Shown: positions 1 to 64,000 of the stretch, piece after piece | Numbering within the stretch: position 1 is the first letter of the stretch | Layout of the letters: every line of letters begins with the position of its first letter | Assembly: GCF_032062105.1 (NCBI RefSeq) | Contig: NW_026918424.1 | Span: 1-64,000, forward strand | Source of the DNA: Saccostrea cucullata | Lineage: Eukaryota | Direction of reading: 5' to 3' | DNA: 64,000 nucleotides | Program-made: the position numbers and the translations under genes | Notes under the pieces: model-generated | Databases searched by the model: none | What the model was told of the DNA's origin: nothing | Seen by the model: the letters and a program-made list of their open reading frames with translations, nothing else

Positions 1-1061
1 AATGTAGCGCAGACGTGCTTGCCTCTGGGCAACGCGGGCGACCGATCGTAGCACTAGAAAAAATGCCACTGAGAGTCCGTCATATCAATGATTCTAATAA
101 ATGCACCATCGAACAGAAATTGTCGACCTACCAATTCACTGTACCTTGAAAATGTTTATTTTGCAGTTTAAGAACATGACATGCCTCATCGTCGCAAACC
201 ACGGTCAATATGTACGACCCTCTCTCATTCTGGAGAGAGCTACATGTATATGCGGACTCCGAACAGTGGCTTGAGACGTTAGACATGCTTTAACACCGCG
301 ATTTTTTACAATATTTCTTTAAATTTTAACTTTTTTAGGCACACTAAAATATACTTCCTCAGACAATGGTGTATAATGTGGAATGCAGTCTAACCATTTT
401 TCCCTACAAGAGCATATTTTGCAAAAGACCAAATATTCTCAACCTATGTTGTCTTTCATATAGATACATCTATGTAAGCTGAGCTCGAAAGTCGGAACAT
501 AATGATGAGCGAGTTAAACTTTAATGTGAAAGGATACTAAGGAAGTTCTGGAAGTGTCCGTCCAGGCTACAGCAAGATATGAAGGGTTTAGCTATTCAAA
601 TTCAAATATAAACAATCGCAAGTTTCTAATTAACATTTTTTATCTCTCCAAAAAAGGTTAAAGGACATAATTTCAAAGTTGCTTCTGTGGAGACTATTCT
701 CAGTTTTCTACAATGTAAATGGTAATACATTCTTTCAGTTTTTTGTTCTTCGTGGATTAAGGCTTGTTGAACTTTTGTATTTCACAATGTTTGATATTCG
801 ATTTTTGGGCGTGAAACACTATTAAAACTTGATTTCAAAACATGTACATGTAAACGAATTAATTGATATTCAAAATTGACAGGAGGACACGTATATTACA
901 TTAAGATCAATTCCACGTTTATAATTGTGAAGGACAGTTAATGTTATTGCTTTTAATTAAAGATGTATAAGCGTCGCTGTTAAATCAGGCAACAAAGTTA
1001 CGTTTTTGAATTTAAAAGAAAGATTGTACAAATCTGTCGCCAAAGTGACATTCTGTCTAAT

Positions 1062-2565
1062 ATGAAATTAAAGTCTTCAAGTATAGTTTATCTGAAAGTT
1101 GTAGAAGGAATTATATGTTTCTTGTGGTTCATTTCTTCGAGGTGCAATGGATCCAGAACATCATATTTTAGGCTTGTACCGGAAACAAATCAGGAACCAA
1201 CAACAGGGATTTTAGAAGATTTCTGGAATTGTCCGAGTCTATTGTTGTGTAATACTCGTTGTCTCATCCACATTAATTGTAGGTCGTTTTTCTACAATCA
1301 TCTTCAGAAATAGTGTATTCTGACCGGGAATATGGACGCTCTATATAGCACTTCAACCGTCATATGGATTTTCTCATTACTTCATTGATCGTAAGTTTAT
1401 TTCAATAAAAGTAGAAGGGAGATTTTATTTTATGAACTTTTTTTTTCTAAGAAAACATTGAATTTTGCCTTTCCAGTAGAAAATGCATTTTTTTTTTACT
1501 TTTTGAGAATTGCAATTATAATATTCATAAACTATTGTTCCTAAGAAAGGTTTAGTCAATTTTCTTTTTACCAAAATTTCAACATTTCAAAAAGTTACAA
1601 ATGAGCAGTTTCAACCCCCGTCTTTGCGAAAGGTTTTCAATCAACTATCACGGTATATCATCATTCATCTCAAAAATATGTTGTGTGCTTCAAACTAAGA
1701 TTTTTTTATCTTCGATAAGAATACTAGTACTATAGTATTTATCATTATTTCGTTGAAACAATTGTTCTGATAAAGACGTCAGACATTTATTTAAAGATTC
1801 AGGATTCGGTGCCATTTTTTCCCAAATTCTTTATTAGCAAGCATGCAATAGATACTATATTGCAAGGGATCCATTAATTTCTTCTTCTGAAGAGAGCATT
1901 GGCCCCTGGTGTTACACAATGGATATAAACGTGAGATGGGAGTCAGGTGGCATCCCAGTCTGTTGTTAGTACTAAGATAATCTTTCATCTTTCTGAACGT
2001 TTTTAAAGACAGAAAATAACAGTCGACAATACAGCTCATTTTAATCATGAAAATCAATGTCCTAACTCCTAAAATCTCTTGAAACTTTGAGAGAGAAAAT
2101 CTGAGAAATGTTTTGATATCAAATTTTCTATTTTTGAACTGGAATTTTTTTCAATTAGAAATACCGTACCTTCAAAAAACCCCTCTGTTGTAAGAGCAAA
2201 ATATCAAGGATATACATCATGAGAACAGACTAGTTCTTGTGATCGAAGAACTGCGTATTAATATGTACTGGTAATAAATAATAAATGTTCATATATTCGT
2301 AAAAATGAAGACATGTTTTATTTTTTCAGACGATTTTACCCAAAACTGCAAAACAACACCCAAAGGAACTGATTACTATGGGAAAGCTAACACGACCAGT
2401 AAAGGAAATCCGTGCAACTATTGGTCAGACACATCCTATGGAACCAATGCCCACACATATCTTGATGATCAATTAAACTATTGTAGAAACCCTTTTGGGG
2501 AATTAGACTCCCCTTGGTGTTTTTCAGGGGCAAGTTGGGATTACTGCAGCGTACCATTTTGCTGA
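1062..2565 (+). pseudogene. Secreted PAN/apple-kringle (NK1-like) gene copy 1, disabled
   Basis: Exon 1 1062-1390 (signal peptide + PAN: CNTRC..CRSFFYN..CIL; donor C|GTAAGT). Exon 2 2330-2565 (acceptor TTTTTTCAG; 6-Cys kringle, NYCRNPF..PWC..WDYCSVPFC*); phase 1. In-frame TAG at 1311-1313 where copy 2 has AGG (Arg). A 4-nt insertion near 1340-1343 shifts the frame; removing it gives CILTGNMDAIALQPSYGFSHYFID, colinear with copy 2 CILTPAINVSTLRPSPGFLHFITT. Confidence 0.85.
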
Positions 2566-2612
2566 TAGTTACGACGTCAGAAACCAAGACAGGCCGGTGC
2601 CCTGCTATTATA

Positions 2613-4282
2613 CGAGGGACGTTCAATGAATAATGTCATTAGCTCGATTTCGTACAACATAGTAGTCATATAACATAAAGCTTGACTTTCTATCATTATT
2701 GAATCTTTATTGAATTTATAACAGTTTGGTTGACCACTTTTCATCGCATTATTTCATCGTGGGAAGCTGGAAAACAAGGGCTATTCGAGACACTGCATTA
2801 AAAATGAATGGTCAAGAATCAGTAAACTAGAGTAAAATTAAACGCTTCATTAAAGCAGCTGTAAAACTTGTTAATATCCCAAAAACATATTAACTGAAAT
2901 ATGTGAAATTTACAGCAACCAATGCCTGCTTTATAGACAGGTGAATATGTTGATTTCAATAAACAAAAATTATTTAATGGGCATCAAAAATGGGTACCGT
3001 CCTTCGCAACAATGACTTGCAACAACCGATGTAAATTTGCGAAATTTCAACAAATTATCACTGATTATGTTTTATTGACTTTAAGACACATAGCAAAATT
3101 GATAAAAATCATTTTGGGGATAGTTCATACTGTTTTAAAGAAACATTTTATAGTAAAAAGGTTAAATACTCAATGGTCACCCTATGTTTTGAAAAATGAG
3201 TGAAAACGACAGCGTGTCGGAATATCCAAACAATTATTTTTTAAGGAATTACTGTCTTATTTTTCGAATTCATGAAGTGATCAATGGATTGGCTTGTGTG
3301 ATAATTTGCATAAACGCCGAAGGCGTTTATGCATAAAATTATCACACAAGCCAATCCATTGATCATCTTCATGAATTCGAAAAATAAGACAGTTATTCCT
3401 TATATTTACATGCTTTGATTCCGCCAATCCACGGGCTCCAAGCCTGCTTCTCTCAAGGTGTTGTCCCGCCCTGCACGTGGGTTTTTTTGGAACCGCGCCA
3501 AGACATTCATGAGGAAATAAATTACATTTACAATTGGTAATTTTATCTCGGACAAAGACATTGGAAATGTAAATATAAAAAAATCAAAAGTTGTACTTAT
3601 CCATGTTTATATGAAATTCTAACAGATAATGAAACTTGAATTCATTTCACTTTAAGCCCTCAAAACAAATTTATAATAAAATGCACTTGACAAAACTGCA
3701 AAGGCCAAAGAAGAGCAAGAATTGCAAGAGCATAAAACAGTTTTATATGCTAGTTTCTTAAATATTAGCGGTCTTGTTCAAATTCATATTCGATGAGAAA
3801 GTTCAATTTCTGGAGGAGTCTAGAAAACAACTTTTTTGCAAAAAAATTGAAAGGTTTATGAGAGGAAGGAAACAGAATGAGGAATCCACTACATTAATTG
3901 TCTTCATGACGGCGTCCAAACCCACAGGCCATGAAGAGTAAAGGAGTTTTGGGGATAAACAGAAAGTTAATGTTTTGTCACACAAACAAAATTTGCCAGA
4001 TCTTTCAACCTTTGACCTGTTTCATTTCCTAAACTTAGAAAAACATCTATCAGAAAGAAAAAAAACAAGTACAGCAAATCATAGGATCTGCCATATTCCA
4101 GTATACGAAGGGTCATACTCAAAAATGTGTTCGAAAAACAATTGGAAAATGAATGAAAATGTTACGGATATGCGTTTTAATTGAAAGAGAATGTTTTAGT
4201 TTAATCACTAAGACTAAATCATAGAAAAGCGTTTTTTGTTTCTTTCCGAGCCCCAATGACATTATTTATTGAACGTCCCTCG
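2613..4282 (+). mobile_element. Decayed mariner (Tc1/mariner) transposon
   Basis: 28-bp TIR CGAGGGACGTTCAATGAATAATGTCATT / AATGACATTATTTATTGAACGTCCCTCG with TA on both sides. Broken transposase remnants resemble the mariner WVPHEL region (VHTVLKKH..RLNTQWSPYVL, ORF 3012-3203) and YSPDLAP region (LPDLSTFDLFHFLNLEKHL, ORF 3975-4184). Confidence 0.9.
3242..3578 (+). mobile_element. Hairpin-plus-tail element A, nested in the mariner
   Basis: Near-perfect palindrome 3242-3402 with CC-GAA-GG loop; 12-bp inverted repeat TTATATTTACAT (3400-3411) / ATGTAAATATAA (3567-3578). Confidence 0.75.
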
Positions 4283-5360
4283 TAAAAGTAGAACGTACAT
4301 ATTGTGGTGATACATGTACATGTGAGCGCGATAAATACATGTATGTAGAAATAAATTCAAAAGATGAAAGCCAACCAGCTAATTTTATCATTGGTGATCC
4401 TATATGGAACCCCAAAAAGTTGTATTGTGCTTGCATCTTCATCGTACAGTTTGCATGATGAATTTTGTATTATTTGTTGTTTTTGATCCATTTTGACGAG
4501 CTTTTTTAAAATAAGAATAATGAGTTGCTTTTAGTTATTTTTTATGAACAGTATATATACGTTCAGAACTGTGTGTTGTCCACCGGTGTAATATGAAATA
4601 ATTTTAATTCGGAAATCAAGGAGCAATATACGGTTTATTAGGTAAGATACATGTTTTTATTTTTCTACGCATTCAAAAAAATTTAATTAAGATATAGAAG
4701 CAGGTAATGAGCTGTGGTTAATCGCCCATCATTTTAGCGATAACCGAGTCCCCAAACACGCACTTATTTTGTCAATTTAAAGTTGAAAATGATCACTTGT
4801 CAATAAATTGTTCTGTTATTCACTTCATTATCAAATGTTGCTTGTAAAACTCAAGATACGTTGGAATGAATAGCAAACCCAGCAAGACTAAGACTAACAG
4901 TCTAAAAAGGTTAACCTTTTCATGTTGAAAATTATTGATAAACCTATCTAATTGTGGCTGCCTAGTCATAAATATTAAAGTAAAACTAACATAAACAACG
5001 TCATGGTAAGGATTTTTTCCGTTTCACCTCGTATAGTTGGAGTGTTCTTGGCTCAAACCTTTTTAGCTCACCTGAGCCGAAGTATACTTGGGCCGTTTCT
5101 TATCTTTGTTTCCCCTAACCCGACCCTAAATTCTCAAGTTGGGTTGGTATGTAAGTAAACAATTTTCTTCTGACAGCAGCTTTGAAAATACATTCGATTT
5201 AATGGAAAATTACCTTTATAATTAAGAAAAGTACAAAAGAAAGCGATTTGTGAACAAAATGCTAAGTATCATACATATACCGTTTAAAAGCAAAATTCAT
5301 GATTAATTAATTCACAACTGTTATTCAGTTGAACTTGTGAAATATCTCACGCCAGAGTAC

Positions 5361-6154
5361 TAGCTGCAATAATGTAGCCCTCTCCCTTTTTTTTTTTTTT
5401 TTTTTTGGGAGAGGGCTACAACTCCTTAGGATCTCCATAATGGTGCAGCTGCGGGAGTGATTTGCTCCCGCACGGATTTCGGCTCAAATTAACAGTAAAT
5501 GGCTATTTTATTAACATTTCTTACCTTGACTCCAAATAAGTAGTCATCCAAGACGTAAACCAATGCAAAAATATACAGAACGATCCCTATATCGCTTATT
5601 TTTCGTGTATGTCAACATCACAACTCGAATTTATCCGCCATGTTTACTGACCTTGATAGATTGTATTTTGGGACAGCCAATGAGAATTTAGGTTCTATAG
5701 GAGCGGATCTTTTTGGAATTCCCTTATTTTAAACATAAATATCGCTGCTTGCATAAAAATAACACTTAAAATGGTTTTATATACCTATGTTTTTGTGATG
5801 AAATTCAGCACATACACTTATAAACACCGATAATTGCTTTATTCAGTTGTTCTAAATTTCAAGCGAAAGTCTCATTACGTCACGCGTGGACTGTCATGGC
5901 TGCTGAAGTAAACTACCTGGAAACATGCAGAGTTATTTTACAAGTTTTTCGCATTTAACGGGGTCTACTGTTGACAGTGAATAAAAAATTCGTCTTATTA
6001 GAAGTAAGTTGAATGTAAAAATAATTTATTTTGCCTGCAGTCCCTCCTATTAAAAAAAAATATTTGCACCATTACGGAGATGCGATGGAATTGTAGCCCT
6101 CTCCAGAAAACATCAGATTAAAAAAAATCGGAGAGGGCTACATTATTGCAGCTA
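5361..6154. mobile_element. MITE with 10-bp TSD and hairpin-forming termini
   Basis: 25-bp TIR TAGCTGCAATAATGTAGCCCTCTCC / GGAGAGGGCTACATTATTGCAGCTA; direct repeat GCCAGAGTAC at 5351-5360 and 6155-6164; each end has its own internal inverted copy of TGTAGCCCTCTCC. Confidence 0.85.
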
Positions 6155-7489
6155 GCCAGAGTACATTTATATAAATCGAATAAAAAAGACAAGATTCTCC
6201 ATAAAAACTATGTCCAGTGTCACAGAAGATGCTGACTCAAAAAAGATCCCCCACTGCTTAAAAAAGTGCCGCTGAGTACGTTTAAAAATTTGGAGCAACG
6301 GGGAAATGTTCAAATGTCGTTCCAACAAATCTCGAAGGGGTTAAAAACAAGGGAACAACCAATAATCAAGGGCCTAATTAAAGAAAAATACACTGGACGT
6401 CTCAGGAAGCTGATTTCAAAACTATTTGGAAAGAGTATGTAAACAATATTTAATTGAACCGAACCGAATTTACAAATGATAAAAATGCTATATACAATTT
6501 CAGAGTCACGAAGTTTAACACATAAATAAAGGCATGAAGAAAAGACATCTGAATTATATTTATCAGGATGAATATGCAGACATATTTACAACAACTCCTA
6601 TGGTTCCATAATGACATCCATTATGAGGTCAAAACTCAAATTAAATAAAATGCAGTGAAATTGAATGATGTGTTCACTAGGTGGGCCCCTCATCTGCTCA
6701 TGAGGCGGACCTTACCATGTATTACATACCTTAAATTCAACACATAGGTTTGTTTGTTTGTATTCAACACATAGGTTTGTTTGATTTCACATTTGACAAC
6801 CTAAATTGATTTTTTTTTTTTGTTGATTTAGCCCCCCTTTTCAATTTATAAACAATAAATTTTGAAGTCTTTTACTTATTTACAAACTTCAAGATAAAAA
6901 TTTTATTATGCAAGCGTCACAATTAAAACTGCGTGAGATAATAGAGGAAAAGGTTTTATAAAAACTAACAGAAAGAACAATGCTCTTTCGCAGAGAATTC
7001 GACAATTGACAAACAAAATTGAATCCATGCTACTTTGAGATATTTGCATATGAGAATTAATATTTTAGCACTGTGTTCGTAATACACGTACAAACATATA
7101 ACTGCCACTGTCAACTGTAGACTGCCATCTCCACATGTTGACTACCACTGCTCACAGATAAAAGATATACACGTTTTTTCACATACTACATTATGTTCTT
7201 TATGAATACATATTATCTTTTTAAGAACACACAGAGCAAACGCAGAACGATCTACCCCAGAATGAAATCTTATAATAAAAAATAAAACATTATATTAATT
7301 TTTAGCACATAGCTGATTTGATATAATGCAGTAAACATAACACATTTGAAAATGTAAATAATTGATTTATTCCATAATTTATCAAAATATTGAGTCAATG
7401 ACACTTTAATAATAATGAAAATCATTTTTATCGGAAAGAGAGAAAAGATCTGTAGTAAATGTCAAGTAAATGAAAAGATGATCTTGATG

Positions 7490-7788
7490 CCAAAATGTGA
7501 CTTAAACGCCACTATCTAATAATAACTAGTTAACTACAAAAGTGAGATGAGAAATGTGACTAAAACGCCACTATCAAATAATAACAAAAAAGTGATTAAA
7601 AAAGTGACTAAAACGCCACTATCAAATAATAAAAAAAAGTGATTAAAAATGTGACTAAAACGCCACTATCAAATAATAACAAAAAAGTGATTAAAAAAGT
7701 GACTAAAACGCCACTATCAAATAATAAAAAAAAAGTGATTAAAAATGTGACTAAAACACCACTATCAAATAATAACAAAAAAGTGATT
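7490..7788. repeat. Minisatellite, about 48-bp unit, about 6 copies
   Basis: GTGACTAAAACGCCACTATCAAATAATAACAAAAAAGTGATTAAAAA recurs at 7556, 7604, 7651, 7699 and 7747. Confidence 0.9.
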
Positions 7789-9334
7789 ATGATGTTGGTG
7801 ATGAAAAAGTCACTTCTAAAGTAATGGAGTTGTAGTTTATGTATCAATCAGTGCTGTGGCTTGAACTTTCACTAACAGTGTTTTAGCTACAGTCAATCAG
7901 ATGTCCCAAGGCTGCCGTAACACAGAGATCTCCTGATTTCAGTTAACGTCCTGAAACTTGGCCATGAAAAAGTCATCAGGGTCACGCTGACCAAAGAATT
8001 TCCTTAACCGTGTCCCCATTCTCTCAAACAAGCCTGATCTTCTGAATTGGAATGTTTGGTCTAACTGCTGTGTCTTGGCGGGTCCATAGCTGTTCTTGGC
8101 CAAGAAATCTTTGGTTTTAATCAGTTGCCTTTGAAATCGTTTTATCTGTAATAAGAAAAATCAAATTGAAAACATTTTGCAAAAAGTGATTAAAAATCTT
8201 TTTAAGCTGATCGACAAACACGGTACATGAAGACAAGTACGTAATGCCAAAGCAGGATGCTTCTGGAATATATAGTTCGTATTTACTTACATTGAAAATG
8301 ACCTCCTCGCTGTCTTTTAAAATTCGGAGGTATTTTTCAGCTGCTTTGTCTTTACCTAATGAAACAAAAAGTCTTGATAATTGCAAATCAGATAAATAAT
8401 TTTCCAAAATAGGAATAATTTGAGAAGTTTAGCTTTCCATGCTCAAAGAGCAATTTATTTTAAGATATGCTAAAAACGCCAACAGATTCAGCAAAAAAAG
8501 AATTTAAATATATTTTAAGCCATAAACTATTACTTAGAAAGAAAAACTGGAATTCTGGCGATTTTAAAGAACTCTACATTAACTCAAAAGTCCTCTAACA
8601 CTTTGGTCCAAACCAGAAAGAAACCATAACTTAGTTTTAAAAGACATAACTGACAAAACAACTTACCACTTTTGGTTAAATATAGAATATGCTGTGTCCA
8701 CATTCTTTGAAGTGTATGTAAATCTGTCTCTGTAATCATATTCTTTTTCAAAGCTTCCATGAACAGATAGGCAAATACTACGTACTTCTTCTGTTCTTCT
8801 GATAAATAAAAAGACATTTTTTAATAATAATTGTGATACAATCAACTTTATCAATTAGAAGAAAAAAGAAAATGTTAAATGTTGTACCGGCAATGTCTTT
8901 CCTGTTTGAAAATGAAAATCCACCATCTTTACTCGCAGTTTCTTGTCCGTACAGGAAAATTAAAATTTCTAGAATGTGCTGTCTCTGGAATAATGAAAAA
9001 TGATAATAGGTAATAGATATTCAGGTATTTGCTTATAAATTTCATTACATGTAACTTCAATTTACGTTGTATGTATGCTGTAAATTAGTTTATGAAGCTA
9101 TTTCTTAAGGTTTGTTCAAAACTACACAACAATCAGATAATAAAAAAGATGCTTACAACTGGGGTCATGGTCCGTGTGTTTGTCCTTGATAAATACTGAA
9201 GCAGGCTTGTCCTAAGACGCTGTTCCATAGATTTACTTCCCAATTTCTCCATTATAGCAAACAAAATAGGTATCACAGATTTACAACGTGTGTTATTTTC
9301 TTGCTGTACGACGAAGAGTGGTTCGCAACCATTA

Positions 9335-9568
9335 TGACGTCATTGTACTATGATGTGTTTTCATTGTGACGTCATTATTGCAAGTAAAATTGAATACGGT
9401 CTTTGATACGGAAAAATGTAAAATGTATGATTCAAGCAGATTTTTCGCCGAAACATATTGACGTCGTCCAGACTTTTGAAAACAGTACATGTATGAATAA
9501 ATACCAATTGCAAGAAAAAGTATTACAATTATAACGATAATTTCCGAGTATATTATTGCCTGACGTCA
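9335..9568. promoter_or_regulatory. Cluster of three perfect CRE palindromes (TGACGTCA)
   Basis: TGACGTCA at 9335, 9367 and 9561, plus TGACGTCG at 9459; function not shown. Confidence 0.4.
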
Positions 9569-10702
9569 CGGCGTCAGGCACTACTAAGGATCGATATTTC
9601 CTAGGTGCGAAAAACTAGAATATAAAACCATAACGCTACAGATCTACAGCTAGCCTCCCCATTTCAATTTGCTTCCGACGCCTATGTGAGAGATGTTGGC
9701 ATTGAAAAAAATTGGCCTCTATTACCCCCATGCACGAAATAGGATGGGCAATTTTTCTTTTTTTTTCAACTTTTTAAGGTATTAAAAGTCAAAATAATTT
9801 TTTCTCTCCCCCCCCTTTCAAAAACGATGCTACGTGGCTGAGGTGAGCAATGTGGCCTAAGGGTCTGTTAAAATCGATTTTAAAACGTATCTATAGATAC
9901 ATATATCTACCTTTTAAAAGAGAACAGACTTGTCTTATTGGACTTCTTGATCAAAATCATTTGAAAAAAATTGTAAATTGACAAATTTGTTTTTTTTTTT
10001 TCTAATCTTAACATTCGGTTGATAAAAAGAATTCAACATGAATGTATTTTTTATAACAGTTTAAACACTAACACAATTGATTTAATTTGATTTATATTTG
10101 CATTTTAATTGTCTATTTGCTAAAAAAAATTATCATCTGTTTTGCCACACTCATTTTTTGCTGTATACTGTGACAGGTTTTAGAAGCAGCCTTCTCAGTT
10201 TGTATCTGAAGCCCTCAAAATGCTTGAATTATTTATTTTAGAGTTAATCTTTCATTCATTACATTATTAATATTGCAGTATTGATGTCAGTTAAACATTC
10301 TTTTGCTGAATAGTTTTTGACAAACTATTTATATATTCAATTCTCTATGGTGCTTTCAAAAAGTCAAGGAATCCTTTAAAAAATAACACCATAAAGACTT
10401 TTATTTGAAATTTTCCAACAAGCAGCATTATTTATCAAATCGCCGGCTCATATTTAAAATAGGGAGATAGAATCTGTATCATAAATAGGTTCGCTGCTTA
10501 TACTGTCAAGATGATCTCTATTCTCTCCTGTAAATGTACACAGTCTTGGGAGTTTCGGGACTGGATTGAACATTTGTTCATTAAGAAATTAAATTGATGA
10601 CCTTCGTTGATTAAACTACCACATTAAGGATATTAATTGGATTTTTGCTTCCAGTACCTGTGTGGTGAACATTTAAACCCGTGCATGTAGAAAATCGAAA
10701 AG

Positions 10703-13700
10703 ATGGCTATTAATTCCAGCTATTTACGACCAGCCTTTATCTTTCAGTGTATGTGGTTGACACTTTTCGTAAGGACACAAAACGGGAATTTCCGTTCCTC
10801 ATTTTATAGTCGTGTACTGGAAGCAAACAATCTCGAACCGTCTAGTAACATTTTGGCAGACCATCATGCCTGTGACAGTTTGTCCGACTGCGCATCTATT
10901 TGTCTGAATAACATTCTTTGTCGTTCATTTTTCTACAATCCTGTACAAGAAAGGTGTATTCTGACTCCTGCGATCAATGTTTCTACACTACGACCTTCGC
11001 CGGGATTTTTACATTTCATCACCACTGGTGAGTACCTTTAAGGGACTCCGACCCTCAGCCAGGAAGGACAACTCTTTAATTTATAATTTAATTCAAAAAG
11101 TCTTTAAATGAAGCTTGAAATCTTTTAAATTTTTTCATGCAACAATTTTCATTATATGCCTCTCAATGTGTTTCGAGGTTCTTTGCAAAGCTCCATAAAT
11201 TACTTCTAATATCATATCATGTTAATAAATAGAGGATATCTATATTGTGTGATTTGATATTGGCTTTATCCAGCGAGTTGAAATGGTGTATATATTCGCG
11301 AGGCTTGCCGAGCGAATATACACCATTTCAACGAGTTGGATAAAGCCAATATCAAATCACACAATTATAGATGTTCTATTTATCTCATACGACTTTCGTT
11401 TTAACAAAACTTTGAGACTTCCCCTGCGAAACTACATGAATGACTGCCAAAATCAAATTGATGACGTATAACTTGATGACGTAGCACCGTTGATGTTTAC
11501 ATGCGTCGAGAGAAAGTAGATCGAGTTCAAAATTTAGAATATTTGCTATCTGTGTCTTTGGAAACATCATGTGAAAATTGCTGGAGCTTTACATCAAACG
11601 AACTTCTGACTGAAAGTTGTTAGGACTATGGGGATCGTGAAAATCAACTCTTTTTACGATGGCAGTACAAATCGTGCTAGGCAAGGCTAGGGGCCTAGAC
11701 TTTGTCTAGATTGTTTGCTGATCCATGGTAAGTTACACCTACATTACTAGGTAGTATAATATAAGAAAGCATTGCTAAAGATGTCAAAGGAGTCTTATAA
11801 CAACAACTTAACTGGTACATGTAGGCTTTACTTTCTCCGAAAACGATCTAAGGGGGGGGGGGGGGGGTAACATCTGTCTTCAAATAGCCAACGGGTTCCT
11901 TGATAAAATAAGACACTTCTTTGACATCTTGCTTTTAACGATATTGCTACCCTTTATCATTAATTTTATAAGGGCAACAATTTTCACAAATAAAAATTTC
12001 AATGAAATAAAATCTTGAAGCGAGGGTTCGTGTCAAAACCGGAAGTGCTATTGATAAAGCATCTACCCGTTGATAAAGCATAAGTTTATCCAACGGCCTG
12101 TATCACCAACACGTATGAGATAAACATTGGTATCTAAAAATGCTTTTTAGGGATAAAAATTTCTACTTTTAATTAGACCTTTCTGAGAAGTTTAAAGAAC
12201 GTTGAAGCACATTGAGAGGCATATAATGAAAATTGTTGCATGAAAAGATTTAATTTTCAAGCTTCATTTAAAGACTTTTTGAATTAAATTATGAATTAAA
12301 GAGTTGTCCTTCCTGGCTGAGGGTCGGAGTCCCTTAACTATGATTCTATACTTATATCTAAAGCTAAAAAAAAATCACGTATGTCTAACAGTTTGCCAAC
12401 TCGAATTAACAACTACAGTTCTAACTTAACCAAAATGAATATCTATTTCATCGTTTATTCTCGTGGTATCGTAACTCTTTGTGATTTATTCCTTCAAAGG
12501 TACAAAATCTTTACGTTTATATTATGTACAATATTATTATCAGGACATGAAAAGTTAGCAAGTATAAAACTAAATATCCATTTTTTCGTACTTTGATAAT
12601 GATTTATTTTCCTTTTCGGTAATTGAGCAATAAGTGCAACTCATATTTATGGCACGCCAAATTCACAAAAATGAGCTAAACATAGTTTCACAGTTGATAA
12701 ACTAGGTTTATCGACTGTAAACTATAGTTTACAAACCGTGAACTATAGTTAACAATTTGTTAACTATATTTTTCATCTGTAAAACTATATTTCACGGTTA
12801 AGTATAGTTTACGAATGCTTATCTAAGTTAATCTGTCTGTAATAAAACGTTAACAATAGATTTTGTTGATAAACATAGATTCACGTCTGTAAACTATCAT
12901 TTACAATCGTGAACTATAGTTTAGGAGTTGTTAATCATAGTTTCACAAATCGTGAAACTATATTTATCAGATCGTTAACTATAGTTAAGAGTTGTAAACC
13001 ATAGTTAACAAATCGTGAAACCGTATTTATCAGATAATCTATGTTTTGCAATCGCAAATGATTGTTTTTAGTATTAAGTATAGTTAACGGTTCTGAAACA
13101 TAGATTATCGCGTTAAGTATGGTTTACAGATGTAAGATATAGATTAACGTTGTTAACTATAGTTTACAGTCCGAAAACTATAGTTTACAACCGATAAACA
13201 TAGTTTATCGACTGTGAAACCATATTTAGCTCAATTTTTTAAAGAACGTGGGCGCTTTTGATTGGCATTCGGCAGGAATCTGGGCGTAATTGAAAAGTGA
13301 AAATTTTATCGACATGTCACATGAAATTTTAACATTTTTTTAATTTATCAGGAAAATATTTTCCCGAAATTGAGCTTTTATTTGTAAAAAAATAACTTAA
13401 AAATTGGCCAGATCAGACATTTGGTACAAAATGGTACATTTTTAAACACGTTTTTCTAAAATTTTTCTATCTCTGGGTCTTCTCTCCATGATTTTTAAAC
13501 GTTATTTGTGTGTATTTTAATTCAAAGAAACGAATGCACATTTTTAAAAAATGGAGAGAAGACCCGGAGACCACGAAAAATGAACTTTTCCCAAAAAAAA
13601 TCCAACTTTGTGAATGTGGTGCTTCTTTGTCCTTTTAAAATCAATTATTCACATGAAGCGGTGATAGCTCTGTAAGTTGGGCTACCTGTTCAGTGCACTC

Positions 13701-16700
13701 GAATTAAACAGTTTTTGGTTCGAGCCTTGCATGGGGCGTTAATTTTTTTTCATGCAAACAACCGTTTATTTTGTCAGTTTCGTTTTATGTACTGATGTAT
13801 TAAAATTTTGAATTAGATAAATTTTGGTTCAGTTTGGTTCTCGAGCGAAATCAATTCAAATCTTCTATTCTATAATGTACATGTACACGTATCGTGCATC
13901 TATGTCTTAAATATTTAGGTGTTTATTTTTTGTGAAACATTACTATGTTATAGTACCCCTAGGAAAAACGGACATAAATGTTACAATTTAATTCACAATG
14001 TCTCTCAAACTAAATGAAATAAAAAACTAAATGAAAAAAAACTTATGGACGTGTTGTAAAATCTGACCAGCTATGTTCAGCCAACCAAATCATGGACATT
14101 TAAACCATAAATGTTTCGTGCAAATGATTCCTGCAGATCACACGCCAAATGCGCCCATCTTCTTTGGCGTGTCATACATACTCATTGAAATTCTGCATAG
14201 ATAATGTGGAGAATGCCAATATGTCACTCTCCAGACTGTTCTTAATACGCATTTTTGCCTTTATCCATTAAATTGATTGATTGACTGTATGTTGTTTAAC
14301 GTCCATATCTCGAGAATATTTCACTCATACGGAAACGCCACCACTGAGGGCCATTGAGTAGTGAGGGATCTTTTTCGTGCCAGCGCCTACTGCGACACGG
14401 GACTCGGTTTATACGGAGTTTATACGGTCTAATCCGAAGGACCGTCTCTACGTCCCACAGTGGGATTCGAACCCGTAAGGATCAACTCCTTACCTCCCGA
14501 CTCTAGAGCAGACGCTCTAACCATTGCGCTACGCGGGCGACCCTTTTTCATTAGATGCCAGGCAACATCGCACAGGTTTAATTAAAAAGTGCTTATGAAC
14601 GCATGAAAATACCGAATTCTGACTGAAACAAGTAGAGTACATGTGGATGGCCTCGCATTTGTTAAGGTTAAAAGTCATCAAGCCGTCATTTTCCGATTCT
14701 TGCTATTACTAGAATTCAGTTTTCTTTGTTGCGCTGCCGTTGTCTTCCAAACTGCTGGTCTTTTATGCTACGGAGTTTTTTTCCCTGGCTGCTGATCGAA
14801 AGACGGATTTTTAACTTCACCTGCTCAAAGGATTACAATTCGGCCCTTTCATATATATTGTTTCTATAATACATTTTATATAAATAAAAAAACCAAATAT
14901 AATCTTTCCTTCAACAGCTATTAGCTATGTTCTGTTGTTCAGAACTGACTTTATCCAAAGCCCAATAAACCCTAAAATTCCGAGCGATGGACCTTTTACA
15001 TCAGGCGCTGATTTATCAAAAACATTGGTAGCCGAGGAATTCATTAAATTCCAAAGAGTTTAAATTAAGGAGTGTTCTCCATTTTAAAGAATTCCAAGGA
15101 ATCACTTTGTAAAGGCAGGAAAATATTTTTCGGGGTTAGAAGTTTGATAGGTATCGAACACAAAGGAATGGGCTTCTATCAAACATAACTGTACAGCGCA
15201 TGTTTGAATTTGAAAAACTTTCAGTATCATTCTTAATTTACTTGATCAAGATATACAGTGTACATATATTTGAACAAAGACAACTGTCTTCATTCCAGAT
15301 TGTATTCGGTCCAAGGCAGGCTGGAATTACAATGGGAATATCCATCAAACAAAGAGTGGGCGCCTGTGCCAGAGATGGGACCAACAGAGTCCGCATACCC
15401 ATAGCTACCAAGATCTCTCGGATCAACACAACTTCTGTAGAAATACACACTTAGATCGCGAAGAGGAGGAGGGTCCGTGGTGTTTTACAATGGATTCTGA
15501 CAAGAGATGGGAATCGTGTGGACTTCCGCCATGCTGTACGTTTGTTCACTTTGTTGTTTGTTGTTTGACGTCCCTCTCGAAAATTTTTCACTCATATGGA
15601 GACGCCACCACTTGCCACATCCTATACTCTTAGAGCAGGGAGTGATCTTTTTTGTGCCAGCACTTACTGCGACACGGGACCTCGGTTTATGAGATTTCAT
15701 CCGAAGTGGGATTCGTGACGTGAGGATCATATGAGGCGCCGTTTTTGTATTTACTGCCAAAAAGTGATATCACCTATTCGAATATCACTTATTTAAATAC
15801 AGTACGTGATATCACCTATTTGATTTGAATTGGCGATATCACCTATTCGATATGGTGATATCACTTATTCGATAAGTGATATCACCTATTCAAATTAAAT
15901 AGGCGACATCACTTATTTGAATATTTGATATCACCTATTCGACTAGGTGATATAACCTTTTCAAATTATTTATGAAATAACAACGGCTCTCAAGGCTATA
16001 GGTCTTTAAACTACCAAAAAGTGATATCACCTATTCGAGTACGTGATATTACCTTATCATTTTGAATAGAAGATATCGCTTATTCGAATAGGTGATATCA
16101 CCTATTCAAAATTATTTATGAAATAACAACGGCTCCCAAGTCTGTAGGTCTTTAAATCTCATTTACTTTCACTTTAGTTTTATAAGTCGTTGTTCTTGGA
16201 GACACTGGATTACACTTTGCATTTAGTTTTAAGCAAGTAGAACTTATAGTTTGTTTTACTCACAAATTAATCTTTCGTGTATACTACAAGAAAATGAAAA
16301 ATCGAGAAGAAAAATGCATGATGAATGTTCTATAGAGAAAATGCCTCCTTAAGGTTTATTGATACTCTGATAAGAGAGATAACTCTTAATGACATAATTG
16401 TCTATCATTCCTTTATAGATTTGTCGGGTTGAAGTGTCTTTTTTGTCCAATTTTGCCCAACAAGCTATGCTATAATTGTTTGTATTTTACTTATAAAATA
16501 CAGTTCTTTTGGAAAATCATTAAGGTTCAAGCAACATTTTATATGAGTGAGCAGAGGGTTTATGAACTTTAACATTATGAAGAGTGGAGAGGCATGCCAC
16601 TCTATTGTACCACAGCTGGGTAAAATTTACAAAATTTATATATTAACCTAACAGGAACGAATGAGATTTAATGTTCCCTCGCTTTTGCGAAAGTGGAGAA

Positions 16701-19156
16701 TTTAAAAAAAAAAACCGTTAATTTTTTTTCTTAAACTTGCACCATATGAACACAGTATAACTAAGGCGTGTTTCTCAGAACACGTAATTAAGAACCTAGT
16801 CTTCATATGAAATACTGTTTTTTTTTTCCTTGTCCATAATTTAGGTTAAGTATCTCAAAGTATCCAATCTCATTTGTTCGCTATATAAATATTTAATCGA
16901 ATCAGTAAAGCAGAATTAAAACAGAATGTAATATACAAGATTAGTCGTCTTTCCATTTGGCGAATCGTTCAGTACACTATCATGGTTTGAATAGCTAGAA
17001 ATCGCCTGGGATTTCTCTAAAAAAAAATTTAATTTGAGTTGAACGTAAAGTTTATCTATAATTAATCTCGTTTTAATACGTTTTAGCTCAAATACGCCAT
17101 ACAATATGCCTGGCTATCGTCAAAAGCGATCTTTATAAAAGAAAGTCAAATTTTCGTTTTTTCCCCTTCATTTTTAAGGGGGAGGGGGTATTCTGGCTAG
17201 GTTTAGTGTACAATGTGAATATTCTCTGATGAGCGAGAGTTTATATCTTATAAAACTTTTAAAACACTGAGAAAAGTCGAATCGAATAGTATTCTGAGTA
17301 TTATTTCCTGAATCAGATAGTAAGATCTGTATTTTAAAAAAAATTGTGTTAAATCACAGGAATTATTAGTTATAGGGGTTTCATATTTGTTTTCCTTGTG
17401 ACAAGACCTTCCCTTGGATATCAAGAAAAGCCATGACATAGGCATTTTCGCCTACTCTGGTAGTGATTTCAAAGTGTAATGTGTTTTATGTTTAATATTT
17501 CAATGTTAATAGTTCCCTCATATGATAAATATGAAAATTGTCCATTTTGTACTGAGTATATAGAAAATATTCAAGTATCCACCGAACGATGACAAACTGG
17601 GTGCGTTTCATTACCGCTACATTTTCAAAATTTTCATTACCGCTACATAGTCATTACCGCTACAAAAAACCTTACATTACCGATACATAAAAAAGTATGC
17701 ATTACCGCTACATTGCCTCTTTCGTTAGCCAGCCACATATGCGTGTACAGTACAACCTATAAATGCATAAGACCTGTTTCCCCTGCTCACCACGGGGAGG
17801 TGAAAGTAGGACTTTGAGCAGGATGTTTTTTTTCATTATTAAAATCAATTTTATTTCATAAAACACAAAAAATGAAAATCAAGCACTGTTCATAGATAAA
17901 GTCCTAAGTTTTGTCAAATGTTTTTTACACTATCGCTAAAGCCTTGAAAGCCATTTGCTTGACAACATATTGTTGGTTTCTAAATTTATAACCATCGATA
18001 AGTAAGCCGGCATTCCCTCAATTTGTAACAAATTTTACTTATCAGTTGTGGCTATATTGTTCAGATGAAGGTAAATAATTTTAAAATTTCGACTGCAGAG
18101 TTATTTATATAAATATACTCATTCTGATTAGATAGTGAGTGAATTCTGTTGATTAGAACTCATACACCGAACCATACCTTGCTAAATCGATATGTAGCGG
18201 TAATGAGTTGTTTTGGACTGATTCAATAGGTAGCGGTAATGAGTTGTTTTTGGCCGGGAAAATGTAGCGGTAATGATCGGTCGAAAATCTGAAAAAATAT
18301 AGCGGTAATGAGTTGAAATTTTTGGCAATGTAGCAGTAATGTTGACCTCCCGACAAACTGTTGCCAGAGACCACATTTAACCAGAAAAACAACTTTTGAA
18401 TTTTTTTTTTGGGGGGGGGGGGATATGACTGCACTTCTTTGCATTTAGATAGTTTTTTACAAAATAATGAAAATAAATGTTCAATTTTTCTTCTCATGCT
18501 CATAAAAACAGGTGATTTCCTTTTAAATTCTTGAGTCGGTTGTGTCCTCCGTTAGACTATATATGGATCTTTGACCTTGACCTATTAAAAAAATTTAACT
18601 TTGCCCATTACTTTTTAATAGATGATGCGAGGGCTGTTCTAGTTCCTAGTTCAAATGTATCTTGTGACAAGTCATGTTCCTGTGTATCTTGACCTTTGAC
18701 TTTGGCTTTTGATCCACTTTTATAAAACTTGGCCATAACTTTCGGATGGTTGGTTCTTGGACTTCAATACTTTACAAATATATCTATTGATACAAGCCCT
18801 TTCTTTGAAGGTTTTTTGATTTCTTGACTTTGTAGTTTCATTTGCATTTAAAAAAAGTTTCGCAATATGCTATCATACGGGGACATCGGTGTCTCACAAA
18901 CAACATTTTTTTCCTTTCAGATGATTTTTCCCGAAACTGCAAAACAACACAAAATGGAGCGGATTATTATGGGACGACAGATATGACCAAATCTGGAGAT
19001 CTGTGCAAGAACTGGTCAGATACAACCAATCAAAATCCCTCTTACACCTTTCTTTCGGATCATTTTAATTTTTGTCGGAACCCGTTCGGAAAAGAGAATG
19101 ATCCATGGTGTTATACAAGGACAAACTGGGACTATTGTAATATTACTCTGTGTTAA
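10703..19156 (+). CDS. Secreted PAN/apple-kringle protein (NK1-like), copy 2, 186 aa
   Basis: Exon 1 10703-11027 (signal peptide; PAN CASICLNNILCRSFFYNPVQERCIL; donor G|GTGAGT). Exon 2 18921-19156 (acceptor TTCCTTTCAG; complete 6-Cys kringle ending CNITLC*). Phase-1 join, 561 nt in frame; paralogous to copy 1 in both exons. Confidence 0.85.
11042..12333. mobile_element. TTAA-inserting MITE with long TIRs (Kolobok-like)
   Basis: TTAA at 11038-11041 and 12334-12337; TIR GGGACTCCGACCCTCAGCCAGGAAGGACAACTCTTTAAT... longer than 80 bp; lies 14 nt downstream of the copy-2 splice donor. Confidence 0.85.
11225..12124 (+). mobile_element. Hairpin-plus-tail element B, nested in the TTAA MITE
   Basis: Palindrome about 11225-11383; 13-bp inverted repeat TTTATCTCATACG (11379-11391) / CGTATGAGATAAA (12112-12124). 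Confidence 0.75.
12673..13232. repeat. Inverted-repeat element built from about 20-bp palindromic AAACTATAGTTT-type units
   Basis: GAGCTAAACATAGTTTCACAG... / ...CTGTGAAACCATATTTAGCTC ends; many AACTATAGTT palindromes inside. Confidence 0.7.
14273..14542 (-). mobile_element. tRNA-derived SINE
   Basis: Minus strand has an A-box (TAGCGCAATGG), a B-box (GGTTCGAATCC), the core AAGATCCCTCACTACTCAATGGCCC and a (CAAT)n tail; same family as 23991-24240. Confidence 0.8.
15547..15730 (-). mobile_element. Truncated SINE of the same family
   Basis: TTTGACGTCCCTCTCGAAAATTTTTCACTCATATGGAGACGCCACCAC and GATCTTTTTTGTGCCAGCAC match the 14273 and 23991 copies. Confidence 0.7.
15755..16160. repeat. Array of about 21-bp palindromic GTGATATCACCTATTCGA units with an internal duplication
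   Basis: Repeated GATATCACCTATTC; AAATTATTTATGAAATAACAACGGCTC..TAGGTCTTTAAA occurs twice (about 15963 and 16109). Confidence 0.75.
17599..18351. mobile_element. MITE with GGG/CCC ends, 8-bp TSD and subterminal CATTACCGCTACA arrays (Merlin-like)
   Basis: GACAAACT at 17591-17598 and 18352-18359; about five CATTACCGCTACA motifs at the left end and about five inverted TGTAGCGGTAATG at the right end. Confidence 0.8.
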
Positions 19157-19740
19157 AAGGGCACTTCTTTTAAAGACATACAATATGAACTAGAATGGAA
19201 TGCTGGAGGAGAAAGGATTACGATTACAAATATTGAAAAATAGACCTATATATCAATATGCAAATTGTATGTAATTAAGTGAAATAGAAAATGTAATCAA
19301 TTGAAGAAATTTAAGCATGATATTCAAAATACTTCGAATGTCATTAAACGGGGCAAAAAAGGCCACTAAGGGAACATTGTTCATTGAAGAGTATTTATAC
19401 AGTGTATCTACTCAATTATATCGTTTTTTTTTTTAAATAAAGTCGTTTTCATTGTACTTTCTGTATTCATCTAGGGGTTTGTGCCACAGTGCTTTCCAAA
19501 TGCAGATATACGAGTAATATTCTCTACAAATTTCTAAGATTAATAATGATTAAATCAAGCTACTTTAAATAAATATTATTGACAATCAAATAGCTCCAAA
19601 CCAAAACTCTCAAAACTTGCATCCCAAGAGATAACATAATTCATTAAAGTTTGTTTATTGTGCAAATGAATGCATCTTCCGTACCTGTGAAGAATTATAC
19701 TGAACCTCAACACTACGCATAAAGTAAGGGGATTTTCAAA

Positions 19741-22700
19741 ATGACGACCAAGATGCCATTAATTTCTTTCCCTTTCGTTGTCGTCATCGTAGTCTTTAAA
19801 TCGTACGGATCTCATTTCAGAGATGATTTTTTTCATCGTCTGCCCAAGGCAGACGAAAAAGTTCTCATGAAAAAAGTTCTAGCGGAGTTCACCGGTGTGT
19901 CTGTTCGTCAGTGTGGCTTGAAGTGCTTGGAACACTACCTGTGTTCGTCTTTCTTCATCAACAGAGGGAATAAACACTGTAAACTCGCAGGAGAGGTCGA
20001 CTTTCAAAATCTTGTCCAATCGCCTGGTTACAGGTACTATGTGTCTGACGGTAAGGCTTTAATTTTTGCATGTTGCTTTGTCAGATTAAGGCTATACGCT
20101 CCTCAGCCATGAACGATAACTCTTATCATCATTATTTTCTTCAGTTTGACTCAAATTGAAGCTTAAAATTATTTTTTATTGTGCAACAATTTTTATTTCA
20201 CGAAACTCGATAGGATTCGGGGTCAAATCAATTTCACAGTTTGATAAGTACAAAAAAACTCAGCGAATGAAATATTTAATTATAACATTGCAAATGGTTT
20301 GCATAATGTGGCAAACATCTATGATGTCAACTTAGAGCTCTTTTCTCGATAAAGTCACAATGCACAGAGGGGTGATTTTTACATCAAGTATGTTTATAGC
20401 ATTATTTACAGATTCAGATGTAAGGTATATGCTAGAAATTAATTTTCCATAACTTTTTTCTGAAGTCCATTTCCATCCATGGATTTTTGGCGAAGTTTAT
20501 AAGCAATACATTTTATCTCGTGTACTGAATAACTTTCAAGTCTTTTGAACCTTTAAGTCCTACCCATAACCGCCCCGTACTATCTAAACTCAATCCACAA
20601 GGCTGATATAGTCCACAGTTGTCCACACACATCAGGAACTGCCCATTCTGATCTAAGATGTGTAGGCAGTCATTATTTTCATCTGCCACTATGATTTGCC
20701 TCATAGAATCTGTTGCAATATGTAAAGGATCAAGTGATTTTCTTCTTTTAGCTGGTGAACCGTCATATCGAAATCGAACTCTCCCAGATTTGTCCGCCAC
20801 AACCACATTTCTAGCATTACTGTCAGACACACAAATATCACCATTTCCATTTTCAGCTACATAATTTATATATGCCCCTATGCTAAGGATCGGCATGCCA
20901 TCCTCATCTTTATTAATTTCATATTTTACTGCTCCTTCTTGATATCGGACAACTTTCTGGAGACAATTGTCATAAGACATACTGACCAAGATATCTCCTG
21001 ACATGGTACAACACAGTCCCCATGGACACCAGCCATTTGGAAGGGCGATAAGTGTCTCTGTCTTCCCATGTCTGACTATGTTCACAGTTTCATTATCGGA
21101 GTCGCAGTATATCAGTTCTCCTTGTATTGTCACTGAGATATCCTTAAATCGGCCTGTGCCTCTGACAATGACAGAGTCCACTTCAGATCCATTTATGTTA
21201 AGTCGCTTTATGATTCTCTTCTGACCACTAACCCAAGCTTCATCTGCTCCTAAACAAGCTACACTGTATGTAGGCTTGTCACTAGTCGGAATGGTAGCAA
21301 CAACTTTGGCTTTTTTAAGCAGCTCTTTGCTGGAAGAATATGACGTTTCACCTGTCAGATGAGATCGTGACTGCTGTGTTAATATAGCCTTGTATTCTCC
21401 TAAGTCTATGCTGAGTTCTCTCCCTTGGACTGTTTTTGTATTTAGTGAAGGAATGTTGACATCCTCAAAATCAGCAGGTATGTTTCTGTATTTTTCCAGT
21501 TTGGATTTGTGGCAGATGATTTCGGACACCCTGTTTGCCTTCAGAATTTCGTTGGTTTGTTTAACTGTATGGACCACATCTGGAATAAGGTTATTTAGCT
21601 TAGTCTGGTAAGATTCTATATGAGTGAGATAATTTTCTCTCATGGATTTGATCAAGGAACCCAGTTTGTTAAAGATAGTGTCGACTTCTTGGTGCCATAG
21701 TTGTCTGTGTTTTTCTGTTTCCTTTTCCAGTTCATCAAATTTAGCTTTTATTTTAGATATTTTTCCCTCTGTATCCTTTAACTTCTTCTCGTACTTGGGA
21801 ATAATAGTTGATTCAGTTTCTTTGATTTCATTTTCAATTTCCGTTTTCTTTTTATTGAAAATCTCTTGCATTTCCACAATTTTGTGCCCACTATGAGAAC
21901 TTAGAATACATTTCAGACACACATGGACATCACATTCTTGACAATGAGCCTCACATCTCTGACTGGAGTGAAACTTACACTCAGGAAACACCAGTTGTAT
22001 CTTTCTTTTGGTGAAATGAACAATGTCATGTGTTTGAGACTTGAACTTGTCTACGTGTTTACCGACGCAGTCCACACATAAACTCACTTGACAGTTATTA
22101 CAAAATTGCTGAGTAGGCTTAGGACAAAGGTCACAAGTGATAATCTCCTGTGCCCAAGAAGTTGAAGTAGCCATTGTCTGCCTCAGGAAGTGGAACTAAA
22201 ATTATATGTTAAAAAAATCAATATTTAACAACAACATATAGGGGTAATATATTTAAGAAATGTATTTGAAACACGGCATGATTATTACTTCAAGGTTTTT
22301 AATATTCATTTACTTTATATGAAATTCTTCTGTCAAGACATACTCAAATGATTTCATGGTCAGTGTTGCACAGTATGAATTTGATAGACAGCTGTTTGCC
22401 AATTCAAGTTCTAAAAACATTTATTCATTTAAAAGAATCCCCTTTTCCAAATTTTTTCACATAGAACTTAATTAGACATTTAAAAAAAAAAAAAATAACA
22501 TTAAATTTTGTCTGCTGTGTAATCCACACATAAGTTAAAAAGGCATGGACAACATTTGCCTTGTCGTTTTGCTTTGCAGTCTTGCTTTTCTCAATGATAA
22601 AGGATACGAGGGGTTATCAAAAAGTTCGTGGACTAGCGTCATAAAATTAAAACCGCTTTAGGCATATTATTGAATTTTAAAATATTTAGTTAGCATCATC

Positions 22701-25700
22701 TTTTCTATCAAAGAATAAACCATGAATTAATATAATTTTTGAAAAAAATGTCCAATAAGTCCCGGGGTTGAATATCGGGGGGTGGGGGGGTTGTCCTGTC
22801 CACAAGTACCTGTGATTTCAATATAACTTGGCGCACAAGTAGACTACACTAAGATACCTAATTTAATGCATTGATTTTTTTAAATTTCGATGAACGGTGT
22901 TAATTATGTTGACATGCAAGTTACCAATCTAATAAGAAAATACAATTTAAATATAGTTAAATTTACTTATTTATACAGGCGTTAGTAAGTAAATTTACCC
23001 ATATTTAAATTATATTCTCTTATAAGATTGGTAACTTGCATGTCAACATAATTAACTTGCATGTTGACTTAAATATGATGCACGTCTACATAATTGGACA
23101 ACTTGGTTTCACTAGTGATAAACTACATAATAAATATGAACTGCTTTACCTTTTAGTTCCAACCCCCAGAGGATAACAGAAAGAAGTTTTTATCTCCCCA
23201 CCCCAAAATTTACTTTCGGTTTAATGTTTAATCTTCCTATCAGGCGGGTATGTGCGCATGTGCAGTCTTTTTGCTATACAATGCTTTCTTTGGTTATCAC
23301 ACTGCTCAACGCGTTATCGGCTACTCAGTTGTTATCGAACACTCGGTTGATAACAATTTTTAACAGGTTAGTAAATTATTTTAAATAAACTCTGTTAAAA
23401 CAGAAACAGAGAATATTCATCGTGATTTTTGTAAACAGAAATGAATACGGATACAAAATAAAGCCTCGATACGTATTAACATAGCATTTGTTAGCCTTTG
23501 GAAGGCTTTAAAAGTCAAATTTGTTATATTTTGCGAGTTTTTCTCCGATTGGCATTGTAGTAGATAGCTTTTTTTCTTCAAAATCCTTATATTTACCTTG
23601 CGTTAATGATTGTCCACAAGAAGACTTCGTCAGAATCTTGAGAATATGTAATTAAAGGTCAAAAATTTACCAATTTTAACTTTCAGGATGTTATCGGAAA
23701 TACGGTTGAATAATGCACTTTGTTATCGGAAATCTCGGTTTTGGTTATCAGAAACAAAGGTTGTCATAGATTAGGGAAAAACGCAAAGAAACGACAGAAA
23801 TCCGTATGAAATCTAAATATTTAAAGTGGCTGGCACGAAATTCTAATTTTTGGCTATAATTTGCCTCTTTTAAGAATATGTAACTTTTAAAAAATGAGTG
23901 CTTTTTTTTGGCATTTCTCACTGAAACCTGCATGATCTTGACTTGTTCGAAAATATGGTATAAGTTTTAAATTTCATTTCAAGGTACCGAGATTGCCCGC
24001 GTGGCGCAGTGATTAGAGTGTCTGCTCTAGAGTCGCCAAGTAAGGAGTCGATCCTTACGTCGCGGGTTCGTATCCCACAGTGGGACGTCGAAGTGGGTGC
24101 TAGCACAAAAAAGATCCCTCACTGCTCAATGGCCCTGAGTACTGAATATATGACAAATTTTGAAGCTCTCCGCCGGCAAGTGGCGGCGTCTCCATATGAC
24201 TGGAAATTTCTCAAGAGGGCGTTAAACAACATACAATCAAGGTGCTGAGCGCATGGCGAAGGAACAGTTGCTACTCGTTTTTATCGACTTACGTCAGTCG
24301 CCGCCGAGATTCAAACTCACAACCTTTCGAACACGAATACATTTATAAACTTGGTATATCCATGTAAAGCAATTAAAGAATTTAAACTCAAGGGTGGTTA
24401 GATGAATTTCCAAATAGGTAGTTAGACCAAAATATATGGCATAGAATTCAAAATTTTGAGGAGAAAAGATGTTGACTTGAAAATATTACAAAATCGTAAA
24501 CATGGATCTCTACAAATTCGCTAGCCAAGGGTTTTCGATCCGAAATCTACTCTACAGAGTAGATTTCAGCGATGATGAGATCTCTAAAACATCGGAGGTT
24601 GTTTAACGTACCAAGAAGGAATAAGAACCCCCTGATGAACGGTCACATCACGCAGTGCGCTCAAATTCAATGTGTAGATAGAGCTAATGCTCGGATGGAA
24701 GGGGGGGGGGGGGGTGACATGGATTTTGCATTGCTATTGGATGTTTATACTAAAGCAAAAAATCTCTGGCACCCCCCCCTTCCCTCCATTTGTAATTAAA
24801 AACGCAAATAACTGTTTGTAGAAAAAGTTAAACATACCAGGAACTGAAGTGAAACAACCAGCACCCCTTCCATCTAAATACTAGTAGGTATTTTAACGGT
24901 TGGAAAATAAGTTATATATTTTTTTTAAATTAAAGTGTTTCTAACACAATAAAATTTCTGTCGGCTCCCTTAAAATTATTATTATTTTTTTAAATATTTT
25001 TTTTCTGGACGATGCTTTTTGTTAAAGGATATAAGTCTCTTTAATCTACTACATATCCAAATTACATTGTATTAAAAAAGAATTAAGAATTATTATTTTT
25101 TTTCTTAATGTTGGCAGCTGTCTGATTGACACAAGATCACATGATCAAGTATTAAAAAAAGTAATATAAACTGGGTGATTCTATTTTAAGCTTCTAAAAA
25201 ATATGTTAACGTTCTTCTGCGGAGCAACATAAGTGCTGACGTCACAATCACGGGCACTTGTTTCATATACGGGGCATCCCTACTTAAGCCACACCTGCTA
25301 TATTTGTAACTGTGACGTGATAATAAATTGACATTACTGGACAAAAAATTAGTTCCCCGGGGATCATGGGGAAAATTGAACTTGTTTAAAAAAAAAATAC
25401 ATGTATATCGGTAGTCTAAAACAAAATTGTTATAATTAATTAAACACAATATATTTACGTCTGAAACCGCCTGAAGCGGTTTCCAAGAAAAATGATTGAA
25501 CAGATGAGTAGTTCTATTATAAATTTATAATTATTAACTTTATTTATATACATTCATACCAAAACAAACTTTTACGTTTGCTATTTTCAAGGATTAGCAG
25601 ATTATAATGGATTTTTTCCAATCCATTTATGAAGCTGAAGGAAACTTTTTAACCTGAGTTTCCGATAACGTACACCCTTCAAAAACCGAAGTATCCGGCA

Positions 25701-28700
25701 ACATCAACCGAGTTGACGATAACATGTTTTCAACTAACGAGACATTTTAAAAGACTGATTACTAACCCTTAATTTGGATTTTTAATCTCAGTTTGCTGAT
25801 CTAAAGGTATCTGATTGCCCATAGAATAAATAGACCAGTTTGTTTGATAGAATAAACTAATTTTGAATTCTACAGAAGTTAAAATGTGATGACATATACC
25901 GAAATTTTTGTAAAATATCATTTGAAAGAGTTGTAGATCTTTTGAAGGAGAGTGATTTGGTTTGTGTTTTCTGCTTTTGATAGTATAATCAATTATCTGT
26001 CATAGATCATAAACTTTGTTTGCTGAAATACATATTGATCGTTGAAGTATGAAATTTAAAATTACCCACATTTTCTAAACACTGTTTTTCTTGCACCGAG
26101 TGTCCGATAACAACCGAGTAGCCGAGAACATGTTGAGCAGTGTGGTTATTAGCACGGGAATGAATGTCGCAGCTGTTGCAGAAAGGATACATAACTACAT
26201 GCAAGATAAAGGATGTATTCGCTTTAACAAAAGAATTGACCTATAGGAGAGAACAATTTCCCGGAAAAAAAAAACGACATTTAGAAAACAATCTTGATTT
26301 GTTGTTTTCTACCGTATATATGTCTAAATTTTTCAAATTTGTATTTGATACCTCAAATTTATTATTTACAACTTTACAATAAACCTCCAAAGTTGACCAA
26401 AAACCATTTTGTCCATAAAAGCATTGATTTTTGCATGAATTTTGGCCTTGAAGTCCTTCAGGGCAGGCCTGCCCCTAAATAAAATTGTGATATTTTGATA
26501 GGTTAGGATGTAAGGAATAAATTAAGATAAGACTTTTTTAGGGGCACCCCTGCCCTGGGGTCGAAATTCACAAAAAAACTACAAAAAAATAAGGAAACCT
26601 GATTTTCATCACCTGCTTGAAATTTATAGTCAGACTACCTCAGTTGATATAAGTGCTGACTTTTGCACCGTGGATACTTTCTTTTTAAAGTCGGGGGTTC
26701 GAATCCACCTGGTACAACACTTTAAACTGTTAAATTTCACCTTTTCAAAGACTATTTAGATTTTTTTTTATATAGATCTGTGTATTTTTCCTTCAATTAT
26801 CTATCCTTTATGCATGGCCATTCTTGATATATAAGAAACACTAAAGAGATATCAAATCGTAACAATCCAATGTACAGTTCTCAGTCAGGCGGAACGAACC
26901 TCAGTATAAGCACAATTTCTTCAAGGACAAGAATAACTCACTATGTCTTACTCAATACAGGTATTCTTGGCAGCATTGAGCTGCGATGAATTTCAGTTGT
27001 ATATATTCCTTAATTATAATTAAATCACATTGATTTTGGCTACATATTTCAGTAAATGCACTCCCTTGGATTTCATTTAGGCCTATATAATTTGCACACA
27101 TTAATGACATGTTTTATTACATCCACGGATAAATGGCCTAGACATGAAGAACAGAATTTCAGAGACAGTAGACACTACCTTTATGAACCAAGAGAAGTAA
27201 AGACAAATATCAATTAGTACATATGGAGATAACAAACTCAGAAAATCAATGAAAGGGTTCCTCCTACCTCTACTAAATGAAATAAAAATTTAGGAAAAAC
27301 AAATTATTATATGTATTTAGCCTAATGTCATTAATCGGAACGGAAATCGACAAGCTTTTTGTAGAGAAAAAAAACCAAGCACGGTTCTATAGGTCAGATC
27401 CCTATTTATAATGAAGTGATCCTTATGTTAACACGCAACATAATTAAGTAGACGTGCATCATATTTAAGTCAACATGCAAGTTAATTATGTTGACATGCA
27501 AGTTACCAATCTTATAAGAGAATATAATTTAAATATGGGTAAATTTACTTACTAACGCCTGTATAAGTAAGTAAATTTAACTATATTTAAATTATATTTT
27601 CTTATTAGATTGGTAACTTGCATGTCAACATAATTAACTTGCATGTTGACATAAATATGTTGCATGTCTATATACATAATTATGTTCATTGTTGCATGTT
27701 AAGAGCCATTCTCTGTAATGATTTGAAATTTTATATAGGAGCTGTGGCACGCATAGTCTCAGAATTTCTCCAAATTCTTTATGATAAAAGTCATTGATAC
27801 CCTAAACTGAAATCAGGCAAATATTGGTTGCTATGCTTTATAGTTGCCATGGCTACATGTCTTAAAGTTCGAAAAATGGCATTTTTAACAGGTTTAGAGC
27901 CCCATAGTTAACATTTGCGGCAAAGCAAACAATTGGCAATGGCTGTTTCCAAAAGTTGAAGGTCCGATGTCTCAAATGCATGATGAATATGTTTGGTAAA
28001 TCAACTATTACATACATTACTATGGTAACAAAATATTTAAAAGTAAAAAAAAATATTCATTGAATTTTATCAAGTCATACACGTAAAGATAAAAAGTAAT
28101 TATAGGATGAAATGTGACCAAATAATAGAAAAAAGAGCCTTGAAACATATACCAAGAACAAAATATGATATTTTATTTTGGTTGGCAATGGTTGCCAAGG
28201 TTTTTATACCACAGAGAGCCTTCAAAGTAACACTCTGTATTTTTAAAATTCAGATTAGATTCTTTAAGTAGAGCGTTGCTATGAAAATAAGCAGAAAATA
28301 TATGCTTAAAAACCTGAAAAATATTTTCTTTCCTTGGATACGTACCCTTAGATGTAGATTCCCAAAATTTTTATGATTGATATTTATTAACAGCTAACCT
28401 GACTTTTAATTTTGACTATCATCCAATCTCTAAGTGGATGCACAGGCCTTTGGATCGCTTAAAAAAATATGTGTGTATTTTGTTTTCAACACTTCAATTT
28501 TTTTCTAAGTGATCTAAAGGCCTGTGAGTGGATGCAAGAAGTTGGCACACAGGGTTTAATATTAATATAAAGTTAAAAAAATCGAACATTTTACCTTCTT
28601 GGTAAGCATAGCAACAGTGTTGTTTTCTTCATCAATTTTTTTCAATATATGATATTCAACTTCAGTTCTAACAGATAAGTACTATTCAAGCTGAGTTCTT

Positions 28701-30690
28701 TCTCTTGATTATATGGCAATTTAATTCTTAATGCAGCGAAAAATAATTCACTTTTAAGCACTGGTACTTTGTTTCCATTGTTACACTGCAAAGTAGCAAT
28801 TATACCCAATTTTTCTTATGGTTTTGGTGATGCAAGATCCTAAGGATGCATATTTGCCAGTCTTGAATTTTGATGTTTTTCCTCAAGACAGTAGCATTAA
28901 CCCAATCTTAGATACTGGTTTTGCATGGTTACACTGTGTTACAATGGCAACCATAAAAGTTATTTATAGAATAATATTCCTTATACTTATATACTTAAGG
29001 TCAAACATTTTTATTGTTTTTCTTAAGTCGTTGATTGAGTTTGAGCAAGAAACACCTACCATTAGTGAATACGGAGTGTTTTTCAGCATATTTCAGCATT
29101 TTAAATGTATTCCAAATGTACCCTTGGTTACCACTTACTTAGAGATATATTCTAAACAGTTTCTTTACAGTATAAGTGACATCAAGGTGTCATGTTTCTG
29201 TGAGAATGGTTTGTTTGCTTTTTTCTAGTTTTTATTAAGCCACAGTCAAGTGGCTGAAAATCTCGATTTTTCAAACTTTTCCGGCTGTTGCCATAGCAAC
29301 CGAGACACTTAGCAACGATATTTTGTTTGACATTTGTTTCTGGTGTCAAGTACTAAACTTGGGTGAAGTTTCATCAAAATCGGTGACCATGCGTGGCAAC
29401 GAAGTTCAAGTGGTTACAGAGAATGGCTATTAACATGATCTAATTATCTAGGGGACATAAATATGCCACCATATAAGCCATATTTCAAAATTTGAAGTTT
29501 TCCTTGAAAGATACCTTTCCATAGGTATCCATCATAATCTTCCTAATTCATAATACAACATATTGTTCGGGTACATAATTTCACAACCAATTTCACACCT
29601 AAGGCTTTCTTACAAAAGTTACTATGATTTCTTTTTCAACATCTTTGGCCTTGTGAAAAACCCCGTATTTCAGCGTGTTTAAACGTACTGAAAAACTCAT
29701 CTGGAAGATAAAACTCTTCTCTCTGCACTTACCTGTCTTCTATAAAGCATTTTATTATTAAATTATAAAATTTAAGTAAGTTCTCGTTTCAGACTGTAAG
29801 CGGAGTATGCTGGGATGGGAGTACACAGGCACAAGGGATAGGACTGTGGACGGGGTACTCTGTCAGCGCTGGGATCAACAATATCCCAATGAACACACTT
29901 ACGAGCACCTCTCAAGTGAGCACAACTATTGCAGAAACCCTGCTAAAGCATACGCTAAAGGCCCGTGGTGCTATACGACAAAGGGAGACAAACCCTGGAA
30001 TTACTGTTTTGTTCCAAAATGCGGTATGTTTCCTACACTAAGGTTACTAGGTAGTTTGGCTGGTGAGATTAACATCTTTCTTTTCAGTCGAGAAGCATCA
30101 GTTTTCAAGTTTTTTTCTCTGGCTGCCCCCCTCCCCCCACTTTCAAAAACAATGCTACATCACTGCCTTAAGTTGCATTTGCAATCTCTACAAAGTGTAT
30201 GAGAAAAATCCAGCAAAATCCAAAGATTTTTAAGACAGAGAAAAAACAATGGAATCTAAAACGGCCATTAATCCAAAAGAATTATCTTTTTTAAAAACCC
30301 TTTCAGACACCCCTTGAACATCACAATATAATATAGGATGTACAATATGCATTGCTGTAATAAGCATAAGAAAGTTTAGTTGACAATTGCAATTTTTACA
30401 GTACAGTAATGAGTTATTTATATTAAATTTATTATCTTCTTACAGTGACTGCACCACGAGAGTGTCTAACAGCAGAGAGAGGAGCAGACTACTTTGGTAC
30501 AGTGAACTTCACCGCCACGGGGATAGAGTGTCAGAGGTGGGGGGATAAGTACCCCCGGGACCATGACTACACCATTCTCAAGCAGGAAGAAAACTACTGC
30601 AGAAATCCCTTTGGAGAAAAGAAAGGTCCCTGGTGTTACACAGTGTGGGGACGATATGAATTTGATTATTGTAAAATTCCAAAATGTTAA
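19741..30690 (+). CDS. Secreted PAN/apple-kringle-kringle protein (NK2-like), copy 3, 261 aa
   Basis: Exon 1 19741-20050 (signal peptide; PAN CGLKCLEHYLCSSFF..HCKL; donor G|GTAAGG). Exon 2 29793-30023 (kringle 1, NYCRNPA..GPWCYT; donor G|GTATGT). Exon 3 30446-30690 (kringle 2, NYCRNPF..GPWCYT..CKIPKC*). All introns phase 1; 786 nt in frame; AATAAA at 30780. Confidence 0.82.
20513..22174 (-). CDS. RING-less TRIM-like protein: B-box1, B-box2, coiled coil, NHL repeats (553 aa), nested antisense in intron 1 of copy 3
   Basis: Single coding exon; CDLC..FCNNCQVSLCVDCVGKH and CKFH..HCQECDVHVCLKC..HSGH B-boxes; heptad-rich middle; NHL-type repeats (PWGLCCT..GDILVS, PLHIATDS..IIVAD, PCGLSLDSTGRLWVG). 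Acceptor 21 nt upstream of the ATG (exon starts at 22195); likely 5'UTR exon donor AAG|GTAAAG at 23149. Confidence 0.92.
   Translation of the reverse strand: MATSTSWAQEIITCDLCPKPTQQFCNNCQVSLCVDCVGKHVDKFKSQTHDIVHFTKRKIQLVFPECKFHSSQRCEAHCQECDVHVCLKCILSSHSGHKIVEMQEIFNKKKTEIENEIKETESTIIPKYEKKLKDTEGKISKIKAKFDELEKETEKHRQLWHQEVDTIFNKLGSLIKSMRENYLTHIESYQTKLNNLIPDVVHTVKQTNEILKANRVSEIICHKSKLEKYRNIPADFEDVNIPSLNTKTVQGRELSIDLGEYKAILTQQSRSHLTGETSYSSSKELLKKAKVVATIPTSDKPTYSVACLGADEAWVSGQKRIIKRLNINGSEVDSVIVRGTGRFKDISVTIQGELIYCDSDNETVNIVRHGKTETLIALPNGWCPWGLCCTMSGDILVSMSYDNCLQKVVRYQEGAVKYEINKDEDGMPILSIGAYINYVAENGNGDICVSDSNARNVVVADKSGRVRFRYDGSPAKRRKSLDPLHIATDSMRQIIVADENNDCLHILDQNGQFLMCVDNCGLYQPCGLSLDSTGRLWVGLKGSKDLKVIQYTR
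22901..23089. repeat. Palindromic repeat segment, inverted near-identical copy of 27448-27636
   Basis: About 190 bp matches the reverse complement of 27448-27636 with only a few mismatches; built from GTTGACATGCAAGTTA units. Confidence 0.85.
23211..23264 (-). promoter_or_regulatory. Putative TRIM promoter with ISRE/IRF-like and NRF1-like motifs
   Basis: ACTTTCGGTTT at 23212-23222 (minus strand AAACCGAAAGT); TGCGCATGTGCA at 23253-23264; both lie just upstream of the predicted UTR-exon donor at 23149. Confidence 0.5.
23298..26144. mobile_element. Non-autonomous CAC-ended DNA transposon with 5-bp TSD (Transib-superfamily-like)
   Basis: About 50-bp TIRs beginning CACACTGCTCAAC; GTTAT at 23293-23297 and 26145-26149; subterminal GTTATCGGA/TCCGATAAC repeats; no transposase ORF recognised. 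Confidence 0.8.
23991..24240 (+). mobile_element. tRNA-derived SINE nested in the CAC-ended element
   Basis: A-box TGGCGCAGTGATT, B-box GGTTCGTATCC, core AAGATCCCTCACTGCTCAATGGCCC, tail AAACAACATACAATCAA. Confidence 0.8.
27424..29472. mobile_element. Palindromic GTTGACATGCAA-unit MITE, left end missing, interrupted by a TTAA element
   Basis: Right end GGGGACATAAATATGCCACCATA matches the intact family member at 39242-39389. Confidence 0.6.
27703..29429. mobile_element. TTAA-flanked TIR element rich in GTTGCCATGGCAAC-like palindromes
   Basis: TIR AGCCATTCTCTGTAA / TTACAGAGAATGGCT with TTAA on both sides; GTTGCCATAGCAAC at 29287 and many degenerate copies. Confidence 0.8.
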
Positions 30691-31178
30691 AATTGCAATA
30701 CATTTAGTGTTCTACTATGCTTTTTTCTCTTCATTTGAAATGATATGTTTTCCAAACATGGAGCTTTTTGAACAATTTAAATAAAGATTTCCTTTCTTGA
30801 TGATTTAAATTTATTGAATTTTTTGAAAACCAAAGCAAAATTATTATAAGGTTATACTAAGAGTTATTCAAATTTAAATTATTTTATTGGCAAAAATAAA
30901 ATTTACAGCAGGTGTAATATTTGCATTCCAGAAATATCTTCTTTTTTTTTAATTGACATTCTCTCATTATGTATTTTGCAATTTAAACATGTTAAAATTA
31001 TTACAGGGGTATCAGCTCAAAATAATACACTGTATACTATGAAAATAGAAAATAAATAATAATACATATTCCCTCTTAAATTTCAATGAATTCACATGAA
31101 ATAAAACTGAATTCACATCTCCAAAACAAATTGCTTGCAAATCTGCTATTTACAATTACAAAAATTCAAGTAGTTTTT

Positions 31179-34100
31179 TCACCTCCAATAAGCATAAGGA
31201 TTAATTTTATATTTACGCTGACATTGAGGTGAACATAAAAACAAAAGGACAGGGACGTCAGTTCTTCCCTGAAGGTCTACCGCAGAAACCGTGGGTGAAA
31301 GTGTCTTCAATGAGAATGAGGTCATTGCTCGTACACAGCCCTCGAAACAGAACCCCCCACACCAGCAAACTCGAGCCGAGTCTAGGTAGCGACACAAATG
31401 AGTATGCAGGTCTTCATCACTGTATGGCAACCTGAAAAATTAATATCTATTAAATACTAGTATTTCTTGTTTATGGCAAAGGGCAAGGTCAATAAATTTG
31501 AATCAACAGCCTTTGCGATTAATACTGGCAAATTGAATCTACCGGTAAATATTCTTACTTCAAACATTTGCATCAATTAAAAAAATTGTCTTTTATTTCT
31601 TAGATTAGAAACAAGATAATACAGACTAAAAAATCAGGTACATAAGTACCAACAATCAATAATGTGTACATTTGATATTTATTGTTTTATGAATCCCCTG
31701 GGAAATCAACCATTTCTAATCAAAGTCTGTAATGCTTCTGATATTATTCTAATCATTCTACACTTATCTGATTCCTTGATATATCCACAAGTTTTTCATG
31801 CTAATCATCACAAAGAAAAGAAAGATTATCTTAAAGTTTACATTTATCAAAATTTTTTCCATTTTTCTTGGAGAAGAAAAAAAGGCACAAAGGTAAGTAA
31901 ATCTTTCTTCATATTTATTCATTTCTGACCTCTAACTAACCAACCTATCCTCATAAACATAAAAAAATGTACCAGTGCTTCAAATTATGACATATAAAAT
32001 TGAATTGTACACATATATTTAGAATTTTTGATAAAGATTGAATCTTTAGGCATAAGTATTATATTACAAGGCAAAAGTGGTTTTATTTTCTATTCACAAT
32101 CTTGAAAGCAAGGAATGAGTTGCAGAGCTGAAAAAATTACCACTTCTCGATCTCTAAAAGAGGGAAAGGGAAAATTCAATCTTTCCAGGCTTTTTAAAAA
32201 TAAATAAAAAATACCCATTTATATTCACTGTAAATTCAATACATTATTCATACATTAAAGTGTTCTTAAATTTTCTTGAATTTTTTTCCCTTGAAACTTA
32301 AGTTAGTATTTTTATATTTTTTTCATAAATCAAATTTATTTAGCATTAATCACTTTATATTATATTCAATTCTGCCATAAAATTCATTCAACTCTATCAT
32401 GCAGAATTCTGAGTTTATACTTCTGAAAAATTGTTACATGTAATGGGAATTGAAAGTGTAACTGCAAGGGAGAAATTACCGTATTAAAAATTCAGCTTAA
32501 TGAGCAAATTGATCAATTAACCAGAAGTCTCTGTCGAGACTGAAGCTCTACTGGTTTGAACTTGTAGCAAAGGAAGAGAAAAGTCCTTAAGCAGCTGGGA
32601 TTTGAAACTTTACAACAGCAATAAATAGAATAATGATTGTTGATAAAGTCTCTTTATGTTCTTAGTGTAGTCTACTTGTGTGCCAAGATATATTGAAATC
32701 AGACCAAAACTGTAGGAGGAGTAGCATTTTGAAACAATTTTACAGATATTTCTATTTTTAGTAACAACGGCAACACCGTTCATCGAAATCAAAAACCGAT
32801 ACACAGATTTATGTATCTTAGTGTAGTCTACTTGTGTGCCAAGTTATACTGAAATCAGACCAAAACTGTAGGAGGAGTAGCATTTTGAAAGAATTTCACA
32901 GAAATTTCTATTTTTAGTAACCACGGCAACACCGTTCATCAAAATCAAAAACCGATATACAGAATTATTATCTTAGTGTATTCTACTTGTGTGCCAAGTT
33001 ATACTGAAATCAGACCAAAACTGTAGGAAAAGTAGCATTTTAAAAGAATTTCACAGAAATTTCTATTTTTAGTAACCACGGCAACACCCTTCATCGAAAT
33101 CAAAAACCGATACACAGAATTATGTATCTTAGTGTATTCTACTTGTGTGCCAAGTTATATTGAAATCAGACCAAAACTGTAGGAGGAGTAGCATTTTGAA
33201 AGAATTTCACAGAAATTTCTATTTTTAGTAACCACGTAAACACCGTTCATCGAAAATAAAAACCGATAAACAGAATTATGTATCTTAGTGTATTCTACTT
33301 GTGTGCCAAGTTATATTGAAATCAGACTAAAACTGTAGGAGGAGTAGCATTTTGAAAGAATTTCACAGAAATTTCTATTTTTAGTAACCACGGCAACACC
33401 GTTCATCGAAATCAAAAACCGATACACAGAATTATGTATCTTAGTGTAGTCTACTTGTGTGCCAAGTTATATTGAAATTAGACCAAAACTGTAGGAGGAG
33501 TAGCATTTTGAAAAATTGTTTACAGACAGACGGACAGACGGACGGACGCCGGACGCATTACTATCGCATAAGCTCTTCTGGTCTCTGACCAGTAGAGCTA
33601 AAAATTACTCTGTTTTATAATTAGTAAATCAATGGCAAAACCAGAAGTCTCTGTCGAGACTGAAGCTCTACTGGTTTGTACTTATAGCAAAGGAAGAGAA
33701 AAGTACTTAAGCAGTTGGAAATTGAAACTTTTCAACAGCAATAAATAGAATAATGATCCTTGATTAAGTCTCTTTATGTTCTTAGTGCAGTCTACTTGCA
33801 TGCCACATTTATATTATAATCAAACTAAAATAGTATTTGGAGTAGCATTTTGAAAGAATTTCACAGAAATTTCTATTTTTAGTAACCACGGCAACACCGT
33901 TCATCGAAATCAAAAACCGATACACAGAATTGTGTATCTTAGTGTAGTCTACTTGTGTGCCAAGTTATATTGAAATCAGACCAAAACTGTAGGAGGAGTA
34001 GCATTTTGAAAGAATTTCACAGAAATTTCTATTTTTAGTAACCACGGCAACACCGTTCAACGAAATCAAAAACCGATATATAGAATTGTGTATCTTAGTG

Positions 34101-34795
34101 TAGTCTGCTTGTGTGCCAAGTTATATTGAAATCAGACTAAAACTGTAGGAGGAGTAGCATTTTGAAAGAATTTCACAGAAATTTCTATTTTTAGTAACCA
34201 CGGCAACACCGTTCATCGAAATCAAAAACCGATACACAGAATTATGTATCTTAGTGTAGTCTACTTGTGTGCCAAGTTATATTGAAATCAGACCAAAATT
34301 GTAGGAGAAGTAGCATTTTGAAAGAATTTCACAGAAATTTCTATTTTTAGTAACCACGGCAACACCGTTCAACGAAATCAAAAACCGATACACAGAATTG
34401 TGTATCTTAGTGTTGTCTACTTGTGTGCCAAGTTATATTGAAATCAGACCAAAACTGTAGGAGGAGTAGCATTTTGAAAGAATTTCACAGAAATTTCTAT
34501 TTTTAGTAACCACGGCAACACCGTTCATCGAAATCAAAAACCGATACACAGAATTATGTATCTTAGTGTAGTCTACTTTTGTGCCAAGTTATATTGAAAT
34601 CAGACCAAAACTGTAGGAGGAGTAGCATTTTGAAAGAATTTCACAGAAATTTCTATTTTTAGTAACCACGGCAACACCGTTCATCGAAATCAAAAACCGA
34701 TACACAGAATTATGTATCTTAGTGTAGTCTACTTGTGTGCCAAGTTATATTGAAATCAGACCAAAACTGTAGGAGGAGTAGCATTTTGAAAAATT

Positions 34796-34842
<47 letters not shown>

Positions 34843-37288
34843 GACGGACGGACGACGGACGCATTACTATCGCATAAGCTCTTCTGGTCTCTGACCAGTA
34901 GAGCTAAAAATATACTCTCAACCAGAACTGATGAGAGTTTATACCTATTTTTTTTAATCATCCTCCCACAACAACCAGAACTGATGAGAGTTTATACCTA
35001 TTTTTTTTTTTAATCATTCTCCTACAACAACCAGAAATGATGAGAGTTTATACCTATTTTTCTGATCATCTTCCCACAACAACCAGAACTGATGAGAGTT
35101 TATACCTATTTTTTTTAATCATCCTCCCACAACAACCAGAACTGATGAGAGTTTATACCTATTTTTTTTAATCATCCTCCCACAACAACCAGAACTGATG
35201 AGAGTTTTTACCTATTTTTTCTTATCATCCTCCCACAACATTCCACTAGAGAGGGCACCTGCCATTCTGTCTCTTCAAGATCACTCTTTGTAACATCAGC
35301 AAATGGGTTACTAAACAGATCGAGATGTTCAAGACGTAACTGCATAAAACTACACGGAAGTGTTTCTATCTTGTTATGGCTGGCTGAAAGGTATTTCAGT
35401 TTTTTGAGTCTTCCAATGGTGGGTGGAAAGGTCTCCAGCTTGTTGTGGTCTACCTTTAGTGTCACAAGATTATCCAGTTCACAGAGCTGAATGGGCAGAA
35501 GATTTATAAGGTTGTTACTGAGGTCTAATAAAGAGAGAGTCTCCTTCCAATTTGGCAGTAGGCAGAGAGAGGAAGGAAGTGTCTGTATCTTGTTTGTGGA
35601 AAGTATGAGCTCTCGTAAACTCGTGAGTTGAGAAAATGTCGGGGGTAACTCTTCAATGACATTTTCTTGTAAGTCTAAATGAATAAGCTTTTTTAGTTGA
35701 AATATTCTGGAGTCTATTTTCTTCATTCGACACTGAGAAATGTGAAGATGCTCCAGCAGTGAAGGGAAGCTTTTTGTGAGAGGATAGTTTTTTTTGGACG
35801 TTACTGACATTTTTGTTTTCGGTTTGTCGACACTTTTGGTACTTGCAGGTGCCAGTGTGGACAGGCTGATTCTTTCTATATCCTGACCTAGGGATGCCTT
35901 CCGTAGCAATGTCAGGAAATTTTTCAGCTGAAGTGGATCAGCCTAAACAAGAGAAACAAGACAAGATTTTCTTAACTGCAATTATTAAAATAAACACATA
36001 CATGTATTAGTCAAATGAATTTTCAAAAAGGTTTTTACATATTTTTTTTATTAATCTCTGTTTGCATTTTAAGCACTATCGATATTTTTATGTATGAATT
36101 CTGCTAAAAGTATATAACCAGAAGTCTCTGTCGAGACTGTAGCTCTACTGGTTTATACTTAAAACAAAGGAAGAGAAAAATAGCAGTTGGGACTTGAGAC
36201 TTTAAATCAGCAATAAATAGAAAAATGATCCTTGCTACTCATCAAAATAAAAACCAATGCACAGAATTATGTATCTTAGTATAGTCTACTTGTGTGCCAA
36301 GTTATACTGAAATCAGACCAAAACTGCAGGAGGAGTAGCATTTTGAAAGAATTTCACAGAAATTTCTATTTTTAGTAACCAAGGCAACACCGTTCATTGA
36401 AATCAAAAACCGATGCATAAAATTATGTATTTTAGTGTAGTCTACTTGTGTGCCAAGTTATAATGAAATTGGACCAAATCTGTAGGAGGAGTAGCATTTT
36501 GAAAGAATTTCACAGAAATTTCTATTTTTAGTAACCACGGCAACACCGTTTATCGAAATCAAAAACTGATATACAGAATTGTGTATCTTAGTGTAGTCTA
36601 CTTGTGTGCCAAGTTATACTGAAATCAGACTAAAACTGTAGGAGGAGTAGCATTTTGAAAGAATTTCACAGAAATTTCTATTATTAGTAACCACGGCAAC
36701 ACCGTTCATCGAAATCAAAAACTGATACATAGAATTATGTATCTTATTGTAGTCTACTTGTGTGCCAAGTTATATTGAAATCAGACTAAAACTGTAGAAG
36801 GAGTAGCATTTTGAAAGAATTTCACAGAAATTTCTATTTTTAGTAACCACGGCAACACCGTTCATCGAAATCAAAAACTGATACACAGAATTATGTATCT
36901 TATTGTAGTCTACTTGTGTGCCAAGTTATATTGAAATCAGACTAAAACTGTAGAAGGAGTAGCATTTTGAAAGAATTTCACAGAAATTTCTATTTTTAGT
37001 AACCACGGCAACACCGTTCATCGAAATTAAAAACCGATACACGGAATTGTGTATCTTAGTGTAGTCCACTTGTGTGCCAAGTTAAATTGAAATCAGACTA
37101 AAACTATAGGAGGAGTAGCATTTTGAAAGAATTTCACAGAAATTTCTATTTTTAGTAACCACGGCAACACCGTTCATCGAAATCAAAAACCGATACACAG
37201 AATTATGTATCTTAGTGTAGTCTACTTGTGTGCCAAGTTATATTGAAATCAGACTAAAACTGTAGGAGGAGTAGCATTTTGAAAAATT

Positions 37289-37342
<54 letters not shown>

Positions 37343-39167
37343 CATTACTATCGCATAAGCTCTTCTGGTCTCTGACCAGTAGAGCTAAAAACATACTTTT
37401 ATGATCAAATACCTAAGTCCTGTAATGTATTCAATAGCTTTTTACATGAGGCCAAACAAAAAAATATCTTTGTTTACTGTTACATGCTGAAATAAAATAG
37501 GGTCGGTAGGTAGGAATTTTTTTTTTATTTTATTGAATTTTTTTAATACACAAATTCACATAAATTGGTTGAATAATACAAAACAGTTTTACCATTGTGT
37601 GGTGCCTTACCTTTGTTTGGCTTGTAATATGGGTGTTTTCTTGCCAACTGCTTTACAACTCAGGGGTGTGCAATTAAAAATAAATCAAGTACTAGCCCAC
37701 AGGCTTGTAACAGCGTTAAAGTTACTAGCCCAAAGTTAAAAGTGAGCAGTCCAAATATAGGGGCAAAAAATTGTAAAAACAAATATTGTAAAAAGTTCAC
37801 TGTTGAGAAAGTCAGGGTCCTAAGCCATCCCTTTTAAAGTTGAAGTTTAAAAATTTTAAGAAATTATATTATCTTTTCTTTTCTGAACATATTGTAATTG
37901 TGTAGCTTATACATGTTATATCTAAAATGAAGCAAAATCATTTTATTTTCATTTCAAACCATTAAAAACAATTGATATATATTAAAGTTTAACCACATAA
38001 CACTTAGCTATTAGTTGATTGGGGGACCGTAAATAATAGAAAGAGATATCTGCATGTATTTACCATTAACAAAGAAATGGAGGAAATTCGGATTAAAAAA
38101 AAAGATCGTTTTTTGAAGTAAATAAGTCAGGAAGTACTTCATAATAAGATAAGGTTAAAGTAATTTAAGATCAGTTGGAACATGCTGCTTAGAAAATTTT
38201 CATTAGTTCGAAATTAAATAGCAAAACAATGAGTGAAAATACCGTTTGTATTTCTCATGTATAAAATGCATAATTTTAATGTTTACTACCCCAAAAACGG
38301 TAGCACCGGCCATCAGGCGATGCTAGTTGCACACCCCTGCAACTGCCAAGCAATGGTAAGCAAATTGCAGCGAGCTTGTTGGTGTAGAAATTGAACTCCC
38401 TGGTTTTGTTTTTGTACTTTCAATTTCGATTTCAAAGATGAATGTAAAAGTTAAACTGACCGGCCAGTAACTTCCGGATTTTTACGACGAAAAAAAAAGT
38501 TTGGGTCGGCGATGAAAATTAGGGTCGGTCGGGTAACCGTAAACAAACATAATTTTTTGTTACGCCTGAGTAATAAAACAGAAAAGCAGGCAGTGCATGG
38601 AAGTAGTCACAGTACCCACCTTGCACAAGCACAAATCTTGCTGTGGGTCTTTCAAGCGAATAGTTGCTTTCCCTTCATTTATAAATTTGGCAAATATTTG
38701 CTCTATGTTGTCTTTAATCTAAAAAAAATTAATCTTTGTAATTTATGCCTGTAAGAATTAATTCATTGATAGACAGTGAATTCTAAAATTGTTATTATCT
38801 TTGTTTTCTGAATAAAAGTGAAATATTACAAAAGAACCTGTCAATTCAGAACGTGTAACATGCAGATCGACAAACGTATGTACAGACTCAATATCCCCCA
38901 CTTTCAGAGAAAGCAAGAGGCAAAAACTACAATCAAAAGTAGGCAAAAATATTCTAATAAATCGTGATAGATCAGAACACGTACTTGATATTTTGCACCG
39001 TTCCTATCCTTGGCAGTGCAGGCCATCAGGAAGAGAATGCCTTCTTTAGAGTCAGTCTGTGGTTTCCTTCCTATAGACAGCTGTGTGTGACAACCCTTGC
39101 CTCCTTTCTTGACATTCAGGGATGGCAGGAGACGATTAATAATGTCCATCTCACACTTTATCCTCAT
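31179..39167 (-). CDS. LRR1: Leucine-rich repeat protein 1 (CRL2 substrate receptor), 421 aa
   Basis: Exons 39167-38985, 38718-38620 (IKDNIEQIFAKFINEGKATIRLKDPQQDLCLCK), 35942-35212 (LRR block, then BC-box-like VPSLVECCGRMI) and 31431-31179 (LHTHLCRYLDSARVCWCGGFC..FLCSPQC); GT-AG sites, phases 0/0/2, 1266 nt in frame. Confidence 0.93.
32519..33604 (+). mobile_element. HINE/DINE-type (Helentron-associated) element with 156-bp satellite, copy 1
   Basis: Head AACCAGAAGTCTCTGTCGAGACTGAAGCTCTACTGGT; five full 156-bp units plus a partial; (ACRG)n microsatellite; terminal hairpin AGCTCTTCTGGTC-TCT-GACCAGTAGAGCT complementary to the head; A-run flanks. Confidence 0.88.
33639..34910 (+). mobile_element. 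HINE-type element with 156-bp satellite, copy 2
   Basis: Same head, six full units plus a partial (unit starts 33783-34720), (ACAG/ACGG)n and the same terminal hairpin. Confidence 0.88.
34920..35240 (-). repeat. About 53-bp tandem repeat of the LRR1 exon-3 end plus splice donor, 6 copies
   Basis: Plus-strand TACCTATT at 34942, 34995, 35051, 35103, 35156 and 35209; the minus-strand unit is GTTGTGGGAGGATGAT..AAAAAATAG|GTATAAACTCTCATCAGTTCTGGTT. Confidence 0.92.
36116..37390 (+). mobile_element. HINE-type element with 156-bp satellite, copy 3
   Basis: Same head, six full units plus a partial (unit starts 36277-37213), (ACAG)n and the same terminal hairpin. Confidence 0.88.
37450..38566. mobile_element. 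PIF/Harbinger-like MITE with 3-bp TGA TSD
   Basis: GGCCAAACAAAAAAATATCTTTGTTTACTGTTAC / GTAACCGTAAACAAACATAATTTTTTGTTACGCC; TGA at 37447-37449 and 38567-38569. Confidence 0.75.
37661..38339. mobile_element. Nested MITE with CAGGGGTGTGCAA TIRs and apparent 5-bp TSD
   Basis: CAGGGGTGTGCAA / TTGCACACCCCTG; CAACT at 37656-37660 and 38340-38344. Confidence 0.7.
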
Positions 39168-39241
39168 TTTTCTTAAACAGAAAGAACCATCAAATTAAAT
39201 ATCTGTGTTTAGTACAATTAAAGGAAAAAATATTTTATTTC

Positions 39242-39389
39242 TGTGGTGGCAGATTTCTGCCCCCTACATGCAATGTAAATTATGTTAACATGCAATTTAT
39301 AATTATGCAGCCATGCAACATATTTATGTTGGCATGTTAACATAATTTATCTTGCAGTGGGAGGGAGGGGGCAGAAATATGCCAACATA
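39242..39389. mobile_element. Short MITE of the GTTGACATGCAA-unit family
   Basis: TGTGGTGGCAGATTTCTGCCCCCT / AGGGGGCAGAAATATGCCAACATA ends with ATGTTAACATGCAA units inside. Confidence 0.7.
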
Positions 39390-39483
39390 GTAATGATGAT
39401 GTTTATAACAAATTTCTTCATATAAACAGTCATTGTAATCTACTAATCAATAAAGTTAACAATCTAAATAAAACATCAGAATA

Positions 39484-40010
39484 CCGTGGTCAAGTCTAAG
39501 CGCCTTCCCTATGTCGTTAGGGGCCAATACACGAATCAGGAATGTTTACGTTGGTCGAGTAGCAGTACAACTTATCAAAATTTCCGCCAAAATAAAAAAA
39601 TATATATTCATGCGCGCTTTGCATAAAATGTTTTCTTTTTCATAACTTATAACATTTGTTTAATAATCATGAAAGAAAGAATAGAAATATTGCATTTAAC
39701 AAATGCATTTGGGAAAACATAACGAAATCTTTTTAAACTATATTTTAGTCGGTATGTTATCCTGTAGATGTTGTTAGGTCGCCATCATATTTAATGAGAA
39801 ACAACACATTTCTTGCAATATTTACTGGTTTTGCAAATTCTCTCATGACATAAGCTAACAGTTCTGTATGAATTTCATTGCGCAATGTGTTATCAATTCA
39901 GAAAAGTGTGTTCATGAGATATTTCTGTAAAAACCAGGCTTGTCCATTGGCCTCAGCATCCGGCTTCTGTCTGCCGATTCTTCATCAGTTCATTCGGAGT
40001 GTAACAGACA
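39484..40010. promoter_or_regulatory. Putative divergent promoter region shared by LRR1 and the K2P gene, with an E2F-like site
   Basis: ATGs at 39167 (-) and 40011 (+); TTTCCGCCAAA (minus strand TTTGGCGGAAA) at 39581; possible LRR1 UTR-exon donor near 39484. Confidence 0.45.
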
Positions 40011-43000
40011 ATGTTAAAATTGCGTAAAAGCACAATAAGGTTGCTTGCCTTGGCGGTGTTTTATTTACTGTACCTTGTGATTGGTGCGTCCGTATTTTCC
40101 GCTATTGAAGGACCAAAAGAACGGGAATTGATTAAAAATGTGAAGAAGTTAAGGTCTGATTTTTTGACTGACAACACATGCCTGACAGGTATGTCACTCT
40201 CTATAAACTGTAGAATAGTAAAAAAAATTGATATAATCATCTGGATTTTGATGTAAATTAAGATATTTGAGATGTAATGGTTTGGGCCATGGATATTGGC
40301 CTGGACCTGGTAGCTCAGTTGGTAGAGTACCTGACTAGTGATGGCATCATGCATGGGTATTTGGTTCGATTCCTTGTCCAAGCAATTAAATAGCTGATAT
40401 CAGTATGTATCAAAATTTGAAGTTTGATTACACAATCTTGAATGGTATCTTTAAAACTGAAGAAAAAACACACTTGTTTTAGAAAAGAGAGGTCAATGTT
40501 AAAGGAAAGGACAAGGTAAAAAAATGTTGATGTATTTGAATAGCTTACATCAGTATGTATCAACATATGAAGTTTGATCACACTATCTTGAATGGTATCT
40601 TTATAACTGAGCTAAAAACTAACTCAAGAAAAGTGAGGTCAAGGTCAAAGGAAAGGTAAAGGTAATATGAAGTTTGATCGTGAACACTATCTTAAATGGT
40701 ATATCTAAAACTGAGCTAAACACTAACTTAAGAAAAGTGAGATCAAGGACAAATTAAAAAAACAAGGTCACAAAATGTTGATGTTGTTGAACAGCTCTCA
40801 TTAATATCTATCAGCATATGAAGTTTGACAAAAATATCTTGAGTAGTTTCTTTGAAACTTAGCTTTGAAATGAGCTAAATGCAAAGTGTGAAGGAAGGAC
40901 AGATAGAAGGACGGAAGACAGACAAACAGTATATGCCCCGGCCATATTCATGGTGGGCATAAAAAAAGGAGGGACCACAACAAAGGCACACTATTTTTTT
41001 TTTTCTTTTAAGCATACTAAGTACTGCATATTTGTGAATTTGAACATAAAACTTTATTTTAACTTATTCTGGCCTCAGCCAAATTTTGTTCTAAAACATC
41101 CTCCAACAGAACAGTAATATTTTTTTTTTATTCTTCTTTATTTTGAACTTGTTGTAAAAGCAATATTGACATTAACCCTGACTTGTTAAAAGAACAACAG
41201 TATACTTAGTACCAAATAACAATTTTTCATTATCTTCTATTTGAAAATATAAAGACGCATTTGTTTAACAATTATCTTTCCTGAATGGTTATACCCTCTT
41301 AACCTGATCAGCACACAAACGTCTACAGTGTGGTTGTATTGAGAAAACATTCAATCGGAAGTGAACATGTGGAAGGCTTTCGTAGAAAAACATGAAATGC
41401 ACTTTTGATATGCTAGCTATTTTACTGTAATAGTCAGGAAAGAAAAAAAAAATCTTTTATCTCAATATGCTCAAAGTATATTTTTTTCCACCATTTATGT
41501 CATATTAAATGACCATTTCCTTTTGTCTAAGATCACACAATTAAAATTTTTTTCGCTTTTATGCTCTCACTTAAAACTCTGCCTCTATTGTGCAAATGGG
41601 GCACATTAATGGAGAGGTAGTTTAGTGATAATTTAAGCCTCTGCAGAGATGTATAAACAACTTTTTTGTTAGAACTTGTATATATGTAACATTTCATATA
41701 ATTTATCTATTTCTTATTTAGCTGGAATTTAAAACGGGGTGAAATGAAATATTACAGTATAATTTTTTAATTATTGTTGCAGTATAAAACGGGGCAAAAT
41801 TGTTTGCAATTAGATGCAAAATAATCATCCTTAACATATTGTGTAAATGCTACAATGGTATAGAATGATACATAATCATCCAACAACATAGTACCTCTCT
41901 TGTTCACCTGTATCTGGGATTCTTCATAAATTTTCATGATAATAAATGATATGATTTTTAACAAAGTTTTGCACTAAATTAGTATATATAAAGCTGTAAA
42001 TTGATAATCAATGTTTTTTAAAAAGAATTTTCAATACCGGTATTGTTTTTTGTCAAAAGAAAATTTTTTTTCTTACAGTATAATTAAAAACTGGTATATT
42101 TAATTATTCAGAATCTATGAAGAAAACTAGGCAATGCTGAAGATTAATGCTATTTCCCTTGAAAAAAATGAATAGTATGGATCAAATTATGACATTCCCT
42201 TGGAATATTATATTGGATAAATAAAGCTTGAAGACAATGTAATTGAAGAGAAATGTCAATTAAAACAAAATAAAAATGCAGACTCTCTAGCGAAGCATTC
42301 ATCCTGGGATTATAAATAGTGTATGACACTATGCTGAAATTGATTTTGTTGTGATAAATTTCTTTCTCTGGGTCTAGAGACTCATCAAACGTAGAGCAGA
42401 TTACAATGATTAGAATAAAACTTGTTCCAGTGAGACACTGAGTTCAGCAAATCTCGGATTAAGATGGAAAATGTAAGGGCCTGTTGCCGAAGCTCCACTT
42501 CGCGATTAACATGGCTTTGCCTAGGATTTTTGGCTTATTTATGTTTTGGTGCACTCGTGTTCATGAGGCTGGAATCTGGTATCGAGAGGGATGATCGAAA
42601 GGATTTCTTGAGCAGGAAATGGAAATTTTTGTCTGATCATTCATGTGTGTCAGGTAGATCTACAACCAAGATGCATAAAATATCAGATTATTGAAAATTA
42701 TATTAAGTGAAACACAGTATTGTGATCAATATGTCATGTTGAACAGTTGAGTAGTTCATTTAAACTTTTCATTTTTGCATTTAATTCACTGCTATTCACT
42801 GATGTTCATTCATCCATTTGGCTGGTGATAATCTGTTGTGTAGATTTGCATTTGACAGTCATCATATTCACTTTGCATCAATGTACAACTTGATCCATAA
42901 TTATCTCATATTCACATTTACTGGAAATTTGTAGAACTAAGGTGAAATTAAATGGGGATATTTTGTCTGCTTCCTGTCTGTTTTCACTTTAATAGACATG

Positions 43001-45723
43001 CATTCATACAAGACATTATTTTTTAAATATGCATAGATTTCATCTTCCTGGGTGTCTTAACAAATGTGTATAAAACATTTCACTCTCTCACTTTTTGTAA
43101 CCATTGAGAGAACATTCAGAATAAGCCCAACTAAACCACCTAAATTTATTTCACTCTTTCAGTACCCTTGGCTTTAGTATCTGTGGGAAAACATGGGAAG
43201 GGATCTCAATATTTTACAGCATATATATTAAAGAACATACCCATTTTTTGACCCAATCAGCAACCCTAAATGTTAGGGAATGTAACAACTTATGTATATT
43301 GTAAAATGAATAAGTTAAAATGGATTTTTTTCAACTTGAGAGAATAAAATGCATGGCATATTTGTCAGAATTACCGGTATGCTACATTCTAATTAAGGCC
43401 AGTATGGCTTTCATACATCTCTCCATCTAATGTTGGTCTGGCATGGACCTAGAGCAGATTTTTCTGACAAGATTTATTTTCCATACAAACTAAAGAAACA
43501 ATGATCAATATTTCAGATGACAAGTTGGAAAAGTTCATTGCCAGCATTGTTATTGCTACAAACCGAGGAGTGTCGGCCACCAAGAATGTCACCATGTCTG
43601 AGCCCAACTGGACATTTGGCCAGTCCATCTTCTTTGCTGGAACACTCCTAACAACAATAGGTATTTGAATACAATAGTTGAAAATAAATAGAAAAATTAT
43701 TTCCTTTGTTATCCACATTTGAATATGAGAGATGTTGCAAAGTTTTACAATGATTCAAATTTGGCATATGGTCAAGAAACTTGCATCAAAAAGTGGACAC
43801 ACCAAACTGTCCTCTTCTATTTTCATGATTATTCTTCTCTCTTTTTATTTTTTTTTATAAGCATTTCTTGACTTTCTCATAGATTCAAAATAATCAACCT
43901 TACTATATTTTACTATAAATTCTGAAAATTGCGAAATGTTTTTGCATAATATCACATTAACCAGAATTTCAATTTTATTCCACCTTCGTAGGCTATGGCA
44001 GAGTGGCACCCCTGTCTGAGGCAGGGAAGGGTTTCTGTCTCCTTTATGCCATGATCGGCATTCCACTCACCTTGATTTTCTTCACTGCCATCGTAGAGCG
44101 CCTGATGATACCCACCAAAATGTTCCTTTATTTCCTGTTCCGCAAGCTTGGACATCTATACCGAGTGTTTCACATCCAGCTGTTGCATTTCTTCATTCTG
44201 CTAATAGCTGCAATTGTTTTCATCTTCATCATACCTGCCAGCATTTACTCTGCTCTTGAGCCAAAGTGGGACTTTTTGGACTCCTTTTACTATTGCTTCA
44301 TCTCCATGACAACCATTGGGCTTGGTGACTACATCCCAGGAGACAATCCTGACCAAAAGGCCAGAGCTGTCTACAAGCTAGGCACCACAGGTAATAATGA
44401 CTACAAGCTAGGCACCACAGGTAATAATGACTACAAGCTAGGCACCACAGGTGATACTGACTACAAGGTAGGCACCACAGGTAAAAATGACTACAAGCTA
44501 GGCACCACAGGTAATAATGACTACAAGCTAGGCACCACAGGTAATAATGACTACAAGCTAGGCACCACAGGTAATACTGACTACAAGCTAGGCACCACAG
44601 GTAATATTGACTACAAGCTAGGCACCACAGGTAATAATGACTACAAGCTAGGCACCACAGGTAATAATGACTACAAGCTAGGCACCACAGGTAATAATGA
44701 CTACAAGCTAGAAACCACAGGTAATAATGACTACAAGCTAGGCACCACAGGTGATACTGACTACAAGGTAGGCACCACAGGTAAAAATGACTACAAGCTA
44801 GGCACCACAGGTAATAATGACTACAAGCTAGGCACCACAGGTAATAATGACTACAAGCTAGGCACCACAGGTAATAATGACTACAAGCTAGAAACCACAG
44901 GTAATAATGACTACAAGCTAGGCACCACAGGTAATAATGACTACAAGCTAGGCACCACAGGTAATAATGACTACAAGCTAGGCACCACATGTAATACTGT
45001 ATACAAGGTAGTCACTACAAATAATACTGTACCGTAAATCTGGAAATTTTGCGTCGATTTTATTTTGCGAATTCGGGTCAAAATGGTGTTGATTAATTTT
45101 TACGTTTCAAAATTTTGCGAATTACCACTGCTTTGTTTACATTTTCTTATTGGTAATTTATTTTTAAGAAAAATATTTTTGCGAATGCAATGAACTCGCA
45201 AATTTGCTAAAAATTTATCTACAGCAAAAATTTCCAGATTTACGGTATAGAAACAAGCTACCACAAGTAATACTGATTCATATTATTATTATATGATGTA
45301 AAATCCATAATTTTTTTTTTTCAGTCCACACATGTAATTAAAATCCTCAAACAAGACTTTTGGCTTAATTGACCACTTATTTTTTTTCTAAACCACAGGG
45401 GAATTCGTGAGCATGCCCCTGTGTGAAAATTTTTTTAAAAATTAAAAACAATTTCTCTTTTTGTAGTGTACCTGTTCATAGGCTTGCTGATGATGATGCT
45501 ACTGTTGGCTGTTCTGTACGACATCCCAGAGCTCAATCTAGGCTTCCACTTCTACCTGAAGAGTGATGAAGAGGAAGAGGAAAGGGCACGGCTGAGGAGT
45601 GGTGGGGAGAGCAGCGGACCCAAATATACCAAACAGCGGGACGAGGACCCCCACAAACAGAGTGGGGGGAGTCAAATGTATCAGCCTACCCAGGATGATG
45701 TGGCAGCGGCCACAGGGAAATAA
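40011..45723 (+). CDS. KCNK1: Two-pore-domain potassium channel, TWIK subfamily (KCNK1/KCNK6-like), 325 aa using exon 1a and the first exon-3 donor
   Basis: Exons 40011-40188 (M1 + cap Cys), 43517-43660 (NWTFGQSIFFAGTLLTTIG), 43992-44390 (YG..M2, M3, P2 TTIGLGDYIPG) and 45467-45723 (M4 + acidic tail); all phase 1, 978 nt in frame; GYG/GLG filter pair typical of TWIK. Confidence 0.9.
40303..40381 (+). mobile_element. tRNA-like SINE head fragment
   Basis: TAGCTCAGTTGGTAGAG A-box and GGTTCGATTCC B-box; no convincing anticodon arm. Confidence 0.55.
40382..40967 (+). mobile_element. Degenerate HINE-type element of a second family
   Basis: About four diverged units (GAAGTTTGATCACACTATCTTGAATGGTATCT..AGGTCAAGG), a GGAC/AGAC microsatellite and a terminal ATGCCC..GGGCAT hairpin followed by an A-run. 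Confidence 0.65.
42464..42653 (+). CDS. Alternative first coding exon (1b) of the K2P channel: second M1 plus cap
   Basis: MENVRACC..GFLAYLCFGALVFMRLESGIE..FLSDHSCVS is homologous to exon 1a; phase-1 donor CAG|GTAGAT is compatible with exon 2; TATAAATA at 42311. Confidence 0.82.
44371..45030 (+). repeat. 30-bp tandem repeat of the K2P exon-3 end plus splice donor, 21-22 copies
   Basis: Unit CTACAAGCTAGGCACCACAG|GTAATAATGA, exact 30-bp period, no stops in the coding frame (GNNDYKLGTT); the last two units are degenerate. Confidence 0.97.
45032..45245. mobile_element. TA-inserting MITE (Tc1/mariner type) interrupting the end of the 30-bp array
   Basis: TA-CCGTAAATCTGGAAATTTT ... AAAATTTCCAGATTTACGG-TA; repeat remnant ACAAGCTACCACAAGTAATACTGA resumes after it. 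Confidence 0.85.
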
Positions 45724-48411
45724 CAGGATTAGATGATAGTAGTTATTATTAGTTACCTTCAGGAAATTAGCTTTTAGAAATGTCAGGGTTTCTGCTTTGA
45801 TTATAGATTGAATGTGGTTACAGTTTGCTGGATCTTCACTTCTGATCAGTGCTTACTACTGTGTCACTAAAATGTTTATACTAGATGTGTTTTTTTTTTC
45901 ATTTTTTATGTGAAAATATGTTTTTAAACATTTTTTGAAAATACGTAAAAATGCTTTACCTTTATGGGGAAAAACTGTTGATACTATTGTGTGATATGGA
46001 ACAGTTCTGCTCTTATATTTAATTGAAAGTACAGTGTACATGGTTGTCACTAATTAAACTTAATAGTTTTGATATTTATACACATATATGTGTTAAATTT
46101 TAGGAGTATGTGACAGATTATAAGCTCAGAGTTTGATATCATGTAAATTAGTAACAGTTTGTGCTTCACTTACAGCAAATGATTGAAAACATACGAACAT
46201 ATATGAAAATTTATGACACTTTCAAAGATTTTTGTATAATTAATAAATGAAATTTTAATTTGAAATGTTTCCATCAGAACTTTTGAATCCAAAATATTGT
46301 GTATTGTAGAATAATTTTCATATTTGGAGGTCAGTATTCTTGGCCAATCAGATTTTTTATAGGGTAACTCATGTATACAGAAGATGAAAAACCAATACAT
46401 CGTTATCATTTATTATGGTCCCCATGAACAATGAAAATGCCTCAATATTGAGATATCATTATTTTGGCCATTGAATTAGTACATTAAAAGCAAGGTCTTT
46501 TTTGTCTCAGGATGTCAAGAAAAAGTAAAGATCCCTGTGTATTGTAGTTTAAGAGCCAGTTTTAGGGACTGCTAAAACGTACTGACACAAAGTGGCTTCA
46601 GGAACAAAGGTTAAAGAGCTATTTGAATTTTTACATTAACCTTGATGTATTTTTCTGCTTTCTTTGTATATTTATTCATTCATTATTTGATACATCACCA
46701 ATATTTGCAAAATCAGTGCATTTCTTTTTGAAGTTCAGATAATTGTTCCATATCATAGTGCTTTACAGTGTATTGGAATGTAGTCATCTTTGTACTGTAC
46801 ATCAGTAAATTATCGCGACACCTTATTTTCACTAGACATTCATTAACTCTTTAGTAGTGAGACAAAATTTTCACTAGAGTTTTTGCTCTGTATAATCTTG
46901 AGCAAACTGTTTCACCTAATTATGCGAAAATTCAAGTTCTCACAAATAAAAAGTGATTTAAAGTACATGTATAAAACAGTAAAATTTGCTTTTAAGGTAG
47001 TCAGGTGGACGTGACTCTATAGTTCTTAATGCACATGTACCGGTATCTATACAGGAAAGTGGTATAATAGACGCTTTTGTCTTATATAAACAGAAATTTC
47101 CTTATATCTTGGTTCCTTTTTAGTGACATTTTAATTGTATACATATGCATGTGTGTTTTGCTTGTCCATCTTTCAATTTTACAAGGAATACTGTATCAGT
47201 GTACAAAGTAAGAAACAAAAATTAGATTTACATTTATATGTGTCCCTGTGTTGCAGCAAAATTTTACTGTTATTGTTAAAAAAAATTTTCCTCAAATAAT
47301 TCCTCTTAATAAAAGTTGTAACTATATATCTGTTTTTGAAAATATTGCAAAGGTTTATTATACAAATACATGCTTGTTACTAATAGATTTAGTCTGTATT
47401 TATTTATTTTTCATTCTTTACAATTTTGTACAATTTTTTTAGTGTATTTATAATTTTTTAAAATAGTGCAATCTGATACATTGCCATGTACATTTGTTAT
47501 TTATTGAAAATGTATTTGTGTTTGAGTGTAATAACATGTTGTAGGTTGTGTTTCTATTTAAATTTGCATATGGTATACACAGGGTATTTCCATGTGTATT
47601 GGTTTAGTTTGAAATAGAAAATTTTAACATGTTGATGTGGATATACGACAGTTAGATTTGAAGTTTGTTATATATATGGTATAGAATGTAGTTTTTTTCA
47701 AATTATATTTATTAATACAGATATGTGCAGTTCCTGTTCAACAAAGAAGATATGCTTTTCCTTAACATGCAAACTTTGAGTCTCTATTAGTTTTACTATT
47801 ATTAAGTGAAAAGGAATAGATGAGACTATACTATGATTTTGATATGCTACAAAATGGAGGGGGCAGCTTTTCAATGGTTAAATAAATGTTTTGGGAATTT
47901 TTTTTAAAATATTATGTTTGGAAAAATAGATGGTTCATGGGGGTCCCATGGAGAAAATGATTTGTAACATACCTGTAATTTTAAATGCAATTAAGCAATG
48001 TTGTTGACAACTTAAGTAAATTGTTGAAAAAAAAATAGAAACCTGGCTGAATGTCAATCATTCATGTCACATGAATTTTCAATTTTAGAATAAATTTGTG
48101 CTGTGCAGAATTTAAGCACGGTGTTCCCGTTGGCTTCACCTATACAACAGACTGATGTAAGTGATGTTAAGATTGGGGGGGGGGATCTTTTGATAAAACT
48201 CATGAAAAACTTTGGTAATACCATGCTTGTGTAATTCTTGCTGAAGAAATTGAGAAAAGTCATTTTTAACACTATCAACATCTTCTTCTGGTATCCTGTA
48301 AAAAAAAAATAAACAAAATTACAGACCCCATCACTGCTTGTGAAAAGTATGGTCACTGTTGATATGACCCTTAGTTATGTTAGAGTGTTATATTAGTTGT
48401 AGATTATATAC

Positions 48412-48990
48412 TTACTAACTTATGTCTGCTACCCCTTTTGGGGTGTAGGCCGCTAACAAGATCCCCCAGGCCCCTCTATCCTGAGTAATATTTTCTACCT
48501 CCTTCCAGTTCTTCCCCATTCTTTTGACATCTGCCTCCAAATCTCTCCACCAGATGTTCTTTGGCCTCCCTCTCTTATGTTTTCCTTGGGGGTTCCAGGA
48601 TAAGGCTACAATGCCTTGTGATGTTCTTATGTGGCTTGCGTAGAATATGCCCTATCCACCTCCACCTTCTCTGCATTATTTCTGCTTTTACAGGAGCTTG
48701 TTTTGTTCTTTGCCACAGACTGGTGTTGCTTATTTTGCCAGGCCATCTGATCTGGAGGATGCATCTCAGACAAGAGTTGACAAATGTCTGGATCCTGTTT
48801 ATTATGGCAACGGTCATCCTCCATGCCTCGGAACCACATCTTCCCAAGTCAAGTGTTTCTGATCCGCTCCACATGTGGAGTGGAGTGGATCAGAAACTTT
48901 TTGACTTGGGAAGATGTTGGAACCATAGAGAAGCACAGCATTAACATTGGTGTTAAAAAGCCTAACTTTGGTGCATGTTGTAATTCCTAG
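48412..48990 (-). mobile_element. 5'-truncated RTE-clade LINE
   Basis: TKVRLFNTNVNAVLLYGS and CLRCILQIRWPGKISNTSLWQRT..IMQRRWRWIGHILRK are typical RTE C-terminal motifs; short TAAG-type tail near 48412. Confidence 0.9.
48837..48916. mobile_element. 80-bp hairpin mini-MITE inside the LINE
   Basis: CATCTTCCCAAGTCAA ... TTGACTTGGGAAGATG; 9-bp TSD TCGGAACCA / TTGGAACCA; splits the LYGSE motif. Confidence 0.8.
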
Positions 48991-50546
48991 AAATTTACGT
49001 AGAACATGTAGATTATATATCTCTTTGTAAATGTTTGTGATCCTGGTTATCATTCCTGTGATATGTTTTAATGAGATCAGATGAGGACATAAGACTATAG
49101 GACTGTAAATCACATGTTTTATTTCCATGTTAGAAATTTGCCTGTCTTGTTCTTCTAGATACATGGTTGTTTACATGTATTGTTTATTCTTAGGAAACTT
49201 TTTTTTTTTACATTCCAAGAATCTCATTAGATATTGCATTGATCAAATATATTGAGTTGTCTGAGGATATCTTTGTTAAACCTTCTTTTGAGAACTAGTC
49301 ACATTGCTGCTTTTATAAATGTTTATCTTTATGCCATTCATTCCACAAATATGTTAGATACATGTATGTTATTGTTGTGAAGTAAATACTGTATTAAATG
49401 CTGATAAAACAGTAACTAGTGTTCTTTGATTTTTTTTCTTCAAATACAATATTACATTGAAAGACAGTTAAAGCAATAATTTGTTATTACATAAAGCAAT
49501 CAACCCTGAAACAAGGGAAGATAGGGAAATGAGTAGAGTGGTTGCTGAAAAATCCTTTTCTACTTACTGGGAAAATAATCAGCAAACCTTTTGATAAGAA
49601 TGAGGACAACCTGTAATGACTCAATTTTGGAATTTCAAAGTTGCCTCTACCTTTAAGATATTAAAAAGCTTTTAACTCAAACTTTATTGACTCGCTTTGG
49701 TCTTTGACTCATGTTTCAACCAAAGAGTTGGACATTGTGATGAACTCTTATTCCGCAGAAGTGTGGTCAAGACTGAATTATTTAAAAAGTATGTCAAACT
49801 CTAGGGTATTCATATTTCAAAATGCTGGTACCGAAAGAAATCTGTTACAAGAAATATGCTTGGAAACTTGAAAACCCTTGCATAAACTTTTCACAAGTTA
49901 TGGCCGAGGTTAAAGTTTTAACAGAAAGATCAAAAATGATATTCTTCTGAATCTATGATTATCTGAGTATAGAATTTTAAAAAGTGCCTTTTGAATTAAG
50001 ATTTGTTGTTTCAATAAAATATTCCTGAAATTTATTTGCAAACTTGGAGATCCTGCCACAGTAAGAAAAATGCCTTTAAAAAATTGTGTCAAATATATAC
50101 AAATAATTCTAAATGCCACCAAAAATTCATGAAAATGAGTAAAAAATACTGGAAGACATAGAAAGTGATATTTATTCAATGCAGAATCATGTCACAATCA
50201 ACAAGATACATTGGAATGATTGGATGTACTCGTTTCCATATCACTAAGCCTAATAGCATATTTGTACCTGTAACAAGACATCTTGCAAGGTCATCAATGC
50301 TACAAACAATGAGAAATGCTTCAGTTTTACGTCACCGACAGTAATGTACATTTCTTCTGTCAGATTTTGGTGTCCATTTGCAAAATCCAGTTGTTATTAA
50401 AAGACTATCCAGCAAAATAGTCTTTCCTTCAGAACTTTTTCACCAACTGTTTGAGAGACTTGTTCTTAGAAGCACTAAACCATTTACCAATATTTTGCAA
50501 AGTGTTTTTCTTCCCATCAACAATTTAAGTCTCCTTAAGAATATCG

Positions 50547-55632
<5,086 letters not shown>

Positions 55633-58087
55633 ATGACAACAGAACTGGTTAACTTTTGGAGGCGGATTCTCACAAATCTGAGAGTGACAGAACAAAAAAC
55701 ACTAACAAGACAGTATAGAAGGAATAACATATGCTATTTATACATTTGTAATCCGTCTTTGATTCAGAAACTAGCTTGTAAATTTGCTCATTATTTTGAG
55801 TTTGACAACTGGAAAGAAACCAAAAATATGACTGACAGTGACTCAATTTTTGATCCTCCAGAAGCTGTTCGTGGCATGAAAGTTTTAGAAAGAAGTTTAT
55901 TTAGGAAAACTATATCCATTCCAGGAGTTTCAGTTCCTCAGAAGAATATTGGCCGACTTACAAAGGCGTTAAAAAATGAAATTCTGCGCTTTAGATCTAT
56001 TCAACCAGTTGTTGATTTAAATGCTAAAGATGCACATGCAAAGACTCACAAATTAATACTTTTTGATCCACGCAAACTTCAGTCAGTGGATGACTTCAAT
56101 GAGAAACAACGGGATATATTAGAAAAGTTTGATGTTGATGTCGGAAGTTTTTGCTTTTACAATTTTGATATGAAGTATGAGAATTGGGACCATGCAGAAG
56201 TTGTTAAAGCTGTGTTGCCAAAGGAATTAGACACTGTGGCAGGATTTGCAATAGTTGGTCATATTGCTCACTTAAACCTCAGGGAGGGGACCGATGATTA
56301 CAAATACCTAATAGGCAAGTTTGATTTTTAATGTATGGTGAACTGTTTTGTGCAGTTGCTCCTTTGACTTGAGAGCAAGTAATCATAGGAGGATGCAAGT
56401 ACTACAATGTGTGGAAGTGAGACTGTGGAGGGGCAAAACAAGGGAGCAACAGCATGAGGGCAAGGAACTAAAAGAAAATTTAGTTTTGCCCTTACAATAT
56501 TGTGTTAAATCCTTTAATCCCTTTACATTTTCACTTAATTGCATTGTTTTCATTCCTGTATTAACTCCACATTGTTGCTTTAATTGAAGGAAACTAATTG
56601 TGACTGTATACATCCTTCATTTAGCTCATTTGTTGAAAGCTGAATATTGAGAAAAATATAAAAAGTTTTAACCATTTTTTCATTTAGGTCAAGTGATTTT
56701 AGACAAACACAGAATAATCAGGACTGTTGTCAACAAACTGAAGACTATTGACTCCGAATTCAGGAACTTTCAGATGGAGCTTCTAGCTGGGGAGGAGGAT
56801 TACACTGCTACTGTGAAGGAACATGGATGTACATTCACATTTGATTTCTCAAAAGTTTATTGGAATACCAAATTAGGTAATTTGACAGAATGCTGATATT
56901 GCTGTAAATTCATCACATTTTATTAAATTAAATTATATCTTTATGGGTTTTAAAAATCCTCTATCATTATTCAAACATTTTAAGATGTTATATTTGCTTT
57001 CCCAGTTATTTTTTTTTTTTCAGTGTGATTTAATAATCTGATTGTTTAAGTTTTTAATGATAAACAAAAAGTACAAACATATATATTCCATTTGAATCTA
57101 TATTGTGTTTGTTTGTTATTCCATTGGTTGTCTGTTTTCCTAAGCCAGGGAAGAGCAGAGTGGATCAAAAACCATTTACTTGAAAGAAAGTGGTTTTCAC
57201 TAACATATTTTCTTTAACAAACATTATAGTTTTCTTATAGGTTTTCCATTTAATAACAGAAAATGATAAATTAAGACTGTTCACCAGATATTCATATATT
57301 TTCAAATTTTTATTTTCATAGGTACAGAACATAATCTAGTGGCATCTCAGATGCAGGAGAAGGACCTGGTATTTGATGTGTTTGCTGGGGTGGGACCTTT
57401 TGCAGTGCCTTGTGGGAAGAATGGAATTAAAGTGTTTGCAAATGACCTAAATCCAGAATCTTACAAGAGTTTAAAAGTGAATGTGGCTAAAAATGGATCT
57501 AATTGTCAGAACAGTGTTCAGTGTTACAACATGGATGGCAGGGATTTTATAAAGCAGATATTTCTTAAAGAGATGGAAAAGAGGTGGAATGATCCTTCAG
57601 ATCAGAAGGGAGATGTTCATGTCTTGATGAATTTACCAGCACTAGCTGTGGAATTCCTGGACAGCTTTGTGGGACTTTTTACTCATTCAGGATCCAGACC
57701 AAAAGATCACAGTTGTCTGCCCTTTGTTCACTGTTACTATTTCAGCAAGAGTGAGGATCTTGAAAAGGATACTAGAGAGACTGTGGAAAGAGTGTTGAAT
57801 TGTACTCTGGAGGAGTTTAAGATTAGACAGGTCCGTAATGTGGCACCTGGAAAAGAGATGATGTGCATCGAATTCAGAATCCCAGAATCTGTCTTGTTTA
57901 GGGAAAAATTAGAATCAGAAGGTAAAATTTTTCAGCCAGTTTTAATAGCAACGGTGTTGTAACTTTTTCTACTTTTTCTAAATTAAACAGGTTTCTGTAT
58001 GTTTTTGTTCTAATTAGGATCTTGTTTTATTTTCCAGAGGATTGCCCTGCAGCAAAGAAAATTTGCATTCACCATAGCCATGAGTAA
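55633..58087 (+). CDS. TRMT5: tRNA (guanine(37)-N1)-methyltransferase, 506 aa
   Basis: Exons 55633-56314 (GC donor AG|GCAAGT), 56688-56876, 57322-57921 and 58038-58087; 1521 nt in frame. Motifs GHIAHLNLR, FRNFQMELLAGE, FDFSKVYWN, DVFAGVGPFAVP, ANDLNP, MNLPALAVEFL, VRNVAPGKEM; AATAAA at 58165. Confidence 0.95.
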
Positions 58088-59077
58088 ACTTAAAATATTC
58101 TAATTTTCTTCCATTGTCATCAAAATTCCCAACAACAAGGAAATATGTTGTCACTATAACCATGAATAAACTTTTAAAAGATCTGTTTTTTTTCTTTTAT
58201 TGTCTTCAAAACTCAAAGTATAGCATCAGTAGATCCAGGATTTTGTGTTAAAGGGGGTGCTATATTCAGTGGCAGATCCAGGAATTCCATAACGGGGCAC
58301 AGTAGAAGGGGGGGGGGTCTGGGGACAAATAAGAGAAGTTTTTACCTTCATTTTAGGAAAATGGACTTATAATTTCTTCATACAAAAAATTCAAACGGGA
58401 GGGGGTGCGCCGGCCCTGGACCCGCCTTTGATATTAGTTTGCAAAGGATCTAAATTATTTTTGAGGTCCCAAGCAGATCAAGGACAATGTCCAGTGGAGT
58501 CACACAGGCAAAGTCCACATAACTTATGAGATTTTATTTGGCAGATGGTAGATCTATGTTCGACACATTTTTTTTTTCAAAGTGAAATATCTTAATTTAA
58601 GTGCGACAGGGAAAACTTAATCTGATGGAGGCGCATGTCACGAGTGCCACGTTTGAATATACATCAAATCTGTATAGGATTGAATGAAAATGGATATCGT
58701 ATTATCTCCTTTCCCATTTACATAGTTGAAATTGTTAGGGAGTTAAGGTTATGAAATTTTAATGCAAAGGCTCAAAAGAGCTTCTTAAGGTATTATAATC
58801 TGAAATCGAAAGTGTTACGCACAGACTGATGGACGAACAGACAGACCAAAATTAATATCCCCCATTTTCATTAAAGCGGTGGACAATAATGTATGAATAC
58901 TTTTCGTTTATTATACAGTATTTTGTATGAGATTCAGGGATATAGTATTGTTCAAAGGTGCAGTAAGAGAAAAAAATCCAACTTTCCTAAAAAGCCCACA
59001 AGCGAAAAAAAATTGTCATAACTCGCAAAAATACTATTTCATGTTTGTTTGCGTGTACGGGGGTGGGGGAGAGGGTT

Positions 59078-59181
59078 TGATCTCTGTTGAGATTCTGCTG
59101 GGCTAGATACTTGGAATTGACGCCCGCAGATCCAGGTGTCAAGTCCAAATATCTAGCCCAGCAGAATCTCAACAGAGATTA
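59078..59181. mobile_element. 104-bp hairpin MITE with 9-bp TSD
   Basis: ATCTCTGTTGAGATTCTGCTGGGCTAGATA / TATCTAGCCCAGCAGAATCTCAACAGAGAT; GAGAGGGTT at 59069-59077 and 59182-59190. Confidence 0.85.
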
Positions 59182-59854
59182 GAGAGGGTTATGTTTCCCA
59201 TTGGAAATAAGCTCTCGAGCTTTAATGGGTTATCCTGGTATCTATCTAGTCATTTAAATTATTTATTTATAAAATCTTGATTACCAACTTTCATCTTTCA
59301 TAAGATCATGTATAATTATTTGTATTTGTTTTATGTATGATGACATGATACCAAATAAATAGCAAAAATACCATGTTCCACCATATTTCAGTATAAAATT
59401 TATTCATGCACAACGTTTTGCATATTTTCGAAGTGCCGTTTGTTCCACCTTATTTAAATATAAAAAAAATTTCATACACTACATTTGGCATATTTTCGAA
59501 GTGCCGTTGTCACTTGCACCCCGACCCCCCCCCCTCCTCCTCCCACGTGGGCAAAAAAAAAAAATAAAAATAATCGATAGAACGATAGAAAAGTAAATTC
59601 AGTAAAGAGATCATGGATTTTTAAATCTGAATTGGCCTGTTAAGCACTACAAAACTCGTATCCTGTAGTTTTTATAGCTTAAAAACTAAACTGTTTTAGA
59701 ATGAATTAGTATTATTTAGAGAACGAGACAGGTTCTGTATCGCAGATACAAATTTGGGGGGGCGGAGACGAGTGCAAAGCAAAGGGTGTAAGTTTGACAT
59801 ATATATAACCTCCTGCTAAAATGTCCACAACCGATTTCGCTTAGAATTCCCCAT

Positions 59855-59980
59855 CGTCTCAAGCCACGGTCCGGAGTCCGCATATAGCTCAACTCCTACC
59901 CGTGGCCACTGCCAGAATGGGAGAGGGTCGTACATTTTAGCCGTGGTTTGCGACGAAGAGAATTCCCTTAACATGTTCTA
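59855..59980 (-). repeat. Dispersed repeat, inverted homologue of 170-280
   Basis: GAGAGGGTCGTACAT..CCGTGGTTTGCGACGA is the reverse complement of TCGTCGCAAACCACGG..ATGTACGACCCTCTC near 190-225. Confidence 0.7.
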
Positions 59981-60567
59981 TAAGTGTTCCGCAAAAATGT
60001 CCAAACATTTTTTTTTTGCGCTAAAAAGTCCAAGTTTTCCCCTTACAGTAAAACGTCCGGATAATCCGCTAAAATGTCCAACTCCAAACAATTTGATGGA
60101 AAAATGCTCCTTGACTAGGTACCTCACGATCCATTCACTGTACATTAACCCCAAATACTACATCGTTTATTTCGAACGGTCAGGGGGTCAGGACTTACGA
60201 CTGATGTTATGGTTGAACGCCTTACTTTGAGTTTGGTTAGAAAGTTGGGAAGGAGGAGGGAAATGATGTATAATTTGATTTCTGATTGTAAAAAGGAAAA
60301 ATATTAATCAAGGAAATAATTACTTTAAGTTGCTTGATTATGCTAGTGTATAATTCATTCAAGAGTTAAAGCAAGGTGACCTGCTTTGCCTTGTTTTGCA
60401 TTACCTGTCGTTTGTATATACCTGTCGTATAGCAATAATTCAGCTTGTCATTTTGTCACTGCCTCGGTCTGGGTTTGAACATACGTAGCCTGGGGGTTAA
60501 AACTTTCAAACGACCTTCAATTGTATTTTCTGCATCTAGTGGAAGCTAGGTTAATCTTCTCTTAAAG

Positions 60568-63555
60568 ATGGAGAGATTCCTCGCAGTTGCCCTCCTCGTC
60601 GTCTTGTGTTCTGCCTCAGGTAAGTCATTCATATGAATTCTTTTTTTTAATTCCCAAATGATATGATTTCCTTTGAATATTTCGAAGAATTAATATCAAA
60701 ATGATTTTTATGTGACCTTTTCGTGTACTTTTTGAGACAAATCATTTGTTCTCTAAGTTTATAAGCTCTGGGTTTTACTACATCAACATAACATTTGTTA
60801 CAATGAAATTTTCACTTTTGTGAATTGATATACAGACAATTAATACGAGTGTCTCTTTTTTCTCCTTATAATGTGGTGTATCAATTAAAAAAATCCAAAG
60901 GTATATAACCAAAGACCAAAATATAGGTAACGAATATTATAATTTACATGTATATTTATAATGTTTTAAAACCGACTGTATTCTGTAAATTAAATCTACC
61001 GATTCCCCCCCCCCCCCCAAAGTTTCACTGTTAAAATTAAAAGGTCAGTCTATGCTGACCACATGCTACAATGTGAAGCAAGAAAAGTATTAACATTACA
61101 CACATAGAACAGGAAGCAGTTGCAATTTAAAGGTGGAAGGACACAACATTAACCGAACTGAAATGTATTGACAAACAAAGAAAAAAAGGTCATTTGCAGA
61201 TATTGTTATTGAGAGGACACGACTTAAAATTAGTACATGTACTGATTTAATCGTTTATTTTGGCATTTGATTGGGGTGGGGGCATGTCAGACCTAATAAA
61301 CCTTAAATTTAGATTCCACCCTTTAGTGGTTTTACGCGATCTCCTTAAAAAAAATTCAGACAAGGGTCAATGTATTTGGTTGTCATTTTAATTGTCTTTT
61401 AACGAGAGAGAGAGAGAGAGAGAGAGAAGGGACTCAACTACTGAAATTATTTCGGGGGCTTACAGCTCCAGAACAAAAGAGCATACAAAATAGTGGACAG
61501 TGTGTGTCTGTATGTTAAGTAAGTGCATTGTGCTATTTTTATTACAAGTGATGCCTTCAAGCAATTATGTTTTCACATGAATTTTTAATTAATATCGTAA
61601 AGCCTTTTAGTAAATATCCTTAGTCACCTTTGAGGTGTTTTGCGCAATGCAGTCTAATTAGATTCAAAACGTAGGATAAGTCACATAGAATCCTATTTTG
61701 GTGGTAGAAAATGTAAAACAATGTATGAAGTAAATAATATAATTTCTTCCAACCGAATTCTTTTTATTCCACTTTAGCTCACCTGAGCTTTTTTAAACGA
61801 ATATTTTCAGACGTCCGTCTGTCGTGTGTCGTCTGTCAAGTGCATCCGGAACACCTCGGGCCTTTCACAGAAAAACACGTTGTTTTTCTGTGAAAGGCCC
61901 GAGGTGTTCCGGATGCTGTCAAGTGTTGTCTGACAGTCATCGTTTGCTTAATATTTAACTTTGTTCACAGGAAATTCCACAACTTCTTTAAATGGGAGAT
62001 TATTAGAAAAAAAATAGCAAAAGTTTAATGCATGGCATCTTTTAAAAATCATCTCAATAACAACTGGGCCAAAAAAGATAAATTTCAAAGCTTAATTACA
62101 TGTTGATGAAACTGGTTCAAATGATGAGCCTTGGGTTCAGCGTGGGGTCCACAATGGGCGATTTAACTCTTACTTAGAAATACGTGTATAAAGGAAAATC
62201 TTGAAAACCCCTATCCCTATAACACCGAGCAACGACATGATGGCTCATATTAATTTTATATGGTATCATCATCTGATAGCGTAGATTTGTTTTTTTGTTA
62301 TACCCCCCCCCCCCCCCCCGGAGCTTTCATATATCAAATTTTTTACCTCTGAATCTTTAAAAATCCGCATATAGGCCTACTCCTCGATCATGAACAGCAC
62401 ACTAACTAAGCAATGATTGGTCATTTAATGTGGAATTATCTACATGTACAGTTTAAATTCAACCATATTCAAATTATGACCACAGGGGGTGGAGCCACAA
62501 TTGAAGATCAAACTTTTACAGGGGAATATATTAAAGGAAGTCTACAAAAAGCTATTAAAGTCATGATTTGTCATAGAAATATAGAACCATCTTTGGTAAG
62601 TGTAGATTCAAGTTTGCTGAGTTCGTAATCCCCTCCCCTGTCTTTCCCTGGGTAGAAAGGACCTTTAATGCATCCATATTTTATCAATACTGAACTAGTT
62701 TCTACATGTACTTTTCTCTACCCTGTTCAGGTGAGTGATGTGGCCCATGGGCCTCTTGCATCGCTTTATGGTCAGTATCTGACTTATAATACATGAAGGT
62801 TATTTACATGTATCGATATTTTTCAATTTTTGTAAAGGATTTCATGATTATTTAAAAATCAATATTTTTTTTTCAATTTCAGGCCACGCTTTAAATTGCA
62901 TAACCTGTGACTCATTGCAAGACGCACAGTGTGGGGATCCTTTCACAGCTAACCAAGAGAAATATATCGTCAAATGTAAACCAGATGAAACTTACTGTGG
63001 CAAAATCGTTAGCACGGAGGATAGCAAAGCTGGTGAGTGGTTCTTTATAGAACAGAGGTTCAAGTTTTGTAAGGTTAGATTGGAAGAAAAGTCTTTGTCG
63101 AATTACGTGTGGAGGTCGTGTTCGAATTCCATGATTTAATATGTAAAAAAGTTGATATATCTATTCTACATACTGCTTAGCATTCACCAGTGTGTTTGTT
63201 TTATTAAATTCATGTTTTTATAGGGGGAGGGCAAGTATGTAAGAGAAAAATCCCTCAATATATAGCTACTTTCTTCACACCAATTTTTTTTAACATTTCG
63301 TCTGTGATTTCTATATTTTTTGTGAACGAATTATTTTTGTATTTTATAGCACCATTTGTGAAGAGAAGTTGCATTGAAGATCGAAGTAACATAAACTACA
63401 CATGGACACCACCTGCCGAGTGTACAGAACTTAACCAACTGACAACTTGTTACTGCAAATCCAGTAGATGTAATTCTAGTGACAGGAGCGCCATCTGTCT
63501 ACTCTTATTGGCTTTATCAGTTGTTTTTGCTTTCGTGGTCAGAAAAAGTTATTAA
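60568..63555 (+). CDS. GPI-anchored Ly6/uPAR three-finger protein (quiver/sleepless-like family), 135 aa
   Basis: Exons 60568-60619 (signal peptide MERFLAVALLVVLCSAS), 62883-63032 (LNCITCDS..CGDPF..C..C) and 63350-63555 (RSC..C..CYCKSSRCN, then a hydrophobic tail); 10 domain cysteines, phase-1 introns, 408 nt in frame. Confidence 0.9.
61404..61428. repeat. (GA)n microsatellite
   Basis: About 12 GA dinucleotides. Confidence 0.9.
61773..62758 (-). mobile_element. Degenerate HINE/pearl-type element in Ly6 intron 1
   Basis: TTTAGCTCACCTGAGC start, CGTC/TGTC microsatellite, diverged internal units, end CAGGTGAGTGATGTGGCCCATGGGCCTCTTG. Confidence 0.7.
61843..61915. mobile_element. Perfect 73-bp hairpin mini-MITE with 10-bp TSD
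   Basis: 35-bp perfect arms CATCCGGAACACCTCGGGCCTTTCACAGAAAAACA around a CGT loop; CTGTCAAGTG at 61833-61842 and 61916-61925. Confidence 0.9.
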
Positions 63556-64000
63556 AGACACTTTAACATAGAATTTTTAATTTTTTTTTTTCAATATTTT
63601 TAAAAGTTCATTTTTTTAGATCTCAGTATTGTTCACATTATCAAATAAAGTTTTTATATACGGAGCATGATTTTCTTCACCACTGTCAAGATCACCAAAG
63701 TATTACATATGTTTGTTATACAGATCAAAATACAAAGAACTTTCAAATAAACTAGGAAGATGTTTTGTTTTTATTTATCTTTGTTTGTTGTTTGTTTGTT
63801 TTTGTTGTTATTGTTTTGTTTTTGTTGTTTATGTTTGTTTTATTGTTTTAATTATTTTTTTTAATTTTATTTATCTATTTATTGGGGGGGGGGGGGTTCC
63901 TTCAGTTGCTAAATATCGAACACATTTGTATTATTTGCTAAGTTTTTTCATCAGGTACTTCAAAAAATCCGGCAGTACGGGATATATTCTAATTTGAAAA

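What the first reader, a model, noticed from the sequence alone, without database searches (positions are those of the whole stretch)
1062..30690. Tandem cluster of standalone NK1/NK2-like secreted proteins (PAN + kringle, no protease)
Seen: three paralogues with signal-PAN-kringle (two copies) or signal-PAN-kringle-kringle, each stopping exactly at the last kringle Cys; no serine-protease exon is present. Established: PAN + K1 and PAN + K1 + K2 are the architectures of the HGF splice variants NK1 and NK2, which act on MET; vertebrate HGF/plasminogen kringles are each split over two exons. Here each module is one exon joined by phase-1 introns. Inference: either an invertebrate growth-factor-like ligand family or an independently exon-shuffled lectin/immune family undergoing birth and death.
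Basis: partly seen in the sequence, partly recalled or inferred. Interest (0 to 1): 0.75.

Follow-up and report, generated by a model that had tools for sequence, protein, structure and literature searches.

The report
Oyster secreted PAN–kringle–kringle gene cluster
Three neighbouring oyster genes (one of them dead) encode small secreted proteins built like the front end of plasminogen or of the growth factor HGF but with no protease part, so they are probably binding proteins whose partner is still unknown.

Summary
All three + strand genes have the same plan of three exons: signal peptide plus PAN, kringle 1, kringle 2. All introns are phase 1, and a stop codon follows the last kringle Cys. 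Gene 1 is a pseudogene: it has an in-frame TAG, a frameshift and a half-deleted kringle 1. No protease exon lies downstream.

The window is Saccostrea cucullata. RefSeq already names the locus "plasminogen-like" but fuses genes 2 and 3 into one 530-aa model. Orthologues in four other oyster species are separate proteins of 256-265 aa.

Gene 2 (acidic, type A) and gene 3 (basic, type B) are old paralogues. Their PAN exon type also heads at least 12 PAN plus C-type-lectin genes in this genome. Their kringles fall outside the vertebrate plasminogen/HGF/MSP kringle clade. I therefore read them as NK2-like in layout but not as HGF orthologues.

The most likely role is a non-catalytic secreted binding protein. 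A role as ligand for the oyster's Met-family receptor, which I found elsewhere in the genome, stays open. The scan had noted kringle receptor families elsewhere in this genome, but not this family.

The parts
1062..1390 (+). Gene 1 (pseudogene), exon 1: signal peptide + PAN. It is broken by TAG at 1311-1313 and by a 4-nt insertion that shifts the frame. The donor GTAAGT at 1391 is kept.
   Evidence: 1 TAG inside the match; DNA alignment with gene 2
1885..1964 (+). Gene 1, remnant of the kringle 1 exon. Only the 3' part is left (...GPWCYTMDINVRWESGGIPVC). The 5' part of about 155 nt is missing. The donor GTTAGT is kept.
   Evidence: profile positions 55-79 only; 90.5 % to the K1 exon of L001
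2330..2565 (+). Gene 1, exon 3: kringle 2. The frame is open, all six Cys are present, and TGA follows directly after the last Cys.
   Evidence: (47.7 bits)
10703..11027 (+). Gene 2 (type A, acidic), exon 1: signal peptide + PAN (5 Cys). Phase-1 donor GTGAGT.
   Evidence: PAN_1 31.1 bits; RefSeq XP_062603252.1 residues 1-108, 100 %
15299..15535 (+). Gene 2, exon 2: kringle 1 (237 nt, phase 1-1).
   Evidence: 61.7 bits; contig break at 15298; joint 15535->18921
18921..19156 (+). Gene 2, exon 3: kringle 2 and TAA directly after the last Cys. AATAAA lies at 19436.
   Evidence: (an X1 contig reads on to 19165, past the stop)
19150..19724 (+). GT..AG interval that the RefSeq model treats as an intron to fuse gene 2 to gene 3. 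It removes gene 2's last kringle Cys and its stop. I take it to be intergenic sequence (3' UTR of gene 2 and 5' flank of gene 3).
   Evidence: mapping of P0068; an X1 contig runs unspliced over 19396-19829
19741..20050 (+). Gene 3 (type B, basic), exon 1: signal peptide + PAN (4 Cys). Phase-1 donor GTAAGG.
   Evidence: 88 % to S. echinata XP_061173941.1
29793..30023 (+). Gene 3, exon 2: kringle 1 (231 nt, phase 1-1). It follows a 9.7-kb intron that holds a B-box/NHL gene on the other strand.
   Evidence: (59.7 bits)
30446..30690 (+). Gene 3, exon 3: kringle 2 and TAA directly after the last Cys. AATAAA lies at 30780.
   Evidence: (69.0 bits)

Best explanation
The region holds a tandem array of three paralogous three-exon genes for secreted proteins of about 260 aa. 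Each protein is a signal peptide, one PAN/apple domain and two kringles, and nothing else. Gene 1 is a pseudogene. Gene 2 (type A, acidic) and gene 3 (type B, basic) are intact and have separate orthologues across oysters. They are not proteases, and they are not splice forms of a protease gene. The family looks assembled from modules that circulate in bivalve genomes. One module is a signal+PAN first exon, which also heads many PAN plus C-type-lectin genes. The other is an 'inner kringle + terminal kringle' pair, which also ends other bivalve proteins that start with EGF or PAN. Shown: the anatomy, the pseudogene, conservation, absence of a protease exon, and modular kinship. Inferred: the proteins act outside the cell as non-catalytic binding or bridging proteins. 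They would use the PAN domain and kringle pockets that lack the acidic pair of the plasminogen-type lysine site. The partner would be a glycan, matrix or cell-surface molecule that is not yet known. They resemble HGF NK2 in layout without being HGF orthologues.
For: The splice 15535->18921 and the exon start at 15299 come. RefSeq XP_062603252.1 maps at 100 % to the six exons of genes 2 and 3. Seven of 8 oyster orthologues end at the last kringle Cys as single units of 159-265 aa, and one has one further residue. Transcript-sized Logan contigs of 907-1035 nt encode whole 260-aa proteins. There is no protease: (0 of 96 frames). Of 15 fetched paralogous loci that contain the PAN exon, 12 go on to C-type-lectin exons, 1 goes on to a kringle, 1 is cut by its contig end and 1 shows nothing. 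In the kringle tree, all 21 vertebrate PLG/HGF/MSP kringles form one clade (97/90) that holds no oyster kringle. The A and B K1 form a clade (95/89). The A and B K2 group together (97/75) and sit, with only weak support (62/87), among the last kringles of other bivalve proteins. The PAN profile matches apicomplexan MIC4 apple domains best in the PDB (1.3e-7), ahead of plasminogen (0.12) and HGF (0.41). The CRN...PWC loops read NTHLDREEEEG, NPAKAYAKG and NPFGxxxx, where plasminogen kringles have NPD.D (alignment). Birth and death rests.
Against: Both types are kept as orthologues from Saccostrea to Magallana and Ostrea. K1 is 67-69 % identical. That fits a conserved specific partner better than a fast-turning immune repertoire. 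The PAN tree's placement of oyster A/B PANs with PAN-lectin PANs is weak (71/85). An AU test does not reject a tree that unites all kringle-linked PANs, vertebrate ones included (p 0.489). The three-domain order is collinear with plasminogen/HGF/MSP at 99.9 % profile probability. No binding, tissue or induction data exist for these genes. Expression in the three raw-read RNA runs was close to nil (depth 0-3). The lysine-site argument rests on a motif that I recalled, not on a structure.
Confidence: 0.55

Rival explanations
1. The proteins are real growth-factor-like ligands. They would be gene-encoded counterparts of HGF NK2 that bind the Sema domain of a lophotrochozoan Met-family receptor tyrosine kinase, possibly as an acidic/basic A-B pair, and so would be the missing ligands of protostome Met.
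For: The layout is collinear with NK2. Both types are conserved across oysters, K1 most of all. Type B is basic (pI 8.4-8.9) and type A acidic (5.1-5.8) in every species looked at, using signal cleavage points that I guessed. A and B lie side by side here, and they lie on the same chromosome-sized contig in S. echinata and in C. angulata. This genome has a signal-Sema-PSI-TIG-TM-tyrosine-kinase gene on C11080. Met RTKs are reported in a mollusc and an annelid, and no ligand for them was named in the passages I read (PMC6374515, passages read). The annelid Capitella also has a protease-less PAN-K-K protein. C. elegans SVH-1/SVH-2 is a protostome precedent (abstracts in the listing; PMC6337849 passages).
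Against: The kringles lie outside the vertebrate PLG/HGF/MSP clade. According to PMC6337849 (passages read), HGF and MSP appear only in vertebrates and no growth-factor orthologue was found in lower chordates. The PAN alone shows no special affinity to the HGF N domain. The Sema exon of the C11080 receptor is much nearer to plexin A (1e-34) than to MET (3e-12), so it may be the Met-LP type, for which semaphorin ligands were proposed (PMC6374515). SVH-1 keeps a protease domain. No binding data exist.
Confidence: 0.2
2. Genes 2 and 3 are one gene, as in RefSeq XP_062603252.1 (530 aa): a PAN-K-K-PAN-K-K protein made by removing 19150-19724.
For: The interval has GT..AG ends and keeps the frame. 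An automatic annotation chose it.
Against: The splice removes the last Cys of a kringle and places a second signal peptide in mid-chain. All orthologues in S. echinata, M. gigas, C. angulata and O. edulis are single units. AATAAA follows gene 2's stop at 19436. In run X1 one contig reads through the would-be donor to 19165 and another runs unspliced over 19396-19829. The joint is not among the 15 listed joints, though 25 more were not shown.
Confidence: 0.07
3. The genes are decaying leftovers of plasminogen-like protease genes that lost their protease exons, and they have no function of their own.
For: Gene 1 is clearly decaying. Expression was very low in three RNA runs.
Against: Genes 2 and 3 have open frames with all Cys kept. 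They have orthologues of the same length in four other oyster species with 54-92 % identity per domain. The stop directly after the last Cys is shared by 7 of 8 orthologues and by Mytilus and Capitella PAN-kringle proteins.
Confidence: 0.05

Closest known systems
HGF/SF splice variant NK2 (and NK1)
   Same: Signal peptide, one PAN (N) domain with the C-x3-C...C-x11-C core, then two kringles in the same order with short linkers, and an end just after kringle 2. The profile alignment is collinear. Foldseek hits NK2 entries 4iua, 3hn4 and 3sp8 at E of about 1e-13 to 1e-11.
   Different: Here the short form is the whole gene, not a splice variant of a gene with four kringles and a protease-like domain. 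Each kringle is one exon; the two-exon split in vertebrates is recalled, not tested here. The kringles lie outside the vertebrate clade. The PAN loop between the second and third Cys is two residues shorter (listing). MET binding is untested.
Plasminogen (the name RefSeq gives these proteins)
   Same: The PAN-K1-K2 order matches. Plasminogen is the best sequence match in the PDB (4a5t, E 3.8e-66 for the O. edulis orthologue, with PAp+K1 aligned collinearly).
   Different: There is no serine-protease domain. There are two kringles rather than five. The NPD.D acidic pair of the lysine-binding kringles is absent.
Oyster PAN + C-type-lectin secreted proteins (unnamed family in this genome)
   Same: The first exon is of the same type (signal + PAN, 25-46 % identity) and ends in a phase-1 donor. 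There are 37 such exons in the genome at E <= 0.001.
   Different: The downstream modules are three C-type-lectin exons instead of two kringle exons.
Other protease-less PAN-kringle proteins of Lophotrochozoa (M. gigas 339 aa with three kringles; Mytilus 'plasminogen' 342/394 aa with EGF; Capitella teleta CAPTEDRAFT_223208, 324 aa)
   Same: They are secreted, have PAN then kringles, and end at the last kringle Cys. The last kringles of the bivalve members group loosely (62/87) with the K2 of the window genes.
   Different: They differ in kringle number and have extra EGF modules. The two Capitella kringles are each other's nearest relatives, so that duplication was independent.
C. elegans SVH-1 (HGF/plasminogen-like) with the Met-like receptor SVH-2
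   Same: It is a protostome kringle protein that acts as a growth factor on a Met-like RTK (abstracts in the listing; PMC6337849 passages).
   Different: SVH-1 has a protease domain and protease-dependent functions. I made no sequence comparison with it here.

Membership tests
Kringle (Pfam PF00051) | Domain of about 78 aa with six Cys and the CRN...PWC core, scoring over the Pfam cut-off | tested here: met
   Five intact kringle exons score 47.7-69.0 bits against a cut-off of 34.3. Each has six Cys. Gene 1's K1 is only a fragment.
PAN/apple (Pfam PF00024) | PAN_1 match over the cut-off, and the four-Cys core | tested here: inconclusive
   Gene 2 scores 31.1 bits, over the 21.4 cut-off. Gene 1 (16.8) and gene 3 (18.6) are under it. 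The family profile hits MIC4 apple domains at 1.3e-7. The four-Cys core aligns with plasminogen/HGF PAN. The PAN part of the model has pLDDT of about 66-84 and aligns within whole-chain Foldseek hits.
HGF NK1/NK2 | Collinear PAN-K1(-K2) layout | tested here: met
   hhalign gives 99.9 % over 201 columns. Foldseek aligns to NK2 structures. All three genes are of NK2 type; none is of NK1 type.
HGF NK1/NK2 | Splice variant of a gene that also encodes K3, K4 and a serine-protease-like domain | tested here: not met
   There is a genomic stop after K2. None of 96 downstream frames hits Trypsin and there are no catalytic motifs. Orthologues are 256-265 aa.
HGF NK1/NK2 | Orthology to the HGF/MSP lineage | tested here: not met
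   The 21 vertebrate kringles form a clade (97/90) without any oyster kringle. The PAN tree is unresolved (AU p 0.489). According to PMC6337849 (passages read), HGF and MSP first appear in vertebrates.
HGF NK1/NK2 | Binds and activates or antagonises MET | not testable with these tools
   A candidate Met-family receptor gene exists on C11080. No tool for predicting complexes was available.
Plasminogen | C-terminal trypsin-like protease domain | tested here: not met
Plasminogen | Lysine-binding kringle with the acidic pair in CRNPD.D (the definition of the motif is recalled) | tested here: not met
   The loops read NTHLDREEEEG, NPAKAYAKG, NPFGELDS, NPFGKEND and NPFGEKKG, against NPDND and NPDAD in plasminogen kringles (alignment). 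This is a sequence reading only.
Oyster PAN + C-type-lectin family | C-type-lectin domain after the PAN exon | tested here: not met
   The window genes carry kringles instead. Only the PAN exon type is shared.

The most novel reading that the evidence does not exclude
Type A (acidic) and type B (basic) PAN-K-K proteins, encoded side by side, work together as the natural ligand of the lophotrochozoan Met-family receptor tyrosine kinases. Those receptors were found in molluscs and annelids in 2019, and I found no ligand named for them in the passages I read. If this is right, signalling from a PAN-kringle ligand to a Sema-domain kinase is older than vertebrates, and its ligand did not need a protease-like chain.
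Probability: 0.15. Interest if true: 0.85.

Novelty: new variant of a known kind. Interest (0 to 1): 0.5.

Why it matters
In vertebrates the PAN-kringle layout is known from plasminogen and from the MET/RON ligands HGF and MSP, and the short NK1/NK2 forms exist only as splice products. Oysters, and by my database hits also mussels and an annelid, encode protease-less PAN-kringle proteins as whole genes. Oysters keep two charge-opposite types next to each other.

This gives concrete, small and easily expressed candidates to test against the Met and Met-LP receptors of molluscs. It also bears on how the plasminogen/HGF module set was assembled.

On the practical side, it shows that the RefSeq model for this locus fuses two genes and that the name 'plasminogen' used in bivalve transcriptome papers is misleading, because there is no protease.

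Tried and rejected
The spliced step was left out. I never joined the window's exons into a protein. All searches used single exons by reference, or natural database proteins.

RNA evidence. The single read-laying run (window 14900-20400; runs X16-X18 and X1) gave only thin support. Depth over the exons was 0-3 in the raw-read runs. The deep bins (15452-15819, 16188-16739, 17292-18579) are repeats, covered by reads that are mostly 90-95 % alike. Gene 1, the 3' end of gene 3 and the exon 1 to exon 2 joints lay outside the stretch and stayed unchecked.

Structure. AlphaFold2 on S. echinata P0060 with a 24-row alignment was poor (mean pLDDT 59.6, pTM 0.44). I use it only for the domain-order match, not for pockets or interfaces.

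PAN alone against the PDB gave nothing significant for genes 2 and 3.

The PAN tree could not decide between common descent with plasminogen/HGF and kinship with the PAN-lectin genes.

Paralogue survey. Five of the 20 loci I fetched (L003, L015, L017, L018, L020; minus-strand hits) were cut to 10 kb in a way that left the PAN exon out, so they are not in the count of 15. L015 and L017 still show C-type-lectin exons.

Met search. Pfam Sema found 10 exon matches, and no listed kinase match lay on the contigs that hold them (only 132 of 899 kinase candidates were scored). The receptor on C11080 was found through TIG plus kinase on one contig. Its Sema exon is missed by Pfam but hits plexin and MET in the PDB. 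I did not settle whether it is Met or Met-LP, nor whether the TIG+kinase gene on C10075 has a Sema domain, because that contig starts too close to the gene.

Literature. Six searches found no paper on this oyster family. 'Plasminogen(-like)' appears only as a name in lists of differentially expressed genes (PMC9498863, PMC11171025 and PMC6697025, passages read), and I could not tie those entries to these genes. Additional files of PMC6337849 (domain figures S2 and S3) and the sequence lists of PMC6374515 may bear on the invertebrate PLG-like and Met claims.

The claim that vertebrate kringles are split over two exons is recalled and was not tested.

Full report
WHAT IS THERE

The window is contig C561 of a 1.17-Gb oyster assembly. 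The RefSeq protein XP_062603252.1, 'plasminogen-like [Saccostrea cucullata]' (P0068, 530 aa), maps at 100 % identity to six pieces of the window, so the species is S. cucullata. Earlier notes of the scan had given that name as a lead.

A profile scan of both strands of the whole window finds three PAN exons and six kringle pieces, all on the + strand. The PAN exons are at 1155-1310, 10787-11023 and 19813-20049. The kringle pieces are at 1889-1963, 2347-2562, 15301-15534, 18938-19153, 29795-30022 and 30463-30687.

Read together with the sequence, these form three genes with one plan. Exon 1 carries the signal peptide and PAN. Exon 2 is kringle 1. Exon 3 is kringle 2 followed at once by a stop.

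- Gene 2: 10703-11027, 15299-15535, 18921-19156.
- Gene 3: 19741-20050, 29793-30023, 30446-30690.
- Every intron is phase 1 with GT..AG ends, and the two inner exons (237 and 231 nt) are multiples of three.

CORRECTIONS TO THE OBSERVATION

Its kringle 1 exon is real for four reasons:
- It scores 61.7 bits against Pfam Kringle.
- It is part of the RefSeq model.
- An RNA contig of run X1 breaks exactly at 15298.
- The joint 15535->18921 (GT..AG) is seen in one read each of X16 and X17 and in one X1 contig.

Gene 1 (1062-2565) is a pseudogene. Its PAN exon has TAG at 1311-1313 where gene 2 has AGG, and a 4-nt insertion then shifts the frame. Only the 3' part of its kringle 1 exon is left (about 1885-1964). 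Its kringle 2 frame is still open.

Another contig (C19426, L002) is 88 % identical to window 53-1881 over 1,860 nt and has an intact PAN exon. C14906 (L001) has an intact PAN and K1 of the same subtype. These are either recent paralogues or very divergent haplotypes. Either way this subtype is turning over.

NO PROTEASE

No His or Ser catalytic motif occurs in any frame of the window. None of the 96 + strand open frames of at least 38 aa in 2487-10594, 19305-19569 and 30527-40024 hits Trypsin or any credible family. AATAAA follows the stops at 19436 and 30780.

ONE GENE OR TWO

RefSeq joins gene 2 to gene 3 through a GT..AG interval, 19150-19724. That splice deletes gene 2's last kringle Cys and its stop, reads five codons of gene 3's leader, and leaves a signal peptide in mid-protein.

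Against this model:
- Every orthologue is a single unit: S. echinata XP_061173941.1 (258 aa, type B) and XP_061174781.1 (159 aa, K1-K2 of type A); M. gigas XP_011430183.3 (256 aa); C. angulata (257 aa type B and 265 aa type A); O. edulis XP_048768186.2 (265 aa).
- Logan contigs of 907-1035 nt encode whole 260-aa proteins.
- In X1 one contig reads past the would-be donor to 19165, and another runs unspliced over 19396-19829.

I take the fusion to be an annotation artefact or a minor read-through form (about 7 %).

FAMILY STRUCTURE

Type A (genes 1 and 2, O. edulis P0005, C. angulata P0088) and type B (gene 3, P0060, P0069, P0070, P0061) each form starred clades for K1 and for K2 that include several oyster genera. 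The A/B split is therefore older than those genera.

Identity of gene 3's exons to other species:
- S. echinata: 88 %, 89 % and 79 %.
- M. gigas: 55 %, 69 % and 54 %.

Identity of gene 2:
- S. echinata: K1 86 % and K2 75 %.
- O. edulis: 46 %, 67 % and 59 %.

K1 is the best-kept module. With signal cleavage points that I guessed, type A is acidic (pI 5.1-5.8) and type B basic (8.4-8.9) in all six proteins computed. A and B sit on the same chromosome-sized contig in S. echinata and in C. angulata.

WHERE THE MODULES COME FROM

The genome holds at least 150 kringle exons (150 of 228 candidates were scored). It holds 37 PAN exons like gene 2's at E <= 0.001.

Of the 15 fetched paralogous loci that contain the PAN exon:
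- 12 continue into C-type-lectin exons;
- 1 continues into a kringle;
- 1 is cut by its contig end;
- 1 shows nothing within 8 kb.

The 1.84-billion-protein library search with gene 2's PAN exon gave 56 hits. These include PAN plus Lectin_C proteins and the O. edulis PAN-K-K protein.

A profile of these PAN exons matches Toxoplasma MIC4 apple domains best in the PDB (1.3e-7). Plasminogen scores 0.12 and HGF 0.41.

In the kringle tree (75 kringles) all 21 vertebrate plasminogen/HGF/MSP kringles form one clade (97/90) without any oyster kringle. The K2 of both oyster types sits, with weak support (62/87), among the last kringles of other bivalve proteins that start with EGF or PAN.

The PAN tree places oyster A/B PANs with the PAN-lectin PANs, and places vertebrate and Capitella PANs apart. 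Support is modest (71/85 and 94/85). An AU test does not reject uniting all kringle-linked PANs (p 0.489).

At the level of the whole chain the oyster proteins align collinearly with vertebrate PAN-K1-K2 (99.9 %, E 4.6e-37). PAN alone reaches only 43.8 % over 31 columns.

So the layout equals NK2, the kringles are not orthologous one-to-one with vertebrate kringles, and the origin of the PAN is open.

Protease-less PAN-kringle proteins that end at the last kringle Cys also exist in M. gigas (three kringles), in Mytilus (with EGF) and in Capitella (PAN_1 41.4 bits plus two kringles).

HOW IT PROBABLY WORKS

Shown: secreted, non-catalytic, three disulfide-rich binding modules, conserved.

Inferred: the proteins bind something outside the cell. 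The kringle loops lack the NPD.D acidic pair seen in plasminogen kringles (the meaning of the motif is recalled). Plasminogen-type lysine binding is therefore unlikely.

The kinship of the PAN exon with lectin genes, the apple-domain matches to galactose-binding microneme proteins (that property is recalled) and the copy turnover all lean towards a soluble recognition or bridging protein (0.55).

The alternative is a growth-factor-like ligand (0.2). The genome has a gene for signal-Sema-PSI-TIG-TM-tyrosine kinase on C11080. PMC6374515 (passages read) reports Met and Met-LP kinases in a mollusc and an annelid, and the passages I read name no ligand for them. The Sema exon found here is closer to plexin A than to MET, so it may be the Met-LP type.

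KNOWN OR NEW

The sequences are public under automatic names. I found no paper that describes the family. PMC6337849 (passages read) places the origin of HGF and MSP in vertebrates. I file this as a new variant of a known kind: gene-encoded, protease-less PAN-K-K proteins.

Noticed in passing
window 20513-22174 (- strand): An intronless 553-aa ORF with two B-box zinc fingers, a coiled-coil stretch and an NHL repeat (TRIM-like without a RING hit) lies on the opposite strand inside the 9.7-kb first intron of gene 3.
   Followed up: partly
window 10703-30690: RefSeq XP_062603252.1 (530 aa) fuses two neighbouring genes through 19150-19724. The model loses a kringle Cys and carries an internal signal peptide.
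   Followed up: yes
window 15452-15819, 16188-16739, 17292-18579: Interspersed repeats in gene 2's second intron draw hundreds of RNA reads, mostly 90-95 % alike and with loose ends, so they are transcribed from many other places. One starts about 20 nt after the kringle 1 exon.
   Followed up: no
G000:C11080:157600-171100 (L021, L022; - strand): This is a Met-family receptor gene. It has a 395-aa first coding exon with signal peptide and Sema domain (PDB: plexin A 1e-34, MET 3e-12; missed by Pfam Sema), then PSI, TIG, a TM exon and tyrosine-kinase exons. A coding-looking minisatellite of about 3 kb lies in one intron (L021 6513-9620).
   Followed up: partly
G000:C128:495064-496515 (+): A kringle and a full tyrosine-kinase domain lie in one 505-aa open frame, which looks like a Ror/MuSK-type receptor exon.
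   Followed up: no
window 35211-35909 (- strand): An ORF of 233 aa made of leucine-rich repeats (LRR_8, 73.7 bits) lies just downstream of the cluster.
   Followed up: no
window 55609-57962 (+): Two exons of a TRM5/TYW2-type tRNA methyltransferase (TYW2_N_2 28 bits; TRM5-TYW2_MTfase 51 bits).
   Followed up: no
window 62915-63555 (+): Two short Cys-rich ORFs, the second with a hydrophobic tail. The first gives a weak, sub-threshold hit to the Quiver u-PAR/Ly-6 family (20.5 bits, cut-off 27.3), so this may be a GPI-anchored three-finger protein gene.
   Followed up: no
L004-L019 (paralogous loci of G000): In 8 of the 13 aligned PAN exons from the PAN-lectin group of loci (12 PAN plus C-type-lectin loci and L007), the third core Cys of PAN is replaced by Ser or Thr, and a new Cys follows the fourth (…KKCVC…). 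This suggests a re-wired disulfide in that subfamily.
   Followed up: no
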